Assembly (NCBI RefSeq): GCF_037042905.1
Contig: NC_087251.1
Span: 40,364,001-40,428,000 of the forward strand
Reading direction: 5' to 3'
Source of the DNA: Lytechinus pictus
Lineage: Eukaryota
Length of the DNA stretch: 64,000 bases
The translations under genes and the position numbers were made by a program. Below, piece by piece: positions 1 through 64,000 of the stretch (positions within the stretch are counted from its first letter, which is position 1; every line of letters begins with the position of its first letter). The notes beneath the pieces were generated by a model, which saw only the letters and a list, made by a program, of their open reading frames with translations, was not told the origin of the DNA and searched no databases.

Positions 1-318
1 ACACAAAATGTTGAAACAATGATAATTAAACTGGTTCAGGGAGGAATAAAACTTTGTTTCACCTGATAACAAGGAGAAAATTTGAATATTCCATTTGATA
101 AATACAAAAGAAATAGTAAGTGGATGATGTCATCAGGCCACTCATTGCATACCGACCAGGATGTGAATATAACTTTTACGTGAAATTCAGCAAAACTTTG
201 AAATGTCATAACTTTCTTATTTTACATCAGATTTTGATGAAATTTTCAGTGTTATGCTTGTTGGATTTTTCTATTTTGATTCAAACCAACTTTTTGCTGG
301 GGTGGTCTTGTCCTTTAA
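1..318. mobile_element. Right part of TTAA-target MITE, family B (Kolobok/T2-like)
   Basis: Ends in GGGGTGGTCTTGTCCT|TTAA. Body matches the copies at 18291-18848, 28611-29138 and 50916-51417. Confidence 0.8.
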
Positions 319-799
319 AATTATCAGAGAGTTTGTTCCATAGTTGAGGGTCTGCATATTGAAATGCTCTTTGCCCATAGGATAGTGTGGATAGTTTAAG
401 AGGGACAAAAACTTTCTGTAACTTGAATGTACCTGCCTTTTGGGGTCAAACTCATTGAAAGGCTGTATGTGTTGTAAGTGAGGGGCCAATTTTTGCTGAC
501 ATTCAAGTGCCACTACAAGAAGTTTGAATATCAAAGCGCAAGTCAGGATTTGTAAGCGCCTCCTATGTTGACAGGTTGGAATTATGCTCCCCAGGATGTG
601 GAGAATGTGCACACATTTGGTGTGGTTAAGACTGACTGAATGCAGTCACTAGGGTGTAAGTGCCATCTAAATATCAATGTAGTTGCATAATTTATATCCA
701 GTTGTGATTATTCTTCCCACAACTAGTAAGATTAATTAGAATAAATGAATAAGATTCGTATACACATTATTTCATGTTATTTCTTCCCCCAAACTACAG

Positions 800-1212
800 G
801 AACATCTTTCTTTGGATCAATAGCCAGCTCAATACAGGGCTCTATATTCCAGCCCACCCTTCAAACAGTGCGAAGCATCACCATCAATCAGCTCCATAGA
901 AGAGGACCGCTGCGCAAGAAACCCAACCCCAATAAGACATTTGCAATGGACATGCGTCCCCAAATGAAGGGGGTGGTACTGAAGACCTTGATTCGTAAGC
1001 CTAAGAAACCCAATTCAGCCAACAGGAAGTGCGCCAAGGTGAGGCTAAGCAATGGTCGAGAGGTAGTGGCCTTTATCCCGGGAGAAGGCCATAATCTTCA
1101 AGAACATAACATTGTCTTGGTGGAAGGTGGCAGGACGCAAGACTTGCCTGGTGTCAAACATACCGTCATCAGGGGGAAATATGACTGTGGACATGTCGTC
1201 AAGAGGAAATGA
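800..1212 (+). CDS. MRPS12: Mitochondrial ribosomal protein S12 (uS12m), last coding exon; upstream exon not identified
   Basis: Motifs [45 protein letters not shown] and RGKYD are of the metazoan mitochondrial type. Polypyrimidine tract plus CAG acceptor ending at 799 (phase 1). Stop TGA at 1210-1212. Confidence 0.95.
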
Positions 1213-1575
1213 ACTCTGGATTCATTGTAAAACAATGTTTCGCACCATGTGTTGAATGTTGGATCAAGTTTTAGCTTCAGCAGAAAGATCAGCAGTAATA
1301 TATCGGGTACATCTTGACAGTTCCTAGGCCTGCAGTGAAGGTTATTTCATACATTGTGTTCTTATTATCCTTAACATCGAATGCAGTGTGTATTGGGTCT
1401 TCCAACCTTGAAAATGGAAACATCAATTTATTCAAGATGAGACTCAATTTAGAATTATTAATGTATGAGAAGTTATGTGAGGGGTTTATGTTGATTTCTC
1501 ATAAATTGCAATGTCATCTGTCACATGTTTTTATTGATCTATCAATTAAAAACCTGAAATATCTATAATAATGAT

Positions 1576-1589
1576 AATAAAAGAATAAA
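1576..1589 (+). terminator. Tandem AATAAA polyadenylation signals of MRPS12
   Basis: AATAAA at 1576-1581 and 1584-1589, about 370 nt after the stop, followed by GT/T-rich sequence. Confidence 0.6.
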
Positions 1590-2935
1590 GGTGTTATTTT
1601 ATAAAGCGCGCACACTGTCGAAGACGCTCGTGGTGCTAGCCCAGCAACACCTCCTTCAGGTGCCCGAAACATTTTTATTACTGATTTTTTTTTTTTTTTT
1701 TTTTCCTTAGCTAGTTTCATGTGTGAAACTCTTTTTTTAATAAGAGGGCGGGGGGGGGGGGGGGTCGAAACATACATAATTAAAACAATTGTCTGCTTGC
1801 TGCCATTTATCGTATAGCTACCAGCCTACCAATACTACATGAAAGTTAAAATCTGAAAGTGGTTGTATTAAAAAAAAAAAATTCACTAATACGTAAAAAA
1901 ATGAATCAGCTTCAACTCAGAATACATTTAATAAAAATAGGGAAAGATGACCTGTTCTTGAATAATCTGAAGAAAAGAACCATTTACAGTTAATACATAT
2001 ACAAATACATGACTTACGAATCTTTGCAAGTTCAGGACCCTTCCCCACTTTCAAAGGCATTATGCAATTACAGACCTGGATTCATATTCCATCAATCTGG
2101 TATGGACCATTTGACTCTAAAAAGCGGGGCGGCCTTAGTACCCCCTGCTCTGTGGCCCCCATTACAGAAGGCATCGTGAACCTTTTTTTTTTCTTAATCA
2201 ATGGCGATTTGATGAACGTTCATACATGTAGAGGTCATTACGTGCTCAGGATGATATCTTATTCTGTCTGTTATTTTTTTCTTTTGTTTGTCTAGAAGTG
2301 TTTTACACAAAATAATTTCTTGAAATGGTGATGACCTCTAATTGTCAGGCACTTCACTGTACAGTGAAGGAAAGCAAGGATTCATACAAGTCTCAATCTG
2401 TCTCAATCAGTGTTGATATTGTACAAGGTTTGTAATAATTAGTTTTACCCAAGCTTATCTGAGATTATGCTGAACCACAAAATAGCATGAAAATATTCTT
2501 GGGCATCAGTGCAGAGGGTTAATTTCGTTTTTTTTTTTTTGGGGGGGGGGGTGGTGGCATCTATTGTTGCATCCCACCCCCCGCCAAGGAAAATACATGG
2601 TCTCAAACTGCTTTGTAATAATCTGTAAATTTATGTTTAAAAATTCCTATATTTCATTGTAAACAAGTGAAAAGGAACAAAATATAAATACAAATATACC
2701 ACACATTGTTGTTTGTATTGTTATGATAGTAGTGTGATAATTGAAACCAAAAGAGCATTGATCAAAGAAAGAGAGGGAAAGAGAGAGAGGAGATAGTGAG
2801 AGGGGGACACCCATTTGAATTTAAAAATTCAAAACCATATCTTGTTACAGTACAAATGTGGTTTATATATATATGTATATATATATTTCTATATATATTT
2901 ATGTATCTTTCTTTCTATATCTTTATATATATATA

Positions 2936-3753
2936 CAGTGCGTCCCACAAAAAACGAAACCGAGATTTATCGATGATTTATCATAACTTAATCGCAAATA
3001 CAATAGACAAATGACCTACCATTTTAAAGCTTAAAATCTCTTCTTTCATCTGATATTACTTAGATTATTTCTCATTCACGCATGAGTGAGCAAAAACAAT
3101 TTGAAAAGGGGATACCAAAAGTCACTTGGCGGGCCGTATCTGGGTTTTAAAAAGAAAACCACATTTCTAAAAAGTTCAATATCTGCTCTTTAATTTGATA
3201 CCTCAATTACAGAAAATGGTCAAGAAATAACAAAGTTCTCGTTATTTGAAATAAGGCTTGAATTTCAATAATTTCATGAAATGAAGAGGTTTTAGAGGCT
3301 AGCGTTCAAACTCACTCGACACTCCGTTTTGTTGACGATCAGCCATGCATTAATTCTTTTGTTACCGTGCGATAGCTTCAGTGGGAAACCGGTGAAAACA
3401 CGTTTATTTAATGAAATTATGGAAATACAAGCATTGTTTCGAGGGATCATAACTTTTTTACTACTTGACCATTTTCTGTGATTTAGGTATCAAAGAAAAG
3501 AGAAGATATCGAACTTTTTAGTCATGTGATTTTCTTTTTGAAATTCAGATACCCCCCGCCAAATGAGTTTTTGGCATCCTTTCTTCGAATTGTTTTTGCT
3601 CAATCATGCGTGAATGAGGAATAATCTAAGTAATACCAGATAAAAGAGGAGATTCCAAGCTTTACATTGGTAGGTCATTTGTCTATTTTATTTATGATTA
3701 AGTTATGATAAATCATCGCTAAATCTCGGTTTCGTTTTTTCTGGGACGCACTG
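2936..3753. mobile_element. Tc1/mariner-type non-autonomous foldback element (818 bp)
   Basis: TA|CAGTGCGTCCCACAAAAAACGAAACCGAGATTTA ... TAAATCTCGGTTTCGTTTTTTCTGGGACGCACTG|TA. Imperfect inverted arms of about 300 bp, inserted in a TA-rich tract. Confidence 0.9.
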
Positions 3754-3773
3754 TATATTTATGTATGTATATA

Positions 3774-4706
3774 CACTGTTGGTCATAATGGTGGAATAAT
3801 TATTTTTACCCCAGTTTAGGGAAGGATTTAAAAAAATTATTTATTTCTAATAGATCTAGATAATGGCATACATTCTCAGATTTTATTGAATATTGATTTG
3901 CGAGTGTTTCTTTTGCGTGACTGCTAAATCATATGTGTGCTACTATGCTAATCAGCTAGGGAACCTACGTCCTTAAATCATAATTGACAGTAATGAGGAT
4001 TAATGCCTCACAAAAGGGCACTTATATAGCTAATCGACACGATTTTTATCCTGGGGCCTCACAGTAACGAGGCCATTACTTAGCCCCTGAATCATGACTG
4101 TACGCAGTGTTTGCTAGGGTACGCGGCCGCCCCCACAAATCCCCCAAAACGAAGAAAATGCAATAAATTGTCAAAAATTCATTGCAATTTCCCCCCGCCC
4201 CCAACAGGAAAAATTTCTCTGTGTGGCCATGCCTTGAACCATAATGCATGGCCCTACAGAGGAATTTTTCCTGTTGGGGGCCGGGGGAAAATGCAATAAA
4301 TTTTTGACAATTTATTGCATTTTCTTCGTTTTGGGGGATTTGTGGAAGGGGCCGCGTACCCTAGCAAACACTGCGTACAGTCATGATTCAGGGGCTAAGC
4401 AATGGCCTCGTTACTGTGAGGCCCCAGGATAAAAATCGTGTCGATCAGCTATATATCAGTGCCCTTTTGTGAGGCATTAATCCTCATTACTGTCAATCAT
4501 GACTTAAGGACGTAGGTCCCTTAGCTGATTAGCATAGTAACACACATATGATGAAGCAGTCACGCAAAACAAATACTCGCAAATTAGTATTCAATAAAAT
4601 CTGAGAATGTATGCCATTATCTAGATCTATTAGAAATAAATAATTTTTAAAAATCCTTCCCTAAACTGGGGTAAAAATAAATATTCCACCTTTATGACCA
4701 ACAGTG
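3774..4706. mobile_element. Near-perfect palindromic foldback MITE (933 bp), TA target
   Basis: TA|CACTGTTGGTCATAA ... TTATGACCAACAGTG|TA. Arms of about 460 bp pair up to CCATGC/GCATGG, leaving a 13-nt spacer at 4233-4245. Confidence 0.92.
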
Positions 4707-4776
4707 TATATATATATATAGGTAGGTAAGTATATAGGGATATACTGCAATATCTAATAGTGCTCGACTGTGTAGG

Positions 4777-4838
4777 AGCTGAGTATAAATATCGCTGATG
4801 AGCCTTAGGGTGAAACAGTCTGTACGACTAGCTTAGTT
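4777..4838 (+). ncRNA. Type I hammerhead ribozyme (minimal, palindromic helix III; Penelope-like/retrozyme type)
   Basis: Helix I TCG(4792-94)/CGA(4825-27); core CTGATGA 4795-4801; helix II GCC-TTAG-GGT; GAAA 4812-15; helix III ACAG-T-CTGT; GUA cleavage triplet 4822-24; distal helix I AGCTGAGT/GCTTAGTT. Confidence 0.8.
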
Positions 4839-4851
4839 AAGCAATCCAACC

Positions 4852-4885
<34 letters not shown>

Positions 4886-5409
4886 CTTTCATATATACAT
4901 ACCTGTACAGTATATTAATCCACTAACATTACTTACATGGAAATAAAGGAAAATCAATAACAAACTAATGGATACATACATTTATAAAAAAAAATCATGC
5001 GTAAAGCTTTGATAAAGATTCAGTAATCCCACAAAGGTGTAGTGACCATTTTTTTATACTTCCGTTGGAACTTTACCTTTGGGAATATCTAGCGCCCTTC
5101 CTTTTAAATGTTGGTATTTTATTTTTAAAAGTCACTTCGAACACATTCAATGTTTTAGTGAATGTGTATATAGGGCAGCGCGAGTGTTTTTTGATTGGGG
5201 GTCTTATTTACTGCAGCGTTAATAGAAATTCTTGTTACTATGAGCATAGGTGGATCGAGCCCCCCCCCCCCCCTATTGGCGGAGCATAAAAGAAGGGGGA
5301 AGAAAAAAAAAGAAGGGGAAAAATATGAGGAAAAAGACGAGTGAATAAAATAAGATGTGGGGGAAGACTTGGAAAATGATTTTTAAAAATCATGTCACTG
5401 AAAAAAAAA

Positions 5410-6790
5410 TTTCGCTCTCGCTCCCATTATTTAGCTTAAAATATCAAATTTTGAAGTCAATGTACAAAACATATTTTAGCTCAGAAATCGAACTTTCATT
5501 ATTTTGTTTGATTTACAAATTGATTTTTTCAAAGTGCTCTGTAAATTTTTTTAATGGTATGAATACGAACATTTTCTGCTCTCGCTGCGCGCTCGCAAAA
5601 TATGATTTGTCAGGTACCTTAACCTGTATTCCATAGAGTTCTCAAATTATCCCTATTCGGGTCAGATTGTCAAAACGAATCTAGCTCTGCACGCTCGCCC
5701 TTTTGTGAGTTATGTATACCTCAATATTAATTCTATAACAAACTAATTAAAATCCCCATTTCATGACAGTTTATCAACAATTTCGGCTCGCGATTTGCGC
5801 TCTCATTGACTGTTGCTTTAAATGTCCAGTTTTCAGGCCATATAATATTAACAGATTTCGCGCTCTCATTAGGCTTATTAGATTAATAAAAACGATATTA
5901 ATTTAATGATCAAATTGTTCCATTTTCAGAATGGAATATCGACAAGTTTAATCTCGTGCTTAGGAAAAGAAATAGGAAGATAGTCATCATTTTCATATGA
6001 TGACATAATGTTCTTAGAATGTCCCGGTCTCATGTCAAATCTCAAAGTAATAATAATCTTTTTTAACTATGATCCATATCCACCTCACAATTTTCCTACA
6101 TATGGCTTGAAATACAGAGCTTGAATTGACCCTTTTTAGATCGGAATATCGAATATTTTAAACTCGCGCTTCGCGCTCGCTTTATTGATTTTCATGATAA
6201 AAAAGGTATTTAGAATGCCCAGATTCAAGGTCGAACTCTGAAACACGCGCGTGCATATTTATTCAGATACGCAGCTTGTTCTATACATTTAAATCAGGGG
6301 CGGATCCAGGATTTTCCAAAAGGGGGGGTAAATTTTTCGGAGGATATTTCGTACCCGAAAAAAATTGACAAGCAAAAAAAAAAGGTTTTCAACCACAAAT
6401 AAAGGATATTTCGTACCTGAAAAAATTTGACAAGCCAAAACAGGGGGGGGGTCTTTAGTTTATAAAGAGGGGGCACATCTCAGTTTGAATGGCATTTTTA
6501 CATTACAAATTTTAATTTTGCTTCTCAAAGGGGGGGGCACGTAGGGGGGGGGGCACGTGCCCCCCCCCCCCTGGATCCGCGCCTGATTTAAATCATCCAG
6601 TTTCAGATCACAATATCAAACAATTTCTGTTCGCGCCTTGCGCTCGTTCGTTTCGTTCGCATCATTCGTTTGGTGAGATGTGCTTGCATTGTCTATTGAG
6701 TCTACACATTTTGTTCTTTATGGAAAAACGTTTCACAACGTATAGTTTTGATCAAGTCGGAATATCAAAATTTGTTAAGCATGATACCCT
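5410..6790. repeat. Degenerate interspersed repeat built of subunits carrying CGCGCTTCGCGCTCGC-like motifs
   Basis: The motif recurs at about 5413, 5580, 5795, 6164 and 6632. Related segments lie at 29180-29400 and 30160-30400. Confidence 0.55.
6295..6585. mobile_element. hAT-type MITE with 8-bp target site duplication
   Basis: TIR CAGGGGCGGATCCAG / CTGGATCCGCGCCTG, flanked on both sides by ATTTAAAT (6287-6294 and 6586-6593). Confidence 0.88.
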
Positions 6791-6849
6791 TCGTTTTCAT
6801 TATTACAAGAAGTGCAAAATTGTCGCATTTTTAAGTCTCGATAAAAGTC

Positions 6850-7247
6850 TCGATTAACAGAAAGAAAATCAAGCCTAAGCCATTTCATTTGGATCACTGC
6901 TTTGTGTAATCACGGTGTGTGCGGATGGGGGTGCATTGACGTTCGATGAAGTGTTTTGGGCAAGGAAATAAGTTAAAAAGGTAAAAGATACCTTCAATTC
7001 ATTCTTCTCAGCCAAAGTCCATGTGCTCTTCATGATTAACGTTTACTTTTATCCAAATAATTATTTCCGATTTCTGCGCAAATCATTTTTCACAAACTTT
7101 TTAAAAGTGAGTGGTGCTCAAAGATTTTTCAACAGTTGTATCGTCCTTCGATTAAAGAGACCTCTATCAATGTATAAATGTGGAAAAAGCTTGAAGATAT
7201 TACAAATGTATTATTTTATAGGATTATTTCTTAGTGTAAACTTTAAC
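6850..7247. repeat. Interspersed repeat, copy 1 (copy 2 at about 38320-38720)
   Basis: About 400 bp of colinear similarity, e.g. GATTAACAGAA..GCCTAAGCCATTTCATT and CAATTTCTGCGCA.ATCATTTTTCACAAA. Confidence 0.75.
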
Positions 7248-8276
7248 TAATATGTCAACACTCCACACCAACAAGTCAAGCTAACATATAACCTAAACTT
7301 TAAGTTCTAAAATTTAACCTTTAACTATCAATAAATTTGTCAAATATTACATATTCTAAATAATGACACTACAATGCCTAACCACCTGTGCAACCGCCAT
7401 GTTCCTCTTCAATTTTCCTTTGCCAACTTTTTTCTCTAATTTTATAATTACTATTTTAAATTTATCATTATTTTTGTTATCATTGTAATTGTTATTGAAA
7501 TTACTTTCACTTATTTTTGTAGTCGCTTATTCGCTTTATTTCCGGCTTTATTTTCATATATTGTAGATTTCTTGTTTTAAGCTCGTCTCAGTCCGTCTTC
7601 AGTATTGTACATAGTTTTGTTAATTAGCATTGAAACTTAAGTTTAGGGACTTGCCTTTTATACAAGCATTGCTTTTCCTGTCAAGTCGGTTAATTATTTA
7701 TCCTCAATATTTGTTACGAAATGTCAGTGGATTGTCTGTATTATTTTGAATATGTACTGTTACTCCGATTGATTTTTCTTGAACGAAAATAAATCTAAAT
7801 CTAACAAAATAAAGTTTAGAATTTAGACTATACATAATTCACTAAAAACAGAGAGAGAGAGAGAGAGAAGGAGTCGTTGTATTTGGGTCGGGTTTATTGC
7901 GGTTTACATACCCGTTGTCCTCGTGTTGTGACCCTGACCTCAACAATTGCTCCTCCCCCCCCCCCCCCCCTGTAATGCTCTCTCTCGTTTTCTGCTAGCC
8001 ACTCACTGGAGTAGACCATGGACCTATAATACAGTAGACTGACCGAATAAAAATTTATGATCTTCCATTTGGAGTGGGATATTCATTTATGATGGCGAAT
8101 TGGCGATGCAAAATACAAATATGTATAGCAATCATGACGGCTCGGTGACGGCTAGGCCTATACAATGATTCGAAATGATTTTTACTTGATATTTTTTGTA
8201 TTATGAGAGAAAAGTTAGCACAGGTGCCCGTAACGTGCTTAACGTGTTTTGGGGCTCACTATACGTCTTCAACCAC

Positions 8277-8307
<31 letters not shown>

Positions 8308-8525
8308 GGCTTGGGGCACAGGAACCTCTCCCAGCCCCCCCCCCCTCCCCACCCAATAAAAGGGGGTAGGAAATATTTCCAAGGGAACGAATAAAAGAGC
8401 ACTATATATACAAATAATAATTTTCACTTACAAAGTAGATAAATTGTATGCGGATTTTTTATTTGATTTGTTTTGAATGCAAGTTTTTCTTTAAGTATTG
8501 AAGGTAAGCATGGCAATCTTCCCGG

Positions 8526-8726
8526 TTCCATGACATTTGCTCCGGCGACAATTATTGCTCCGATGTGAAATCTGCATGTTAAGGAAAACCTAAAACCTAG
8601 CCTCCAAAACTATATAAACCTTAATCCTAATCTTTACATTACTCTGACCCCAAAACTCTATACTATCGTAACTCTAACCCTATTCCATCCGAGATATTCA
8701 GACCGGAGCAAATTTCGCAGGAGCAT
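8526..8726. repeat. Short MITE-like repeat with TTTGCTCCGG/CCGGAGCAAA ends
   Basis: Inverted end motifs and a TAACCC-like interior. An inverted related copy lies at about 51505-51650. Confidence 0.55.
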
Positions 8727-10219
8727 CTTCACCATCTTCCCTCTATACTGTGATCTACTTCCCTGAACTACTTTTGATTTTATGGTCTGCAGGACGTCAT
8801 TTGAAACCATCGGCTGACCTAAACCTGACCTGATTACAATTAATAGTCTTGAATATCAGTCCTGAACTTGAAGAGTATATAGCAGCAAACTTGCAAGTCA
8901 GCGCGTTACAATAGGCTGCAGCAACCAAGTACAAAAAAAAGAAAGTTCAAAGTTCTAATATTTTTCTCTTTCTTTCCTCTTAACATGCACAAAATAATAT
9001 ACAAAACTTTGAAATTAATAACATTAAAAAACAGAGAAATTAAAAAAATAGAAAATAAATGAAGGTATGTATGCATGTAAATGAATGGCAAATAAGAACA
9101 TAACAATGACTGAGAAAGACGAGAAGACCTCAAGGAATCATAGCTTGTAAAAAAAATGTCATAAAAAGAATCATGCACATCTATTACATCCATGACAGTG
9201 CTTCCACTCTTTCTGGAATCCAGGAAATTCCACGAAGTTATCATTTTCGGGAATGATATAATTTTCTGAATATTATGTCAAAATTTATTACAAAATTTGA
9301 TCTTTTTAATCATAAACTTTGGCCGTTTCGTCATGTTTCGCCCCCTCAATTTTTTTGGCTCAATTACGGCACAAAAATTTCATTTTTGTGTGTGAATAGA
9401 AGAGAATTATAACTTATGGAAGACTGGAGAACATTCGGAAAGTTCCAGGAACTTTCAGAGTAAATTCCAAGAAGTTCCGTTTTGAAAAGTGGAAGCACTG
9501 ATCCATGATTACAATTTCTTTGAGTTAGCCGATATAACATGTAATGTATTTAGGCCTCCCCTTTGTGTAGCCTCGATAAGATCTAATGTTTGGAATTAAG
9601 CCACAGTATACGGTACCAAAATAAGCCAAAATTCGGCAGATAACTATTGATAAAAAACGATGTAGGCCTACTTTTTTTTCAGTCTTTGTATACTTTGATA
9701 CTGATAGTGATAAAACTCTTCTACCCCCCCCCAAAAAAAAAAATTGTCACAATGCAGGATGGTTAACGAATAAGCGAATTTATGAAACATAAATATTCCT
9801 ACATCATAATGGCAAATAATGTTAATTATCAGTTTCTGTACATGTAGGTGGTGTGATTTTTTTTTCAATTTGACATCAACTGGTACTTTATAGAATTTCT
9901 GCATCAATTATGTTTACGATTGTTGGGTAATACCACATGGTGTATTGTTGAGGACGATGGGGTCAATCGTCATCTAAGAGTCAAAAGATTTTGAAGGAAT
10001 TCGTACTCTTTCGGTGATTTTTTTTTCAATGAAAAAATAGGTTTTCGGCACCTGCCTTTTGTGACCCAATGCTGCGTACGCAGGATTTTTGAAAGGGGTT
10101 CGTGCTGAATGAACAGTTGACAAGAAAAGAAAAAAAAATGGTCTTCAACAAAAAGTTGAGGTCGTTTCGTACTCCCCCCCCCAAAAAAAAATTGTCAAGC
10201 CAACAAAAAAATCGACTGT

Positions 10220-10397
10220 CTCATTTTGCATGCCACTGAGTTGTGCATATCACTGTTAAGTTGAAAATAAGCGAAACTTAAAAATGTCATAACTTTCTTA
10301 TTTTACTTCCGATTTGATGAAATTTTCAGCGTTATGCTTGTTTGACTTTTCTCTTTTGACTCAAATCAACATTTTCTGGGTTGGACTTGTCCTTTAA
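10220..10397. mobile_element. Family B TTAA MITE, right-end fragment
   Basis: Ends GGGTTGGACTTGTCCT|TTAA and carries the family subterminal motif CCGATTT.GATGAAATTTTCAGC. Confidence 0.75.
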
Positions 10398-10541
10398 AAG
10401 ATGAAAGTTGCTGCTGTGTGACGTTCGGCGATTAAAGGGATAGAGCCTCGTCGATCTGGCGCTGCACAGCGGCTGCCGGGCCCACGATTTATTAGGCAAA
10501 ACAAATTTTTCGGAGTATATCATTTCTTATGTCTATTTTAA

Positions 10542-11474
10542 GGACGTTCCACAGTTAAAGTGAAATCCATGTCATTTTCACCAAACTTTGCACATAGATA
10601 CTTTAGAACCTTAATATTCGAAATATGCAAAAATTAACATAGGTCCATGTGCTTGATTCTTTGCTATAGTGCTTCAAAGTTCACCCAAATTGATGTTCTT
10701 AAAAATTGCGCATTCAAAAGAATTTGGCATTTTTAGACCGCCCAAGATTACTACAATGAGTTTAAACCTCTATTACTCAGTCAAAATACATGAAAAAGTC
10801 ATCAAGTTTCGCAAGAGAGTTAAAAATTGTATCGTTAGAATGGAGAATCTATTTATAGTGCTATTTGTTTGCAATTTTAAGTTTAACAGCTCTGTCAGTT
10901 CTTAAAAAAGGCGTAAACGATAACAAAATCCCAATCTGAAAAATGTAAAATTTCAGTAACAAACTACAAACGTACAATAAATGCTGCACTTTATTCAAAA
11001 TCCATGTCATTTTCACCAAAATTTGCAGAGTTGTAGAGGAAGGTATACCTAAGAGGTACAAACATTGAAAATAGGGGTTCATGTGCTTGTTTTTAAACTA
11101 TCAGCATTTTTATTAGAGCAAATGTGCTTTTTAAAACACCAAAAATGCGCCGAATGCTTTGTATCTATGTGAAGAAAAAATCAAAATCACTCTACCATTT
11201 ATTCAAACTCGGGGTAATATCCGTGATTCTTGGCAGCAATGCAGAGTAAAGTATTTTGAAATTGTAGAATTTTTTTTTGAATGGTCCATGGAATAATTCA
11301 ATTTTTTAGCTTCATGAAATAACGCATCGGATCTGCAGTTAAAGTGCAGAAGATGAGAAAAATCAGCTCATACCCGCAGCTAATTAATCACTTGTTCATC
11401 CATTGTGACGTCAGCGCGCAGAGTGTAAACTATGCGCAGATCATAATGCGCACAAACATAACTGTGGAACGTCC
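10542..11474. mobile_element. 933-bp non-autonomous TTAA-target element (Kolobok-like RR...YY termini)
   Basis: Perfect 16-bp TIR GGACGTTCCACAGTTA / TAACTGTGGAACGTCC. TTAA at 10538-41 and 11475-78. Internal degenerate repeat AAATCCATGTCATTTTCACCAAA at about 10563 and 10998. Confidence 0.88.
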
Positions 11475-12097
11475 TTAAACAATAAAATGTGGATGTTCAT
11501 TTTTCATTTTTTAATAACAAGACAATGAGTTTCTACAAGAAATAGGACATTTGGACTTCATTATTTAGGGAGTTAGGGCAAATAGTATGATTTTGCATAC
11601 TGCGTATAAATTAGCATAATTAATAATTTTAATAGAAATTTTTCATTAAATAAATAACTATATAATTTTGAAGGTTATATGTAAAGGCAACGTGCGTGCC
11701 AGTCAACGGCCGAGATCTCAAGGGGTGGGGGACCCCCCATAATTATGTTGTCCCAAAATACCCGGGCCTCGATAAGGTTAATTCCTTTCAATAATTTTCA
11801 TTTCATTTCGTTTATTTTCCATTTCCAACAATCATTTACAATAAGTTTTGTTACATCTTGAAATGATTATTATCAATAAAACAAGGAAACTTATTATGTA
11901 TAATAATCAAGATAACCATGTATCAGGTCAGAAACGGAGGAAGCTGCTAAAAAGCGAAGCTTGTATAATGCAGCCTCCTATTACTCGTATGAACAATGTA
12001 AACAAAACACAAATACAACATGGTAGAAATTTGAGCATGAATCCATTTGAATGTACAGTTTAAAAAAGAAAGAAAGAAATAGAATAATGATACTAGC

Positions 12098-12346
12098 CAG
12101 AAGCGGATCTAGAGGGGGGTTGGGGGGGTTGCAACCCCCCCAAAAAAAAAAAATCCGGGGACCATTTTTTTTAATCTTATCTTTTTTTTTAAACTTGTAA
12201 TTTTATTTTCCCTACTGTGGGAGGGGGGACACCCCCCTCCCACACCCTCCCCCCTCGCTCGCTCCGCTCGCTTGGACTCGGTCGCTACGCTCCCTCGCAT
12301 ACCACCCCAACCCCCCCCCCTTTATAAAAAGCTGGATCCGCCCCTG
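12098..12346. mobile_element. MITE of the CAGGGGCGGATCC family
   Basis: CAGAAGCGGATCTAG ... CTGGATCCGCCCCTG with CTAGC on both flanks. Isolated ends of the same family occur near 26082, 36661 and 63951. Confidence 0.7.
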
Positions 12347-12479
12347 CTAGCTGTTATCATTTTTGTATCAATACACTTATTTCCCCTATTATCGGGGGGG
12401 GGGGGGGGGATGTTAGTTTACTTGTTCTTAAGTGCAATATTATTTCTTGGACGGTAGCATGAACCTATTAATATGGTGC

Positions 12480-13720
12480 GAGCTAAACAGCTCGCATACT
12501 CTACCTATATTATGGTGCCTAAATTATGGTATCATATCAATTCACATACCATTATTTTACCGAATCACCGATGAATGACAAAGACCATGACTCGTATGAG
12601 TAGAGAATAATGCAGTATATATATACTACCAAGGCAAGGGTATACACCATAGACTTTGCGTAATACACACCAGTACAGTATACCCAGTCTGTATATATTA
12701 CGTGTGATTACAGAGCTAGCTTGAGCACAATCCAATCTGGCTCCCATATTCTAGACGTTCCGTGTCCTTAGGTCACCCCAGATCGTTGTCCTGAAATACA
12801 TTACGCAATCACTCTGGTATGCCCAATCATACACCTCCTTACAAACCATCGCCAGACGCGACTGTTTAGTACGATGTTGACGATTGGCTATACGTCAAGC
12901 TCAAGGCCCCCACAACGTAGTCCTTGTATACAGCCTAGTTCACGTTCAGGTCATCGAATAGGAAAAAGACTCGTTGTTCGCTCGACGGTGTCAAGGGCTA
13001 AACAGCTCGCATGCTCTCTACCAGACATTCTTCACTACAAAGTGTGTCAAACAGGGAGTACACACCGCTATCGTTTTATGTGATCATCAGGAAATTATAT
13101 TAGGAATTATCGGATTTTCTGCGGATTATTTTCTGCCATATACACATTTCAAAGGGATTCCCGCGACTTTGTTGCTTTGGCGGGCTGGGAGACTTCTTCA
13201 GTGCGAGGTAAGAATCATATATACACACAACGGATTTTGTGTATGTGTCTGTGCATGGACATGTATATACACAGGAATAATATTTTAACCCATATAGTTA
13301 CGTAAGGGTGTGTCGATTTTAGCCCTTTCTCATGCCGAAATCATAGCCACCCGAAAAAAACTTTCCGCGCTAACTTGTCTGCAAGAAACTTTGCTTCAGT
13401 CTTATTGGTTGTCAAATGATCAAGGAGCATTATTACGGGTTACGTAACATTGTGTAATATCTTGGTACCGTTATTTGCGATTCGCTGCAGCCATGTCTTG
13501 GTGCGGTGACGGACGCATCGCACATACGCGGCGACCATCCATATAGCTGCCTAATTTGCATACATAATGTGCTGCGAATTACTCACTCGCTATTCGTCCA
13601 TTTTGTTGAGAATAGCTCCCCGAGTCCCCGGGTGTCGTGGGTTTTCTTCTCTTTGTTGGAAAAATATTATCACAGTCGTTTTGGCGGGGAAGTTCTGACA
13701 GTGATCTCTCTAGCGTAGTA
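12480..13720 (+). promoter_or_regulatory. Probable promoter and non-coding first exon of the bZIP gene; splice donor at 13207/13208
   Basis: Repeat-free, CpG-rich island. Strong donor GAG|GTAAGA. PAR/C-EBP sites TTGCGTAA 12656, TTACGCAA 12801, TTACGTAA 13298 and 13440. The acceptor at 21740 needs an upstream exon. Confidence 0.5.
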
Positions 13721-14442
13721 CTATATTGACAATACAGAAATTTGTACATATAAAAAAAAATAGAATAGTATTATGATATTTAATAACAATACGAGACTGG
13801 AACTTTCTGGATTTCTGGTCTGGTTACTCGTATATTTTTATTTATAGGAGAATCCTCTAGATCGTCAAGCTAAACCCATATTATTGACCCAAAGTTTTTT
13901 TTTTTCTTCCAATTTTTTACCCCACTCTTTATAGGAGAGTTATACATAGATCTTGACCCATTCGTATATTTCAGGATATTATGCCCCGTTGATTTAACGA
14001 TTTAACGCAAGCAGACAAACAATTTATATTTTCTCTTATTTCGTTTTGGAATACGAAGATGGAAGATAGAAATGATTCAGGTTCGATATCGACAATCAAA
14101 CAACTAGCAAACCTATATACATTTATTTCACTTTGATTTCATGAAATTTTCCTGTCAGTATTAAAGTAGTACAACTTCGATGTATATATCTTTTACTTTT
14201 CATTTTATGCCTTTTGCACTTTTTGGTTGGGAGTTTACAAAATAAAGAGTTAAAAAAAAGTTTCCTTCATTGTTTTTTTTTTAATCTTTGAAATGTATAT
14301 ATAATTGTCACTGCCAAAATATTTTCATTATTTTACGTCATTCATTATCTTCATCTGCAGTGAAGGGCAATAAACTAAAGTTACTAAACATTTATGATGA
14401 GGGTTACAACGTGGAATGTGCTGCCTATGTTATACACCATTC

Positions 14443-14723
14443 ACTGTTGGAAAATTTATCCTTAAAATAAAAATAAGCTCCCGCAGCAGAGTCTCGAGAA
14501 CACCTGTAATCTTACCAGATTGCGTAATCTTACAGGAAATTGGTATTTGGTGTATGGAATCTTACAGATTTCCTTAAATAAAACACGCTTTTCCCCTTTT
14601 TAAACAGACCTGTTCTGTTAAATTGCAGGAAAATTCCTGTTTTATGAATTTACAGAATGATTCTGTTATTGCTTTCTGCAAAATCTTCTTTTTTTATCTG
14701 TAAAATTAGTTTTTTTAACAGTG
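14443..14723. mobile_element. Short CACTG...CAGTG MITE
   Basis: CACTGTTGGAAA ... TTTTTTAACAGTG|TA with internal TTACAG/CTGTAA repeats. Confidence 0.55.
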
Positions 14724-14819
14724 TAGGCAGCACCCAGTCCCTAGAATTAGAAATCAGGTTGGTTGGTAAGTGCAGAAATTTGACCCGAATCACTTTTTGG
14801 TGTTATTTTTTCAATAGCT

Positions 14820-16590
14820 GTACCCCAGACCTTTGTTATTCTTAGTATACATTAATGATATACATAATTCATCTCCCATTCTGTCTTTTATCTTATTGGC
14901 CGATGATACGAACAATAAAAATATCTCACAAGAATTTACCAGAATTGATAAACAATGAATTTAGAATTAAAAAAAAAAGTATCCTCATGGTTTAAATGCA
15001 GTAAGTTATCCTCACTTAACATGAAAACTAATATTAAGTCGGATGTCAAAAGGTGGTCCAATTTCGCGAACATAGTAAAAATGGTTTAAAAAAATCAATT
15101 TTGATATGTCATAAGACATAGGTATTACCATTCTGTAAATAATAATATAAAAAAATTAAGTCCCAAAATGGCTAATTTCACATCCGATTTTGATGGAATT
15201 TTCAGTGTTATGGTTGTTTGATTTTTCTCTTTTTATTCCACTCAAATTTTGTTGGGGGTGTCCTTTAAGTATAAATATTTTATCATTCACCACATCCACT
15301 GGCTCCTCTACCCTTGTAACTTCAAACTTAATGTGCTGTAGTTTTTAATCCTGATTATTATATTCTTATAATTTATATTTAGCCTATATAGTTCTAGCTT
15401 CAAACTGAGATCTTAGTCAAAATATTTGGTCTTGATGCTGTGATGTAGCAACAATTTAAGTTGTTCATCCTCCACCTTTTTGCATACCGAACTTTAAAAA
15501 ATGTGACCATTATGCATTTTCAAACTTCTCATAGAAATGACACTTTTACACAATACATTACAGTTGATAATGTGCCTTTAGATAAAAAGAAAAAAAAGGA
15601 ATACGTAAAATTCCTTATAAGTTATATGTAAAATTCCTTGGTATTACAAAAAACGGGCGTTTATCATGTACTTCACACATAAGTGTCTTCCTCTGTAGCT
15701 AAATGAATTTGAAATCTTTTACAAATTGAAATATTTCTTACTAGACTTGTATCACTAGTGTAACCTCATTTTGGTAATAGCTGCAAGACCTGCCTTGATC
15801 AGAAAAGAAAGCGGTTAGAAGTTGTTCCAAATCTGCATATATTTCTCATCATGCTCATACAGACAATCTTTTGTATCCTCTGGACAGAAATAGACATAAA
15901 TATGAATGACATTAATACCCTTCAAGTAGCACTTTTTATGCATAAATAAAATTATGACATACTTTGTCCAGTATTCACAGATTTTTTTTCATATAATAGC
16001 AATTAACCTTTACATCCAAGAACATGCAATAATTTTCACTTAAATAATTCTAGGACACTATTTGCACATAAAACACTATACTATCACGAACCTGATATTT
16101 GGAACGCTTTACCAGATTCACCCAAGCAGACAAGATCATTTGAAAGAATCGCAGTACCTAATGAATTTAATGTTTTTATTATTATTACTATCATTGTTAT
16201 TTTAGTGAGACACTGACTTTTGACTATAACATGTATATATTTGAAAAGAAAACAACAACGAAACTTATCTAAAATTTCATTTTAAGGACCAACCATGTCC
16301 ATAATTGCACCCCGGCTCCCAGTCCCTTCATGCACTTGCACGTTTAATGACAGTAGACATTAATTATTGCCTATTTTTTCTGATGACCCTTGCAACAATA
16401 TTATTCATTATGTAACAGAAAATACCACTTAAATTTGTTTTTTTTATATTGTGATACATTAAGTTGATTTACATACAAAATTATTTGCTCATTATCTTGA
16501 CGTCAAATTTTAGATATGTATTTTCTTGTGCAGATTTTTGTTTATGAAAAATGTTGCAAAACCCAATAAATAAAATGAAATGAAAAAAAA
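14820..16590 (+). pseudogene. Decayed 5'-truncated LINE (CR1/L2-group) ORF2 remnant
   Basis: Hand translation gives VPQ..PLLFLVYINDIHNSSPILSFILLADDTN (RT core), WFKCSKLSSLN, and C-terminal YYHEPDIWNALPD. Tail AATAAATAAAATGAAATGAAA. Interrupted by frameshifts and other insertions. Confidence 0.8.
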
Positions 16591-16773
16591 ATCGTTCCCA
16601 GGCCCTTGCCCCCCCCCCCCTTCACACTTCTCTCGTAAACAAACTGTACTGTGTTTGTGCATTGCTGCATGTATTGTACTGTCTGTAGAATTTCAGGTTG
16701 CCCATAATACAGTGAGGTCACCCGTTCGCTTAACTTTTGTCAACATGACCTGATACCCATCCAAAATGAGGGC

Positions 16774-17330
16774 TTAAAGGGATCGTCCAGGCTTAATAAA
16801 TAATAAATCTTAATAAATGGAGTAAAATCCACAGAGCAAAATGCTGAAAATTTTATCAATATCGGATAACAAATAACGAAGTTATAGAATTTCAAATTTA
16901 TCAATATTTTGTGAAGATATGCACATCGTCATGAATATTCATTAGGTGGGCTGATGATGTCACATCCCCACTTTCCTTTTTCTTATGTTATTACATGAAA
17001 TCATAGTTTTTTTTCTCATTTTTTTATACATCTGTAAATGATTTGTCTCCATTATGATGAAATAAGTTGCGGCAATGCACTTAATCCAATTGTTTTAGTT
17101 CTTGGTAGAAAAAAATTGAATAAACCTAATTTCATATAATAAAATACAAAAGAACAAGTGGAGACATCATCAGCCCATCTAATGAATATTCATGAAGGTA
17201 TGCAAATCTTTAGAATTCAATAACTTTGTTATTTGTTATCTTATTTTGATAAAATTTCCAGCATTTTGCTTTGTGAATTTTACTCTATTTATTGAGATAT
17301 AAATATCTCCAGCCTGGACCATCCCTTTAA
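16774..17330. mobile_element. Family A TTAA MITE (Kolobok/T2-like), full copy
   Basis: TTAA|AGGGATCGTCCAGGCT ... AGCCTGGACCATCCCT|TTAA with long inverted arms. Confidence 0.9.
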
Positions 17331-18290
17331 AAAGAGAGCTAAATAATACCTACGGCGAAACGAAAACAGCAATTTAAACATTTTTGTACCAGATTCATAG
17401 GTGGTTTGAATAAAAATGAATAAAACGGCAAATGAATTAATAAAAGGGCAAATGTGACTGAGGTATCAGATTCCTTATTGCGTCATTCTGGTAATATCAA
17501 TCTCGCACTCAAACACCAGAAAGATAAATTGTGACTACATGAGGTTAAAATAATAAATAAACCGAACTATCCTTAAAGGAGTATAGACCTACTCCAGGCT
17601 GAAAATCATAATTATCGAAGTTATTGAATATTAAACTTTGTTGCAATATTTTGTGAAACTGTTTTAGGTCCTATGTATTTTGTCATTCAGTATATGCTCA
17701 GAGGCTTATATTATGTTCCCACTTTCCATTTTCTTCTATTACATTAAAATAAACTAATGTTTTAATGTTCTTTTGTGAATCATAATTATATCCGTTTCAG
17801 AAATGATTCTTACATAATTGAAATAGTAGTGAATCCTATATGTTTTCATTCCCCTGCATGGTAGAGGGCAACATTAAATGATTATAATTTCATGCACAAA
17901 AAATAAGCGTTTAGGTTAGCTTTTGCATAATGAAGACATACGCGAGCTGGGAATATGATAATTTGAAGAAAAAAAAACCATGGAGTTAAAAGGTACACGG
18001 AAAAGGGTTATGATTACACTAAAATAAATTAGTTTACCGCAAAATATCCACCTTTGTACTACAGAAATGCAATATATCATTATTATCATCATCACCATCA
18101 TCATCATGCCTTAAATTTAGATAGATAAGGCAAGATTGAAAGTTCTTTATGTTCTGTTTAATGTGAATTAACTTTAAAAAGAGTTAAGGGCATGCATAGG
18201 CCCTTATTGGTTTGAAATGGAGCACAAACTATATGATCACTGGCGAATGAATGGAAGTTAGGACTTATGCATGTGATTTCAACTGAAGTT

Positions 18291-18848
18291 GGACACTTCC
18301 ACCCCAACAAAAAGTTGATTTGAATAAAAAGAAAAAAAATCAATAAGCCAAACACTAAAAATTTCATCAAAATCGGATATTAAATTAGAAAGTTTTGACA
18401 TTCACAAGTTTCGCTTAATTTCACAAAGCAGTTATTCACATCCTGATTGGTATGCAAATGAGGGGACCAATGATGTCACTAACTATTTCTTTTGTATTTT
18501 ATTATATGAAATATTCTAATATTCTGATAATTGTCTTGAGAAACCGTTTATTCCTCCCTGAACATGTGGTATTATGGTTCAGTCAATCTGATCCTTAATG
18601 TCAAATCTGTGTAAGTTGACATAATGTGTAATTCAAACAATTAAAAAAAAAGAAATAGTAAGTGAGGGACTTCGTCGACTCTTTCATTTGCATGTACTGA
18701 GTTGTGCATAACTGTTTTGTTAAAAGTAGCAAAGCTGAAAAATGTCATAACTTTCTTATTTCACATCCGATTTTAATGATTTTTCAGCGTTTTTTTAATG
18801 ATTTTTCTCTATTGACACATATCAACCTTTTTCTTAGGTGGACTTTAA
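18291..18848. mobile_element. Family B TTAA MITE, near-full degenerate copy
   Basis: GGACACTTCCACCCCAACAAAAAGTTG ... AGGTGGACTTTAA. Colinear with 28611-29138. Confidence 0.75.
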
Positions 18849-19412
18849 GTTTTCATTATGTCGAAACATTCCCCGTGAACAAATTGGTTTAAAGAAATAA
18901 TATTCACATATTATACCGCATTTAGCTTAGTATCAATTTGCTACAATGTTAGTTTTAGGATTATGGATTATTATGGCCACGTGGTGATATTGGTCTTTTT
19001 ATAATGCATCCGCGGGAATTCATTGCATGCATGACGCATTGGTTTATTCTTTTACACAAAGTTTTCAAATCAATGTTGTAAAATGAAAAAGACCAGTCAG
19101 TATGATTTGTATTCCAGCATCATGATAACAAATACTGTATAAAACTTTATTCATATTGTACATGATTGTATGCTGCTGTGTTGAAAACAATTTTTTTTTC
19201 GTTCCCCTCACTCTCCTCTTCCCCGCTCTCTCTCTTCCATTCTCTCCATTACTGAGCTCGCTGATTAAAAAAAGAAGAAGAAAGAAAGAAAAGGAAAACA
19301 AAAGAAGAAAAAAATGATCAAGAATTGTCTATTCACACAAGATAATCACATGTTAAACTTACTGTTTCCATTTTGGGCCTTACTGCAGGTAAATTGTGCA
19401 TTCAGACCACTT

Positions 19413-19945
19413 ATAAAGGGGTACTCAATGCTGAAAAAATATGATTAGAATAGATCAAGAGAAATCCGGCAAAGAAAATACTGAAAATTTGATCACAATC
19501 GGACAAGGAACAACAAAATCATGCCATTTTAAAGATTAGCATTATTTCGGTGAAACGGTTCTTCTTCCTGAATATCCAATGAGCAATTTGGAGTCATATG
19601 CCCTATTATGAAATTATACATATTACTTTTTTTTCCTCCAAGCATTAAATATATTAGATCGACAACTGATGTAATACATTAAATATTCATTTCTGCATCT
19701 TCTTTTACCATAAGGGAGACATAATCATAAACAATTGTATTAAAATATGAAATAATTACGATATCATGTAATGAATTAAGAAAAGGAAAGTGGGGACACA
19801 ACATTTTTTACATAATATTGCGAAATTTTAACATTCAATGACTATGTTATTTTTTATCTGGTTTTGAAGAAATTGTTACCATCTTGAGTGAATTTTACTC
19901 TAATTATTGAGATATAATTATTTTGAGCCCGGAGTATCCCTTTAA
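19413..19945. mobile_element. Family A-related TTAA MITE, older degenerate copy
   Basis: ATAA|AGGGGTACTC ... GGAGTATCCCT|TTAA with family A internal motifs. Confidence 0.7.
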
Positions 19946-19983
19946 CTCAAGTGAAGGGTTTGCACAGCAGACTGCCGATGGAA

Positions 19984-20433
19984 TAGACCAGTTCGTAGTT
20001 ACTCATGGACAATTTTCGGTCAAATGACCTTTCATTTCTTTCATTATGATAGGCAGATTTCAAAGCAAAATATTACGTAAGCTTGCCTTACATAGCAGGA
20101 TGAAGAAATTGAATAGACCAGGTGACTAGAATAGCACACCAATGAACACTTTATGAAGGTATTTGTTGCATTCCTACTTTGAATGCATACCATAGCATGT
20201 TGCACAATGTACTTGGCAAACTGTGAAAACCAGTCGTTCGTGGACGCGTTGTTGTTTTTTGTGGATGTAAATGAAAACCACAATTCAAAAGAATATATGA
20301 ATAATCAAGACATCAAAGTTGGTGCTTATCTCATTAGATTTTAAACCACCATGTCACTTTAGTACAAATGACCTTCCTCTGATCATGCGTAGAATCTTTT
20401 GATATTGCGCAGAAAGGAACTACGAACTGGCTT
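19984..20433. mobile_element. MITE with AGACCAGTTCGTAGTT termini
   Basis: TAGACCAGTTCGTAGTT ... AACTACGAACTGGCTTA. A matching end fragment lies at about 25893-25936. Confidence 0.7.
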
Positions 20434-20546
20434 ATTGTGAACATTGGTTCAACCACGAGCGAGGTCATCGAAATAAAAAAAGTTCAATGCGTTCACTAAA
20501 ATGTGTCAAACTTGTAGAGGGCGCTATTATAGCTCTGATAAATCTT

Positions 20547-20693
20547 GGTGCCGTGGCCGAGTGGCAAGTCCGGGGTTTGATCCCCGGCCGCGGCACCTAT
20601 GCCCGTGAGCAAGGCATTTAATCGACAATGCTCTATCCTGCATTCAAATAAATGAACATGCTTTATATGTGCATTCTTGGTAACTAGGTGTGC
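20547..20693 (+). mobile_element. tRNA-derived SINE, internally deleted copy (same family as 47507-48153)
   Basis: A-box GTGGCCGAGTGG, B-box GGTTTGATCCCC, shared body GCGGCACCTATG.CCGTGAGCA.GGCATTTAATCGACA. Confidence 0.75.
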
Positions 20694-20793
20694 AATTGTT
20701 TGTAAATAAAAAGATGAAGAACTTACGACACTGTAGCATGCCCATGCCAGTATCACTGTATTATTGCATATAGGTACCACGTACGTAAAACGT

Positions 20794-21623
20794 TTGAAGG
20801 GATACTCTGGGCTTAGGATATTTCTATCTAAGTAAATAGAGTAAAATTCACAGAGCGAAATGCTGAAAATTTCATCAAAATCGGATAACAAATAACGAAG
20901 TTATTGAATTTTAAAGAATGGCAATATTCAGGTGAAACAGTTCTAGGCATGTCTTCATGAATATTCATTAGGTGGGCTGATGATGTCACATCCCCACTTT
21001 CCTTTTTCTTATTATAAATGAAACAATTACGATTTCGTGTAATAAAGTTATTATTACACGAAATCATAATTGTTTCATATTTTCTTTAATGTGTAAATGA
21101 TGTGTCTCCACTATGATGAAATAAGTTGCAACAAGAAATAACTAATGCACTTAATCAGTTGTCAATCCAATTGTTTTAGTTCTTGGTAGAAAATTTTTGA
21201 AGAAACCTAATTTCATATAATAAAATACAAAAGAACAAGTGGGGATATGACATCATCCCACCTAATGAATATTTATCTCAATATGGTTTAGTAGAGAACT
21301 CTGTTTTACCTTTTCAACAAATATTTAATGTTTACCCTTCCACAAATTTTATATCATTTTGAATATAACTTTATTTTGTTAGTGGTCGCATTTCATAAGT
21401 TGGGTATGCAAAAAGGGTGGCGGATGAACAATTTTCCACACGGTGCCATTTATGGATAAATTGTTGCTAATCACAATATATTGCTAATCTTTAAAATTCA
21501 ATACCTTCGTTATTTGTTATCGGATTTTGATGAAATTTTCAGCATTTTGCTCGATGAATTTATGAATATTAATTCATTGTATGATTAAGATATAATTATT
21601 TTCAGCCCGGAGAACCGATTGAA
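20794..21623. mobile_element. Family A TTAA MITE with about 200 bp of unrelated sequence inside (about 21274-21476)
   Basis: Left arm colinear with 39193 onward. The right arm resumes at TTGCTAATCTTTAAAATTCAATA and ends at TTCAGCCCGGAG. Confidence 0.8.
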
Positions 21624-21740
21624 ACTGTTTCTCTTGAAACTGGCCGCTAAAAAGAATAGGATCCCAGCATGTTGCCAGAGTTGATGGATTCTTTGACTGA
21701 CCGAGTATTATTTTGTTGTTCCTCTCCTTCTCAAATACAG

Positions 21741-21857
21741 GGATATTAAACACAAGGACACCACTGGTTGAGAGGAAAGTTCAGCCTGTAGGGAGACAGG
21801 CAGAAACCATACGGTCATTTACATACCCTCGGCCACCACACGGGTCAACATACCAGC
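21741..21857 (+). other. Splice acceptor (21739-21740) and 5'UTR part of the coding exon of the bZIP gene
   Basis: TTTTGTTGTTCCTCTCCTTCTCAAATACAG|G. The in-frame TAA at 21747-49 shows that translation starts at or after ATG 21858. Confidence 0.7.
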
Positions 21858-23174
21858 ATGCCGTCAAGGAGGAAATGTGCTCATACGACCAAAATTGAAC
21901 GGGTTCCTAGCTATGCCGTCTACCATGGCGAGGAAGACCTGGATGATCGCCTTAGTAATGACGGTACACTCGACCTCAGCATCAAGAAAATCAAAAGGGA
22001 GCCTTCCGATGACAATATTGAGTTGTCTGGAGAAGGGATGTACCTCGGAGATGAGAACGATGTGGGGAATATTGATGCGGGAATTTCTGAAAAAGTAAGT
22101 GGAGGAAGTGGGGAAGAATTGTCAGAGGATATTGCGCCCCCTAGTGACCAGTGCGAGGCAAATGGGAAAACGGGAGCAGACGACGCAGATGCGAACAAGC
22201 CAGGAAGTCATTCAAGCAAACAAACCCCGGCCAGCGAAGGCAATGGTGAGGAGCAGATTGTCATAAACTGCAACGGACAGCCACTGAGCCCAGTCACAGG
22301 TCTACCACTCTTTCCTCAGTCTAAAGGAAAATCAACCCGACCATTTAAACTTTACACTTCAAATCGTGATCTTCTTTCTGGTATAACAACTCAAGGAGCC
22401 TCTTCTCTTGCAACGTACTCCGTACCCGTGGCTCTGACACCAGCTGTACCGGGAGCAGTCCCCATTACTTTCGCTTCCCTTCCCCTAGTATCAGGCGTAC
22501 CAATGATCCCAACTACTACGTCTCCTTCAACCACTACCTCCGCTTCATCGTCCAATGCTTCGACGGGCGCTGGTTCGATATCATCCTCCACCTCGTCTAC
22601 CTCCTCTACTACCACTACTGTGGGTGCAAAGACTACCTCGTCGACTACTGATGCTCACCTGATGACGCTAGCAACAGAAGCAGACAAGATCCTACGGGAG
22701 AGGCATGCCTCGGAGGAATCATCCATCGGTGCTACCTCGGACATGGAGGCGACTACCGGCGATACTTACAGCAGCAGCGGAGGGGAAGAAACCGCTTTAC
22801 TTGCAGGGGAAGTTCTCAAAATTCCCTCATTGGCTGGTAAGTCAGGTAACATGAACTCACTAACTTTCATCCAGAAGCGAGCCGTTGAAGCCGCCCAGTC
22901 TGTCACGAACCCACCGAAAAACAAGAAAAAGCGATTAGCTCTCCCAGAGACGTTGAAAGACATTGCATACTGGGAGAGAAGGAGGAAGAACAACGAAGCT
23001 GCAAAACGATCCCGGGATGCTCGCCGGGCCAAGGAGGATCAAATCGCCATCAGGGCTGCCCTACTGGAACAAGAAAATATGCGCCTCAAAATCGAAGTGT
23101 CAGCACTCAAAGAAGAAACGGTTAAACTACGATCTATGCTCTACGCAAACAACAACAGTCATGATGACAGTTGA
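21858..23174 (+). CDS. giant: PAR-bZIP transcription factor of the giant/CES-2 group, 438 aa, single coding exon
   Basis: C-terminal b[48 protein letters not shown]-terminal TLDLS (CtBP PxDLS-like) and TRPFKLY, resembling motifs of insect Giant. Exact orthology within giant/ces-2 needs a phylogeny. Confidence 0.85.
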
Positions 23175-25195
23175 ACAAATGTTATGATTTTGTTACGCTT
23201 ATTCGCTGCATATTTACTGTTTTCCCCTTTTGTAAATGAACTTTGCCGACCTCCAGCTCTCAGATTAGTATGAAATCCAAATTTCACAATGAACGCTCCA
23301 AGTTCTTTATCGGGACATTTCATGATATTAATGCTGCATCCTTTTATCTTTATAAAATCAACCAGCTCTAAGTCTAAACAGTTATTGCTACATCTACACA
23401 TTCTTGGAATTCGACGCATTTTTTCAAAGGGATGCGTGTTTTATCGCCATAGGTACTCCCAAGTCCCCAACCAAAGTGCAAACTTTTGAATGTGAGTTGC
23501 GCCATACATTTTGATAGCAACGATGAAAACGAAGCCACGCTGTGTTTTTTGTATTTTGTAAAATGTAAATATTACAAATCATTGCCTTAACTTGCTATCT
23601 TGTATCGTAGTACGTCGACGAGGACTAGTCAGACTCTTGTAGATTACTAGATAGAGTGTACGTACTGAGCTGAGTGAGCTACATTATGTTATATTGCTGC
23701 AAACATTGCTAACATGCAACGTTTTTATCATGTGTATGAATTTGTTGAATTAGTCATTATACGACTGAGCTCCTTTTTGTTTTTCATGTGGTATAGTGAC
23801 GTCATTGTGTATATTGTGAATAAGGCCATTTCTCATCTTGATTCCATGATGTTCTCCAAGAACCTCTTCATATCTGTACTTGTTAATCTGTAAATATTTT
23901 ATTTTAGTATACGCATTTTTTCTTAAAGTTCATGTAACCATACACATAACTCAATTAATGTTCATTTCTCTTGGCTTCCATGTCCGCCTTACTAGTACCA
24001 CAGTCATATTATTTATTTCAGTCATTCATGCATTTCACTCTTATTTATTGGGAATAAGCATTCCATAAATGCTTTCCAGATGAATTATGTTGCATCGATG
24101 AAATGACTGTCTCAGAGATAATAATTATATTTCAAGGATGAAAAAGTAACTCCCATGATTTAACCATCTATGTACTTTGAAATGTCAGTTTTTAAAACAA
24201 TTAACTGCAAAAAGAGTTTTTATCTTGGAAATATTCAGTTGTTAACAAAACCGTATTATAGTTACAATTAATGGTTCCGGTAAATTAAGATAAATAGAAT
24301 GTATTCCTTTATTCGAATTATGAGAGAGAGAGAGCAGTGTTTCTATGATACATGAATCTATTTTTAAAAAACTGTTCAGCATTTACTGCTCTGAAGTATC
24401 GTATTTTACAACATTTTTTCTCAATTTTTACAATTATGATAGGTAAAATGAAAAAAATACTTAGATATGGTGTTTTATACAGTTCGTGGAAACAAATAAT
24501 GAATACATGATATTTAGATGAAGGTTAAGTACTTCTGTGAACTGAACTAATCATAATTCTTTTTAAAATCCTACGATATTTGTTGCTGATGTACTAGTTC
24601 CTAAACGGGTTTTATTAATTATCTTGCACAAGGTTTACGGATATTGCCATTTAAATTTTCTGCTAATATTATCCACGATAAAGTAGGAATGATGGAATTC
24701 TCTATGGATACTTATCTTTCATTGTTGGGAGGTAAGTCGTAAAATAACTAAATACATGTTGCTTTACTAGCGTAACTTATCATTTATTTTATGGAAAATA
24801 GCTTTCTGAGTTCGCTTATGTTCGCTCATTTGCTTCGTTCATTGTAAATCCTTTATTTTCATAAATTATGGCGCCAAACAACATTTTGTAGATTAAAATG
24901 AATTCTTGTTGAAATTTGACTTAACGCACGTTACTATCCAAATTGTATATCGCATTCCAACAGTTATGGATGATGTTTTGGTGATTGTGGCGATTGTTTT
25001 GTTGATATGTTGTATTTGAACCAACATGTCGAGAGTTGACATTTCTCCATGGTGATATGATCATTTACTTTGTGGATTTTTCGTCATTGTGTGTTGTACC
25101 TTATGAAATAACATGACATCATGACAAATGAACTGTATCGTTGGAGGAAAATTCTAGAGAAACAATGGATTCCAGAGATGATGGCGATTACTCTC

Positions 25196-25445
25196 TTACA
25201 TAAGACTGCGTCCCTCATCCACAAACCGCTGGTCGCGCATTGCGCAATATTATGTAAGTTGTAACGTTGCCTTGAATGGTATGTGCCCTCTCTCACATCG
25301 GCTGTGGCCAAAGAAGTAAAGAAACTATTACGTAACAAGGTTAGGGTACTTGGGGCGTCTTTTACCCGTGACACGGGATAATGTGGGTGCTTGATTGGGT
25401 GGGTGGGTGAGGTGAGAGGCCAACAGTCCAAGGTCAGCATATAAA
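25196..25445 (+). promoter_or_regulatory. bZIP site cluster with CCAAT and TATA elements
   Basis: TTACATAA 25196, ATTGCGCAAT 25239, TTATGTAA 25250, ATTACGTAAC 25327, ATTGG 25394, CCAAGGTCA 25428, TATAAA 25440. Confidence 0.5.
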
Positions 25446-25786
25446 CTCAAAAGAAAAAAAAAGTATTTAATTTCTTCCCTTTCACCCTCCCCCCATACAC
25501 ACCCTCTCCCTCTCTATTCAAGGAGCTTCTAGCTCCATTTCTCTCCATCTCCCTATTGTTGGATTTGACTTGTAATAAAGGTGGCGTGCTCACTTCAAAT
25601 TTAAATAGGCCTATATCATTTTTAACAAGTCAAACTGGACAATTAAGAGAAAATACAAACTGGATACAAAATAATAGTCCCAAAACTAGGAAATGTAATC
25701 CTGAATTATGAAGGCATTCTGTCGTGACTGAAAAGTTGAGACCTAAGCCCGGGAGGCGGGAGTGATACTGATGTAACCAGGGTAAA

Positions 25787-25893
25787 TGATGATGATGATG
25801 ATGATGGTGGTGATGATGATGATGGTGATGATGATGATGATGCTGCTGATGATGATGATGATGGTGGTGATGATCATGATGATCATCATCATC
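25787..25893. repeat. (GAT)n microsatellite
   Basis: Directly visible. Switches to (CAT)n at its 3' end. Confidence 0.95.
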
Positions 25894-26461
25894 ATTTGAC
25901 CAAAATTGTCCATGAAAGTAACTACGAACTGGTCTAGCTATTTTCGACAGAGACTTCTAGGTTGCTATAGTGGTCCATGCTCATTTAGTTCCTTTCTTTT
26001 CAAGTCAGTATAAAAAAAAGATTTTGCGGCCTATCGGGGAAAATGTGGATGAAAATATTACCCCCCCCCCCATTGGCGAAAGCTGGATATGCCCCTGTTA
26101 GACATCATAAAGCAGTTATTTATCGAAAATAAGAGGAGGTATAGGGCTAAATAGTAGTACATTGGGGTGGGAATGATGCAGGAGAATGGCAGGCTTATTT
26201 ACGATCAAAATTCAATGAAACCAGATGTAATGTCAAACAAAGCCTCGGTGTTTACGTTATATTACGTAATGTCACTTCTTTATCAAATAAACTCCGTTGC
26301 AATGCCATCAGCTGCATCCTCAATGAAGTGATAGTTATATTCAAACAATAATTGAAGTGGCCTGATTCTTCATTCGACATTATTTTCTATTCTCTATTCA
26401 TGAAACAAGGGGCTAATTGATAAAATACTGAACGAAAATGATGTGGGATAATAATTACAAT

Positions 26462-27338
26462 AGGGCCGTCTGCACCATCCCGAGTTTTCAAATTAGCGCG
26501 CTATTTCTGATCCGGCAAATTATCCCGATCTGAAAAATCTCGAGATAGTTGGCGGTGCAGACGCAATTATCGCGCTAGTTCGTAGGATTAATCTCGAGAT
26601 TGCAATCCCAAGTCAACTCGGGTTTATTTGCAAAATAGCGCGCTATTTTACGAATTATCCCGCTAATTCGTCGGTGCAGACGCACTCGAGATTGGACTCG
26701 GGGTAATTTATTCATGACGTCAGTCCATAATGCAATTCGCGTTCCACTTCCGCCTTGGTCAAAACATAAACACGTGCGAAAGTCAACTTTATACATGCGA
26801 ATAGCGTTCATAAGCAACGATGGTGTCCCACCAGTGAATGGATTTTGGGAGAGACCAGACCGAAGGGGGAGGCGCTCATCGACGATGGTCATATTCAATA
26901 ACAACACTGACAGCAGTGTTGTCTTATTCCTTCGCAAAATGTGAGCAAATAGCATTTCTTTCCTCCTTCTCTCCCTCTCTCTCTCTCTGTCGTTGCCTCC
27001 TACTCCGCCATCATAATTAACGAAGAATACATCACTTCTTCACTCGCTGAGCTGAGAGGATTGTTGCATAACACCGGTTGAATTCGGCGAAAGTGCTAGT
27101 GAAAGGAGTACATTGCTTGCATATCGCGGGAAGTTATTCAAAAGCGCGGGCCGTTGAAACTCCAAGATCCGAAAGTGCGCATGCTCGTAATATCGGGCTT
27201 GTTGCCTCGCTCGAGCAGGAATCGCTCTTCGTGGGATGGTGCAGACGGGGTTTCTTGAATCTCGAGATTAATCGCGAAGAGGGCTGATCGGGCTAAAATC
27301 TCGAGATTGAGCAAACTCGGGATGGTGCAGCACCGCCT
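26462..27338 (-). mobile_element. PIF/Harbinger deletion derivative with transposase N-terminal remnant
   Basis: TIR core CTGCACCATCCCGAGTTT at both ends and AAT on both flanks. Subterminal repeats GGTGCAGACG and AATCTCGAGATT. Minus-strand remnant reads SVWSLPKSIHWWDTIV..IRMY/KLTF. Confidence 0.78.
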
Positions 27339-28610
27339 AATATGTCGTGTTCGGCGGGGGGGGGGGGGGGGGGGGGGGGTAAGCAAAGCAATCGATCGAG
27401 CCAAAGAAACAAAAACAAAATGTGGAAGGGTTTGAAGGTAGGAAGATTTTTCACAATTTTTGCATGAATAAGGACAGAGGTCATCCGTGATTGCATCCTT
27501 AAAATATGCAAAGAAGCGTAGCGACCGAGAGCGAAAAATTGTCTTAAACCAGTGGAACTTCTTATTGTTTTTTTCGAAAATAGATTTTTTTTCCCCCAGT
27601 AAAACATAGCATTTTGAAGTACCCACAAAATATACAGCACTGAAAAGCCATTTGTGATTTTTTTTTTCGTGTAAATAAAATAAGCATTTTGAATTATATA
27701 TATCAAAAGACATTCCAATGAAAGGGCGTTTGTAAAAAAAAAAACAATACTAAAATAATAGTTGCCATTTTGAACCTACAACACGCATGGTATTGGGAGC
27801 TGAAGTGAAGGGGGGTGTTTGGGGGTACCCTGTTAAAGTAAAATCACCGAAATTGTATAAATTGAGGATCACCAGCCCTATACTATTCCAATCCATTTTT
27901 TGTACTTGTTTTAAATGATTTTTTTAATAGATCAGTTCATTTATTTGATACTTTCAACATAAACAACATTATGTTGTTTTATATGATAGTATAATTAAGA
28001 CACGATACGGACATATGCCTATCAAAATATGCTGCAAATAACTGTGATAAAAGCAAAAGCAAGCAAACGAGTAAAAAACATGAGTGAAGAATATCATGTA
28101 GGTTACCACCGGCATGCGAGCAGGGGATGGGTGGACGGGAGGGGAAGGGGGAGAGGGACAGAGAAACGTGAGGTAAAAATATGTTATCCCCTTTCCTTTC
28201 TCTTTCTCCTTTTGTTCGTATTTTACTCTTCTTTCCTCTCCCCCCCCCCCACCCCTCTCTATCTCTTTCTCCCTATATTATGTATTATATAGCCCTTTTT
28301 TTGAAAGGAGAATTTCACCAAGACAAAGTATAATTATTATAAAAATACCAGAAAAGATAATGAAAGGTATTGGCGAAGGTTTGAGGAAGTTTATTAGAAT
28401 TTATTAATTTGTGACGTCCTATGCGAGCAACTTCTCCATTTATCGTGTAGTAAAAATAAATGATAAAATGTTCTTTTCTCAAAAACTTGAAAATTATTTT
28501 ATAGTACATTCAGAATATCAACGGGCCAATTATTTCACATCTGCTCCTAAAAGAAATACATTTTTAGTCATCATGGCCCGTTGAAAAAAATTAAATTCAT
28601 GCATATTATA

Positions 28611-29138
28611 TTAAAGGTCAAGTCCACCCCAGAAAGAACGTTGATTTGAATAAATAGAGAAAAATCAAACTAGCGTCACGCTGATAATTTCATCAAAATC
28701 GGATGTAAAATAAGAAAGTCAATTTTTCATAAAACGGTGATATGCACAACTCAGTGATAATATACAATATTTAATTTTTACCGATTTTACAATAAGGCCA
28801 ACTTGACTGAACCATATAGTATTAAACAATGTTAATTCCACATGCTCAGGGAGGAATTAATCGTTGTTTCACTTGACAATTAGGAGACAATTAGAATATT
28901 TCATATTTAATATAATAAAATACAAAAGAAAAGTGAGTGACGTCATCAGTTCCCTCACTTGCATACCAACCGGGATGTGCATGTAACTACTAGTATTATT
29001 TGAAATTAAGCGAAACTTAAAAATGCCATAACTTTCTTATTTTACATCCGATTTTGATGAAATTTGCAGTGTTATGCTCGTTAGATTTTTCTCTTTTTAT
29101 TCAAATCAACTTTTTGTTGGGGTGGACTTGTCCTTTAG
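28611..29138. mobile_element. Family B TTAA MITE, full copy
   Basis: TTAA|AGGTCAAGTCCACCCC ... GGGGTGGACTTGTCCT|TTAG. Confidence 0.88.
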
Positions 29139-31695
29139 ATAACATAATATGCATTTTTTCACGATTACTGCAAGTTCTTAAAATGTCCCCATGTTAGGTC
29201 TGAATATAAAAAAAAACTTCAGCTCGCACTTTGCTCCTTTGTTTAATGATGAGTTAGGTATGCTCTCATGAATTAATTAAAAACAGTCCTTAAAATGTAA
29301 ATTTTTAGGTCTGAATGTCGAATTATTTAACTAGCGAGATACCATGCTCGTCACGAATTTTTACAGACAGTGCTTTAAATGTGCACCCTTTTCAGTTCTG
29401 AACAGAGATGAAATATCATTATTAGCAGTCAAAAAGTTCTTCATAAATAATGTTATTTTAATCTGTTTTCATATCATAAATCTAGCTCGTGTATAATTTG
29501 CACGGTAGAGAATGATATAATCTCCGCCATTGCATAGTTTTAAATTGCACAAAATTCATATATATTTTATATAACTCATGAAATCATACTTTTTGCTCTA
29601 AATTCACTAAATAGAACTCCTATAAATTTAATTTTGGGTGTAAATGTTCCTTGTGGCATTCCTAACAACTACATATGAAAAGAAATCCGCTACCAAAATC
29701 AATGTCCTATGTATTTTATTGGTTTTTCTTTTGTTTTTCGTATGTATTTCTTTCATTTCTTATTGTCATTGTTTTTCGACAAAATTCATCGGGGACATTA
29801 TTTCAGTAATAAAATAGCATCAAATCAAATGACTATTGTCAATAAAAGTAAGAATAAGCACTCATTTATGAATTTTATATGAAACAAACTTTGAATTGAC
29901 TTTCTACATGAGATATACTAGTATACGTTTTTGAGCAATTTCGGGATGACATGCACTTACATAAGGTTGCGTAATTTCGTAACCGTGTGCCAGGGCATCG
30001 CAAATTTGGTCTCAAAATTTGTGCGAGACTTGAAGGTAAAAAGTCAGTAAACGATGCGGTCAAAAAATTCGCGCAGCGGATGATTCGCGAAAAATGTCGA
30101 GAGGGGGGGGGGGGCTGATAAGCCCCCTCTATTTGGGAGTCAATATACAAAAACAAAATCAGCTCGCGCTTTGCGCTCGTATTGCTTATTTAATGAAACA
30201 CGTGGCATGATTGCAAAAAAAATATAGTACTTAGTTAGAATGTATATTATTTTCAGATCTCATAAATATTTTTTTTATTAGCTTGCGCTTCGTGCTCTCA
30301 TTATTTGATTAGTGAGATATGTATGATCTTCCTGAAGTCCTGGAAATTGTCCTTAAAATGAATCTGTTTAGGTCAATGGCTATTGAGCGTGCTTCTCGCA
30401 CTCACCAATGAAGTCCCCTCATGCCATGACACATGGTACGCCACTAATAGGGCATGAATCGCACCAAAAGTCACAAAGAAAAAATACTGACACATGACGG
30501 ACCTTCTCATCGTCTGTAAAGGGTGTTGTTTTCTTACACAAAGAACAAGCATTTGAATATACAGATATTTATAGGTAGATCAGAAGGGAACTGAATGGTA
30601 TTTGATATTCATCAAGTTAAAACTTTAGCAAGTAACACATTATAACACTGTTCTTACGTAATCAGACAATTATGTACAAGAGTATATATTACGTAATAAT
30701 CGATAGAGTATTTTTCGTAAATTTAATTCCGTCATTGTTCTTCATCCAGTAAATAAATCTTTCTTGGGTGATGAAACTTGATAGTATTTGGCTAAATTGC
30801 CTCCCTATCATTTAGGCCTAAACTTGTGCATCTCATAAAAGTTTGCTAGGAGTAGTAATTTTATCGAAGACATGATTCTGGTGGCGATGGTCTGGCTGTT
30901 TCAGCCATAACACTCTCACTTATACTGATTTAATCTTGTATGATAACATATTAAAATAACATTATTTATGAAGAACTTTTTTGACTGCTAATAATGATAT
31001 TTCATCTCTGTTCACATAAAAACCGAAATCATACCGAATTCATACCGGTTTGAATTCTGTATCAGGAGCACTTCTTCCTTCAAGGTGTGGGCTATGGCAT
31101 CAGGGCCATCCCATTTATGATTATGATAATCAAAAAAATTATTCTAAAAATCGCAATTTGTGTTTATATGCAAAGGGAGAGGTGACTTGTAATCGAATCT
31201 GTCGGAATCTTCACATGAAAAGTTCCAGTTCGGCATATAGATCCATATGTGGAAAACTAAGGCATACATCTCCCTTTGGATGAATGAATGAATTAAATTA
31301 TTGGGAGAGGGATAGGAAAAGATGAAGAGTTGCCTAATATTACGCAACAGTATTGATCAATGAACTATACATATGGGACGTGTTTCGAATCCTTGCTCAT
31401 CGGCCGGACTTTTTTTCTTTTTTTTTACAGACGTTGTCTTTTTTATGCTCATCTCACCGGTTAAGACTGTCTGCAAGATTACGTAATCCTCTTGATCCAC
31501 GTGATATCTTTGTTTGTATATCTTCGATGTTTCAGAAATAAGAGAGAGGACAGGGATGGTGATAGATAAACAATTAGATACGGAAAGATAGTACGACTGA
31601 TATAAAGATATAGAAACTAAAAGACAGTGAAGGCAGATTGATCGATGAAGCTTGAAGCTAGGATAGACTGATGTACAACAGGAACTTGTTATGTA

Positions 31696-31952
31696 TTTTT
31701 TTTTTCTGTTTTATGGTAACTCCCGTAGGAACTCGGCAGGACAGCATTTTGCTGGTAAACGCCAAGCTGGTATATAACCAATTACCTATAGGAAATATTT
31801 TACGTCTAGGTTAATCAGTCACAGTGGCTGACCTCACACGACAGATATTACTCTCTGGCCTTTTTATCAAAGTGGAGACAATGGCAAAGTTGGGATTCGA
31901 ACTCACAACCTTGTGATTATGAGTCCAATGCTCTAACCACTGGACCACACGG
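31696..31952 (-). mobile_element. tRNA-derived SINE with A-tail
   Basis: Minus strand: CCGTGTGGTCCAGTGGTTAGAGC (A-box) ... GAGTTCGAATCCCA (B-box), a body of about 180 nt, then an A10 tail. The anticodon stem does not pair. Confidence 0.78.
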
Positions 31953-34832
31953 TAGGAAATGAAACGACAAAATTATGACAGAAAAATAAAGAAAACGTCT
32001 TCTCATAAGGAGACGTTTCTGTTATCTTCATGTCATATAAAAATTGAACATTGTTGCTTACATTATAAACAGAACAACCCTAAATAAACAAGGTTGTATA
32101 ATACACAGTTTGTTATTGTTTTTACTCTATATAATAATTTATTTCTATTTGGTGATTTTTTACCCGAGTGCTAAGAAAGCATGAATGCTTGTAAGCAAGC
32201 AACCTGAGGCAGGCGCGTAGCCAAGTGGGGGGCGGTGGAGGCGGTCGCCCCCCCCCCCAAAACATCCCCAAAAAGAAAAAAAAAGGGGGAAAGGGAGAAA
32301 AAGAAAGAGCGAAGGGAGAAAAGGGAAGAAGGGTATAGCTTTATTGTTGTTTCTTTCGTTTTTGTCAAACATGTCAAAAGAATAAAAACCTAAACGAGAT
32401 GTCTTTCTCTCTCTTCATACAAAATTTTGCTTCCGCGCTCCACGCGGGAAAAAATATCAGAATTGCCTTTCCCCTTTGTTTCCCACACCTTTTTTCCGGG
32501 CTTTTTTTCTACTCCGTTTTTCCCCTTCCCGGCCATGGGAATCCCACTCTTGCCAGATATTACAAAGTATACATGGGTAGTATGAAAAACATTTTTTTTA
32601 ATTGCACTGACACAAAATTTCGGCTCTTCTGTTCAGAGGGGGTGAACTTTTATACCGTCTCTCCCCGAGTCCCCTAATGCTACATGTATTTCTTCCATTT
32701 TTCAGCAAGCAATTTTTTGGCAAAGTATCTGCTAAAAGGAGGAAGCATTAAATTCGTGCCGTGCCATATGCAAAAGCAGGTACGATGAAACTTTATTATA
32801 TATCGCTGCACGTCAATCTCCGGTCCTGTTTCGGTTTTGCGCCATTGATTTGACATTTAGAATATCACTTAAGTTTCTTAATATTCTATTGATATTATGA
32901 GAAAAATTACACAATTTTTTTTCTTCCAAAATAAGTCACAGAAGTTTCCGTGCTTCGCTTGCAAAGGAAAGGATAAATCCCGCTTCTAGCTAGCATCATC
33001 CCTTTCACATTCTGATCTATATTTTTCTTCGTATTATCTAAGAAATATCCAAATTAGACCAGGTTAAAGTTTCAGAGAAATTTCTAAAATTCAGAGCTTG
33101 AACGCCATTCGCAGGAAGAAATATTTCCTCCCTGCTTATACCCGCTTTCTACTCTGTTTTGCGAGTTAAAGAAATTTAATGTGGCTAAAGTTTTTACAAC
33201 ACAATCTGATGTGACTAAGGTAGGTATTTTATACCACTTCTGTTCTCTTTTTTTTTATAAAACGTCTTAGCTTACGCGCTTCGCGCGGTAAGAGGAATTA
33301 TTTTGAATTCCTCAATCTTTCCCATTTTGTGGGCGCCCATCTTTTCTTTTGAAAACGGGTTTTGTTTTTAATCATAGCAAGTCAATTGAATTCGTGTTGA
33401 TAAGTGTATTAGGGGTATATATAGGGTATATATATTAAACAGAATAAAAAAAAGTAGATGATATGAATCAAAGGCCTGGTCTAAGAGATTAGTACCATTT
33501 ATTACATAACATATTTTATTTCTTTCTACATGGTGGATAGTTTTAACCCTGGAGCTAATATAGATGTTTTAACCAACACACCAGTGCAACCATCTCGTTT
33601 GAAGAAGATATCTTTTCCCCGTTGCCGATTGCACAGTCCGAGAACAGTATGTAGGCCTAATGATTAGATGACCGTATGTTCCCTGAACGGGAGCATTACA
33701 TTACGTAACATTACATGACCGTTGTAAGGACATTCAGGGATAAGAATATAAATTAGAGCAAGGTTTAGTTTCAAAAAGAAATTATAAAAAACACGAAAAG
33801 CAGGGCATGAGGCATGAGGTCCTTCTTCAGGAGGCCTAGTTACATAAATATATACCACCCTATTCATACGGCCACACCAGTGATCTCCCTATACCGACGA
33901 AACCCCAGCGAAACCCATTGATTTTGTGTCATTATACTTGGTAATAACGTGATAACTTTTGTTTTGACCTGTTCCGCTGATGAGGATAAAGTTCAGTCTC
34001 TTCTCACTGATCGCCACACCGTTAGTCCAGTACAGTATAGGCGGTCCATGGTCCAGAGAAGGAAGTCTGATATATTGGGGGGGGGGGGGTGGTAGGGGTG
34101 TTAATTCGGTATCCGTTTGCTCCCTTTCTGGGAAATGTCCTGAAAGTGATGTAGGGGCCTATTTTGGAACTAATCTGAACCATAATTTATATATTAACAA
34201 ATAAGATTATAAGCATATTTCACCGTCTCGAACCCTCATAAAATCATATTGGAATAAATAAGATTCATTGGACTTTTCCTCTACTCTTTCATACGGCCTT
34301 ATTAGAGCGAATGTTATCGCAGACAGTCAGCCTAGTTTGTTGCTATTGACCCAGTGATTTATTTATTCCCTATCGAGCGAGGAGAACGATGCAGAATGTT
34401 TTAAAACCGAACACCACATGGTCATATTGTTACGTAATCCAACGCCGACGATCGAGCTGAGGGTTTTTTTTTATAACCGGACAAAATGTGGTTTGTATCC
34501 CAAGATTTTCCGAAAGGACAGGATCCGTCTGAGAGTTTGTCAAATTTTGTAACTACACCTTTCATTGGTATTTAGTATCTTGGTGGTTTTTCAGAAATGA
34601 TTTAAGTGCTGGTTTAGGCTATAAAAGATACTGGAAATCACTGCGTCATCAATATGCAACAGTTTGTTTATGATATGTTTATTTCTTCAGAATTCTTTTG
34701 ACAATAATTTGAAGTAGAATCAAAGCCACTTGTAGGCCTGTTTTGTTTGGCGTCACCCCGCGGCGTCACCTGAGCCTGGGAGGCGAAAAGCGACCCGCAG
34801 GTGGGCTACACCGGGCTTCTTGCAGTGGGTTC

Positions 34833-35189
34833 TTAAAGGGGTAATCCGGGCTGAAGATATTTATAGATATTTATATGTAAATAAAAATAGTAAAAATCAC
34901 AGAGCAAAATTTCATCAAAATCGGATAACAAATAACAAAGTTATTGAATTTTAAACATTTGCATTATTTCTTTGAAACAGTTCTAGGCATGCATGACTTC
35001 ATGAATATTCATTAGGTGGGCTGATGATGTCACATCCCCACTTTCCTTTTTCTTATGTTATAACATGAAATCATAATTGTTTCATGTTTTCATAAATGTG
35101 TAAATGATGTGTTTCCATTATGATTAAATATGTTGCAGCAAGAAATAACTAATGCACTTAGTCAGTTGTCAATATGCCTAGAACTGTTT
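34833..35189. mobile_element. Family A TTAA MITE, right-truncated
   Basis: TTAA|AGGGGTAATCCGGGCTGAAG, colinear with other family A left arms. Confidence 0.8.
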
Positions 35190-36705
35190 GCGTTTATGAC
35201 TTTTCCTGGGTGTATGTAAACTTCTGGCCTCAACTGTATATATATATATAATTATATCAACGTTGTATTCCGCACGAAATGCCGAAGGAATGAAGATGTC
35301 TTTTAGAGAAGGAAGATGTCGCGCTTCTTGAAATAAAACACACACAACTTTAATACCATGTGCAATGTTCACTTTATATTGTTTTGTTTTTTATCTGTTG
35401 ACCACAGGAGGCCTGATTGGAATACCGAAAAACCATACATAAGTAAACCAATAAAGAAACATTATATTTTTGAATAGGCCTTGATTTTTCTCTTATTGAA
35501 CTGTGAATGCAGATTTTCAATAGATTATAGTTCAGCCAGGGGTGTGTATTTGAAGATGAATAAAGCAGGGAAAATAACCCAATATTGGTTAATTCATGTT
35601 GGCTGCGGGGCATGTTTCTCATCTGAACCTAATAATTGTCAAATTATTTTGCCTTTTCTTGTGCTCTGTTTTATTCTACAGTCCCACTTTCCTTTTCTAA
35701 AGGAGAATTTCCTTTCTTTTATTTTCACAAGAATTACAATCAGCATTACTGCACGGCCGTTTATGTTTCCATATTACGTAACCTCGCAATTATGCGGTTA
35801 CACGATACTGGTAGAAGGTTGCGTACGTTGTTTCCATCCTACCAAGCATCCTTGTTCACGATCAATCCGCGAAGATTGGAGAAGACGAACTCTGATGGAG
35901 AAGATGTAAAGCCAAATAAACAAATCCAGGGATGAAAACCATACAGTTCGTTCTAGGAAGAAAATTGGACGGATACGGGATGGGTTTCATGGGCGGAGGG
36001 GGGGGGGGGGTGTGTTAAAAATGAATGAAATAAAGAATGTGATACGGGAAGTATTGTCTGGAAACAAATAAGTAAGCAAATAAATTGGTCCAAACATGAT
36101 TCCACGCAAAACGAGTGGATATTTTTCATAAACAAAAGTTGGTATGTTTATGAGTATATTAGACAGCCAAATATAGTTAAAGAGTGTCCGATTTAAAGGA
36201 AATTGACTTGAATATAAATATACCATGCTCAGAAACAATGAAATTATGCCTTCTCCAATGTATGGCTATATATCAGTAAGGTCATTTGGCGTTTAGGTGG
36301 AGGGGATACTTTGCCTATGTATGTTGCACCATACTAAAATGATTCATTTTCCCTTTTCATTTATTTAATTTAATTTCATTTATTCATATCCATTTTTCAT
36401 TAACATCACCAAAATTATCATAAGTACGTCATATTGTTAACAAAATGTACATAAGTTTCATACAAAACAAATGTTTAATATCAAAATGATCTTGTGAATG
36501 AAATGTTGACTGAATGGTATATAAAAAAGAAATATTTGGAAAATTAAATCTTTGATTTTATGATCGAAAAAATAATAACCAAGATGATGAGAAGTAAGCC
36601 AGTTTATTTTTAGCCTAGATGTGTCAAGACAAACGATCATTGTAATGTCATGGGCCGATGCAGGGGCGGATCCATCTCCCGCCAATAGGGGGGCCGGGCC
36701 CCTCC

Positions 36706-37065
36706 CCCCCTGGATCCGCCTATGGGCCGATGACACGGATAAGAATTGAGCAAGGGAAAAATGAGAAAGAAAAAAAATGAGTCAGACGAATAAATGAATA
36801 AACGATGAGACAGAGAATAGGACAAACAGAGACATAGGCAAGAGTGATAGGTTTCGGGGAGGGGTGAGGGTGTCTTTACGAACGCCCCACGCCCCCTGGA
36901 TCCGCCTATGGGCCGAGGAAACGGATAAAAATTGAGCAAGGGAAAAATGAGACAGAAAAAATGGGTCAGACGAATAAATGATTAAACGATGAGACAGAGA
37001 AAAGACAAACAGAGACATAGGCAAGAGTGATAGGTTTCGGGGAGGGGTGAGGGTGTCTTTACGAA
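36706..37065. repeat. Tandem duplication, two copies of about 185 bp
   Basis: CTGGATCCGCCTATGGGCCGA...GTCTTTACGAA repeated (TGGATCC at 36711 and 36897). Confidence 0.9.
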
Positions 37066-37935
37066 GTTTTCTTTTTTTTCCATTGTTGGTTTTCATTATT
37101 TTTGTTTATGTCAAGTATCTTAATTGGATTTGTAATCATTTTTTGTCATGTGTAACAGCATCTTTTTATTATGTATGCCCTGAACCCCGATGAAGAACAG
37201 CGTTGTTGTATTAACAAAGCTGAATGGGCTTATCCAGCCATTATGTACATACATTAATACCTTGTATTGTTTTTAATGTTGTGACATAGAAAAGTAAATA
37301 CCAATGCCAATACCAAAGACAAAGACAAATATATAGTAGGCTAGACAAGGATGTGAGAGAGACAAAGAAACAATCAATATTTTTTAGCATCATTGTTAAA
37401 AAAATGGGGGAATATCTGACAAAATTAAATGAAAGGGAATCGGAAATCGAAAGGAGTGGATTACGTAACATCGGTAGGTCGATGGCCGAGCGACGAAGGA
37501 CATGTTGAAAGTTGGTAACATGAAAAACAACTTCTGCTCATGTACTCACTATCAAAACTTACACACTTCCTTTATGCCATGAAATATAATTGATGTATGA
37601 AACAGATTTTGAAATTGTAGGTCTAGAACAATGTCATTCGCTTCACATGGTATTTATATACAACTTATCAACTTATCCAACTTAGATTTGTCAAGATTTC
37701 AAGATTTTTTTTTTATTTCATTCTCATTTCCATTTTTCATTACTATATAATGAATATAATATTTCTATGCATTTCCTACGCTTTGTATTATCGTCTCAAA
37801 ATTTATTTATACAAATACATTGTAAAGGCACCGGGAGCAATGAATTTCGATGACGATTCAGTTAATACCATCTGGTACGACCCTTTTCAGCAGCTATCAA
37901 CTGCAACTAGATTGCGGGCACAATTAACGCCCATA

Positions 37936-38090
37936 ACTGGGCGTTTTGGTGTGCGCCTGTAATCCAAGCTGCGAGGGGTAGTTACAAATTGATATAGAGG
38001 TTCGAGCCCTGGTCAAGTCTTTCGGATGGTGACGTTAAATGTCGGTCCAGACGTAAATCATATCTGATTGATACACGTCTGTAAAAACTC
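37936..38090 (+). mobile_element. SINE-like element: 7SL/Alu-like head, B-box, Deu/Nin-like core, 3' stem-loop
   Basis: Head CTGGGCGTTTTGGTGTGCGCCTGTAATCCAAGCT; B-box GGTTCGAGCCC; core GTCTTTCGGATGGTGACGTTAAATGTCGGTCC; hairpin CAGACGT..AATCA-TATC-TGATT..ACGTCTG. Confidence 0.6.
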
Positions 38091-38319
38091 ATCCCTCCAT
38101 CCCCCAATCAATGGTAATAAGGATGATTTGTAGTCGAGCGCCATCTCCTGTCATCTGCGTTAGATGTATGTATTTCATTTCCTATAAAATAATTGAATTG
38201 TTAACAAAAGTTTTTTCAGACATCTCCAACATTTTTTTTACTAAGTTTTTATCATTTAAAGTGGGATTACATTTCATATTTCATTTAATATTTTGTTTAT
38301 CAGCACTTTTTCCAAGCTT

Positions 38320-38720
38320 GACAATGATTAACAGAAGGAAACTCAGGCCTAAGCCATTTCATTATGAATCACAGCTCCGTGTAAAGCAAGTATCACTACG
38401 ATGGCCTCGGTATATGGGAAGGGAGGGGGGCGCAATGGCGCTCTATGAAGTGTTTTGGGTAAGGAAACAAGTTAAAAAGGTAAACGATATCTTCAAATCC
38501 ATCTTCATAGTAAAAGTCCATGTGTTCTTTATGATTCACGTTTACTTTTATTCACATAACTATTTCCAATTTCTGCGCACATCATTTTTCACAAAATTAT
38601 CAAAAGTAAGGGTGCTCACTCACGCTGAAAGATATTTCGAAAGTTATATCGTCAAAAAAGCATCAGAATATTATAAATATATAAATTTTAAAGAATTATT
38701 TCTAAGTGAAAACTTTTTTG
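38320..38720. repeat. Interspersed repeat, copy 2 (see 6850-7247)
   Basis: Colinear similarity to 6850-7247. Confidence 0.75.
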
Positions 38721-39188
38721 ATAAACAATAAAGAGGCAATTTTGTGATTGTTTGTTTACCATTTAAAATTTTCATTTTCCCAAGGTTCTCCATAATATTC
38801 CAGATATACGTGTCACATAACGTGTATAGATCGTGTATGAAGTCCTTATTATGTATGAGCGGAAGTGAGCAGATCGAATAATATCACATAAATCGTCTGC
38901 TTCTCAAGTTTGCTGCTCCAAATATGAAGCATGTTTATTGAAAGGCATTATGTTGAAACAGGGCATCAGCTAACAAAAATCAAGACATGTTTTCTTCTGG
39001 GGCAAGACACGAGAACAATATTGAAAATAAAAAAAACTCAAAAGCAACAGAGCGAAGCGACCGAGTTAAGTGATTAGATACACCTTGGTAGTCATGGTAA
39101 TTGCTATTGTCATGACACCTGAATGTTCTCATTAAGATGCACAAAGCAAGGTGACGATGACTATCATTGGATCAAAGAAATGCTCGCG

Positions 39189-39790
39189 TTAAAGGGATGG
39201 TCCGGGCTGAAAACATTTATATCTCAATAAATAGAGTAAAATTCACAGAGCAAATTGCTAAAAATTTCATCAAAATCGGATAACAAATGACGAAGTTATT
39301 GAATTTTAAAAGTTTATGAATATTTTGTGAAAACAGTTATATGCACATGTGAATGAATATTAATTATGTGGGCTGATGATGTCACATCCCCACTTTCCTT
39401 TTTCTTAGGTTATTACATGAAATCATAAATGTTTCATTTGTTCATACATGTGTAAATGATGTGTCTCCATTATGATAAAATAAGTTGCAGCAATGAATAA
39501 CCAATGCACTTAATCAGTTGTCAATCCAAATGTTTTAGTTCTAGGAAGAAAAATTTTGTTTCATTTATATTATAAGAAAAAGGAAAGTGGGGATATGACA
39601 TCATCAACCCACCTAACGAATATTCATAAAGACATGCCTAGAACTGTTTCACCGGAATAATGCAAATCTTTAAAATTCAATAACTTCGTTCTTTGTTACC
39701 CGATTTTGATGAAATTTTCAGTATTTTGCTCTGTGAATTTTACTATATTTATTAAGATATAAATATCTTCACCCTGGACCATCCCTTTAA
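39189..39790. mobile_element. Family A TTAA MITE, full copy
   Basis: TTAA|AGGGATGGTCCGGGCTGAA ... TTCACCCTGGACCATCCCT|TTAA. Confidence 0.92.
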
Positions 39791-40179
39791 TCGTCCATCT
39801 CAGACAGAGCTCTCATTCATTCTGATTAGAATGACTATAGCGCCACCACGCTACCATGCTATCAATTTCATTTCATTTCGTTCGATATCATTTCCAAAAA
39901 TACCCCCCCCCCATCTGATGCCCTTGAGTGCAGTGACCTTGTGTCACTTTCATTGGCTGATTAATCATGAAAAATTGAATAACCCACTTATTAGATTGTT
40001 TTCATCACTCTCTTTTGGTATTTTTTGTTTATTTTTCTAGATAACGGCCATTCAAAGATTCTTTACTGTATTGTATACGACGATTGACTGATGAAGCACA
40101 TTATGTTTCTTAATCGGTCTACAATTGTTTGATATATATGCAAATGAACATATTACATAAAAGAGGAGGAGAGATAGAG

Positions 40180-41461
40180 GTGTGTGTGTGTGTGTGGGGG
40201 GGGGGTGAAGCCTTGCTAGGTCAGCTAATCCCAGCATCAGGTTTGTGTGGGGGTGGTGGTGAAGCCTTGCTAGGTCACTCACCAGCCGCGAGCTAACCCC
40301 TGCATCACGGGGGTGTGTGTGTGGGGGGGGGGCGGGGGTGAAGCCTTGCAAGGTAACTCACCAGCCCCTAGCTAACCCCATCATCACGGTGTGTGTGGGG
40401 GGGGGGGAGGGGTCAAGTCTTGCAAGGTCACTCACCAGCCCCTAGCTAACCCCCAGCATCACAGTGTGTGTGTGTGGGGGGTGAAGCCTTGCTAGGTCAC
40501 TCACCAGCCTAGCTAACCCCAGCATCAGGGTGTGTGTGTGTGGGGGGGGGGTGAACCCTTGCAAGGTCACTCACCAGCCTAGCTAACCCCCAGCATCACA
40601 GTGTGTGTGTGTGGGGGGGGGGGGGTGAAGCCTTGCTAGGTCACTCACCAGCCTAGCTAACCCCAGCATCAGGGTGTGTGTGTGTGTTTCGTGTGGGGGG
40701 GGGGTGAAGCCTTGTAAGGTCACTCACCAGCCCCTAGCTAACCCCCAGCATCACAGTGTGTGTGTGTGTGTGGGGGGGGTTAACCCTTGCTAGGTCACTC
40801 ACCAGCCTAGCTAACCCCAGCATCACGGTGTGTGTGTATGTGGGGGGGGGGGGGTGGTGAAGCCTTGCAAGGTCACTCACCAGCCCTTAGCTAACCCCAG
40901 CATCAGGGTGTGTGTGTGTGGGGGGGGGGGGGGTGAAGCCTTGCAAGGTCAATCACCAGCCTAGCTAACCCCAGCATCACAGTATGTGAGTGTGTGTGTG
41001 TTTGGGGGAAGGGGGTGGTGAAGCCTTGCAAGGTCACTCACCAGCCCCTAGCTAACCCCCAGCATCACAGTGTGTTTGTGTGTGTGGGGGGGGGGGGTGA
41101 AGTCTTTCTAGGTCACTCACCAGCCCCTAGCTAACCCCCAGCATCACAGTGTGTGTGTGTGTGGGGGGGGGGTGAACCCTTGCTAGGTCACTCACCAGCC
41201 TAGCTAACCCCAGCATCACGGTGTGTGTGTATGTGGGGGGGGGGGGGGTGGTGAAGTCTTGCAAGGTCACTCACCAGCCCTTAGCTAACTCCAGCATCAC
41301 GGTATGTGTGTGTGTGGGGGGGGGGGGAGGGTGAAGCCTTGCAAGGTCACTCACCAGCCCCTAGCTAACTCCAGCATCATAGTATGTGTGTGTGTGTGGG
41401 GGGGGGGGGTGGTGAAGCCTTGCTAGGTCACTCACCAGCCCCTAGCTAACCCCGGCATCAC
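40180..41461. repeat. Composite minisatellite, about 17 units of about 75 bp
   Basis: Constant GGTGAAGCCTTGCWAGGTCACTCACCAGCC(CC)TAGCTAACCCCAGCATCAC plus a variable (GT)n and poly-G linker. Confidence 0.95.
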
Positions 41462-41699
41462 TTGACACTATGGTAAATCCACATGGCCAATCCAGCATCG
41501 TGTTTTACAATTCACGGGAATCCTACAACCATCGTAATACTATCCACCAAAAATTCTGACCCAAATATTTATCATATTTATTGGAGTCGATTGAAGTTAT
41601 TCAATCCGCTTGAAATAGAAGATGGCTATGAGAAGATGAGCTTAGGGGATTTTGGATGGACATGGAAGGATAGGGAGGATATTAAGAATTAACATATGA

Positions 41700-42012
41700 C
41701 GAGCTTGATTCCAAAAGGAGCTAAATCCACTTTTGACCAAAATTGATTTTTGATACAAATATATGTATCTTAGACGTGGGAATCAAAATTGAATGCAACA
41801 TATCGCGTTTCATTTTTTATGAAAGGTTGGTAAAAATTGATTTCAGATTTGAGCTAAATCCCAAACAGTTTTGTTCCAAATGGATGCATTCATTTTTAGG
41901 TACATGTTGTGAATACAAGTTCACAACATCAGTGCAAATTTTGATGAAAATAACAGAATTTTAGCATTTTTATGAATATTTTTGGATTTAGCTCCTTTTG
42001 AAATTAGATATC
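41700..42012. mobile_element. Inverted-repeat-bounded MITE-like segment
   Basis: CAAAAGGAGCTAAATCCA (about 41712) and TGGATTTAGCTCCTTTTG (about 41983). Confidence 0.55.
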
Positions 42013-42423
42013 GGAAAGTCACCGTCCTTAGAAAAGATGACAAACTATCCTTTTTTTTCTTGTTGTAATTTTCAATGGATAAACATCAGAAATGATTGTT
42101 GGCTCATTACGCCACTGGGACAAACCCTTCAAAGAAACAAACAAAAATCAACATATTTTTTTCTAAAACTCCCAAAATGAGTACAAATTTCGACTTATTA
42201 TTGTAACTTTTTTCCAACATGTCGAGAACCCCAGTGAAAATAAGCTTTATTGCTTTTTTGCAAAATTTAATACTGATCTGTTATGGTTATATTTTTTAGG
42301 TGTATAAATCCATTGTTATGGTGTTGTTTGTTGCTTTGTTTTAATTTAAACTTGGCAAATTAAGTAATTCCATGTTTTACTTGAGAACTAATTATTATAT
42401 TATTATCTCATCTACTATGTTAG

Positions 42424-42652
42424 TTACAGTTCAAGTCCACCTCAGAAAAATGTTGATTTTAATAAATAGAAAAAAATCAAACTAGCATAATGCTGAAAAT
42501 TTCATCAAAATCGGATGTAAAATAAAGAAGTTATGACATTTTAAAGTTTCGCTTATTTTTCACAAAACAGTTATAAGCACAACTCAATGACATGCAAATG
42601 AGAGAGTCGATGATGTCCCTCATTCACTATTTTTTTTAAAATTGTTTGAAAT
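42424..42652. mobile_element. Family B TTAA MITE, left-end fragment
   Basis: TCAAGTCCACCTCAGAAAAATGTTGATTT and GCTGAAAATTTCATCAAAATCGGATG. Confidence 0.75.
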
Positions 42653-42944
42653 ATAGACTTTCAAGTCTGTATTTTCCGGTTTGATATTGATATACATTTT
42701 GCTCTGATGGATAAAAATTAATATAAAGTAATGTAAAAATTTGTATTTACCCGATATTGTATCATATTAAAAGAAGTCGTTCTTCTAACGATTTACTGTG
42801 AACTTCTAAGGATTTATTGTGAATAATAGCCATATTATCTGCAAGTCTCATGCTAGGACTCATTCTCATCAGCTAAGGGATCATATTCAGTATGATCAAG
42901 GCGACCTATGAAGAATTATTATTTATAAAATTGTTAATTATATA

Positions 42945-43628
42945 CACAACAAAAAGGTAAGTCTCCCCTTAAACAAATATCCATAATTTCTGAACCAGGA
43001 GTAGTTTTGAAAATCTTTTTACATGGGCGTGTACGTAATTTTATAAGCTACCCTCTGAGTGAATGTTAACGACATATTTTATGTCATCCTCCGGTATGCA
43101 CCGACAGAAGGCAAAATTGTCCCTTTTAAAATAAAAAGCCTGATATCATGATTTTAATTCCATTTATCGGAATGATTCCACATTATCATCATGAAAAAAT
43201 GTCCAGAAGGCTCGTAAAAGGTACTTTCTAAAAGACGATACAGAAACAACTTGAAATTTTTGCTAAATTTCATGGTTGAATAAACAGAGGTCAAAATTTG
43301 CTATAATTGGATGTTTTACACATTTCTATCGATAAAAATGATCGAATGTGATGACATTTATTTTTGGCAAGAGTATCTTCAACAGTATAACAGCATTAGA
43401 ACCATAAAATTAACCAAAAACAACGTTCGCCCAACTTTGTATTTACGCAATCTGAAAAAAAACTCTTGTGACACAAGAGTCATGCATGACTCAACCGATC
43501 AATCTCGTTTTTTTTCTCAGGAGTTGCTTAATGGGTGTAGAAAACCACCTTCAACATATTATATCTCAAAATGATTCCGTTCAAAAGTTACAGCATTTTG
43601 ATTTAGGGGAACTTACTTTTTTGTTGAG
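42945..43628. mobile_element. TA-target Tc1-like non-autonomous element
   Basis: TA|CACAACAAAAAGGTAAGTCTCCCCTTAAA ... TTTAGGGGAACTTACTTTTTTGTTGAG|TA. Confidence 0.7.
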
Positions 43629-44553
43629 TACATAATCATTATTTAACAAACATTACCTATCTTAATGAAAGTAGATGCACAGTTCTTCTCAAATTCCCAT
43701 TCTTTACTTAGAAATATAATAATTCATACTTTGTTGGAAATGATTATGATACACTTTTCATGAAGAATGGATTACAATTATATTTTCATAACGAAATTTG
43801 ATGAAGAGTTATATATAAACGTGCATAATATACAATCATTACTTGTGAATAATGGGTATTGTTTGTTAAATAATTAATGTATGATATAAAATTTGGGTGT
43901 AAAATACTTTTACAATTCACAAGTTAAACGATTTAATAAAATGCTATGTAAAATGTCCAGTATTGCCCTGAAATTAACATTTTCATTTTGTAAATTATTT
44001 CTTCCTCTGATTTCAAAATCCTATTTAAAAAAAGGAAACTGTAACTAATCTATTAAAATATGTCTTTACACTATGTCTCCTTGCAAGACTCGACTCATCA
44101 TTGCTATTATCGTCATAATACTCTTCATTTACAGGAATTCTAATTATTGTGATGTGTTTTTGTTTTCTTGTTTTGCATTTTCTTGTATTTACAAGGAAAT
44201 ATGATTTTCTATTTATACATCCCTAGCACTGCTTGATGCTCCTTTTTTAACACTTGTTCAGTAATATTTAGAACCATAATCAGCAAAGTAGATTGATTAT
44301 CTTGAAGAGAGGGATCGTTCAAATCAGTTCAAGGACGCTATGGCGACGCCGGTATAAAAGTATTAGGAATACTTCCTTTATTGTATGATATCAACCTGAG
44401 TATACAAAGATCATGAACATATATCATATTATGGTAGTGTGCTTAACGACATCCTGCATTATAATACAAGTAGTAGTAGAATCATATTGAGGTTTCTTCC
44501 CCCTGCCCTCAAAGCCAGAATTGGAGGGGTAAAGAATATTTGTTGTAAACAGT

Positions 44554-44694
44554 GAAGTGCTAATTTAGCACTTACAGTGCTTGTATAGTGACTGCACTAC
44601 GCGTGCTGACTGTCTAGTTCAAATTTGAACTAAAAAAATCAGCACTCGTAGTGCAGTCACTATACAAGCACTGTAAGTGCTAAATTAGCACTTC
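44554..44694. repeat. Spacerless palindrome of about 140 bp (mini-MITE)
   Basis: Arms of about 70 bp, centred on TAGTTCAAA|TTTGAACTA. The right flank TTTTTACAGTG|TA is MITE-like. Confidence 0.9.
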
Positions 44695-46706
44695 GTTTTT
44701 TACAGTGTATAGTGTCATGCCACTTGAAATAATTTTCCCTTTCATTATTCCTTTTCTACCACAAGACTCGACTTTGCTCTCCTCCTTTTCTTCGTTTTAT
44801 CCTTTCCTATTTCTTTATTCTCGTTTTTATCTCTTCCGCGTGGGGCGGGCGGGGATGGTCCTGCTTATGTATATATAAACAAATACCTGTGGGAATTTAT
44901 ATTTTAACAGTACAAGTCTGTAATATTTGAATTATTCAACAAGGCATGTTTCCCTTACTAAGCAGTAAAACGAGTATTTAAAAAATGATGTAACCCCCCC
45001 CCCACACACACACACTTTTTTTAAGGGATTGTTTTGAAAGACTGGTCAATCGCGTGGTCAAACGTATTTAGGGTATTTTTTCCAAACTTTTTTTAAAGAC
45101 TAGCCAACGTGTTTAGGGTATGTTTTTCCCCGGGACTTTTTCCTCCTCGTTTCTGAAAAGTGTTCGGTATTTTAACCCTAACTGCACTGGGGGGGGGGGG
45201 GGGGGGGGCATGCATTACCCATGAATAAAGTTTAGTCTTTAAGTTTACTGTTAGCAAGTTGACAAAACTTGTTTAGGGGTCATATTCTGGCGGCAACTAG
45301 TTTAGGGGCCAAAATGTGTAAATGAAGCCCGCGAAAAACTTGTTTAGGGGGTTATTTTGCACACAGAGAAAAGCTCGTTAAGGGGGTGTTTGGAAATAAT
45401 TTGGTCACGCATGTGTACAGCGATACAATTATTTACTCCCCCCCCCGGATGTAAGCGACATTTTGCATTTTTTGTTGAATAGTGAGTGATAGCCATGGTA
45501 ACTAGTCTGCTGAGAGATTTCTGGACAGACTGTAAGCCGTAACGTGACTCTTATGAGAGAGCCGCATGTTTGGTGTGTCTTGTTCAAATACTTCAAATTT
45601 TCTACGTGGTTTTACTGCTCTGACAACAAAATATGAAACCACAAACGGGAGCGAAGTTACCTGTACAAGAGCTCTGATTTTATGATAGATATCACAGAAG
45701 TTACTCCTTATGCATGTCTAGCGAAATTCAAATACATATAGTATGTAATTCATTAAATTAGTTTTATTACAGGTTTGGTGAATTTATAAGACTACTCATT
45801 TAAAAGTTAAAGCGCATGTTCACAAAGGAAATTAATACCGATTACCAAAGAGAAAATTTTCAACAACAACTACAACAACATCACCAACAACAGGGATAAA
45901 AAGCAGGACTAGAACATTAGCATTAGCATTCCTGCACATTAGCAAAGGAAATGGCAGATATGAAGAAAATAGAAAACTATCATAATCAACTAGAACTATT
46001 TCACACCACCGAAAGCAAAAGCATGTAAAAGCGTATCAACGTGGTACTTTTGCAGAAAATCAATGCCTAAAATAAATATCCTATTGTATGAAATAGATTT
46101 ACAAGAGCCACTCGTTGGCACACACAAAATAAAACTGAAAACTCATCCACGAAAACAGAGAAACAACAGCATTGGGAAGAAAAAAATGCAAAAAAGACGG
46201 GTAGAACGGTAACGTGACATGATGATATATAAAGAGCGAATATGATTGGTGTATTGGCAATGAAAAAGAAAATAATAATTGGTTGAATTTGAAATTGAAT
46301 TGAAAGAAGAGAAAATACTTAAAAGAACAAAACGAAGAAAAAATGAGGTACATGATATGACTCATCTAGCCTTCAGATGGTCACTAATGATTGAGTTCTT
46401 GTACAAAATATGTAAGGCAACCTGAAATCTCAAGATGTCTTATATGGTCAAACAAACTCAAAAGATTGAAAAAAAAGTTTCGTTACAAGTTGGTAAACGT
46501 GGCGATTTCATGTATGTTTCAACAAAGTCACTTCTTGATCTTATGAAACGATTGAAGACTTCGTAATCTCTTCATAAGTAGTTGCCATGGTAACCAATAC
46601 ACCTGATCAAGAAGATGTCGATCCTACAGCACGTGCATACCATGTGTTGCCAAGGCATGATAGAAGGTATTTCGAACTAATCAAACAGGAGTCTATCGGA
46701 GGACCG

Positions 46707-47094
46707 ACTCAGAAATTCCTCTTCAAAATCGTTACGTTGTAAAACGATGATATAATTAAAGACACAATGAGAGAAGCTTGATGTTATAAGAACAAAGAGA
46801 GAGAACTCAGAAATTCCTCTTCAAAATCGTTACGTTGTAAAACGATGATATAATTATAGACACAATTTGAGAAGCTTGATGTTATACGAACAAAGAGAAA
46901 GAACTCAGAAATTCCTCTTCAAAATCGTTACGTTGTAAAACGATGATATAATTATAGACACAATTTGTGAAGCTTGATGTTATAAGAACTAAGAGAAAGT
47001 ACTCAGAAATTCCTATTCAAAATCGTTACGTTGTAAAACGATGATATAATTATAGACACAATGAGAGAAGCTTGATGTTATAATAACAAAGAGA
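46707..47094. repeat. Tandem repeat, 4 copies of 98 bp
   Basis: ACTCAGAAATTCCTCTTCAAAATCGTTACG... starts at 46707, 46805, 46903 and 47001. Confidence 0.95.
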
Positions 47095-47506
47095 CTGTTG
47101 AGGAAATAAGGGCCATTCTAATTCTTCATCTTCAGGAGCAAAATGAAAACAACGAAATATATTTCTACTTTTTCTATATACCAATTTGGTTTGGATGTTG
47201 TTTTAATGGTAATGTCTAACGGGGGGGGGGGCTTCAAGGTTGAAGTATGCTAACAAAATACAAATTATGCACCACACCTGGCTCATTGCATCATCCATTG
47301 AATGTCCATTTTTGTTCAATGGATAGCATGGACTCAGCTGATTATTCTGATGTGTTGAATGATTGTTTTAGTGGCCCAAGCATGGAGAAGTGTGCGCGCA
47401 GCGCTTTGCAACCAAAAGGAAAAGGCTCTGTATCAAAATGTCCATTGGATTGGATTGGAAGCCCCATCCCCCCAGCTATGGCGGTCATAAGTTACAGAGT
47501 ATCTAT

Positions 47507-48153
47507 ATTACTACTACTACTACTACTATTACTACTACTACTACTACTACTACTACTTTTTTAGGTGTACACCGAGTTACCAATAATCCATATAGCATTT
47601 CCATTTATTTGAATGTAGGACAAAAGAGCAATGTCGATTAAATGCCATGCTCACGGTCATAGGTGCCGCAGCCGGGGATCGAACCCCAGACTTTCCATAT
47701 ATAGCCAGGCGCCTTAAGGCCACCGCACACCTTACGACTGTTCGCGATCCGATTTTGGAACAAATTGCATTTTGCTCATTTTCTGAAAATGTGAATGGAA
47801 CATATCATTTTATTTGATTTTTAAATTAATTGAAAGAATACTAATATAGCAATTTTGAAAGATTGTAAGCCTTTATTTCGGAGTAAAGGCCAAATTAGTT
47901 TCTAATCGTAGCCACTCGTACGACTGCTATGACGTCATTACGACTAGATATTAAATTCGCTTTTATTCGAAGAAGGATGATAGTATAGTCACATATTTGA
48001 AGATATGTATTCGTATGATGATTTCGAACATTACACAGTAAGATATTCCAAGTCTCAATGTTAGCATCAAATTCTACTACAATTTATTCTAAAATTGGGT
48101 CGCAGACCAATCGTAAGGTGTGCGGTCGCCTTTAGACCACTCGTCCACGGCAC
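47507..48153 (-). mobile_element. tRNA-derived SINE ending in (TAG)n, split by a Harbinger MITE
   Basis: Rejoined minus strand: GTGCCGTGGACGAGTGGTCTAA|GGCGCCTGGC...GGGGTTCGATCCCC. The body matches 20547-20693. Confidence 0.8.
47717..48131. mobile_element. PIF/Harbinger-type MITE (415 bp), TTA target duplication
   Basis: TTA|AGGCCACCGCACACCTTACGA ... TCGTAAGGTGTGCGGTCGCCT|TTA, with an imperfect TIR of about 60 bp. Confidence 0.88.
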
Positions 48154-49121
48154 GTCCCCGACATGTAAAGCACATCATCGATAATCATTATTTCACAACC
48201 TCTCCGAGCACGTATAGTCCTAAAGATAAAGTAATCTGGTGTGACTTTTAAACAAGGGTATGTCTTATACCATACAAATAACACTTATTAAACTATGAGC
48301 ACTCTTTTGGCAAAGAGTATATCATTCATTTGGCATTATATCGTGTGTCAACCCGCGAGAATCTACATAAAGAACCTACGCTTTTCAGGAGAGTTACCTT
48401 TTCATTCCATTGAGTTTTTGTCATATTTTTGCCATACATTGTAATTGAATTATTGAGAGTCGAAAGTGAAATAAATTCTTTATCAATAATCAAGTGTTAA
48501 TTGTATAAATGTATAGTAGCTGAACTGCATGACATCGATGCTAGCGACAGCGACGACGATTGTGATGATGACTACGATTGAAGGTATATGGTTATATAGT
48601 TGTGTCTGTGTTGGACGTTGGTGGAGAAGATAATGGTGGTAATGAGATGAATATAAGTATAGACATAAACTCCCCGGTAGACTTTTATCATTATGATTCT
48701 GTTTAATCCTACTTTGTATGGAACTTTCATAATCTTAAAACAGCTTTTTCAACTTTATCGAATGTGGACTGTTATACCGCACGTTTGGGTATAGTCTTAT
48801 GCTTCAGGGGTTATTTATCTTTTTTTTCTGTTTTCTTACTTTATTGTGTGCTTTTTAACAAATTCAAGTCTTTTCATGAAATTTCAAGGAATTTCGTTTC
48901 ATTTCAAATGTTTTGGTACAGGCAAATTATGAAATGATTACCCCCCCCCCTATACTGCGTGTGGATATATAAGATATATTATATTTTATATTATATTATA
49001 CCTTTATATTAATGTTACACTAACCATGGTAACTACATAGATTTCAAACCGACCGATATCGTAATAAATTAAATTTAGATGGGTCTAGAGTCTGTTTAGT
49101 TTGTGTGACTGTAGAATAGAA

Positions 49122-49929
49122 ACCCGGTGGGTGTTTCATAAAGCTGTTCGTAAGTCAAGAGCGACTTTACATGTTTAAGAACGACCGGTGATACTTTCTT
49201 GTGGAAAATGGTATATTCATATTGGCGAATGATGGTTAAGCGCGGAAGAAAGGGTCATCAGTCGTCCTTAAAGTCACTCTTAAAGATATAGTTCGGGCTG
49301 AAAATATTTATATCTAAATAAATATAGTAAAATTCACAGAGCAAAATGCTGAAAATTTGATCAAAATCGGATAACAAATACCGAAGTTATTGAATTTTAA
49401 AGTTTATCAATATTTTATGAAAACATGCAATTATATATGCACGTCGTCATGAATATTCATTAGGTGGGCTGATGATGTCAGATCCCCACTTTCCTATTTC
49501 TTAGGTTATTACATGAAATCATAAATGTTTCATTATTTCATATATGTGTAAATGATGTGTCTCCATTATGATGAAATAAGTTGCGGCAATAGATAACTAA
49601 TGCAATTAATCAGTTGTCAATCCAATTGTTTTAGTTCTTGGTAGAAAATTTTTGAATAAACCTAATTTCATATAATAAAATATAAAAGAACAAGTGGGGA
49701 TATGACATCATCATCTCACCTAATGAATATTCATAAAGACATGCCTCAAACTGTTTCACCGGAATAATGCAAATCTTTAAAATTCAATAACTTTGTTATT
49801 TTTTATCCGATTTTGATCAAATTTTCAGCATTTTGCTTTGTGAATTTTACTTCATTTATTGAGATATGAATAGTTCCAGCCTGGACCATCCCTTTAACTT
49901 ACGAACAGCTTTATGAAACGGCCCCGGGT
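49122..49929. mobile_element. Small host MITE (about 190 bp once the nested element is removed)
   Basis: Left GTTTCATAAAGCTGTTCGTAAGTCAAGAGCGACTTTA is the inverse of the rejoined right end TAAAGTCACTC[TTAA]CTTACGAACAGCTTTATGAAAC. Confidence 0.85.
49280..49897. mobile_element. Family A TTAA MITE nested in the right TIR of the host MITE
   Basis: TTAA at 49280-83 and 49894-97. Right end AGCCTGGACCATCCCT. Confidence 0.92.
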
Positions 49930-50915
49930 CAGGTATATTTCTGTCAGTCTTTGCTTATCCTCTTGAGTGACCATGGAGTCAACTGTAGTAGGTCCATGAT
50001 ATGACTGAATCATCTAGCATTGAACACTTCTAATTTGGCATTATCCCGTTTCCTGTATTAGTTGGATTTCCATGATATGACGTCATTCCACAAGTAGCTG
50101 TTATACTCATTTCTTGAGACCCGAGGATAATTTTATATCAAGAAAGTGACGTTTTGCTGCTAAATAGCATGATTAATAATGCGCTGTTGAGTATATGCTT
50201 TTTTAACAATCGTTATTAATATTATGATTATTATTATTGTTATTATTATCATTATTATTATTATTACTATTACTGTTGTTATTTCATTACATTTGGTTTA
50301 TTTCCATTTCCAACGTTTACAGTGTAATTTGCCCTGCAAAAACTCAGGTGTTGATTTAACACCAGCCCGGAATTTATATATGTCTACACCAGAGAAGTAT
50401 TCTATATGTTCTGCGTACAAACTTATATAGCCAAGATTATCATACAAACAGGTAGGGTGCTGCCCCATATTAATAATATTCATATAAAAACACTTACCCC
50501 CCAAAACCGACAAGTTTAACAACAACTTGAGCATAAGTTAAATGTATATTTAGGGAAAAGATGAAAACAAGGAAGAGAAATGAGAAAAGAGAGATTGAAA
50601 GTCTCCAGAATCTTGCCTGGTACTCGCAACGAATCTCACTGATGAACAGGATAAAGAGAGCATGCATAAGTGTACGTAAGGCTATCCATGCTATATCCAA
50701 AATTATGAGTGTTTGAATGGTGAGGAGTTAAACCAATTAAGATGATGATGAAAGAAAAGAAAAGATGAAAATCCATATTTTATACTTCGAAAAAGACATG
50801 AATATGAACATTTGCTTTGCCCAATTGATCGAGGGCCCGACAGCCGCTGTGCAGCGCCAGATCGACGAGGCTCTATCGCCAAACAGGTTAGCAGCAACTC
50901 CGGCCATCTTTTAAC

Positions 50916-51417
50916 GTATTTTTTTCTTAATTTCACAAAACAGTTATATGCACATCCTGGTTGGTATGCAATGAGGAGACTGATGACATCTTCCACTCAC
51001 TATTTCTTTTGTATTTTATTATATGAAATATGGAATATTCTATTTTTCTCCTCATTGTCAAGTGAAACAACGATTAATTCCTCCCTGAACATATGGAATG
51101 GGCATTGTTTAATGCTATATGGTTCAGTCAAGTTGGATTTTATGATTAAGTTGGTCCTTATTGTCAAATATATAAAAAATGAAATATTGTATAATTCAAA
51201 CAATAAAAAACATAATAAATAGTGAGTGAGGGACATCATCGACTGTCTCATTTGAGTTGTGCATATCACTGTTTTGTGAAAAATAAGCAAAAGTTTAAAA
51301 TGTCATATAACTTTCTTATTTTACATCCGATTTTTATGAAATTTTCAGCGTTTTGCTAGTTTGATTTTTCTCTTTTTATTCAAATAAACATTTTTATGGG
51401 GTGGACTTGACCTTTAA
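50916..51417. mobile_element. Family B TTAA MITE, left-truncated
   Basis: Ends GGGGTGGACTTGACCT|TTAA and is colinear with other family B copies. Confidence 0.82.
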
Positions 51418-51726
51418 ACCTAAATTTTAAGAGTCTAGGCTTTAGAGTTTACCAACGCCTTCTTCTGTAAAAACAATATTATATCTAGGTAAGATGTGTA
51501 TATACATTTGCTCCGGTCTTAATATCTCAGAGGGCATAGAGTTAGAGTTAGGATTGTTGAGAATAATGTGAAGATAAGGATAAGGGTTTATTTAATTTTG
51601 GAAGTTAGATTTTATGTTTTGCTTAACGTGCAGATTTTTCATCGGAACAACTTGAAAGTAAAAAATTATATCATGTTTGTGAAGAAATTCAATATTCTTG
51701 TATAGATTACCATTTTTTTTTCTTGT

Positions 51727-51915
51727 ATTATCATTTTTATTATTATCAATATTATTATCTTATCATTATTATTTATTATCATCATTATTGTTATTATTAT
51801 CATTGTTATTATCATCATCATTATTATTATTATTATTATTATCATTATCATCATCATCATTATCGTTATTATCAGCATTTCCATGATGATTATTATCATT
51901 CATAATTATTATTAT
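51727..51915. repeat. (ATT/ATC)n low-complexity microsatellite
   Basis: Directly visible. Similar tracts lie at 50221-50280 and 54005-54135. Confidence 0.9.
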
Positions 51916-54349
51916 GTATAACATTCTCGAAAGAAAGGTGATTATAAGTGACAGTAAAGACTTTGTATTAAATAAAAGCTATAAAGTCACCAATTCTAAA
52001 AATCATGCTTCCATGGTAGCAAAGACATAGTCAGTATATGGTATGGCAAGTATATATCAAACAAGCTAAAGATTTTGTCATACCAAATGCTAAGAGCGTA
52101 CTTCCAAGTTACAGATAGATGATCAACAGATTAATTAACGCTTATACCTTTTATTATATATCGTATTGAATTTCTTCTCTTTTTGTTTTTTAGGGGGTAG
52201 CTGTATATATACAATTATGTTGGGGTCAACGTAAGTAATTTTAATAATTCCGCTCTTTTGTCTTTGTATTTGGATTGATAGTTGTCTTAAAACAGGTTTT
52301 GGTTATTTGTTTGGTATGTACGCCTGTTCGAGCAGTGGTACCGAGGGGAAGGGGGAATGTGGTCTTTGCCCCCCCCCCCCCCCCCGTCGACTGAAATCCT
52401 GGTGCTATGTGCAATTATACAGGCACTGCTATCTGTGGTTATACACGAGTTCATGCGAATGACATTCAGTATTATACTGTATTGGCCGTTGAACTAAATC
52501 CTAAGTTCTTTGACACTTTGCTCTCGTGTATCAGCAGACATTATTCGAAGATTTCATCCTTGGCTTTTCACCAGCCCCTCAATATTGATGATTCACATTT
52601 ATGTAACACATTATTCTTACATCATTAAGATCGTATTGCGATGACTTGATATAGGTACTAGTTTTTAAACGAAAGAGCGTTTAAGTCATGACATTATTTC
52701 CCCTTATTTAAATCATTATCAATTCAATAAGGGGCGACGCCCAAGTAGATTACGAGGGCCAGCGCCTCCTATGATATTTAAGCGGGAAAAGTGAGAAAAG
52801 GAAGAAAGTACACAGCCAAACGCTGTTTAAAATGTTTATGCAATGTTGTTTACTACATGAACTTAACAGCACTTTACAGTAGTTTTTTAACAGTATAGGC
52901 AAGTGCTCGAAATTTGAAACAACCATGTTTGATTTATTGAAGAATAAATATTAATAATTAAACTTTGTTGTTTAAACTGTTTAAAAAAAACTACTGTAAA
53001 TCTGTTATAGTTAATAACGTTTTATAAAATGTCAACAACGTTTTCCTGTGTAGAGCATAAAATGAGTGTTTTGAGTTGTTCAATAAACCACACCCTTTCT
53101 TGAGAAGATATGACGTCACCTTTAGATTGTTTTGCACCCCCCCCCCTCTATCGAATCGAAACACCATGTCGACACCCCTTGGATTTAAAAGGGTAATATT
53201 CATGGAAAGCTGATCGAAATGATTTTCTGTTCTCTTATTCTGCTGGACACCCCCACCCTCCCCTCCCTGATGACCCGATAGCCATTTTTTATATTCAACA
53301 ATTCTTTGCACCCGAAAATATTTGCATGGGGGTTGTAATACTGATGTATCAGTATAGAAAAGTCATCAAGATAGCCCATGTATAGGAGTGGTGAAAACTG
53401 TTGCTCTTTTCAATAGTAAGCAATTATTCTTTATTAATTTCACTTTTTACTTGAAAAGGTATTATCCCTAAGAGGGGGGGGGGGGGGCTACTTCAAAGAG
53501 CGAGGTACCTAAACGTTTAGAGTGTATTCTGACTTTTTTTTACTTAGAAAGTGGACTTTCCGTCACTTCTTTTGTTTTAAGATGTGAATGTGATGGTAGT
53601 ATGTGTGCATGGTTATATGCCCCCGTACATAGCCCTTGGTGTGGGGTGTCCCAAAAATTTTCAGGTCGATATATTGCTATCACCCCCCCCCCCCGCAACT
53701 GCTCGGACCGGATATACGCCAGTGTGTTGTAGTGTTGGCTGTAATGCTTGTTGACGGCTATGCCCGCAACGAGATATCCGTACAGACATGACGAATGTGG
53801 AGAATATTCGGCCGATTGATCGTTCGCTCGTGTGCATTACAAAGATGGAGAAGGGGGTAGAAAAGATAAAAAGAATGAGGGGGGGGGGTGGTAATATTTT
53901 CATGACGAACCAACATAATTATGAGGTCAATCCCATGCTTAATGTCTATATCGCGAAACTCTTATTTTTATACTTTTATTTAATAATGATAGATTTACTT
54001 TTGTTATCATAATCATAATCATCATCGTGATTATTATAATTATTATCATATTATTATCATTATTATTATTACTGCTATTACTATTACTATATTGTCATTA
54101 TTGTTATTTTCATTTTTATCATCATTATCATCATCCTTTATTTCTCATTCCTCTTTGTGTTGTTTATCTACGCCACGTAAAAGTAATTTTGATCTATATT
54201 AGATATAATATTTACCTCATTTTGCCAAACATATTCCCATCGACAGTGCAGGGAAGCGGGAACTCCCTTTATAGTAGATAAAGAAGGAGGCCCACACGGC
54301 CTGATCTCACTGTCTGTGCAGTGCGGTAGTTTTTATGTGCACCTTTTAA

Positions 54350-54450
54350 CCAATGAGAATCCATCTAACTGCTGTCGTCACAATGGTTATGACGGGATCT
54401 TCTTCGCACTGTCGGTGAAGTTATAAAGTACAGGAGCCTTGTCAGTTATC
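54350..54450 (+). promoter_or_regulatory. Core promoter of FAM181: CCAAT box and TATA box
   Basis: CCAAT 54350-54354, TATAAA 54422-54427, Inr-like TCAGTT 54442-54447, about 150-170 nt before the ATG. Confidence 0.6.
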
Positions 54451-54595
54451 CTGTATTATCTTGTTCAATAGCTGATGGAAGTGCAGCAGGATTTAGTGTC
54501 GTGTATAGATTGATGCATTGCTGACGTCGCAGATATAGTTGTAATTTGTCCCATAAACAATAAGAGCTTCAAAGTTTCTTTGCAATTTTTTGATA

Positions 54596-56158
54596 ATGAC
54601 TCAGGGGGAGGACCAGCGGCATGGGGCGACCGTAGGAGAATTTCAACGTAATTTAGACTTATCACATCTCACTGATACGAACAATTCACTAACTCGCAAT
54701 GGAACTTCCAATATACACTCGGTAGAGGAGATGTTACTGCCATCGTGCCTTCATCGTTCGACAACGAATCCACCATCCCACGGTGGCGAGGATGCCAAGA
54801 ATCTACTCCAGTTTGTCCATCATGCTTCGTGTGACATAAAAGCCGCACTCGATCAGGGTAACTACAAACAATTCCCACAACAATCAACCAGCTCTTATCC
54901 TCATAACAGGGGTGAAAGTTTAAAGAAAGACCATTCACCAGTTCGTCGGTTTTCTTCGGACGACATGATGTCACGTCATAATCATCATAATCATCCCTCT
55001 TCTCTGCCACTTCACCATCATCGTCAACAACAACAACCGCTTGTTCGAGAAAGAGATGGTATAGCTGGAGACGAATTGACCCCCGGAAGAGACGATGCAC
55101 ATCCCGGTAACTCGAGGGATATATTCCAAAAGCGACATGACTTAGCATTTCCTTTCGATGATCAGGATAACGAGCATTCAAAAAGTATTGACAATGAACA
55201 TATCGTTTTGTCCAGAAAAGACATCGACGATTGCAAATTAAGTGGTAATACTCGGGACAAAGGGGAGACGTTTCAAAATCGGCCAAAGAGTGATAATGAC
55301 ACGATGGATCTCTTCAGCTATGTTGATCTCTTACGAGAAAACAGTCATAAACAATCTAATGATGATGATCATTCTGAGAGCGATAACGGCAATGACTGTG
55401 AGACAATGTCAATACGAGCAAATATATCGGAAAAGAAAGCGTTATCGGTGGATGACATCGACAAGAGCAATAAGATCAACGCCGTGCCGTTAAGAAAACG
55501 ACGATTACCAGCGTCATTCTGGCAAGAACCAAAAGGCAAAAGTGACAATCATAAGATCATCACTCGACCAGCTGACCATTGTCTCGATGGACAGCCTCGG
55601 TCATTCGTCCACCATCCTGGTCTGAGTTTATTCGGACAGCTCAAACTACCCGTCCCAAGTCCTTTATCGCCCGGTCATCTCGATTTCGAATTCGGTCTTG
55701 GGCGCCATTTTTGTGGCGACAAGAATCCATTCGTGTACCCGTCTACCTCAGCCCCATCACCGTTCTTGAATCTTAACATGTCTTATCGTCCACACCTCCC
55801 AATGGGCGTGCATCACGGCGTCGATGAACGTCATCGTCATGGACTTCATGTACCGTGTGGTAATAACCTGTGTATGTGCCATCTTCAGAACCTAGCAGCA
55901 TTCTCTTCCAACGTTTGTGAACCGCCTTCTCAAAACACATCATCAGGGATGTTTGGGAGGAACCCGACTATTCCACCGGTATCTCCGATGGATAATACCC
56001 CGTCATCATCCCTGGCGTTAAGCCGGTGGAGTGCCATGCAATCTATTGATACACCACCTGATCTCTTGGGTGGGTATACTATGCCTCGAGTTCTCAAACC
56101 CATCCCAACTAAATCACTGACATCATACCCATCGCGCTTTCATCCTATTTTTACTTGA
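54596..56158 (+). CDS. FAM181: FAM181-family protein, 520 aa, intronless, with TEAD-binding omega-loop
   Basis: LLQFVHHASCDIKAALD (compare FAM181A LLNFVNLASSDIKAALD) and VPLRKRRLPASFWQEP (compare FAM181A PMRKRQLPASFWEEP). The first ATG is at 54596; the ORF track starts on a TTG. Confidence 0.88.
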   Translation: MTQGEDQRHGATVGEFQRNLDLSHLTDTNNSLTRNGTSNIHSVEEMLLPSCLHRSTTNPPSHGGEDAKNLLQFVHHASCDIKAALDQGNYKQFPQQSTSSYPHNRGESLKKDHSPVRRFSSDDMMSRHNHHNHPSSLPLHHHRQQQQPLVRERDGIAGDELTPGRDDAHPGNSRDIFQKRHDLAFPFDDQDNEHSKSIDNEHIVLSRKDIDDCKLSGNTRDKGETFQNRPKSDNDTMDLFSYVDLLRENSHKQSNDDDHSESDNGNDCETMSIRANISEKKALSVDDIDKSNKINAVPLRKRRLPASFWQEPKGKSDNHKIITRPADHCLDGQPRSFVHHPGLSLFGQLKLPVPSPLSPGHLDFEFGLGRHFCGDKNPFVYPSTSAPSPFLNLNMSYRPHLPMGVHHGVDERHRHGLHVPCGNNLCMCHLQNLAAFSSNVCEPPSQNTSSGMFGRNPTIPPVSPMDNTPSSSLALSRWSAMQSIDTPPDLLGGYTMPRVLKPIPTKSLTSYPSRFHPIFT

Positions 56159-59100
56159 TATTGATGCTGACTTATTTTCCAATTTTGGCAAAAAGTGCTA
56201 TGCAAGTACATGAAGTATACATCGGATGACGGAAATGACGGTGACAAGGACGCAAAGTAAAAGCCACAACAGACCCCCATCCCTTCCCCCATTTCCGTAT
56301 TTCTTTCCTAATCAATGAAAGCATTTTGGTGTTCGAGAAAGGATTCCTTGTCATCAATCTCTAAGCTCCAAATCGGATTTCACGACAAACCCATCTCTCT
56401 GGATGGAATACACTTGTATGGGAAACGTCATTTTGTAGAGAACGCATTCAAGAAAGTGGCATCCACAACGGGACACGTTACGATTTAATCCTGATAATAC
56501 TCGGGCTAGAAATCTCATTATCGTTCTTTATTTCGTAATACTTCTGTCCGTGAAAGTTGCTTCTCATTAGAATTTTTAAGCATTAACTTCTTTTGATCCT
56601 GTATTTTGGTGCGTATAGTCACGCCTAAAACCTGCGATTTAAATCGACTTTAAAATAGTGTAAATTATTCTCTTCAATCCAGATTTATAGTCAAATAGAG
56701 AGAAATTTAAATTGTCACAAGTATTGCGAGAGATGCGTATACATCCACTTTGTTTGCCCCTTTGGGCTTATTGATAGGCTGCACTGACTATTTCACATGG
56801 ATGATAACTTTTTTAAGTTTTGACCATCACATTTTTGTAACCAGTTCTTGTAACCAAGTTTTCATCAGGAAAATACAACCTCTTTCTATTTTCGAGAAGA
56901 AGCTGCATAGGCTTACAACATTTTATTTTAATAAGAGTGTAGTTTGTTAATATGGTTTCTGACATACTACCATGATTTTTATCATTTTTTAAATACCAAT
57001 ACTTTTTGCTTCAACAAAATGCTCGCGAGAAAAAGAATCGCACAAAATTTAGCGGGAAAAAAATCGTATTCTTGGTGATTTTTTGAGGGGCCATCGATTC
57101 ACTTCTGTATTTTCATTATATTGTTGATATTACGGTCTTGCTTTAGAATACATAAGAATGAAATTGATTTTTAACATATATTTCTTGAATATTGGAAATC
57201 TATCACAGATTGTTCTTTTTAAGTGTTATGATTTTAAAATAGCCTGTGCAAATATAGCAATGATTTCTCGTCTAACTTTACAGACATAATTGATATACAT
57301 TGATCTTATTCACAAATTTCGATGTTCTTTTGATTAGTATTTTCTTCGGTTTATTTGTTTCAACCGCTGATTTAATTTTACCGTATGATATCAACAATTT
57401 TAAACAAGATGATGCCTTAGTTTATATCAGTAAAATATCAAAGTACGAGGATTACTAGTCGAACAAAGTAGGTTCATTAACAAAGCGTGTGGAAATGTAG
57501 AGTTTCTGAAATAACTATCAGGTGATTAAAAAAAAAGAAAGTCATTGAAAAGTTATCTCATGAAACTTTATTGCCAACTTACATTTTTTTTGCTGCCAAT
57601 ATAATTTTGTCAAGACTTTCGATGTGTTTGGATAAAATGTGATAATATAAATCCATACTAATCGAACTCAGTTGTAGATATTTAATTGAGTTTTCAGTGC
57701 TGCATTATTTCCACACTTTGGTTTTACCTCTTTTTATTATCAATGATACTAAAATACATTTCTATCATATCGTTTTAACTTTATAATGTTAGAAAATGCA
57801 CTTGAAAATTTTCTCTCTCTTTCAAAATTAGAATGGAGCATAAATCTATAGACAACATTGATGAGATATCTCAATTTCAATGTGCCAAGAATACTAATAT
57901 TTCTTACAACGATATATGTTTACTCATATGGATAAGAGGGTTGATAGTTATACTCGTTTAGGAAAATGACTTGGAGTGGGTACCCCAATGGCTGTTCATG
58001 TGTGGTGTATAATATTGACATGATTGATATCAACTCGGGTTCCTCAATCAAAACTCTGATCAAGCATAATGTAGGTTTTCAAATATCGATAGTTTCATTG
58101 CCTCATTGGTTCTGAAGATTATCTCAAATAAACGATAAAAATATCAACACTTCTTAAAGGGTTTTCTTCATCACTTTGTCACTTTGGTTCATTATGATAT
58201 AAGATTACGTTGTGTTCAATTACATATTTATTATATGAACGAGATGAATATTTCATTATCAACAGTAATTAAGGACTTGTCGAAATAGACAGAGATGAAT
58301 CTGTTACGGTAGACGGAGTTTTAGCGATGCTTGAGTAACGAGTGCAATATTTTTTTTCTTTAGTAACAATCGGATGCTGATTGTTGTGTTAGAACGGGTT
58401 CGGTCAAGCAAAGCTTCATCTCTAATCATATTTTCTTCTACAATTTTGTACATTGCTTCAGATATTGATAACGCGCATTATCTATTTACGATTGTACAAA
58501 ATACACCCGAAGATTATAACGTATAATCTTAAACTTCTTAGAATTCTGAATTTCTATCGTCTTTCGGAATTTATTAGAGAGAATATTGTGGATGAACGAG
58601 AACATATAGGTTTATCTCATGCTGGGATGATCACTATGTTCGTATTGTATGTATGTAAATATATATTTAAAATATTGTAACATAAGTTCATCGAGGTTTT
58701 CTCGAATATGCTTCCATGGTTAATTTGAAACTGACACTTCAGCAATGATCTGAAACGAAAGTGAATATTGATAGATTTCTTCTACTTTCCTTTTTTCGGC
58801 GCTGATTTTTTTTCCCATTAAAAAAATGATCGACGCAATTTCACTTGACTTGCCATCTTACGTGTTTGACATTGATGTGAAGCAGTTTTAACAATGCTTT
58901 CAAATATAATATGATATTGGATTATGACAGACTTTGATGTTTTATTTTTCTTCTTTTTCAGACTCCGGTATAATAATCGTAATGCTTTCATTTGGTTTTG
59001 ACATTCTATATGTATATATGCATTTGCAATGCTACGGAAGTTTGGGTTGTTATTTATATCTATAATCATAGTGTGTGACGTTGATAATTTTGCTGTCAGT

Positions 59101-59460
59101 ATGATTCTGATCAATTAACGCAAATTATGAATGAAGAGGAAATGAATGGAAATAAACTGAAAGAATTGATTACATTTATTTTCTCTGTTTTCAATCTGAA
59201 GGGTGTAATATCCGAATGTGCACCTTTAATGGTTGTAATTCATTGGATATTTTCGTGTATTGCAACCGTTGGATGGTGAATCGAGATACCGTGAATGGGA
59301 AATAAAAAAATTTAAAAAAATTGCCATTTCGATCCAATGCTGTTCCAGTAACTCTAATGGAAAGAACACAGTCTGTTCACTGTGTGGAACACAATTTGAA
59401 ATCACCTCCATACAGTTAAATATGAACATTTCAACAGAATGCATATTTTCACACAGTCCA

Positions 59461-59925
59461 CTATGTGAACGCTCTGTGTGAGCACACTGTGTGAACACAC
59501 TGTGTGAGCACACTATGTGAATACACTGTGTGAGCACATTGTGTGAATACACTGTGTGAGCACACTGTGTGAACACACTGTGTGAGCACAATGTGTGAAC
59601 ATACTGTGTGAGCACACTGTGTGAACACACTGTGTGAGCACACTATGTGAATACACTGTGTGAGCACATTGTGTGAGCACACTATGTGAACACACTGTGT
59701 GAGTACACTATGTGAACACACTGTGTGAGCACACTATGTGAACACACTGTGTGAGCACAGTATGTGAACACACTGTGTGAGCACACTTTGTGAACACACT
59801 GTGTGAGCACACTATGTGAACACACTGTGTGAGCACACTATATGAACACAATCTGTGAACACACTGTGTGAGCACACTATGTAAACACACTGTGTAAGCA
59901 CCCTGTGTAAGCACCCTGTGTGACA
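59461..59925. repeat. 13-bp minisatellite with a 26-bp dimer structure
   Basis: Alternating ACACTGTGTGAGC / ACACTRTGTGAAY, about 35 units. Confidence 0.95.
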
Positions 59926-62289
59926 CTTCTTTCCATCAGGGAATATAATACCACCACCACAATAGTATATGTACCTGATCATGAAGGCATGTCAGAAAAC
60001 AAGGTAGTTCTTTTATACAATTGAGTATGTGAATTTAAGAATGGCTCATTAAAATCTATGATAGTTCAATTCAAGTAAATCAAGAAAAAAGGAAAAAAAT
60101 ATGTATGTGGGTCCAATGAAAATTTTAGTGACTTTCTTCGGGCACTTCGGTAGTGGAATTTCAGGATGTACTAACTTACACACAAATTGAGTTCATGTAA
60201 AATCAAATTTCCGGCCCTGTTAGATTTAATTTGACCAATGTTTTTTGATAATCATATTATCTCAATTATACATTAACATTCTTAACATTAATGCTTGTTA
60301 AACATCTTAATCATTTTATTGTAGTGAGACCACTATAATCTAATAAATGTCAATAAACTAAGTAGCTATACCTTAAAAACTAGATAAAAATGAGGAACTA
60401 TTTCATTTTATTGATCTCATCTGCATTCATATCATACATTTTAATTACTTAATAAAATAACATGACTATTGTCATGTATCATATATTGAAGTGTACTAAA
60501 AATATCAAAATGATGTACTACCTAATCATTAGAACATATTTAAGTAGAAGGATTATATTTCCACATTTTTCCGTAGTTGAACAAAGTGTGACTGTGTATG
60601 AGGTATGTTCTGGTTAAAGCGAGAGTGAGGCAGGGGGGGGGGGCTGAAAAAACGAAAAGAAAATACTCTTTATTAATATAAAAATAAAATTTTCTATCAA
60701 AATGTGGACCATTCGATTCTTTAATTTAAATATAGGAATACGAAAACGCTCTTGCATCAATCTCTTTCGCTTCTCAGTCACGTGAGTATTCTTGAACATT
60801 TAGCAGATATCCCCACCCCGACAATTCCCCCCCCCAAGAGGGGGGGGGGGGATGCAGTGTTGAAGGAGTTATATTATTCTAGCGTATCGAATGTTTTAAA
60901 CATCTTTATTATGCAGACTCGCTAAAAGAACTGTGATCTAATCGATCGAAAACAAAATGAGTAGCTTCAAATTTGTTGTACTCGTTTATCGAGTGTAAGC
61001 AAGGGACAAACAAGGAACAGCACAACTATATGTAATATATTTTCTTAACCTCAAATGGACGTGAAAGGGTTTCCTACATGTTATCAATCTTTCCTTGCAT
61101 ACCATAGCTTTCAATGGCAAGTTAAAATATTTACATGTATTCATATATACATTTACCATTAATACAATTTTGTTTTCTCCAGTTTCAAAGATAATTGGAA
61201 TTTGACTAACCTATCAATATCTTGAAAGAAGGTTGATCACCCATCCCCCGTAAAATGAAGCCAGCGAGAGCCAGTACTAGCTTACATCGATCACCATGCC
61301 ATTGCCATAATATCACTTTAGAGGTGGGATTCATACACATGCCGACAAACATTATTTCAAAACAGCAAACAGCAGGCTATGTTTTGTGAAGTAGGGGCGC
61401 TCGTAGCATGACACACAGGCAGCTGCTATCAAGTAATAATAGCTTACCAACCGGTTGGAAAGAGACATTACACTGCAGATATCCGGTTTGAAGCTCATTA
61501 GAGATTATTAGGTAAAACATTTTATTCACAATTAGACAACTATAAATGTAGAATGATCCTGATTTCCTGTCTTATTATAGTCTTCGATGTACAATACATT
61601 ATACTGGTAATTATGATGATGAAGAAATGATAGGTGATGGGGATTTTCTTGTGTCCCTACGTAGATTGAGATGGGGAGATCACCCCCCCCCCCCTGTTCC
61701 CTCCCAAATCTACAACGAGGCAACATTAACGGGAAATAATTTCTAGCACGTATAATCTAAATACAGACATCCAGTAGCTAAGGGGATGACAATTTTAATT
61801 AATTTATCTTCTGTTCCTTCGTACACACATCGCACTGAAGGCGAGCCATCCCTGGATTTGTGGCTAACATATCCTCAGATTAAGGGATGAATCAAAAGAG
61901 CGGCTTCGAGAAGGGTGAGGAACGCCTGACAACTTCAAAACACAGAGCCAGAATCTTGACCACTGTCATTTGCCCAATGGACCTTCCCCTATCAACAGTT
62001 TGTATAATGAACAACGATACCCACCTCATTTTAATCCAAATCTCCTTCAATCCATCGGTTAATTTTGGAATTTGCTACGCCTTGTCCGCCAAAATTAATA
62101 TACACGTCAATCAAAATAAAGTCAGCTACCAAATTGAGGTGTTCCGTTCATGTGAAACTGTGATATTACCTTCCACAATATTGGTTGTCAGGGATAATCT
62201 GATCCTAATCCATAGGTTAAGAACAAGGTTTTACATCGTCATTGTTGTTTTTCCAATACCCCTAACGACCTTTTCTCCTAAATGTATTC

Positions 62290-62665
62290 GATTGGTCTAC
62301 AAGCTGTTGGTCTACCTTTCAGACCTCTCTTCTAATTGCCGTTTGGTGTATGCTACACTTGGTTTAATACACGCTTAGTCTAATATTCATTTAGTCTAAT
62401 AATCATTTAGTCTAATGCCCAGTTGGTCTAATTTTCACTTCGGATGCCTGTTATTTGTCAATTGAAAATTTGGTTCACAGATAATTTAACCATAGATAAT
62501 TAGTGGTGTTAGACCAAGTAGATATTGGATAAAATGAGTATAGCATAGCATAACTGGAAATTAGACAAACAAGTAAATGGCAATTAGACCAAATGGTTAT
62601 TAGACGAACTGGGATTAGACCATGTGGGATGAGACCATGAGTAGAGTATATGAAGTGGGTGTTAA
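62290..62665. repeat. Foldback-like repeat made of TTGGTCTA(AT) motifs followed by inverted (AT)TAGACCAA motifs
   Basis: Several GTCTA motifs in the left half and TAGAC motifs in the right half. Confidence 0.55.
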
Positions 62666-62809
62666 CCAATTTATATTCTAATAAAGTATATCATAATGAG
62701 GAACAAGGCCTGAATAAAAGAAATAAAAAAGACAAATCATAATGCAGTCATCATTAAATGATACGTCATTTCAGGCCCGAATTTCAGGGTGCCCCCATCC
62801 CCCAAAAAA

Positions 62810-63120
62810 TTGCACCTCTGACAAGTTTGTATGCAGTACTTCTGTGTGCTCTGCACTGTCTAGCATTTAAAATAAGAGTCTTTAATCATCCAGAATCTGA
62901 ACAGAGAATTCCCTGATCTGACCAGTAAAATCTCCATGACCTAACCAAGCTCATCAAATCATAACATTGAGAAAGTTACATCAGCGTTTGATAGTCCGTT
63001 CCAAGTTTGCTCATGTAAAATGCACACGGATGGGTTGAACAGGCCATGCCAGTTTCCTACCTGAATCAATGTTTCTCTTCAACAACTGGATTATTGGATT
63101 GGTAAAGGCTTGCTGGGGAA
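62810..63120 (-). pseudogene. Possible highly decayed LINE ORF2 fragment
   Basis: Minus-strand fragments WHGLFNPSVC and TAYKLVR resemble the WxxxFNxxKC and AYKxLVRP motifs. Confidence 0.3.
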
Positions 63121-63163
63121 GTTTCATAATATTAAAAATACAATTTTTTTGCTTTCACTTAGT

Positions 63164-63296
63164 AAATAAGATCGCATTGATCGATCACATGTACTGAGGG
63201 AATTGTTCATATTTTATCATTATTATGCCTAGTGGTAGAGTCGCTGACCGGCAATCAGTAGATGACAAATTCATATCGATCAATGTGATCTTATTT
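63164..63296. repeat. Inverted repeat pair, MITE-like
   Basis: AAATAAGATCGCATTGATCGAT ... ATCGATCAATGTGATCTTATTT. Confidence 0.7.
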
Positions 63297-64000
63297 AATG
63301 GGGGAAAGCCCAGTAATAACTGTATTATTGTATTCATTTCTGTTTTTCTTTTATTAAGTTACGGAGATGAAGTTGATTTACCTAGTTGATTTTAAAAAGT
63401 TCATTTCCACTTGCAAAGTTCCCTTTCCCTAAGTGTGATACACTTGTATAAAACAAATTTTCATGTTTCACAATCAATTTTTTTTTCTACCCATGTGAGC
63501 TTTACTCGTTTCTTCTGGCTTCTTCAGACACTTGTTGTTTGTCCACTATCCAGCTTATAAATGCTCGTCTATTTTCTTTCAGATGAGTTCACTGATTCCC
63601 CCATCAAAGATTAAAAAAATGCATACAAAGGGACATGCAATCTGCTATGTGTGACACACTATAAAAGAACCGAGTATCAGTCGAAGATCCACGGGGGGGG
63701 GGGGGCACATCCGGCCCGTGCCCCGCCCTTTCGAGAGCCATAGTCAATATTTTTAATGTAAATATGCCGTTCTTACACAGATAAGTGTGCCCCCTTGAAT
63801 GTTACAGCATATATTTTTAATTGCAATTTTTTGATGAGACACAAGTGATTCGTTTTGCTTGTCAATTTTTTTTCGTGGACGAAATGACCTTCAATTTTTG
63901 GTATAAACCTTTTTTTTATTTTTTATTGTCGAGTTTTCCTTTGGAAAATCCTGGATCCGCCCCTGGCGAGTATTATATTATTGTTATTATTATTTTCTTG

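Follow-up and report, generated by a model that had tools for sequence, protein, structure and literature searches.

In a 64-kb stretch of the genome of the sea urchin Lytechinus pictus (hereafter the window), a gene encoding a Giant-clade bZIP protein is accompanied by 11 separately placed perfect sites of the PAR/Giant class where 0.35 would be expected, an extreme and clean signal that points to feedback by the gene's own product or by close relatives. An earlier note on this DNA had listed 12 copies of the octamer TTACGTAA, nine of them extended to the full RTTACGTAAY, and none in the rest of the 64 kb; we found all 12 again at the same positions, the recount likewise gave nine full sites, and positions 1-13297 and 37469-64000 contain no octamer.

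Measured against the 811.7-Mb genome, which holds 11,629 octamers and 4,677 of the 10-mers, the cluster has 12 octamers where 0.35 are expected per 24.2 kb and nine 10-mers where 0.14 are expected; the genome-wide expectation thus lies ~35-fold (octamer) and ~65-fold (10-mer) below the cluster's count, and the rough estimate that had been made from base composition, about one octamer per 24 kb, was conservative. The Poisson probabilities of 5e-15 (octamers) and 5e-14 (10-mers) become ~1e-8 and ~1e-7 once multiplied by the count of windows and by an approximate factor of 50 for sliding, and such tails are over-optimistic wherever the word is carried by repeats. In dinucleotide-shuffled versions of the window, the 10-mers averaged 0.26 with a maximum of two, and nine or more were reached in 0 of 100 shuffles; among the 13,759 distinct 8-mers of the region, TTACGTAA takes rank 1. 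The densest 25 kb among the matches listed held three 10-mers (first 50 matches, 7.2 Mb of C1), three octamers (first 51 matches, 2.9 Mb) and three KRTTACGTAAYM (first 50 matches, 26 Mb), the last against seven in the present window, a comparison of 25-kb densities that draws on samples of listed matches and on whole-genome counts rather than on a genome-wide ranking. Within the 26-Mb sample, the strongest cluster comprised five octamers (four full) within 12 kb, and three of the five lie inside a degenerate ~220-bp repeat.

Repeats do seed this word in the genome, as in an array on C1 and in the window itself, where the octamer at 20073, already placed within an element by the earlier note, proved to be carried by a young, high-copy MITE-like element of ~455 bp with 22-nt terminal inverted repeats (19982-20436). 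The best 39 of 1,868 candidate matches to this element are other copies, 98-99% identical, and four of the five other copies that we fetched contain the octamer; as transposon cargo, the 20073 site was rejected as a member of the cluster and is not counted further. The remaining 11 of the 12 sites fall outside any detectable repeat, a DNA search of the genome (which skips very common words) returned no second copy covering any of them, and outside the core their flanks are unrelated, with a top local score of 28 as against 16-20 from the core by itself; these sites are of separate origin. That the cluster nevertheless arose neutrally, by chance together with old repeat remnants no longer recognisable or a local mutational bias, is highly improbable in our judgement, as the 11 flanks share nothing past the core and the word, which has a CpG, is the known site of the very class encoded by the embedded gene. 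Two other palindromic 8-mers reach extreme scan P values against a Markov model, TACATGTA with 19 and CTTGCAAG with 9 copies in 25 kb, but the former abounds throughout the genome, at 6.9 per 25 kb, which leaves an excess of 2.8-fold, and the latter belongs to the consensus unit of a 79-bp tandem array at 40249-41461.

The cluster also stands out in the quality of its sites. Purine/pyrimidine flanks occur on both sides of nine of the 11 non-transposon sites as against 40% genome-wide (P 0.006), and KRTTACGTAAYM is fitted by seven of nine as against 33% (P 0.007), a pattern picked after the flanks had been seen. Among the 12 one-mismatch variants, an excess was found only for the two that the PAR/Giant class tolerates: with repeats masked, these number seven against 2.9 (P 0.027) in the span of the earlier note and nine against 2.9 (P 0.003) in an extended span, whose left border was set to 12500 after two hybrid sites had been seen, whereas the other ten, likewise masked, amount to four against 6.3. 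An unmasked excess of 13 against 3.4 (P 6e-5) was dropped, as four variants inside repeats and the shift of the left border had inflated it. D-box 10-mers of the form RTTAYRTAAY number 11 against 1.8 expected; no clear enrichment in the region was found for the E-box (4 against 2.7, P 0.28), CRE (4 against 1.5) or AP-1 (1 against 1.6).

The embedded gene, previously described as of PAR-bZIP type, is an uninterrupted coding sequence at 21858-23174 of the plus strand for a protein of 438 amino acids, which Pfam identifies as a bZIP and which database name and tree place, more tentatively, in the Giant clade. The protein matches bZIP_2 (PF07716, residues 368-420, 55 bits) and bZIP_1 (PF00170, residues 374-426, 30.6 bits), both above cut-off, and over residues 1-200 it has a 99% database match named 'protein giant-like [Lytechinus pictus]'. 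In a tree of 36 rows and 74 columns, built from 34 of 200 hits picked by name and with fly Gt and worm CES-2 left out, the gene falls into a 22-row clade (100/98, bootstrap unsettled) that takes in most rows named giant-like and excludes both the CES-2-like rows and the C7 paralogue; a long-branch HLF row lies inside this clade and one giant-named row outside it. Because the fly protein is absent from the tree, orthology with fly gt rests on automatic names. By inspection, the protein lacks the proline/acidic stretch that precedes the basic region of the HLF-like paralogue on C20, a stretch that we take to be the PAR domain. It carries TLDLS (21966-21980, plus strand), which we regard as a CtBP-type (PxDLS-like) motif and which is invariant in all seven aligned echinoid-type orthologues; of 129 hits classed as Giant-like by a zipper pattern devised for this analysis, 98 have a PLDFS-type motif (P[LIVM]D[LFYM][ST]), at a similar N-terminal place, and no CtBP-type motif was seen in three starfish orthologues. 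The CtBP-like motif pointed out earlier is thus a clade-wide feature, with the qualification that in this protein it lacks the proline of PxDLS. That it might be restricted to urchins (9 of 120 hits) was rejected, the pattern used having missed PLDFS.

The gene is predicted to begin well upstream of its coding exon. A promoter and a non-coding first exon ending in a GAG/GTAAGA donor are predicted, from sequence only, at 12500-13208 of the plus strand, an apparently single-copy stretch with a CpG o/e of about 1.0-1.2 around the donor, and the coding exon would open with a 5' UTR part (21741-21857, plus strand) that follows a pyrimidine-rich acceptor and contains no upstream ATG. Within the predicted promoter, beyond the span noted earlier, lie the two hybrid sites, TTGCGTAA at 12656 and TTACGCAA at 12801 (together 12656-12808). 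Two of the 11 non-transposon sites adjoin the predicted first exon, namely TTACGTAA at 13298-13305, 90 bp past the predicted donor and with a purine flank on one side only, and the full site GTTACGTAAC at 13439-13448, with TTGTGTAA directly after it. Between 13440 and 25328 there is no perfect site apart from the transposon-borne one, and the other nine follow the stop codon at distances of 2-14 kb, the median of the 11 falling at 30689; the cluster therefore reaches 14 kb downstream, as had been claimed, but it is not centred on the gene.

The downstream series starts with an apparently single-copy module at 25196-25336, in which TTACATAA (25196), TTGCGCAA (25240) and TTATGTAA (25250) precede the full site ATTACGTAAC (25327), and continues with the full site ATTACGTAAT at 26261-26270 and a pair at 30654-30697, where TTACGTAAT (30654) and the full site ATTACGTAAT (30688) are spaced by 35 bp. 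A module at 31340-31503 comprises TTACGCAA (31340), the full site ATTACGTAAT (31478) and an E-box, CACGTG (31498), which is 19 bp away from where the octamer at 31479 begins. In another, at 33502-33847, the full site ATTACGTAAC (33700) stands between two copies of TTACATAA (33502 and 33840). Single full sites follow at 34429-34438 (GTTACGTAAT), 35773-35782 (ATTACGTAAC) and 37460-37469 (ATTACGTAAC), the last with a short dispersed repeat ending ~125-145 bp upstream.

As nine of the 11 sites lie past the stop codon, between the bZIP gene and a FAM181-type gene at 54.6 kb, they might serve the latter or an unannotated downstream RNA. We consider this extremely improbable: every downstream site falls within the 14 kb beside the bZIP gene, the 17 kb from the end of the cluster to the FAM181-type gene contain none (mRpS12 lies 12 kb past the end of the cluster), the predicted first exon is flanked by two sites and both hybrids, and an Rfam search of the window gave no match. 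That the sites are functional and serve the bZIP gene is, in our estimation, highly likely.

The best reading of the locus, to which we give an even chance, is a set of dispersed enhancers, each with a PAR/Giant-class site, that convey a family-level and probably negative feedback. The region from 12.6 to 37.5 kb would then be the regulatory domain of the gene, made up of a module at the promoter and first intron and some seven more downstream; every module would contain an optimal PAR/Giant-class site or two, in many cases alongside weaker ones. The protein would bind these sites as a homodimer or together with a relative, and TLDLS would recruit CtBP, so that the protein damps its own transcription, while an activating relative, for example the product of the HLF-like gene, may compete for the same sites; the expected outcome would be a self-limiting pulse or a buffered level. 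Provided that the sites are functional and serve the gene, its own product is likely to be a main binder, and if it does bind functional sites, the net effect is quite probably negative. An arrangement of one site per module over 12 kb, without a tight array, would follow because a short-range repressor must occupy every enhancer that it silences. Fly Giant is described as a repressor of this short-range type, linked to CtBP in titles cited in the reference list of PMC3016493, and PMC2527657 describes conserved autoregulatory sites enriched near transcription factor genes of vertebrates. A search of metagenome contigs for orthologous DNA of a relative found none.

The sign of the feedback is the point at which the fly gene gives pause. 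The locus resembles Drosophila giant in encoding a Giant-type bZIP (by database names and tree), and a fly Gt footprint at Kr includes TTACGTAA according to a passage of PMC4303948; it differs in being a deuterostome gene with no known segmentation role and in its 11 perfect palindromes, mostly 3', spread over 24 kb. The proline missing from TLDLS speaks against a negative sign, as does the fly evidence, which in the relevant passages of PMC3016493 and PMC4303948 leans to auto-activation and presents gap-gene auto-repression as weak and circumstantial. Alternatively, the protein could act within a cell type to sharpen its own expression or lock it in. In fly mutants that make a non-functional protein, the gt domains gain in intensity late, and Gt is expected from models to bind its own elements (passages of PMC3016493); fitted models show gt autoactivation (a section of PMC4303948). 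Such positive autoregulation nevertheless appears distinctly improbable here, given that a co-repressor-type motif has been retained across the clade and that the protein is devoid of the proline/acidic stretch of its HLF-like paralogue.

Whether the gene's own product is the factor that matters depends on its relatives. At least two other genes in the genome, one CES-2-like and one HLF-like, encode near-identical basic regions that differ from that of the Giant-clade protein at one position, and these paralogues should, judging by that identity, bind the same word; auto- and cross-regulation are for this reason inseparable by sequence. The CES-2-like paralogue, moreover, carries a canonical PLDLT. 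It is accordingly conceivable, if somewhat unlikely, that another PAR-class factor has the gene among its major targets, self-binding being incidental, the likeliest cases being HLF-like activation (light/oxidative stress, through D-boxes) or CES-2-like repression. The surplus of D-box 10-mers fits this alternative, as do excerpts from the literature, in which the D-box RTTAYGTAAY is common to the activators TEF/HLF/DBP and the repressor NFIL3 and drives zebrafish light/ROS responses (PMC12561580), Sp-Hlf is reported as diel-oscillating and not free-running (PMC10486798, citing a thesis) and Nematostella PAR-bZIP genes are light-responsive (PMC10188108). Cross-regulation alone, however, offers no reason for so extreme a cluster at a gene of this very class, and E-boxes, the partners of D-boxes in fish promoters, are not enriched. 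The vertebrate D-box system (TEF/HLF/DBP, NFIL3/E4BP4), as covered in part by PMC12561580, shares with the locus the site class and a set of activator and repressor relatives that use the same site; it has about three, often imperfect, D-boxes less than 1 kb from the start together with E-boxes, whereas in the sea urchin perfect sites are scattered over the locus with no surplus of E-boxes, and the gene does not belong to the PAR-domain activators.

Self-clustering as a rule of the family was rejected, as the paralogue loci show no comparable cluster: one octamer and no full site in 100 kb at the CES-2-like locus, two octamers and no full site in 40 kb at the C3 gene, and four octamers, three of them full, in 100 kb at the HLF-like locus (P 0.06 and 0.02, for one of three loci examined). 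Homotypic clusters in which a factor's sites are over-represented around the gene that encodes it were reportedly described by Gotea and colleagues in 2010. Predicted autoregulatory loops with such an excess are also the subject of PMC2527657, which scored ±3 kb around the start, required conservation and found clustering near the start; here, most sites are 12-24 kb from a start that is itself only predicted.

Transcription factors often regulate themselves and one another; the proposed circuit is therefore of a known kind, here in an unusually dense form. The gene appears to be unstudied in echinoderms, and in the open literature searched we found no paper on this cluster. The sites offer exactly defined targets for mutation in a laboratory sea urchin, with which to ask whether factors of the Giant clade regulate themselves in animals other than insects and with which sign, and also whether short-range repression requires every enhancer to have its own site. 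A bolder and quite unlikely version of the feedback reading makes it the hub of an echinoderm PAR-bZIP circuit, in which a light- or stress-driven HLF-like activator would compete with the Giant-clade repressor for a single optimal site per enhancer, in about eight separate enhancers, with pulses or a daily rhythm as the result, by a D-box loop such as vertebrates run with NFIL3. If this is true, the Giant clade would have a function in physiological timing besides its part in insect segmentation, and the locus would be a natural model of enhancer-by-enhancer short-range self-repression.

The name giant has a further use in sea urchins. Sp-Giant (SPU_014528), a red spherule cell marker of Strongylocentrotus purpuratus, belongs to the same broad bZIP group and bears the same name; the words 'giant' and 'hlf' are absent from the main text of PMC8683087 and PMC10396339. 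The published forward primer for Sp-Giant has no match in the 64-kb window, and we rejected its published expression data as those of the present gene. Both primers align instead to the CES-2-like paralogue, located at C7:23.49 Mb, with three mismatches each, and Sp-Giant is thus very probably that paralogue.

All 12 PAR-bZIP octamers (TTACGTAA) that the earlier note had placed at 13298..37468, nine of them full RTTACGTAAY 10-mers, were re-found, and the remainder of the 64-kb window holds none, as claimed. The 811.7-Mb Lytechinus pictus genome, in which the window is C7:40364001-40428000, contains 11,629 octamers and 4,677 10-mers by whole-genome count, giving an expectation per 24.2 kb of 0.35 and 0.14, respectively, versus the 12 and nine observed (Poisson P 5e-15 and 5e-14); without the transposon site at 20073, 11 octamers still stand against 0.35 (P 2e-13). 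The listed samples (50 10-mers across 7.2 Mb, 51 octamers across 2.9 Mb and 50 KRTTACGTAAYM across 26 Mb) showed a near-Poisson spread with at most three sites per 25 kb, and the maximum of three in the 26-Mb sample compares with seven KRTTACGTAAYM in the window. Since three of the five octamers at the densest spot of that sample (12 kb) sit inside a degenerate repeat of ~220 bp, repeat-made clusters do exist, and a genome-wide ranking of windows therefore needs repeat masking. The units of this repeat (L033:6200-8650; C1:23421200-23423650) retain PAR/CEBP-class sites as TTACGTAA, TTGCGTAA and TTATGTAA, and the whole could act as a homotypic enhancer of repeat origin.

As a look-elsewhere control, all 256 palindromic 8-mers were scanned in the window and four fetched loci. 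Against the Markov model the octamer was outscored by TACATGTA, which is simply common (224,046 genome copies, or 6.9 per 25 kb versus 1.3 from the local Markov model); 19 copies fall in a single 25-kb stretch close to the HLF-like gene (L011-L020) and only four in the 64-kb window. Third in the scan was CTTGCAAG, which belongs to the unit of a tandem array at 40.2-41.5 kb. This array (40249-41461) has ~16 copies of a 79-bp unit and is G+C-rich and CpG-poor (o/e 0.19 in that 2-kb bin). Passages of PMC2527657 describe an excess of a transcription factor's own sites near its gene as a conserved network motif, and we conclude that the present cluster is a real, unusually dense case of it; a search of the open literature found no paper on this cluster.

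The octamer at 20073 is recent transposon cargo: it lies inside a 455-bp MITE-like element (19982-20436) with 22-nt terminal inverted repeats and 1,868 candidate copies, the best 39 others being 98-99% identical, and TTACGTAA is present in four of five fetched copies. Of the genome's 11,629 octamers, this young family could account for more than a tenth, and it could therefore seed near-consensus PAR-class sites genome-wide. An unrecognised repeat, which the earlier note had named as a possible source, was not seen for the other 11 sites: genome DNA searches over all 11 found no second copy covering any of them, masking by local BLAST leaves every one in place, and their flanks are mutually unrelated. 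This evidence is good, not complete, because the genome search skips very common words; a neutral origin of the cluster seems very unlikely. Matches, to a local 75-bp duplication and a dispersed repeat, fall beside sites rather than over them. The duplication is inverted (29399-29473/30939-31014, 96% identity), and the genome search found no further copies. The interval 26466-27330, with perfect inverted repeats of 16-18 nt at both ends and several AATCTCGAGAT palindromes inside, is probably another non-autonomous DNA transposon.

Among 13,759 8-mers in 12.5-37.6 kb, TTACGTAA is the most over-represented, and its flanks are class-like, with a purine adjoining the core in 20 of 22 half-sites, T or G at the next position outward in 18 of 22, and full 10-mers at 9/11 sites versus 40% genome-wide (P 0.006). 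Just two of the 12 one-mismatch variants, TTATGTAA and TTACGCAA, exceed expectation (together 13 versus 3.4, unmasked); masked, they number seven versus 2.9 in 13298..37468 (P 0.027) and nine versus 2.9 in a wider span whose left border was chosen after two hybrid sites had been noticed (P 0.003), while the remaining ten number four versus 6.3-6.6. These tolerated variants provide modest independent support for the cluster. E-box, CRE, AP-1, RORE, ARE and TEAD words showed no clear enrichment in the region; a heat-shock-like word did (3 versus 0.33), all three matches falling in dispersed-repeat intervals. Genome-wide, 40% of TTACGTAA carry purine/pyrimidine flanks on both sides (order-4 Markov expectation ~22%) and RTTACGCAAY occurs 9,848 times against 3,110 for its reversed control, a threefold difference; either full-length bZIP sites are over-represented throughout the genome or a repeat supplies them. 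PMC11240583 lists Nfil3-/Hlf-type motifs as enriched in the open chromatin of deuterostome gastrulae.

Three coding frames are recognisable in the window: a mitochondrial-type S12 (745-1212), the bZIP gene (21858-23174) and an intronless frame (~54596-56158) with the Pfam TEADIR3 TEAD-interacting omega-loop motif, which we take to be a FAM181-like protein. The bZIP coding sequence is one frame, and a strong donor at 13208/13209 within a CpG-rich stretch, together with an acceptor at 21740/21741 followed by 117 bases lacking an ATG, predicts that a non-coding first exon lies near 13 kb, separated from the coding exon by an intron of 8.5 kb. On this model two hybrid sites would lie within the promoter and two perfect sites 90 and 230 bp inside the intron. 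The cluster is not centred on the gene, as had been proposed, but lopsided, with nine sites 3' of the stop versus two in the predicted intron; the nine lie 2.2-14.3 kb beyond the stop, spaced 0.7-4.4 kb apart except for one 35-bp pair. Weaker sites occur within 250 bp of several perfect ones. Since poly(A)-like hexamers first appear at 24892 and 25574, the module at 25.2-25.3 kb could coincide with the end of the 3' UTR. The 17 kb preceding the next gene contain no sites; the cluster hugs the bZIP gene, not its downstream neighbour, and that the sites serve another target is most improbable.

Residues 1-200 of the window protein are 99% identical to 'protein giant-like [Lytechinus pictus]', and its other named close matches are sea urchin proteins. 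A 36-row tree built without fly Gt and worm CES-2 grouped it with most giant-like-named rows (100/98), CES-2-like rows apart, with a long-branch HLF row inside the clade, one giant-named row outside and bootstrap unsettled. The CtBP-like motif of the earlier note withstood comparison: TLDLS is invariant in seven of seven close orthologues and a related PLDFS-type motif occurs in 98/129 Giant-like matches, which makes a co-repressor-type motif ancestral, although none was seen in three starfish rows. Fly Giant is a short-range repressor, and short-range repression would explain one site per module. On the reading we favour, at about even confidence, each dispersed enhancer module of the gene would hold an optimal, presumably conserved PAR/Giant-class site, which the gene's own Giant-clade protein would occupy, recruiting CtBP and holding down transcription of its gene while competing with activating relatives. 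Reference titles in PMC3016493 tie short-range repression to fly Giant. The opposite sign, positive feedback, has been argued for fly gt and is here quite unlikely.

The basic region has seven genomic matches at six loci, of which we examined C7:23.49 Mb (matches often named CES-2-like), C20:13.37 Mb (presumably HLF, from its proline/acidic stretch) and C3:33.77 Mb. Within a 19-residue stretch of the basic region, a single position varies among the window, C7 and C20 proteins, so each of them should recognise the sites of the cluster. A possible, more tentative alternative to own-protein feedback is accordingly that the HLF-like or CES-2-like gene cross-regulates the window gene, perhaps as a light/oxidative D-box response of the kind touched on in PMC12561580, PMC10486798 and PMC10188108. 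No comparable cluster was found at the three loci, which carry one octamer in 100 kb (C7), four in 100 kb, of which the three full sites all lie 3' of the gene (C20; P 0.02 uncorrected), and two in 40 kb (C3). These three full sites on C20 (13354988, 13358282 and 13368016; L013-L014) lie on the 3' side of the HLF-like gene at distances of 5-18 kb, faintly echoing the layout of the window. An HLF/Giant timing loop at the locus is unlikely; if true, it would make the locus considerably more interesting.

The bZIP gene has little or no published echinoderm biology. Sp-Giant is reported as a red spherule cell marker, with primers, in PMC5695280. These primers match the C7 paralogue, which encodes PLDLT (L031:611-1351; C7:23489608-23490351, minus strand, 17 Mb from the window on its contig), and the forward primer has no match in the window, so the Sp-Giant pattern very probably belongs to the CES-2-like paralogue, and published sea urchin work has probably given the name Giant to the wrong paralogue. 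Elsewhere, two bZIP-like matches 1.5 kb apart share one 696-codon open frame (C11:8357478-8359226, minus strand), and two rotifer proteins (P0009, P0010) also scored as though each contained a pair of these bZIP domains.

Follow-up and report, generated by a model that had tools for sequence, protein, structure and literature searches.

The segment 37936-38091 of the window (the whole 64-kb stretch of Lytechinus pictus DNA that was analysed) can be assigned with good confidence to a real, multi-copy sea urchin SINE, a chimera whose head is very probably of 7SL origin. It has the anatomy, the SRP likeness and the repeat nature of such an element, and its head and tail are also linked to each other in a related organism. 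The element is 156 bp long, under the 1-kb size limit of SINEs, and is followed by a (CA)n tail. Self-comparison of the window recovered no second copy within its 64 kb, as the earlier note on this DNA had stated. The features of the element, with their strand and the evidence for each in brackets, are the following:

37936..37982, + strand: head resembling the Alu 5' domain of 7SL (SRP RNA), with closing helix 1-3/45-47, helix 3, UGUNR U-turn and helix 4 (RF00017 alignment, pair count, likeness to hagfish SINE1-1_EBu)
37940..37949, + strand: Pol III A box position within the 7SL-like head, degenerate in this copy (comparison by eye)
37958..37962, + strand: UGUNR motif (U23 G24 U25 A26 A27), SRP9/14 U-turn (sequence; G4.U23 wobble partner at 37939)
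37983..37998, + strand: linker between head and B box, belonging to the repeat (high summed depth, loose-end consensus)
37999..38009, + strand: predicted Pol III B box GGTTCGAGCCC, of the tRNA T-loop type (sequence)
38017..38052, + strand: Deu/Nin conserved SINE domain, 5' part only (28 of 35 aligned letters as in AmnSINE1_HS)
38048..38081, + strand: 3' stem-loop with an internal loop, candidate LINE-recognition element by putative function (-12.9 kcal/mol, z -4.86)
38082..38091, + strand: A-rich stretch that closes the unique sequence of the element on its 3' side (loose ends start behind 38091)
38092..38108, + strand: decayed (CA)n tail, its right boundary approximate ((CA)n run in other copies)

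Genomic context

The copy lies between a bZIP exon (21792-23174) on one side and a single-exon FAM181-like gene (54596-56158) on the other, and no coding context was seen for it. The window also holds a ribosomal protein S12-family exon (745-1212). The FAM181-like protein is identical at 513 of 521 positions (98%) to a Lytechinus pictus protein, and its other named matches, at far lower scores, come from echinoderms, hemichordates and a lancelet; the host is accordingly placed among Lytechinus sea urchins, a placement to which homologues of the bZIP exon product added nothing. A 219-codon open frame that overlaps the end of the element (38072-38731) was rejected as a gene: it has no Pfam match and spans two repeats.

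An unrelated repeat of high copy number is found 120 bp downstream, at 38214-38390 and on to 38716 (summed depth to 7e5); its part 38326-38653 resembles 6852-7145 at 76%, and 38655-38716 matches 7184-7244. A palindromic, MITE-like family of about 600 bp is represented by at least six copies or fragments (39189-39790, 49280-49897, 16773-17330, 20794-21276, 34833-35173 and 19449-19946), and a second palindromic family, which has a segment of about 100 bp in common with the first, is found at 14-324, 10211-10398, 18267-18845, 28599-29154, 42424-42655 and 50921-51418. Tandem arrays are present at 40249-41461 (79 bp x 15.8, containing long runs of G), 46707-47094 (98 bp x 4) and 59459-59923 (26 bp x 17.9). 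The near-perfect long inverted repeats at 44564-44687 and 4115-4363, which score below gathering against plant miRNA models, are probably MITEs.

Copies in other sequencing runs

Contigs of four of the eight matching sequencing runs were aligned to 37600-38400 at 80% likeness. Runs X1 and X3 (from one sample) and X6 come from an organism, here called organism A, whose unique flank is 10-11% different from the window and which is, therefore, a relative of the window species. X8 comes from another, organism B; it is possibly RNA (a guess), and because it was used as assembled contigs it is silent on expression.

The summed depth of these contigs is 44-106 on the flank and climbs to 10^4-10^6 in the bin 37924-37950. 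In the three DNA runs the head (at 37971) reaches 1005-1542 times the depth of the unique flank, a quantity that differs from copy number and that was measured in a relative rather than in the window's own assembly. With depth so understood, the roughly 1000-fold excess and the differing flanks seen in organism A correspond to the at least 100 interspersed copies by which a SINE is recognised. The head is joined to the B box, the core and the hairpin in 12 of the 12 DNA-run pieces listed (the longest of more than 8601). These pieces are 143-1176 nt long, extend from 37947-37955 to 38086-38091, mostly have unrelated flanks and represent about five distinct copies, judged by their difference counts; the linkage of head and core in other copies, on which the earlier note had made its proposal depend, was thus found in all of them. 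Positions up to 37946 lie outside these pieces, and the 11 bases 37936-37946 probably belong to the element, as the alignments of the head and its closing helix suggest. In X8, two listed pieces run over the element (37980-38080 and 38000-38091), neither of them at the 5' part of the head.

A single copy in the window, with no other recovered as a readable locus, might suggest a one-off 7SL pseudogene fragment lying before an unrelated SINE at this locus only. The depth of the head region and the distinct copies with other flanks, which continue from the head through the hairpin, largely refute this reading, which we consider hardly credible. The core (at 38016) reaches 9,736-18,049 times the depth of the flank, about 10 times that of the head, an excess for which a parent family bearing a different head, 5' truncation and a contig artefact are all candidate causes. 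The 7SL-headed form could then be a minority subfamily, most copies with the B box and the core being tRNA-headed or 5'-truncated, and one X8 record (record 26) that matches 38000-38091 only, with 488 other letters upstream, is consistent with it. However, among the loose ends listed (of more than 751), those in front of 37997 give again the 3' end of this head in 60 and 56 contigs (agreement about 0.6), only 0.01 of the DNA-run material aligned continues unlike the window, and the window copy's own changes lower the depth of the head, summed depth being no copy number in any case. We regard a minority subfamily as a real, if less expected, possibility; it is compatible with the explanation preferred here and would name the parent SINE.

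Loop 4 of the head is variable among copies, with other letters at 37971-37974 and a 2-base deletion in most of the X8 depth. Single contigs of X1, X3 and X6 join 37970 to 38018, 38058 and 38062, and also 37978 to 38060, possibly as internally deleted head-plus-tail forms or as alignment gaps. Pattern scans of viral contigs and genome contigs found no relatives of the element, and seven pattern matches in metagenome contigs were rejected as chance, none of the seven having any likeness beyond the words of the pattern (best blastn E 0.69).

Age of the copy in the window

Contigs of single-copy depth that include the hairpin, the CA-rich tail and the flank found downstream of it in the window occur in X3 (about 38053-38166, depth 25) and X6 (about 38048-38193, depth 64), and none joining the hairpin to that flank was found in X1. 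Because these single-copy contigs join the tail to the window's flank, we infer that the same insertion is present in organism A and predates its split from the window species. The window copy differs from the majority of organism A by at least 8 substitutions and at least 2 small deletions and, given also its age, is probably inactive. The best candidate for a target-site duplication has 12 of 18 matches, a value equalled at 424 of 2000 random positions, so that the candidate is not significant, and no contig of the four runs joins across the insertion site as an empty site would.

The 5' junction is straddled by an inverted repeat (37926-37945) with perfect 8-bp arms and a loop of 4 nt, in which flank sequence is paired with the start of the head. 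There are 63 inverted repeats of this kind in the window, and this one is possibly there by chance; template switching could also account for the odd A box of this copy.

Likeness of the head to 7SL RNA

The region of the element was scanned (cmscan) against 4227 Rfam families, and the best family for the head was Metazoa_SRP (RF00017), with 21.2 bits (E 0.0063) in a scan of 2 kb (37000-39000) that aligns model position 1 with 37936. Against 231 bp around the element the score is 18.8 bits (E 0.0037), over model positions 1-44, and the same match has an E-value of 0.2 when the whole window of 64 kb is scanned. Because these scores, 18.8-21.2 bits, fall far below the RF00017 gathering score of 70, the head is a short, partial SRP match; compared with a 7SL RNA gene (about 300 nt, an S domain and a score at gathering), the element falls short, with 21.2 against 70 bits. 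Counted by eye, 31 of 44 model columns (70%) are identical between the head and the Rfam consensus. The gap-free alignment to the 7SL 5' Alu domain that the earlier note had described holds as far as position 30, and beyond it one to three letters are inserted relative to the Rfam consensus.

The first 30 letters of the head are identical at 26 positions to the heads of hagfish SINE1-1_EBu (by eye; Fig. S1 of PMC7245038), and C-to-T changes at CpG sites account for two of the four mismatches. A match of this kind has a binomial expectation of 3e-7 to 2e-5 over 128,000 positions on both strands. The A box position agrees, by eye, in 8 of 10 letters with the hagfish SINE1 copies and in 7 of 10 with the human box A given in PMC7245038. 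Taken alone, a 13-mer motif of the head is weak, being found with two mismatches in 34 of 100 shuffles.

Most SINE heads are derived from tRNA (PMC11481361), and this, together with the tRNA-type B box and an Rfam score under gathering, could point to a diverged tRNA head with a fortuitous likeness to 7SL. Such an origin is very improbable, however, since at E<=10 the 2-kb and 231-bp scans gave no match to any other class of Pol III RNA, tRNA and 5S included, and ARAGORN predicted 0 genes in the 64 kb, whereas the head shares 26 of 30 letters with a published 7SL-derived head and has an Alu-domain pairing that is unique in the window. Whether a tRNA would match the head better than 7SL, the point that the earlier note had raised against itself, was thus answered in the Rfam scans by a match to the SRP model and to no tRNA model.

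The 7SL origin of the head being preferred, it could be asked how far downstream it extends. As in Alu and the hagfish SINE1, the first ~80 nt, B box included, could all be derived from 7SL and have merely diverged, an idea favoured by the 2-kb RF00017 alignment, which goes past the head to 38014, so that the last letters of the B box fall opposite the box-B region of the model. Beyond the head, linker included, this alignment is weak, though, with posteriors of 4-7 and a 7-column gap, and the tighter scan ends at model position 44, which makes so long a 7SL segment improbable. No 3' segment of 7SL was aligned in the 231-bp scan, and in the 2-kb scan only a weak, forced alignment of it was obtained. 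The 7SL-derived part is best limited to the 47-nt head. SNORD25, mir-1268 and other Rfam matches near the element (E 0.67-9.8) were rejected as chance.

Fold of the head

Numbering the head from 37936 (position 1) and with the pairing register of the 2-kb RF00017 alignment, 15 pairs were scored: the closing helix (1-47, 2-46 and 3-45), helix 3 (4-23 to 9-18), helix 4 (28-44, 29-43 and 30-42) and the loop-loop pairs 13-37, 14-34 and 15-33, the positions of which we take from the human structure. The window copy has 14 of these 15 pairs together with UGUNR at 23-27, in agreement with the earlier note, which had described the motif and the helix-3 pairing as kept. Among the 127,906 47-mers of the window, only the head combines at least 13 pairs with UGUNR (three others reach 14 pairs without the motif), in a test that favours the head sequence because the register was taken from its own alignment. 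The only broken pair is 28-44 (U28), and it is restored in four of the four runs by the majority letter at 37979, an A (155,536 of 157,861 summed depth in X3 and 3,627 of 3,636 in X8). At 37971 the majority of organism A is also A, the same as the Rfam consensus; the majority letter at 37972, T, is at odds with this consensus and makes pair 13-37 a wobble. In the register of the 2-kb scan, the closing pairs A1-U47 and U3-A45 have neither letter in common with the g-c and c-g of the Rfam consensus. In terms of free energy, the head does not stand out from its shuffles (z -0.57), and the 7SL-type fold of the window copy has -5.0 kcal/mol against -14.0 for its minimum-energy fold.

The G4.U23 wobble and G24 are kept in the window copy. 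This wobble is conserved in Alu domains (PMC4238359), and a change of G24 to C blocks the binding of SRP9/14, whose site is in the first ~50 nt of 7SL (PMC11581171); in the same paper, G25C cut Alu retrotransposition by 88%. SRP9 contacts both domains of the Alu fold, helix 5 included (PMC4238359), and helix 5 is not evident in the element.

B box, Deu-like core and 3' hairpin

The candidate Pol III promoter parts, predicted from the letters only, are the A box position in the head (37940-37949) and the B box at 37999-38009, where one had been noted earlier behind the head. The latter is presumably a B box, judged against the B-box consensus, and its surroundings allow only three of the five T-stem pairs. 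Downstream of it, 38017-38052 agrees with AmnSINE1_HS, at the point where its Deu segment begins (Fig. S4 of PMC7245038), in 28 of 35 aligned letters, with one gap (by eye), a match with a binomial expectation of 6e-5 to 6e-3. The likeness to the Deu/Nin core claimed in the earlier note is limited to this stretch: of a Deu segment of ~130 bp the element has the initial ~36 bp and lacks the ~90 bp that follow, so that it is not a full DeuSINE. The independent 7SL/DeuSINE chimera that the same note had suggested stands in so far as an SRP-like head is linked to the core, with an incomplete Deu part.

The 3' stem-loop, the last of the parts announced earlier, is stable (38048-38081, -12.9 kcal/mol, z -4.86), only 1 of 200 shuffles being as good. 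The 3' boundary of the element is marked by loose ends, which in the four runs (90, 85, 105 and 6 contigs) start behind 38091 and continue with (CA)n, and no match for this 3' end was found elsewhere in the window. A single-copy-depth contig of X3 has A at 38094 and 38096.

Proposed origin and working

Probably through template switching or recombination, the 5' 47 nt of 7SL RNA would have been fused to the 3' region of an older SINE, the source of the B box, the truncated Deu/Nin core, the hairpin and (CA)n; a similar origin, a 7SL 5' end joined to an older SINE, was proposed for the hagfish SINE1 (PMC7245038). Pol III would transcribe the master copies by means of an A box of 7SL type and a B box of tRNA type. 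By analogy with Alu, for which delivery to ribosomes mediated by SRP9/14 was proposed (PMC11581171), the head may fold as an Alu 5' domain, bind SRP9/14 and bring the RNA to ribosomes that are making the LINE reverse transcriptase. This step is slightly favoured over its absence: the part of 7SL that contains the site, its first ~50 nt, is retained, although SRP9 holds helix 5 as well and no helix 5 is evident in the element. The LINE enzyme would finally recognise the 3' hairpin and the tail and copy the RNA to new sites, following the model for SINEs whose 3' stem-loop is also present in LINEs (PMC4824008).

It could also be that the 7SL-derived head is only an A-box donor and that SRP9/14 binding takes no part in copying. 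This would fit with the alignment stopping at 44, without a 3' 7SL segment to form helix 5, with the retention of both 7SL ends in the SINE1s described in PMC7245038 and PMC13023118, SRP9 contacting both domains (PMC4238359), and with the variable loop 4 (37971-37974, and the 2-base deletion in most X8 depth). Nevertheless, the likeness to 7SL goes well beyond the A box to the end of the 5' domain, the G4.U23 wobble, G24 and all the helices are kept, and the SRP9/14 site lies within the first ~50 nt (PMC11581171), so we consider a mere A-box donor rather unlikely.

A broader proposal, a little less likely than not, can be put forward: the element would be an undescribed, independent invertebrate SINE1, in which a 47-nt SRP9/14-binding module without helix 5 was placed on a non-L1, hairpin-recognised SINE and has been structurally selected since before at least two sea urchin lineages split. 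In that case, the 5' domain alone would give a SINE the ribosome-targeting advantage of Alu, which would be tied neither to vertebrates nor to L1. Thousands of copies in a laboratory genus would allow testing whether SRP9/14 binding selects for 7SL heads, possibly by comparing the conservation of the U-turn and of the paired sites with copy age, with binding and with sister SINEs that have the core and another head.

Comparison with known SINEs

7SL-derived SINEs have been counted only in supraprimates, hagfish and shrew mole, and their birth was called exceptional, in the parts of a 2026 paper available (PMC13023118), so that the lineages listed in the earlier note, Euarchontoglires and hagfish, are correct and lack the shrew-mole Urop. 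No sea urchin or invertebrate 7SL-derived SINE was found among the papers listed by the literature searches, which covered neither Repbase, Repbase Reports nor Dfam, where the family may be held; the main text of PMC8615465 has 0 mentions of 7SL or Alu, and the supplements of PMC7351957 gave 0 matches.

The head of the element aligns with metazoan SRP RNA (RF00017) over model positions 1-44, and the S domain and a clear helix 5 are missing from it. Compared with tRNA-derived SINE2 elements, which have a tRNA-homologous head, it is tRNA-like in the B box only. DeuSINE, Nin and Inv SINEs (such as AmnSINE1 and the sea urchin SINE2-3_SP) have in common with it the 5' ~36 bp of the Deu domain, but their heads are derived from tRNA, 5S or LINEs (PMC4824008, PMC5804259, PMC4758252) and the element lacks the ~90 bp with which the Deu segment continues; the comparison with SINE2-3_SP and the Inv SINEs is by description, not by sequence. 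Partial Nin domains and swapped heads have been described in molluscan SINEs (PMC4758252).

SINE1-1_EBu of the hagfish Eptatretus burgeri (PMC7245038) shares with the sea urchin element a 7SL head on the 3' part of an older SINE, a tail of simple repeats and 26 of 30 letters. It contains, however, 96 nt of the 5' end plus a 3' piece of 7SL and a 7SL-type box B, where the sea urchin element has 47 nt, no 3' piece detected and a tRNA-type B box; its 3' part is an RTE-derived tail with an (AAC)n end and target-site duplications of ~17 bp, in place of the partial Deu core, the hairpin and (CA)n found here. With Alu, B1 and Tu of Euarchontoglires and Urop of the shrew mole (PMC13023118), the element has in common the Alu 5' domain, UGUNR and helices 3 and 4, whereas a central deletion of ~183 nt keeps both 7SL ends in those SINEs, which have poly(A) and use L1, and neither the 3' end nor poly(A) is seen in the element. 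The sea urchin element would work like a SINE1 but differs from those published in two respects. A 3' 7SL end is not detected, and its 7SL likeness, 70% over only ~47 nt, is shorter than the minimum of 60 nt over which the SINEBase rule for 7SL derivation (PMC3531059) asks for an identity of 60% or more. All 7SL SINEs have been argued to come from one type of central deletion that keeps both 7SL ends (PMC13023118, in the parts available), and a sea urchin family with the 5' domain only would represent a further independent origin, outside vertebrates and by a different route.
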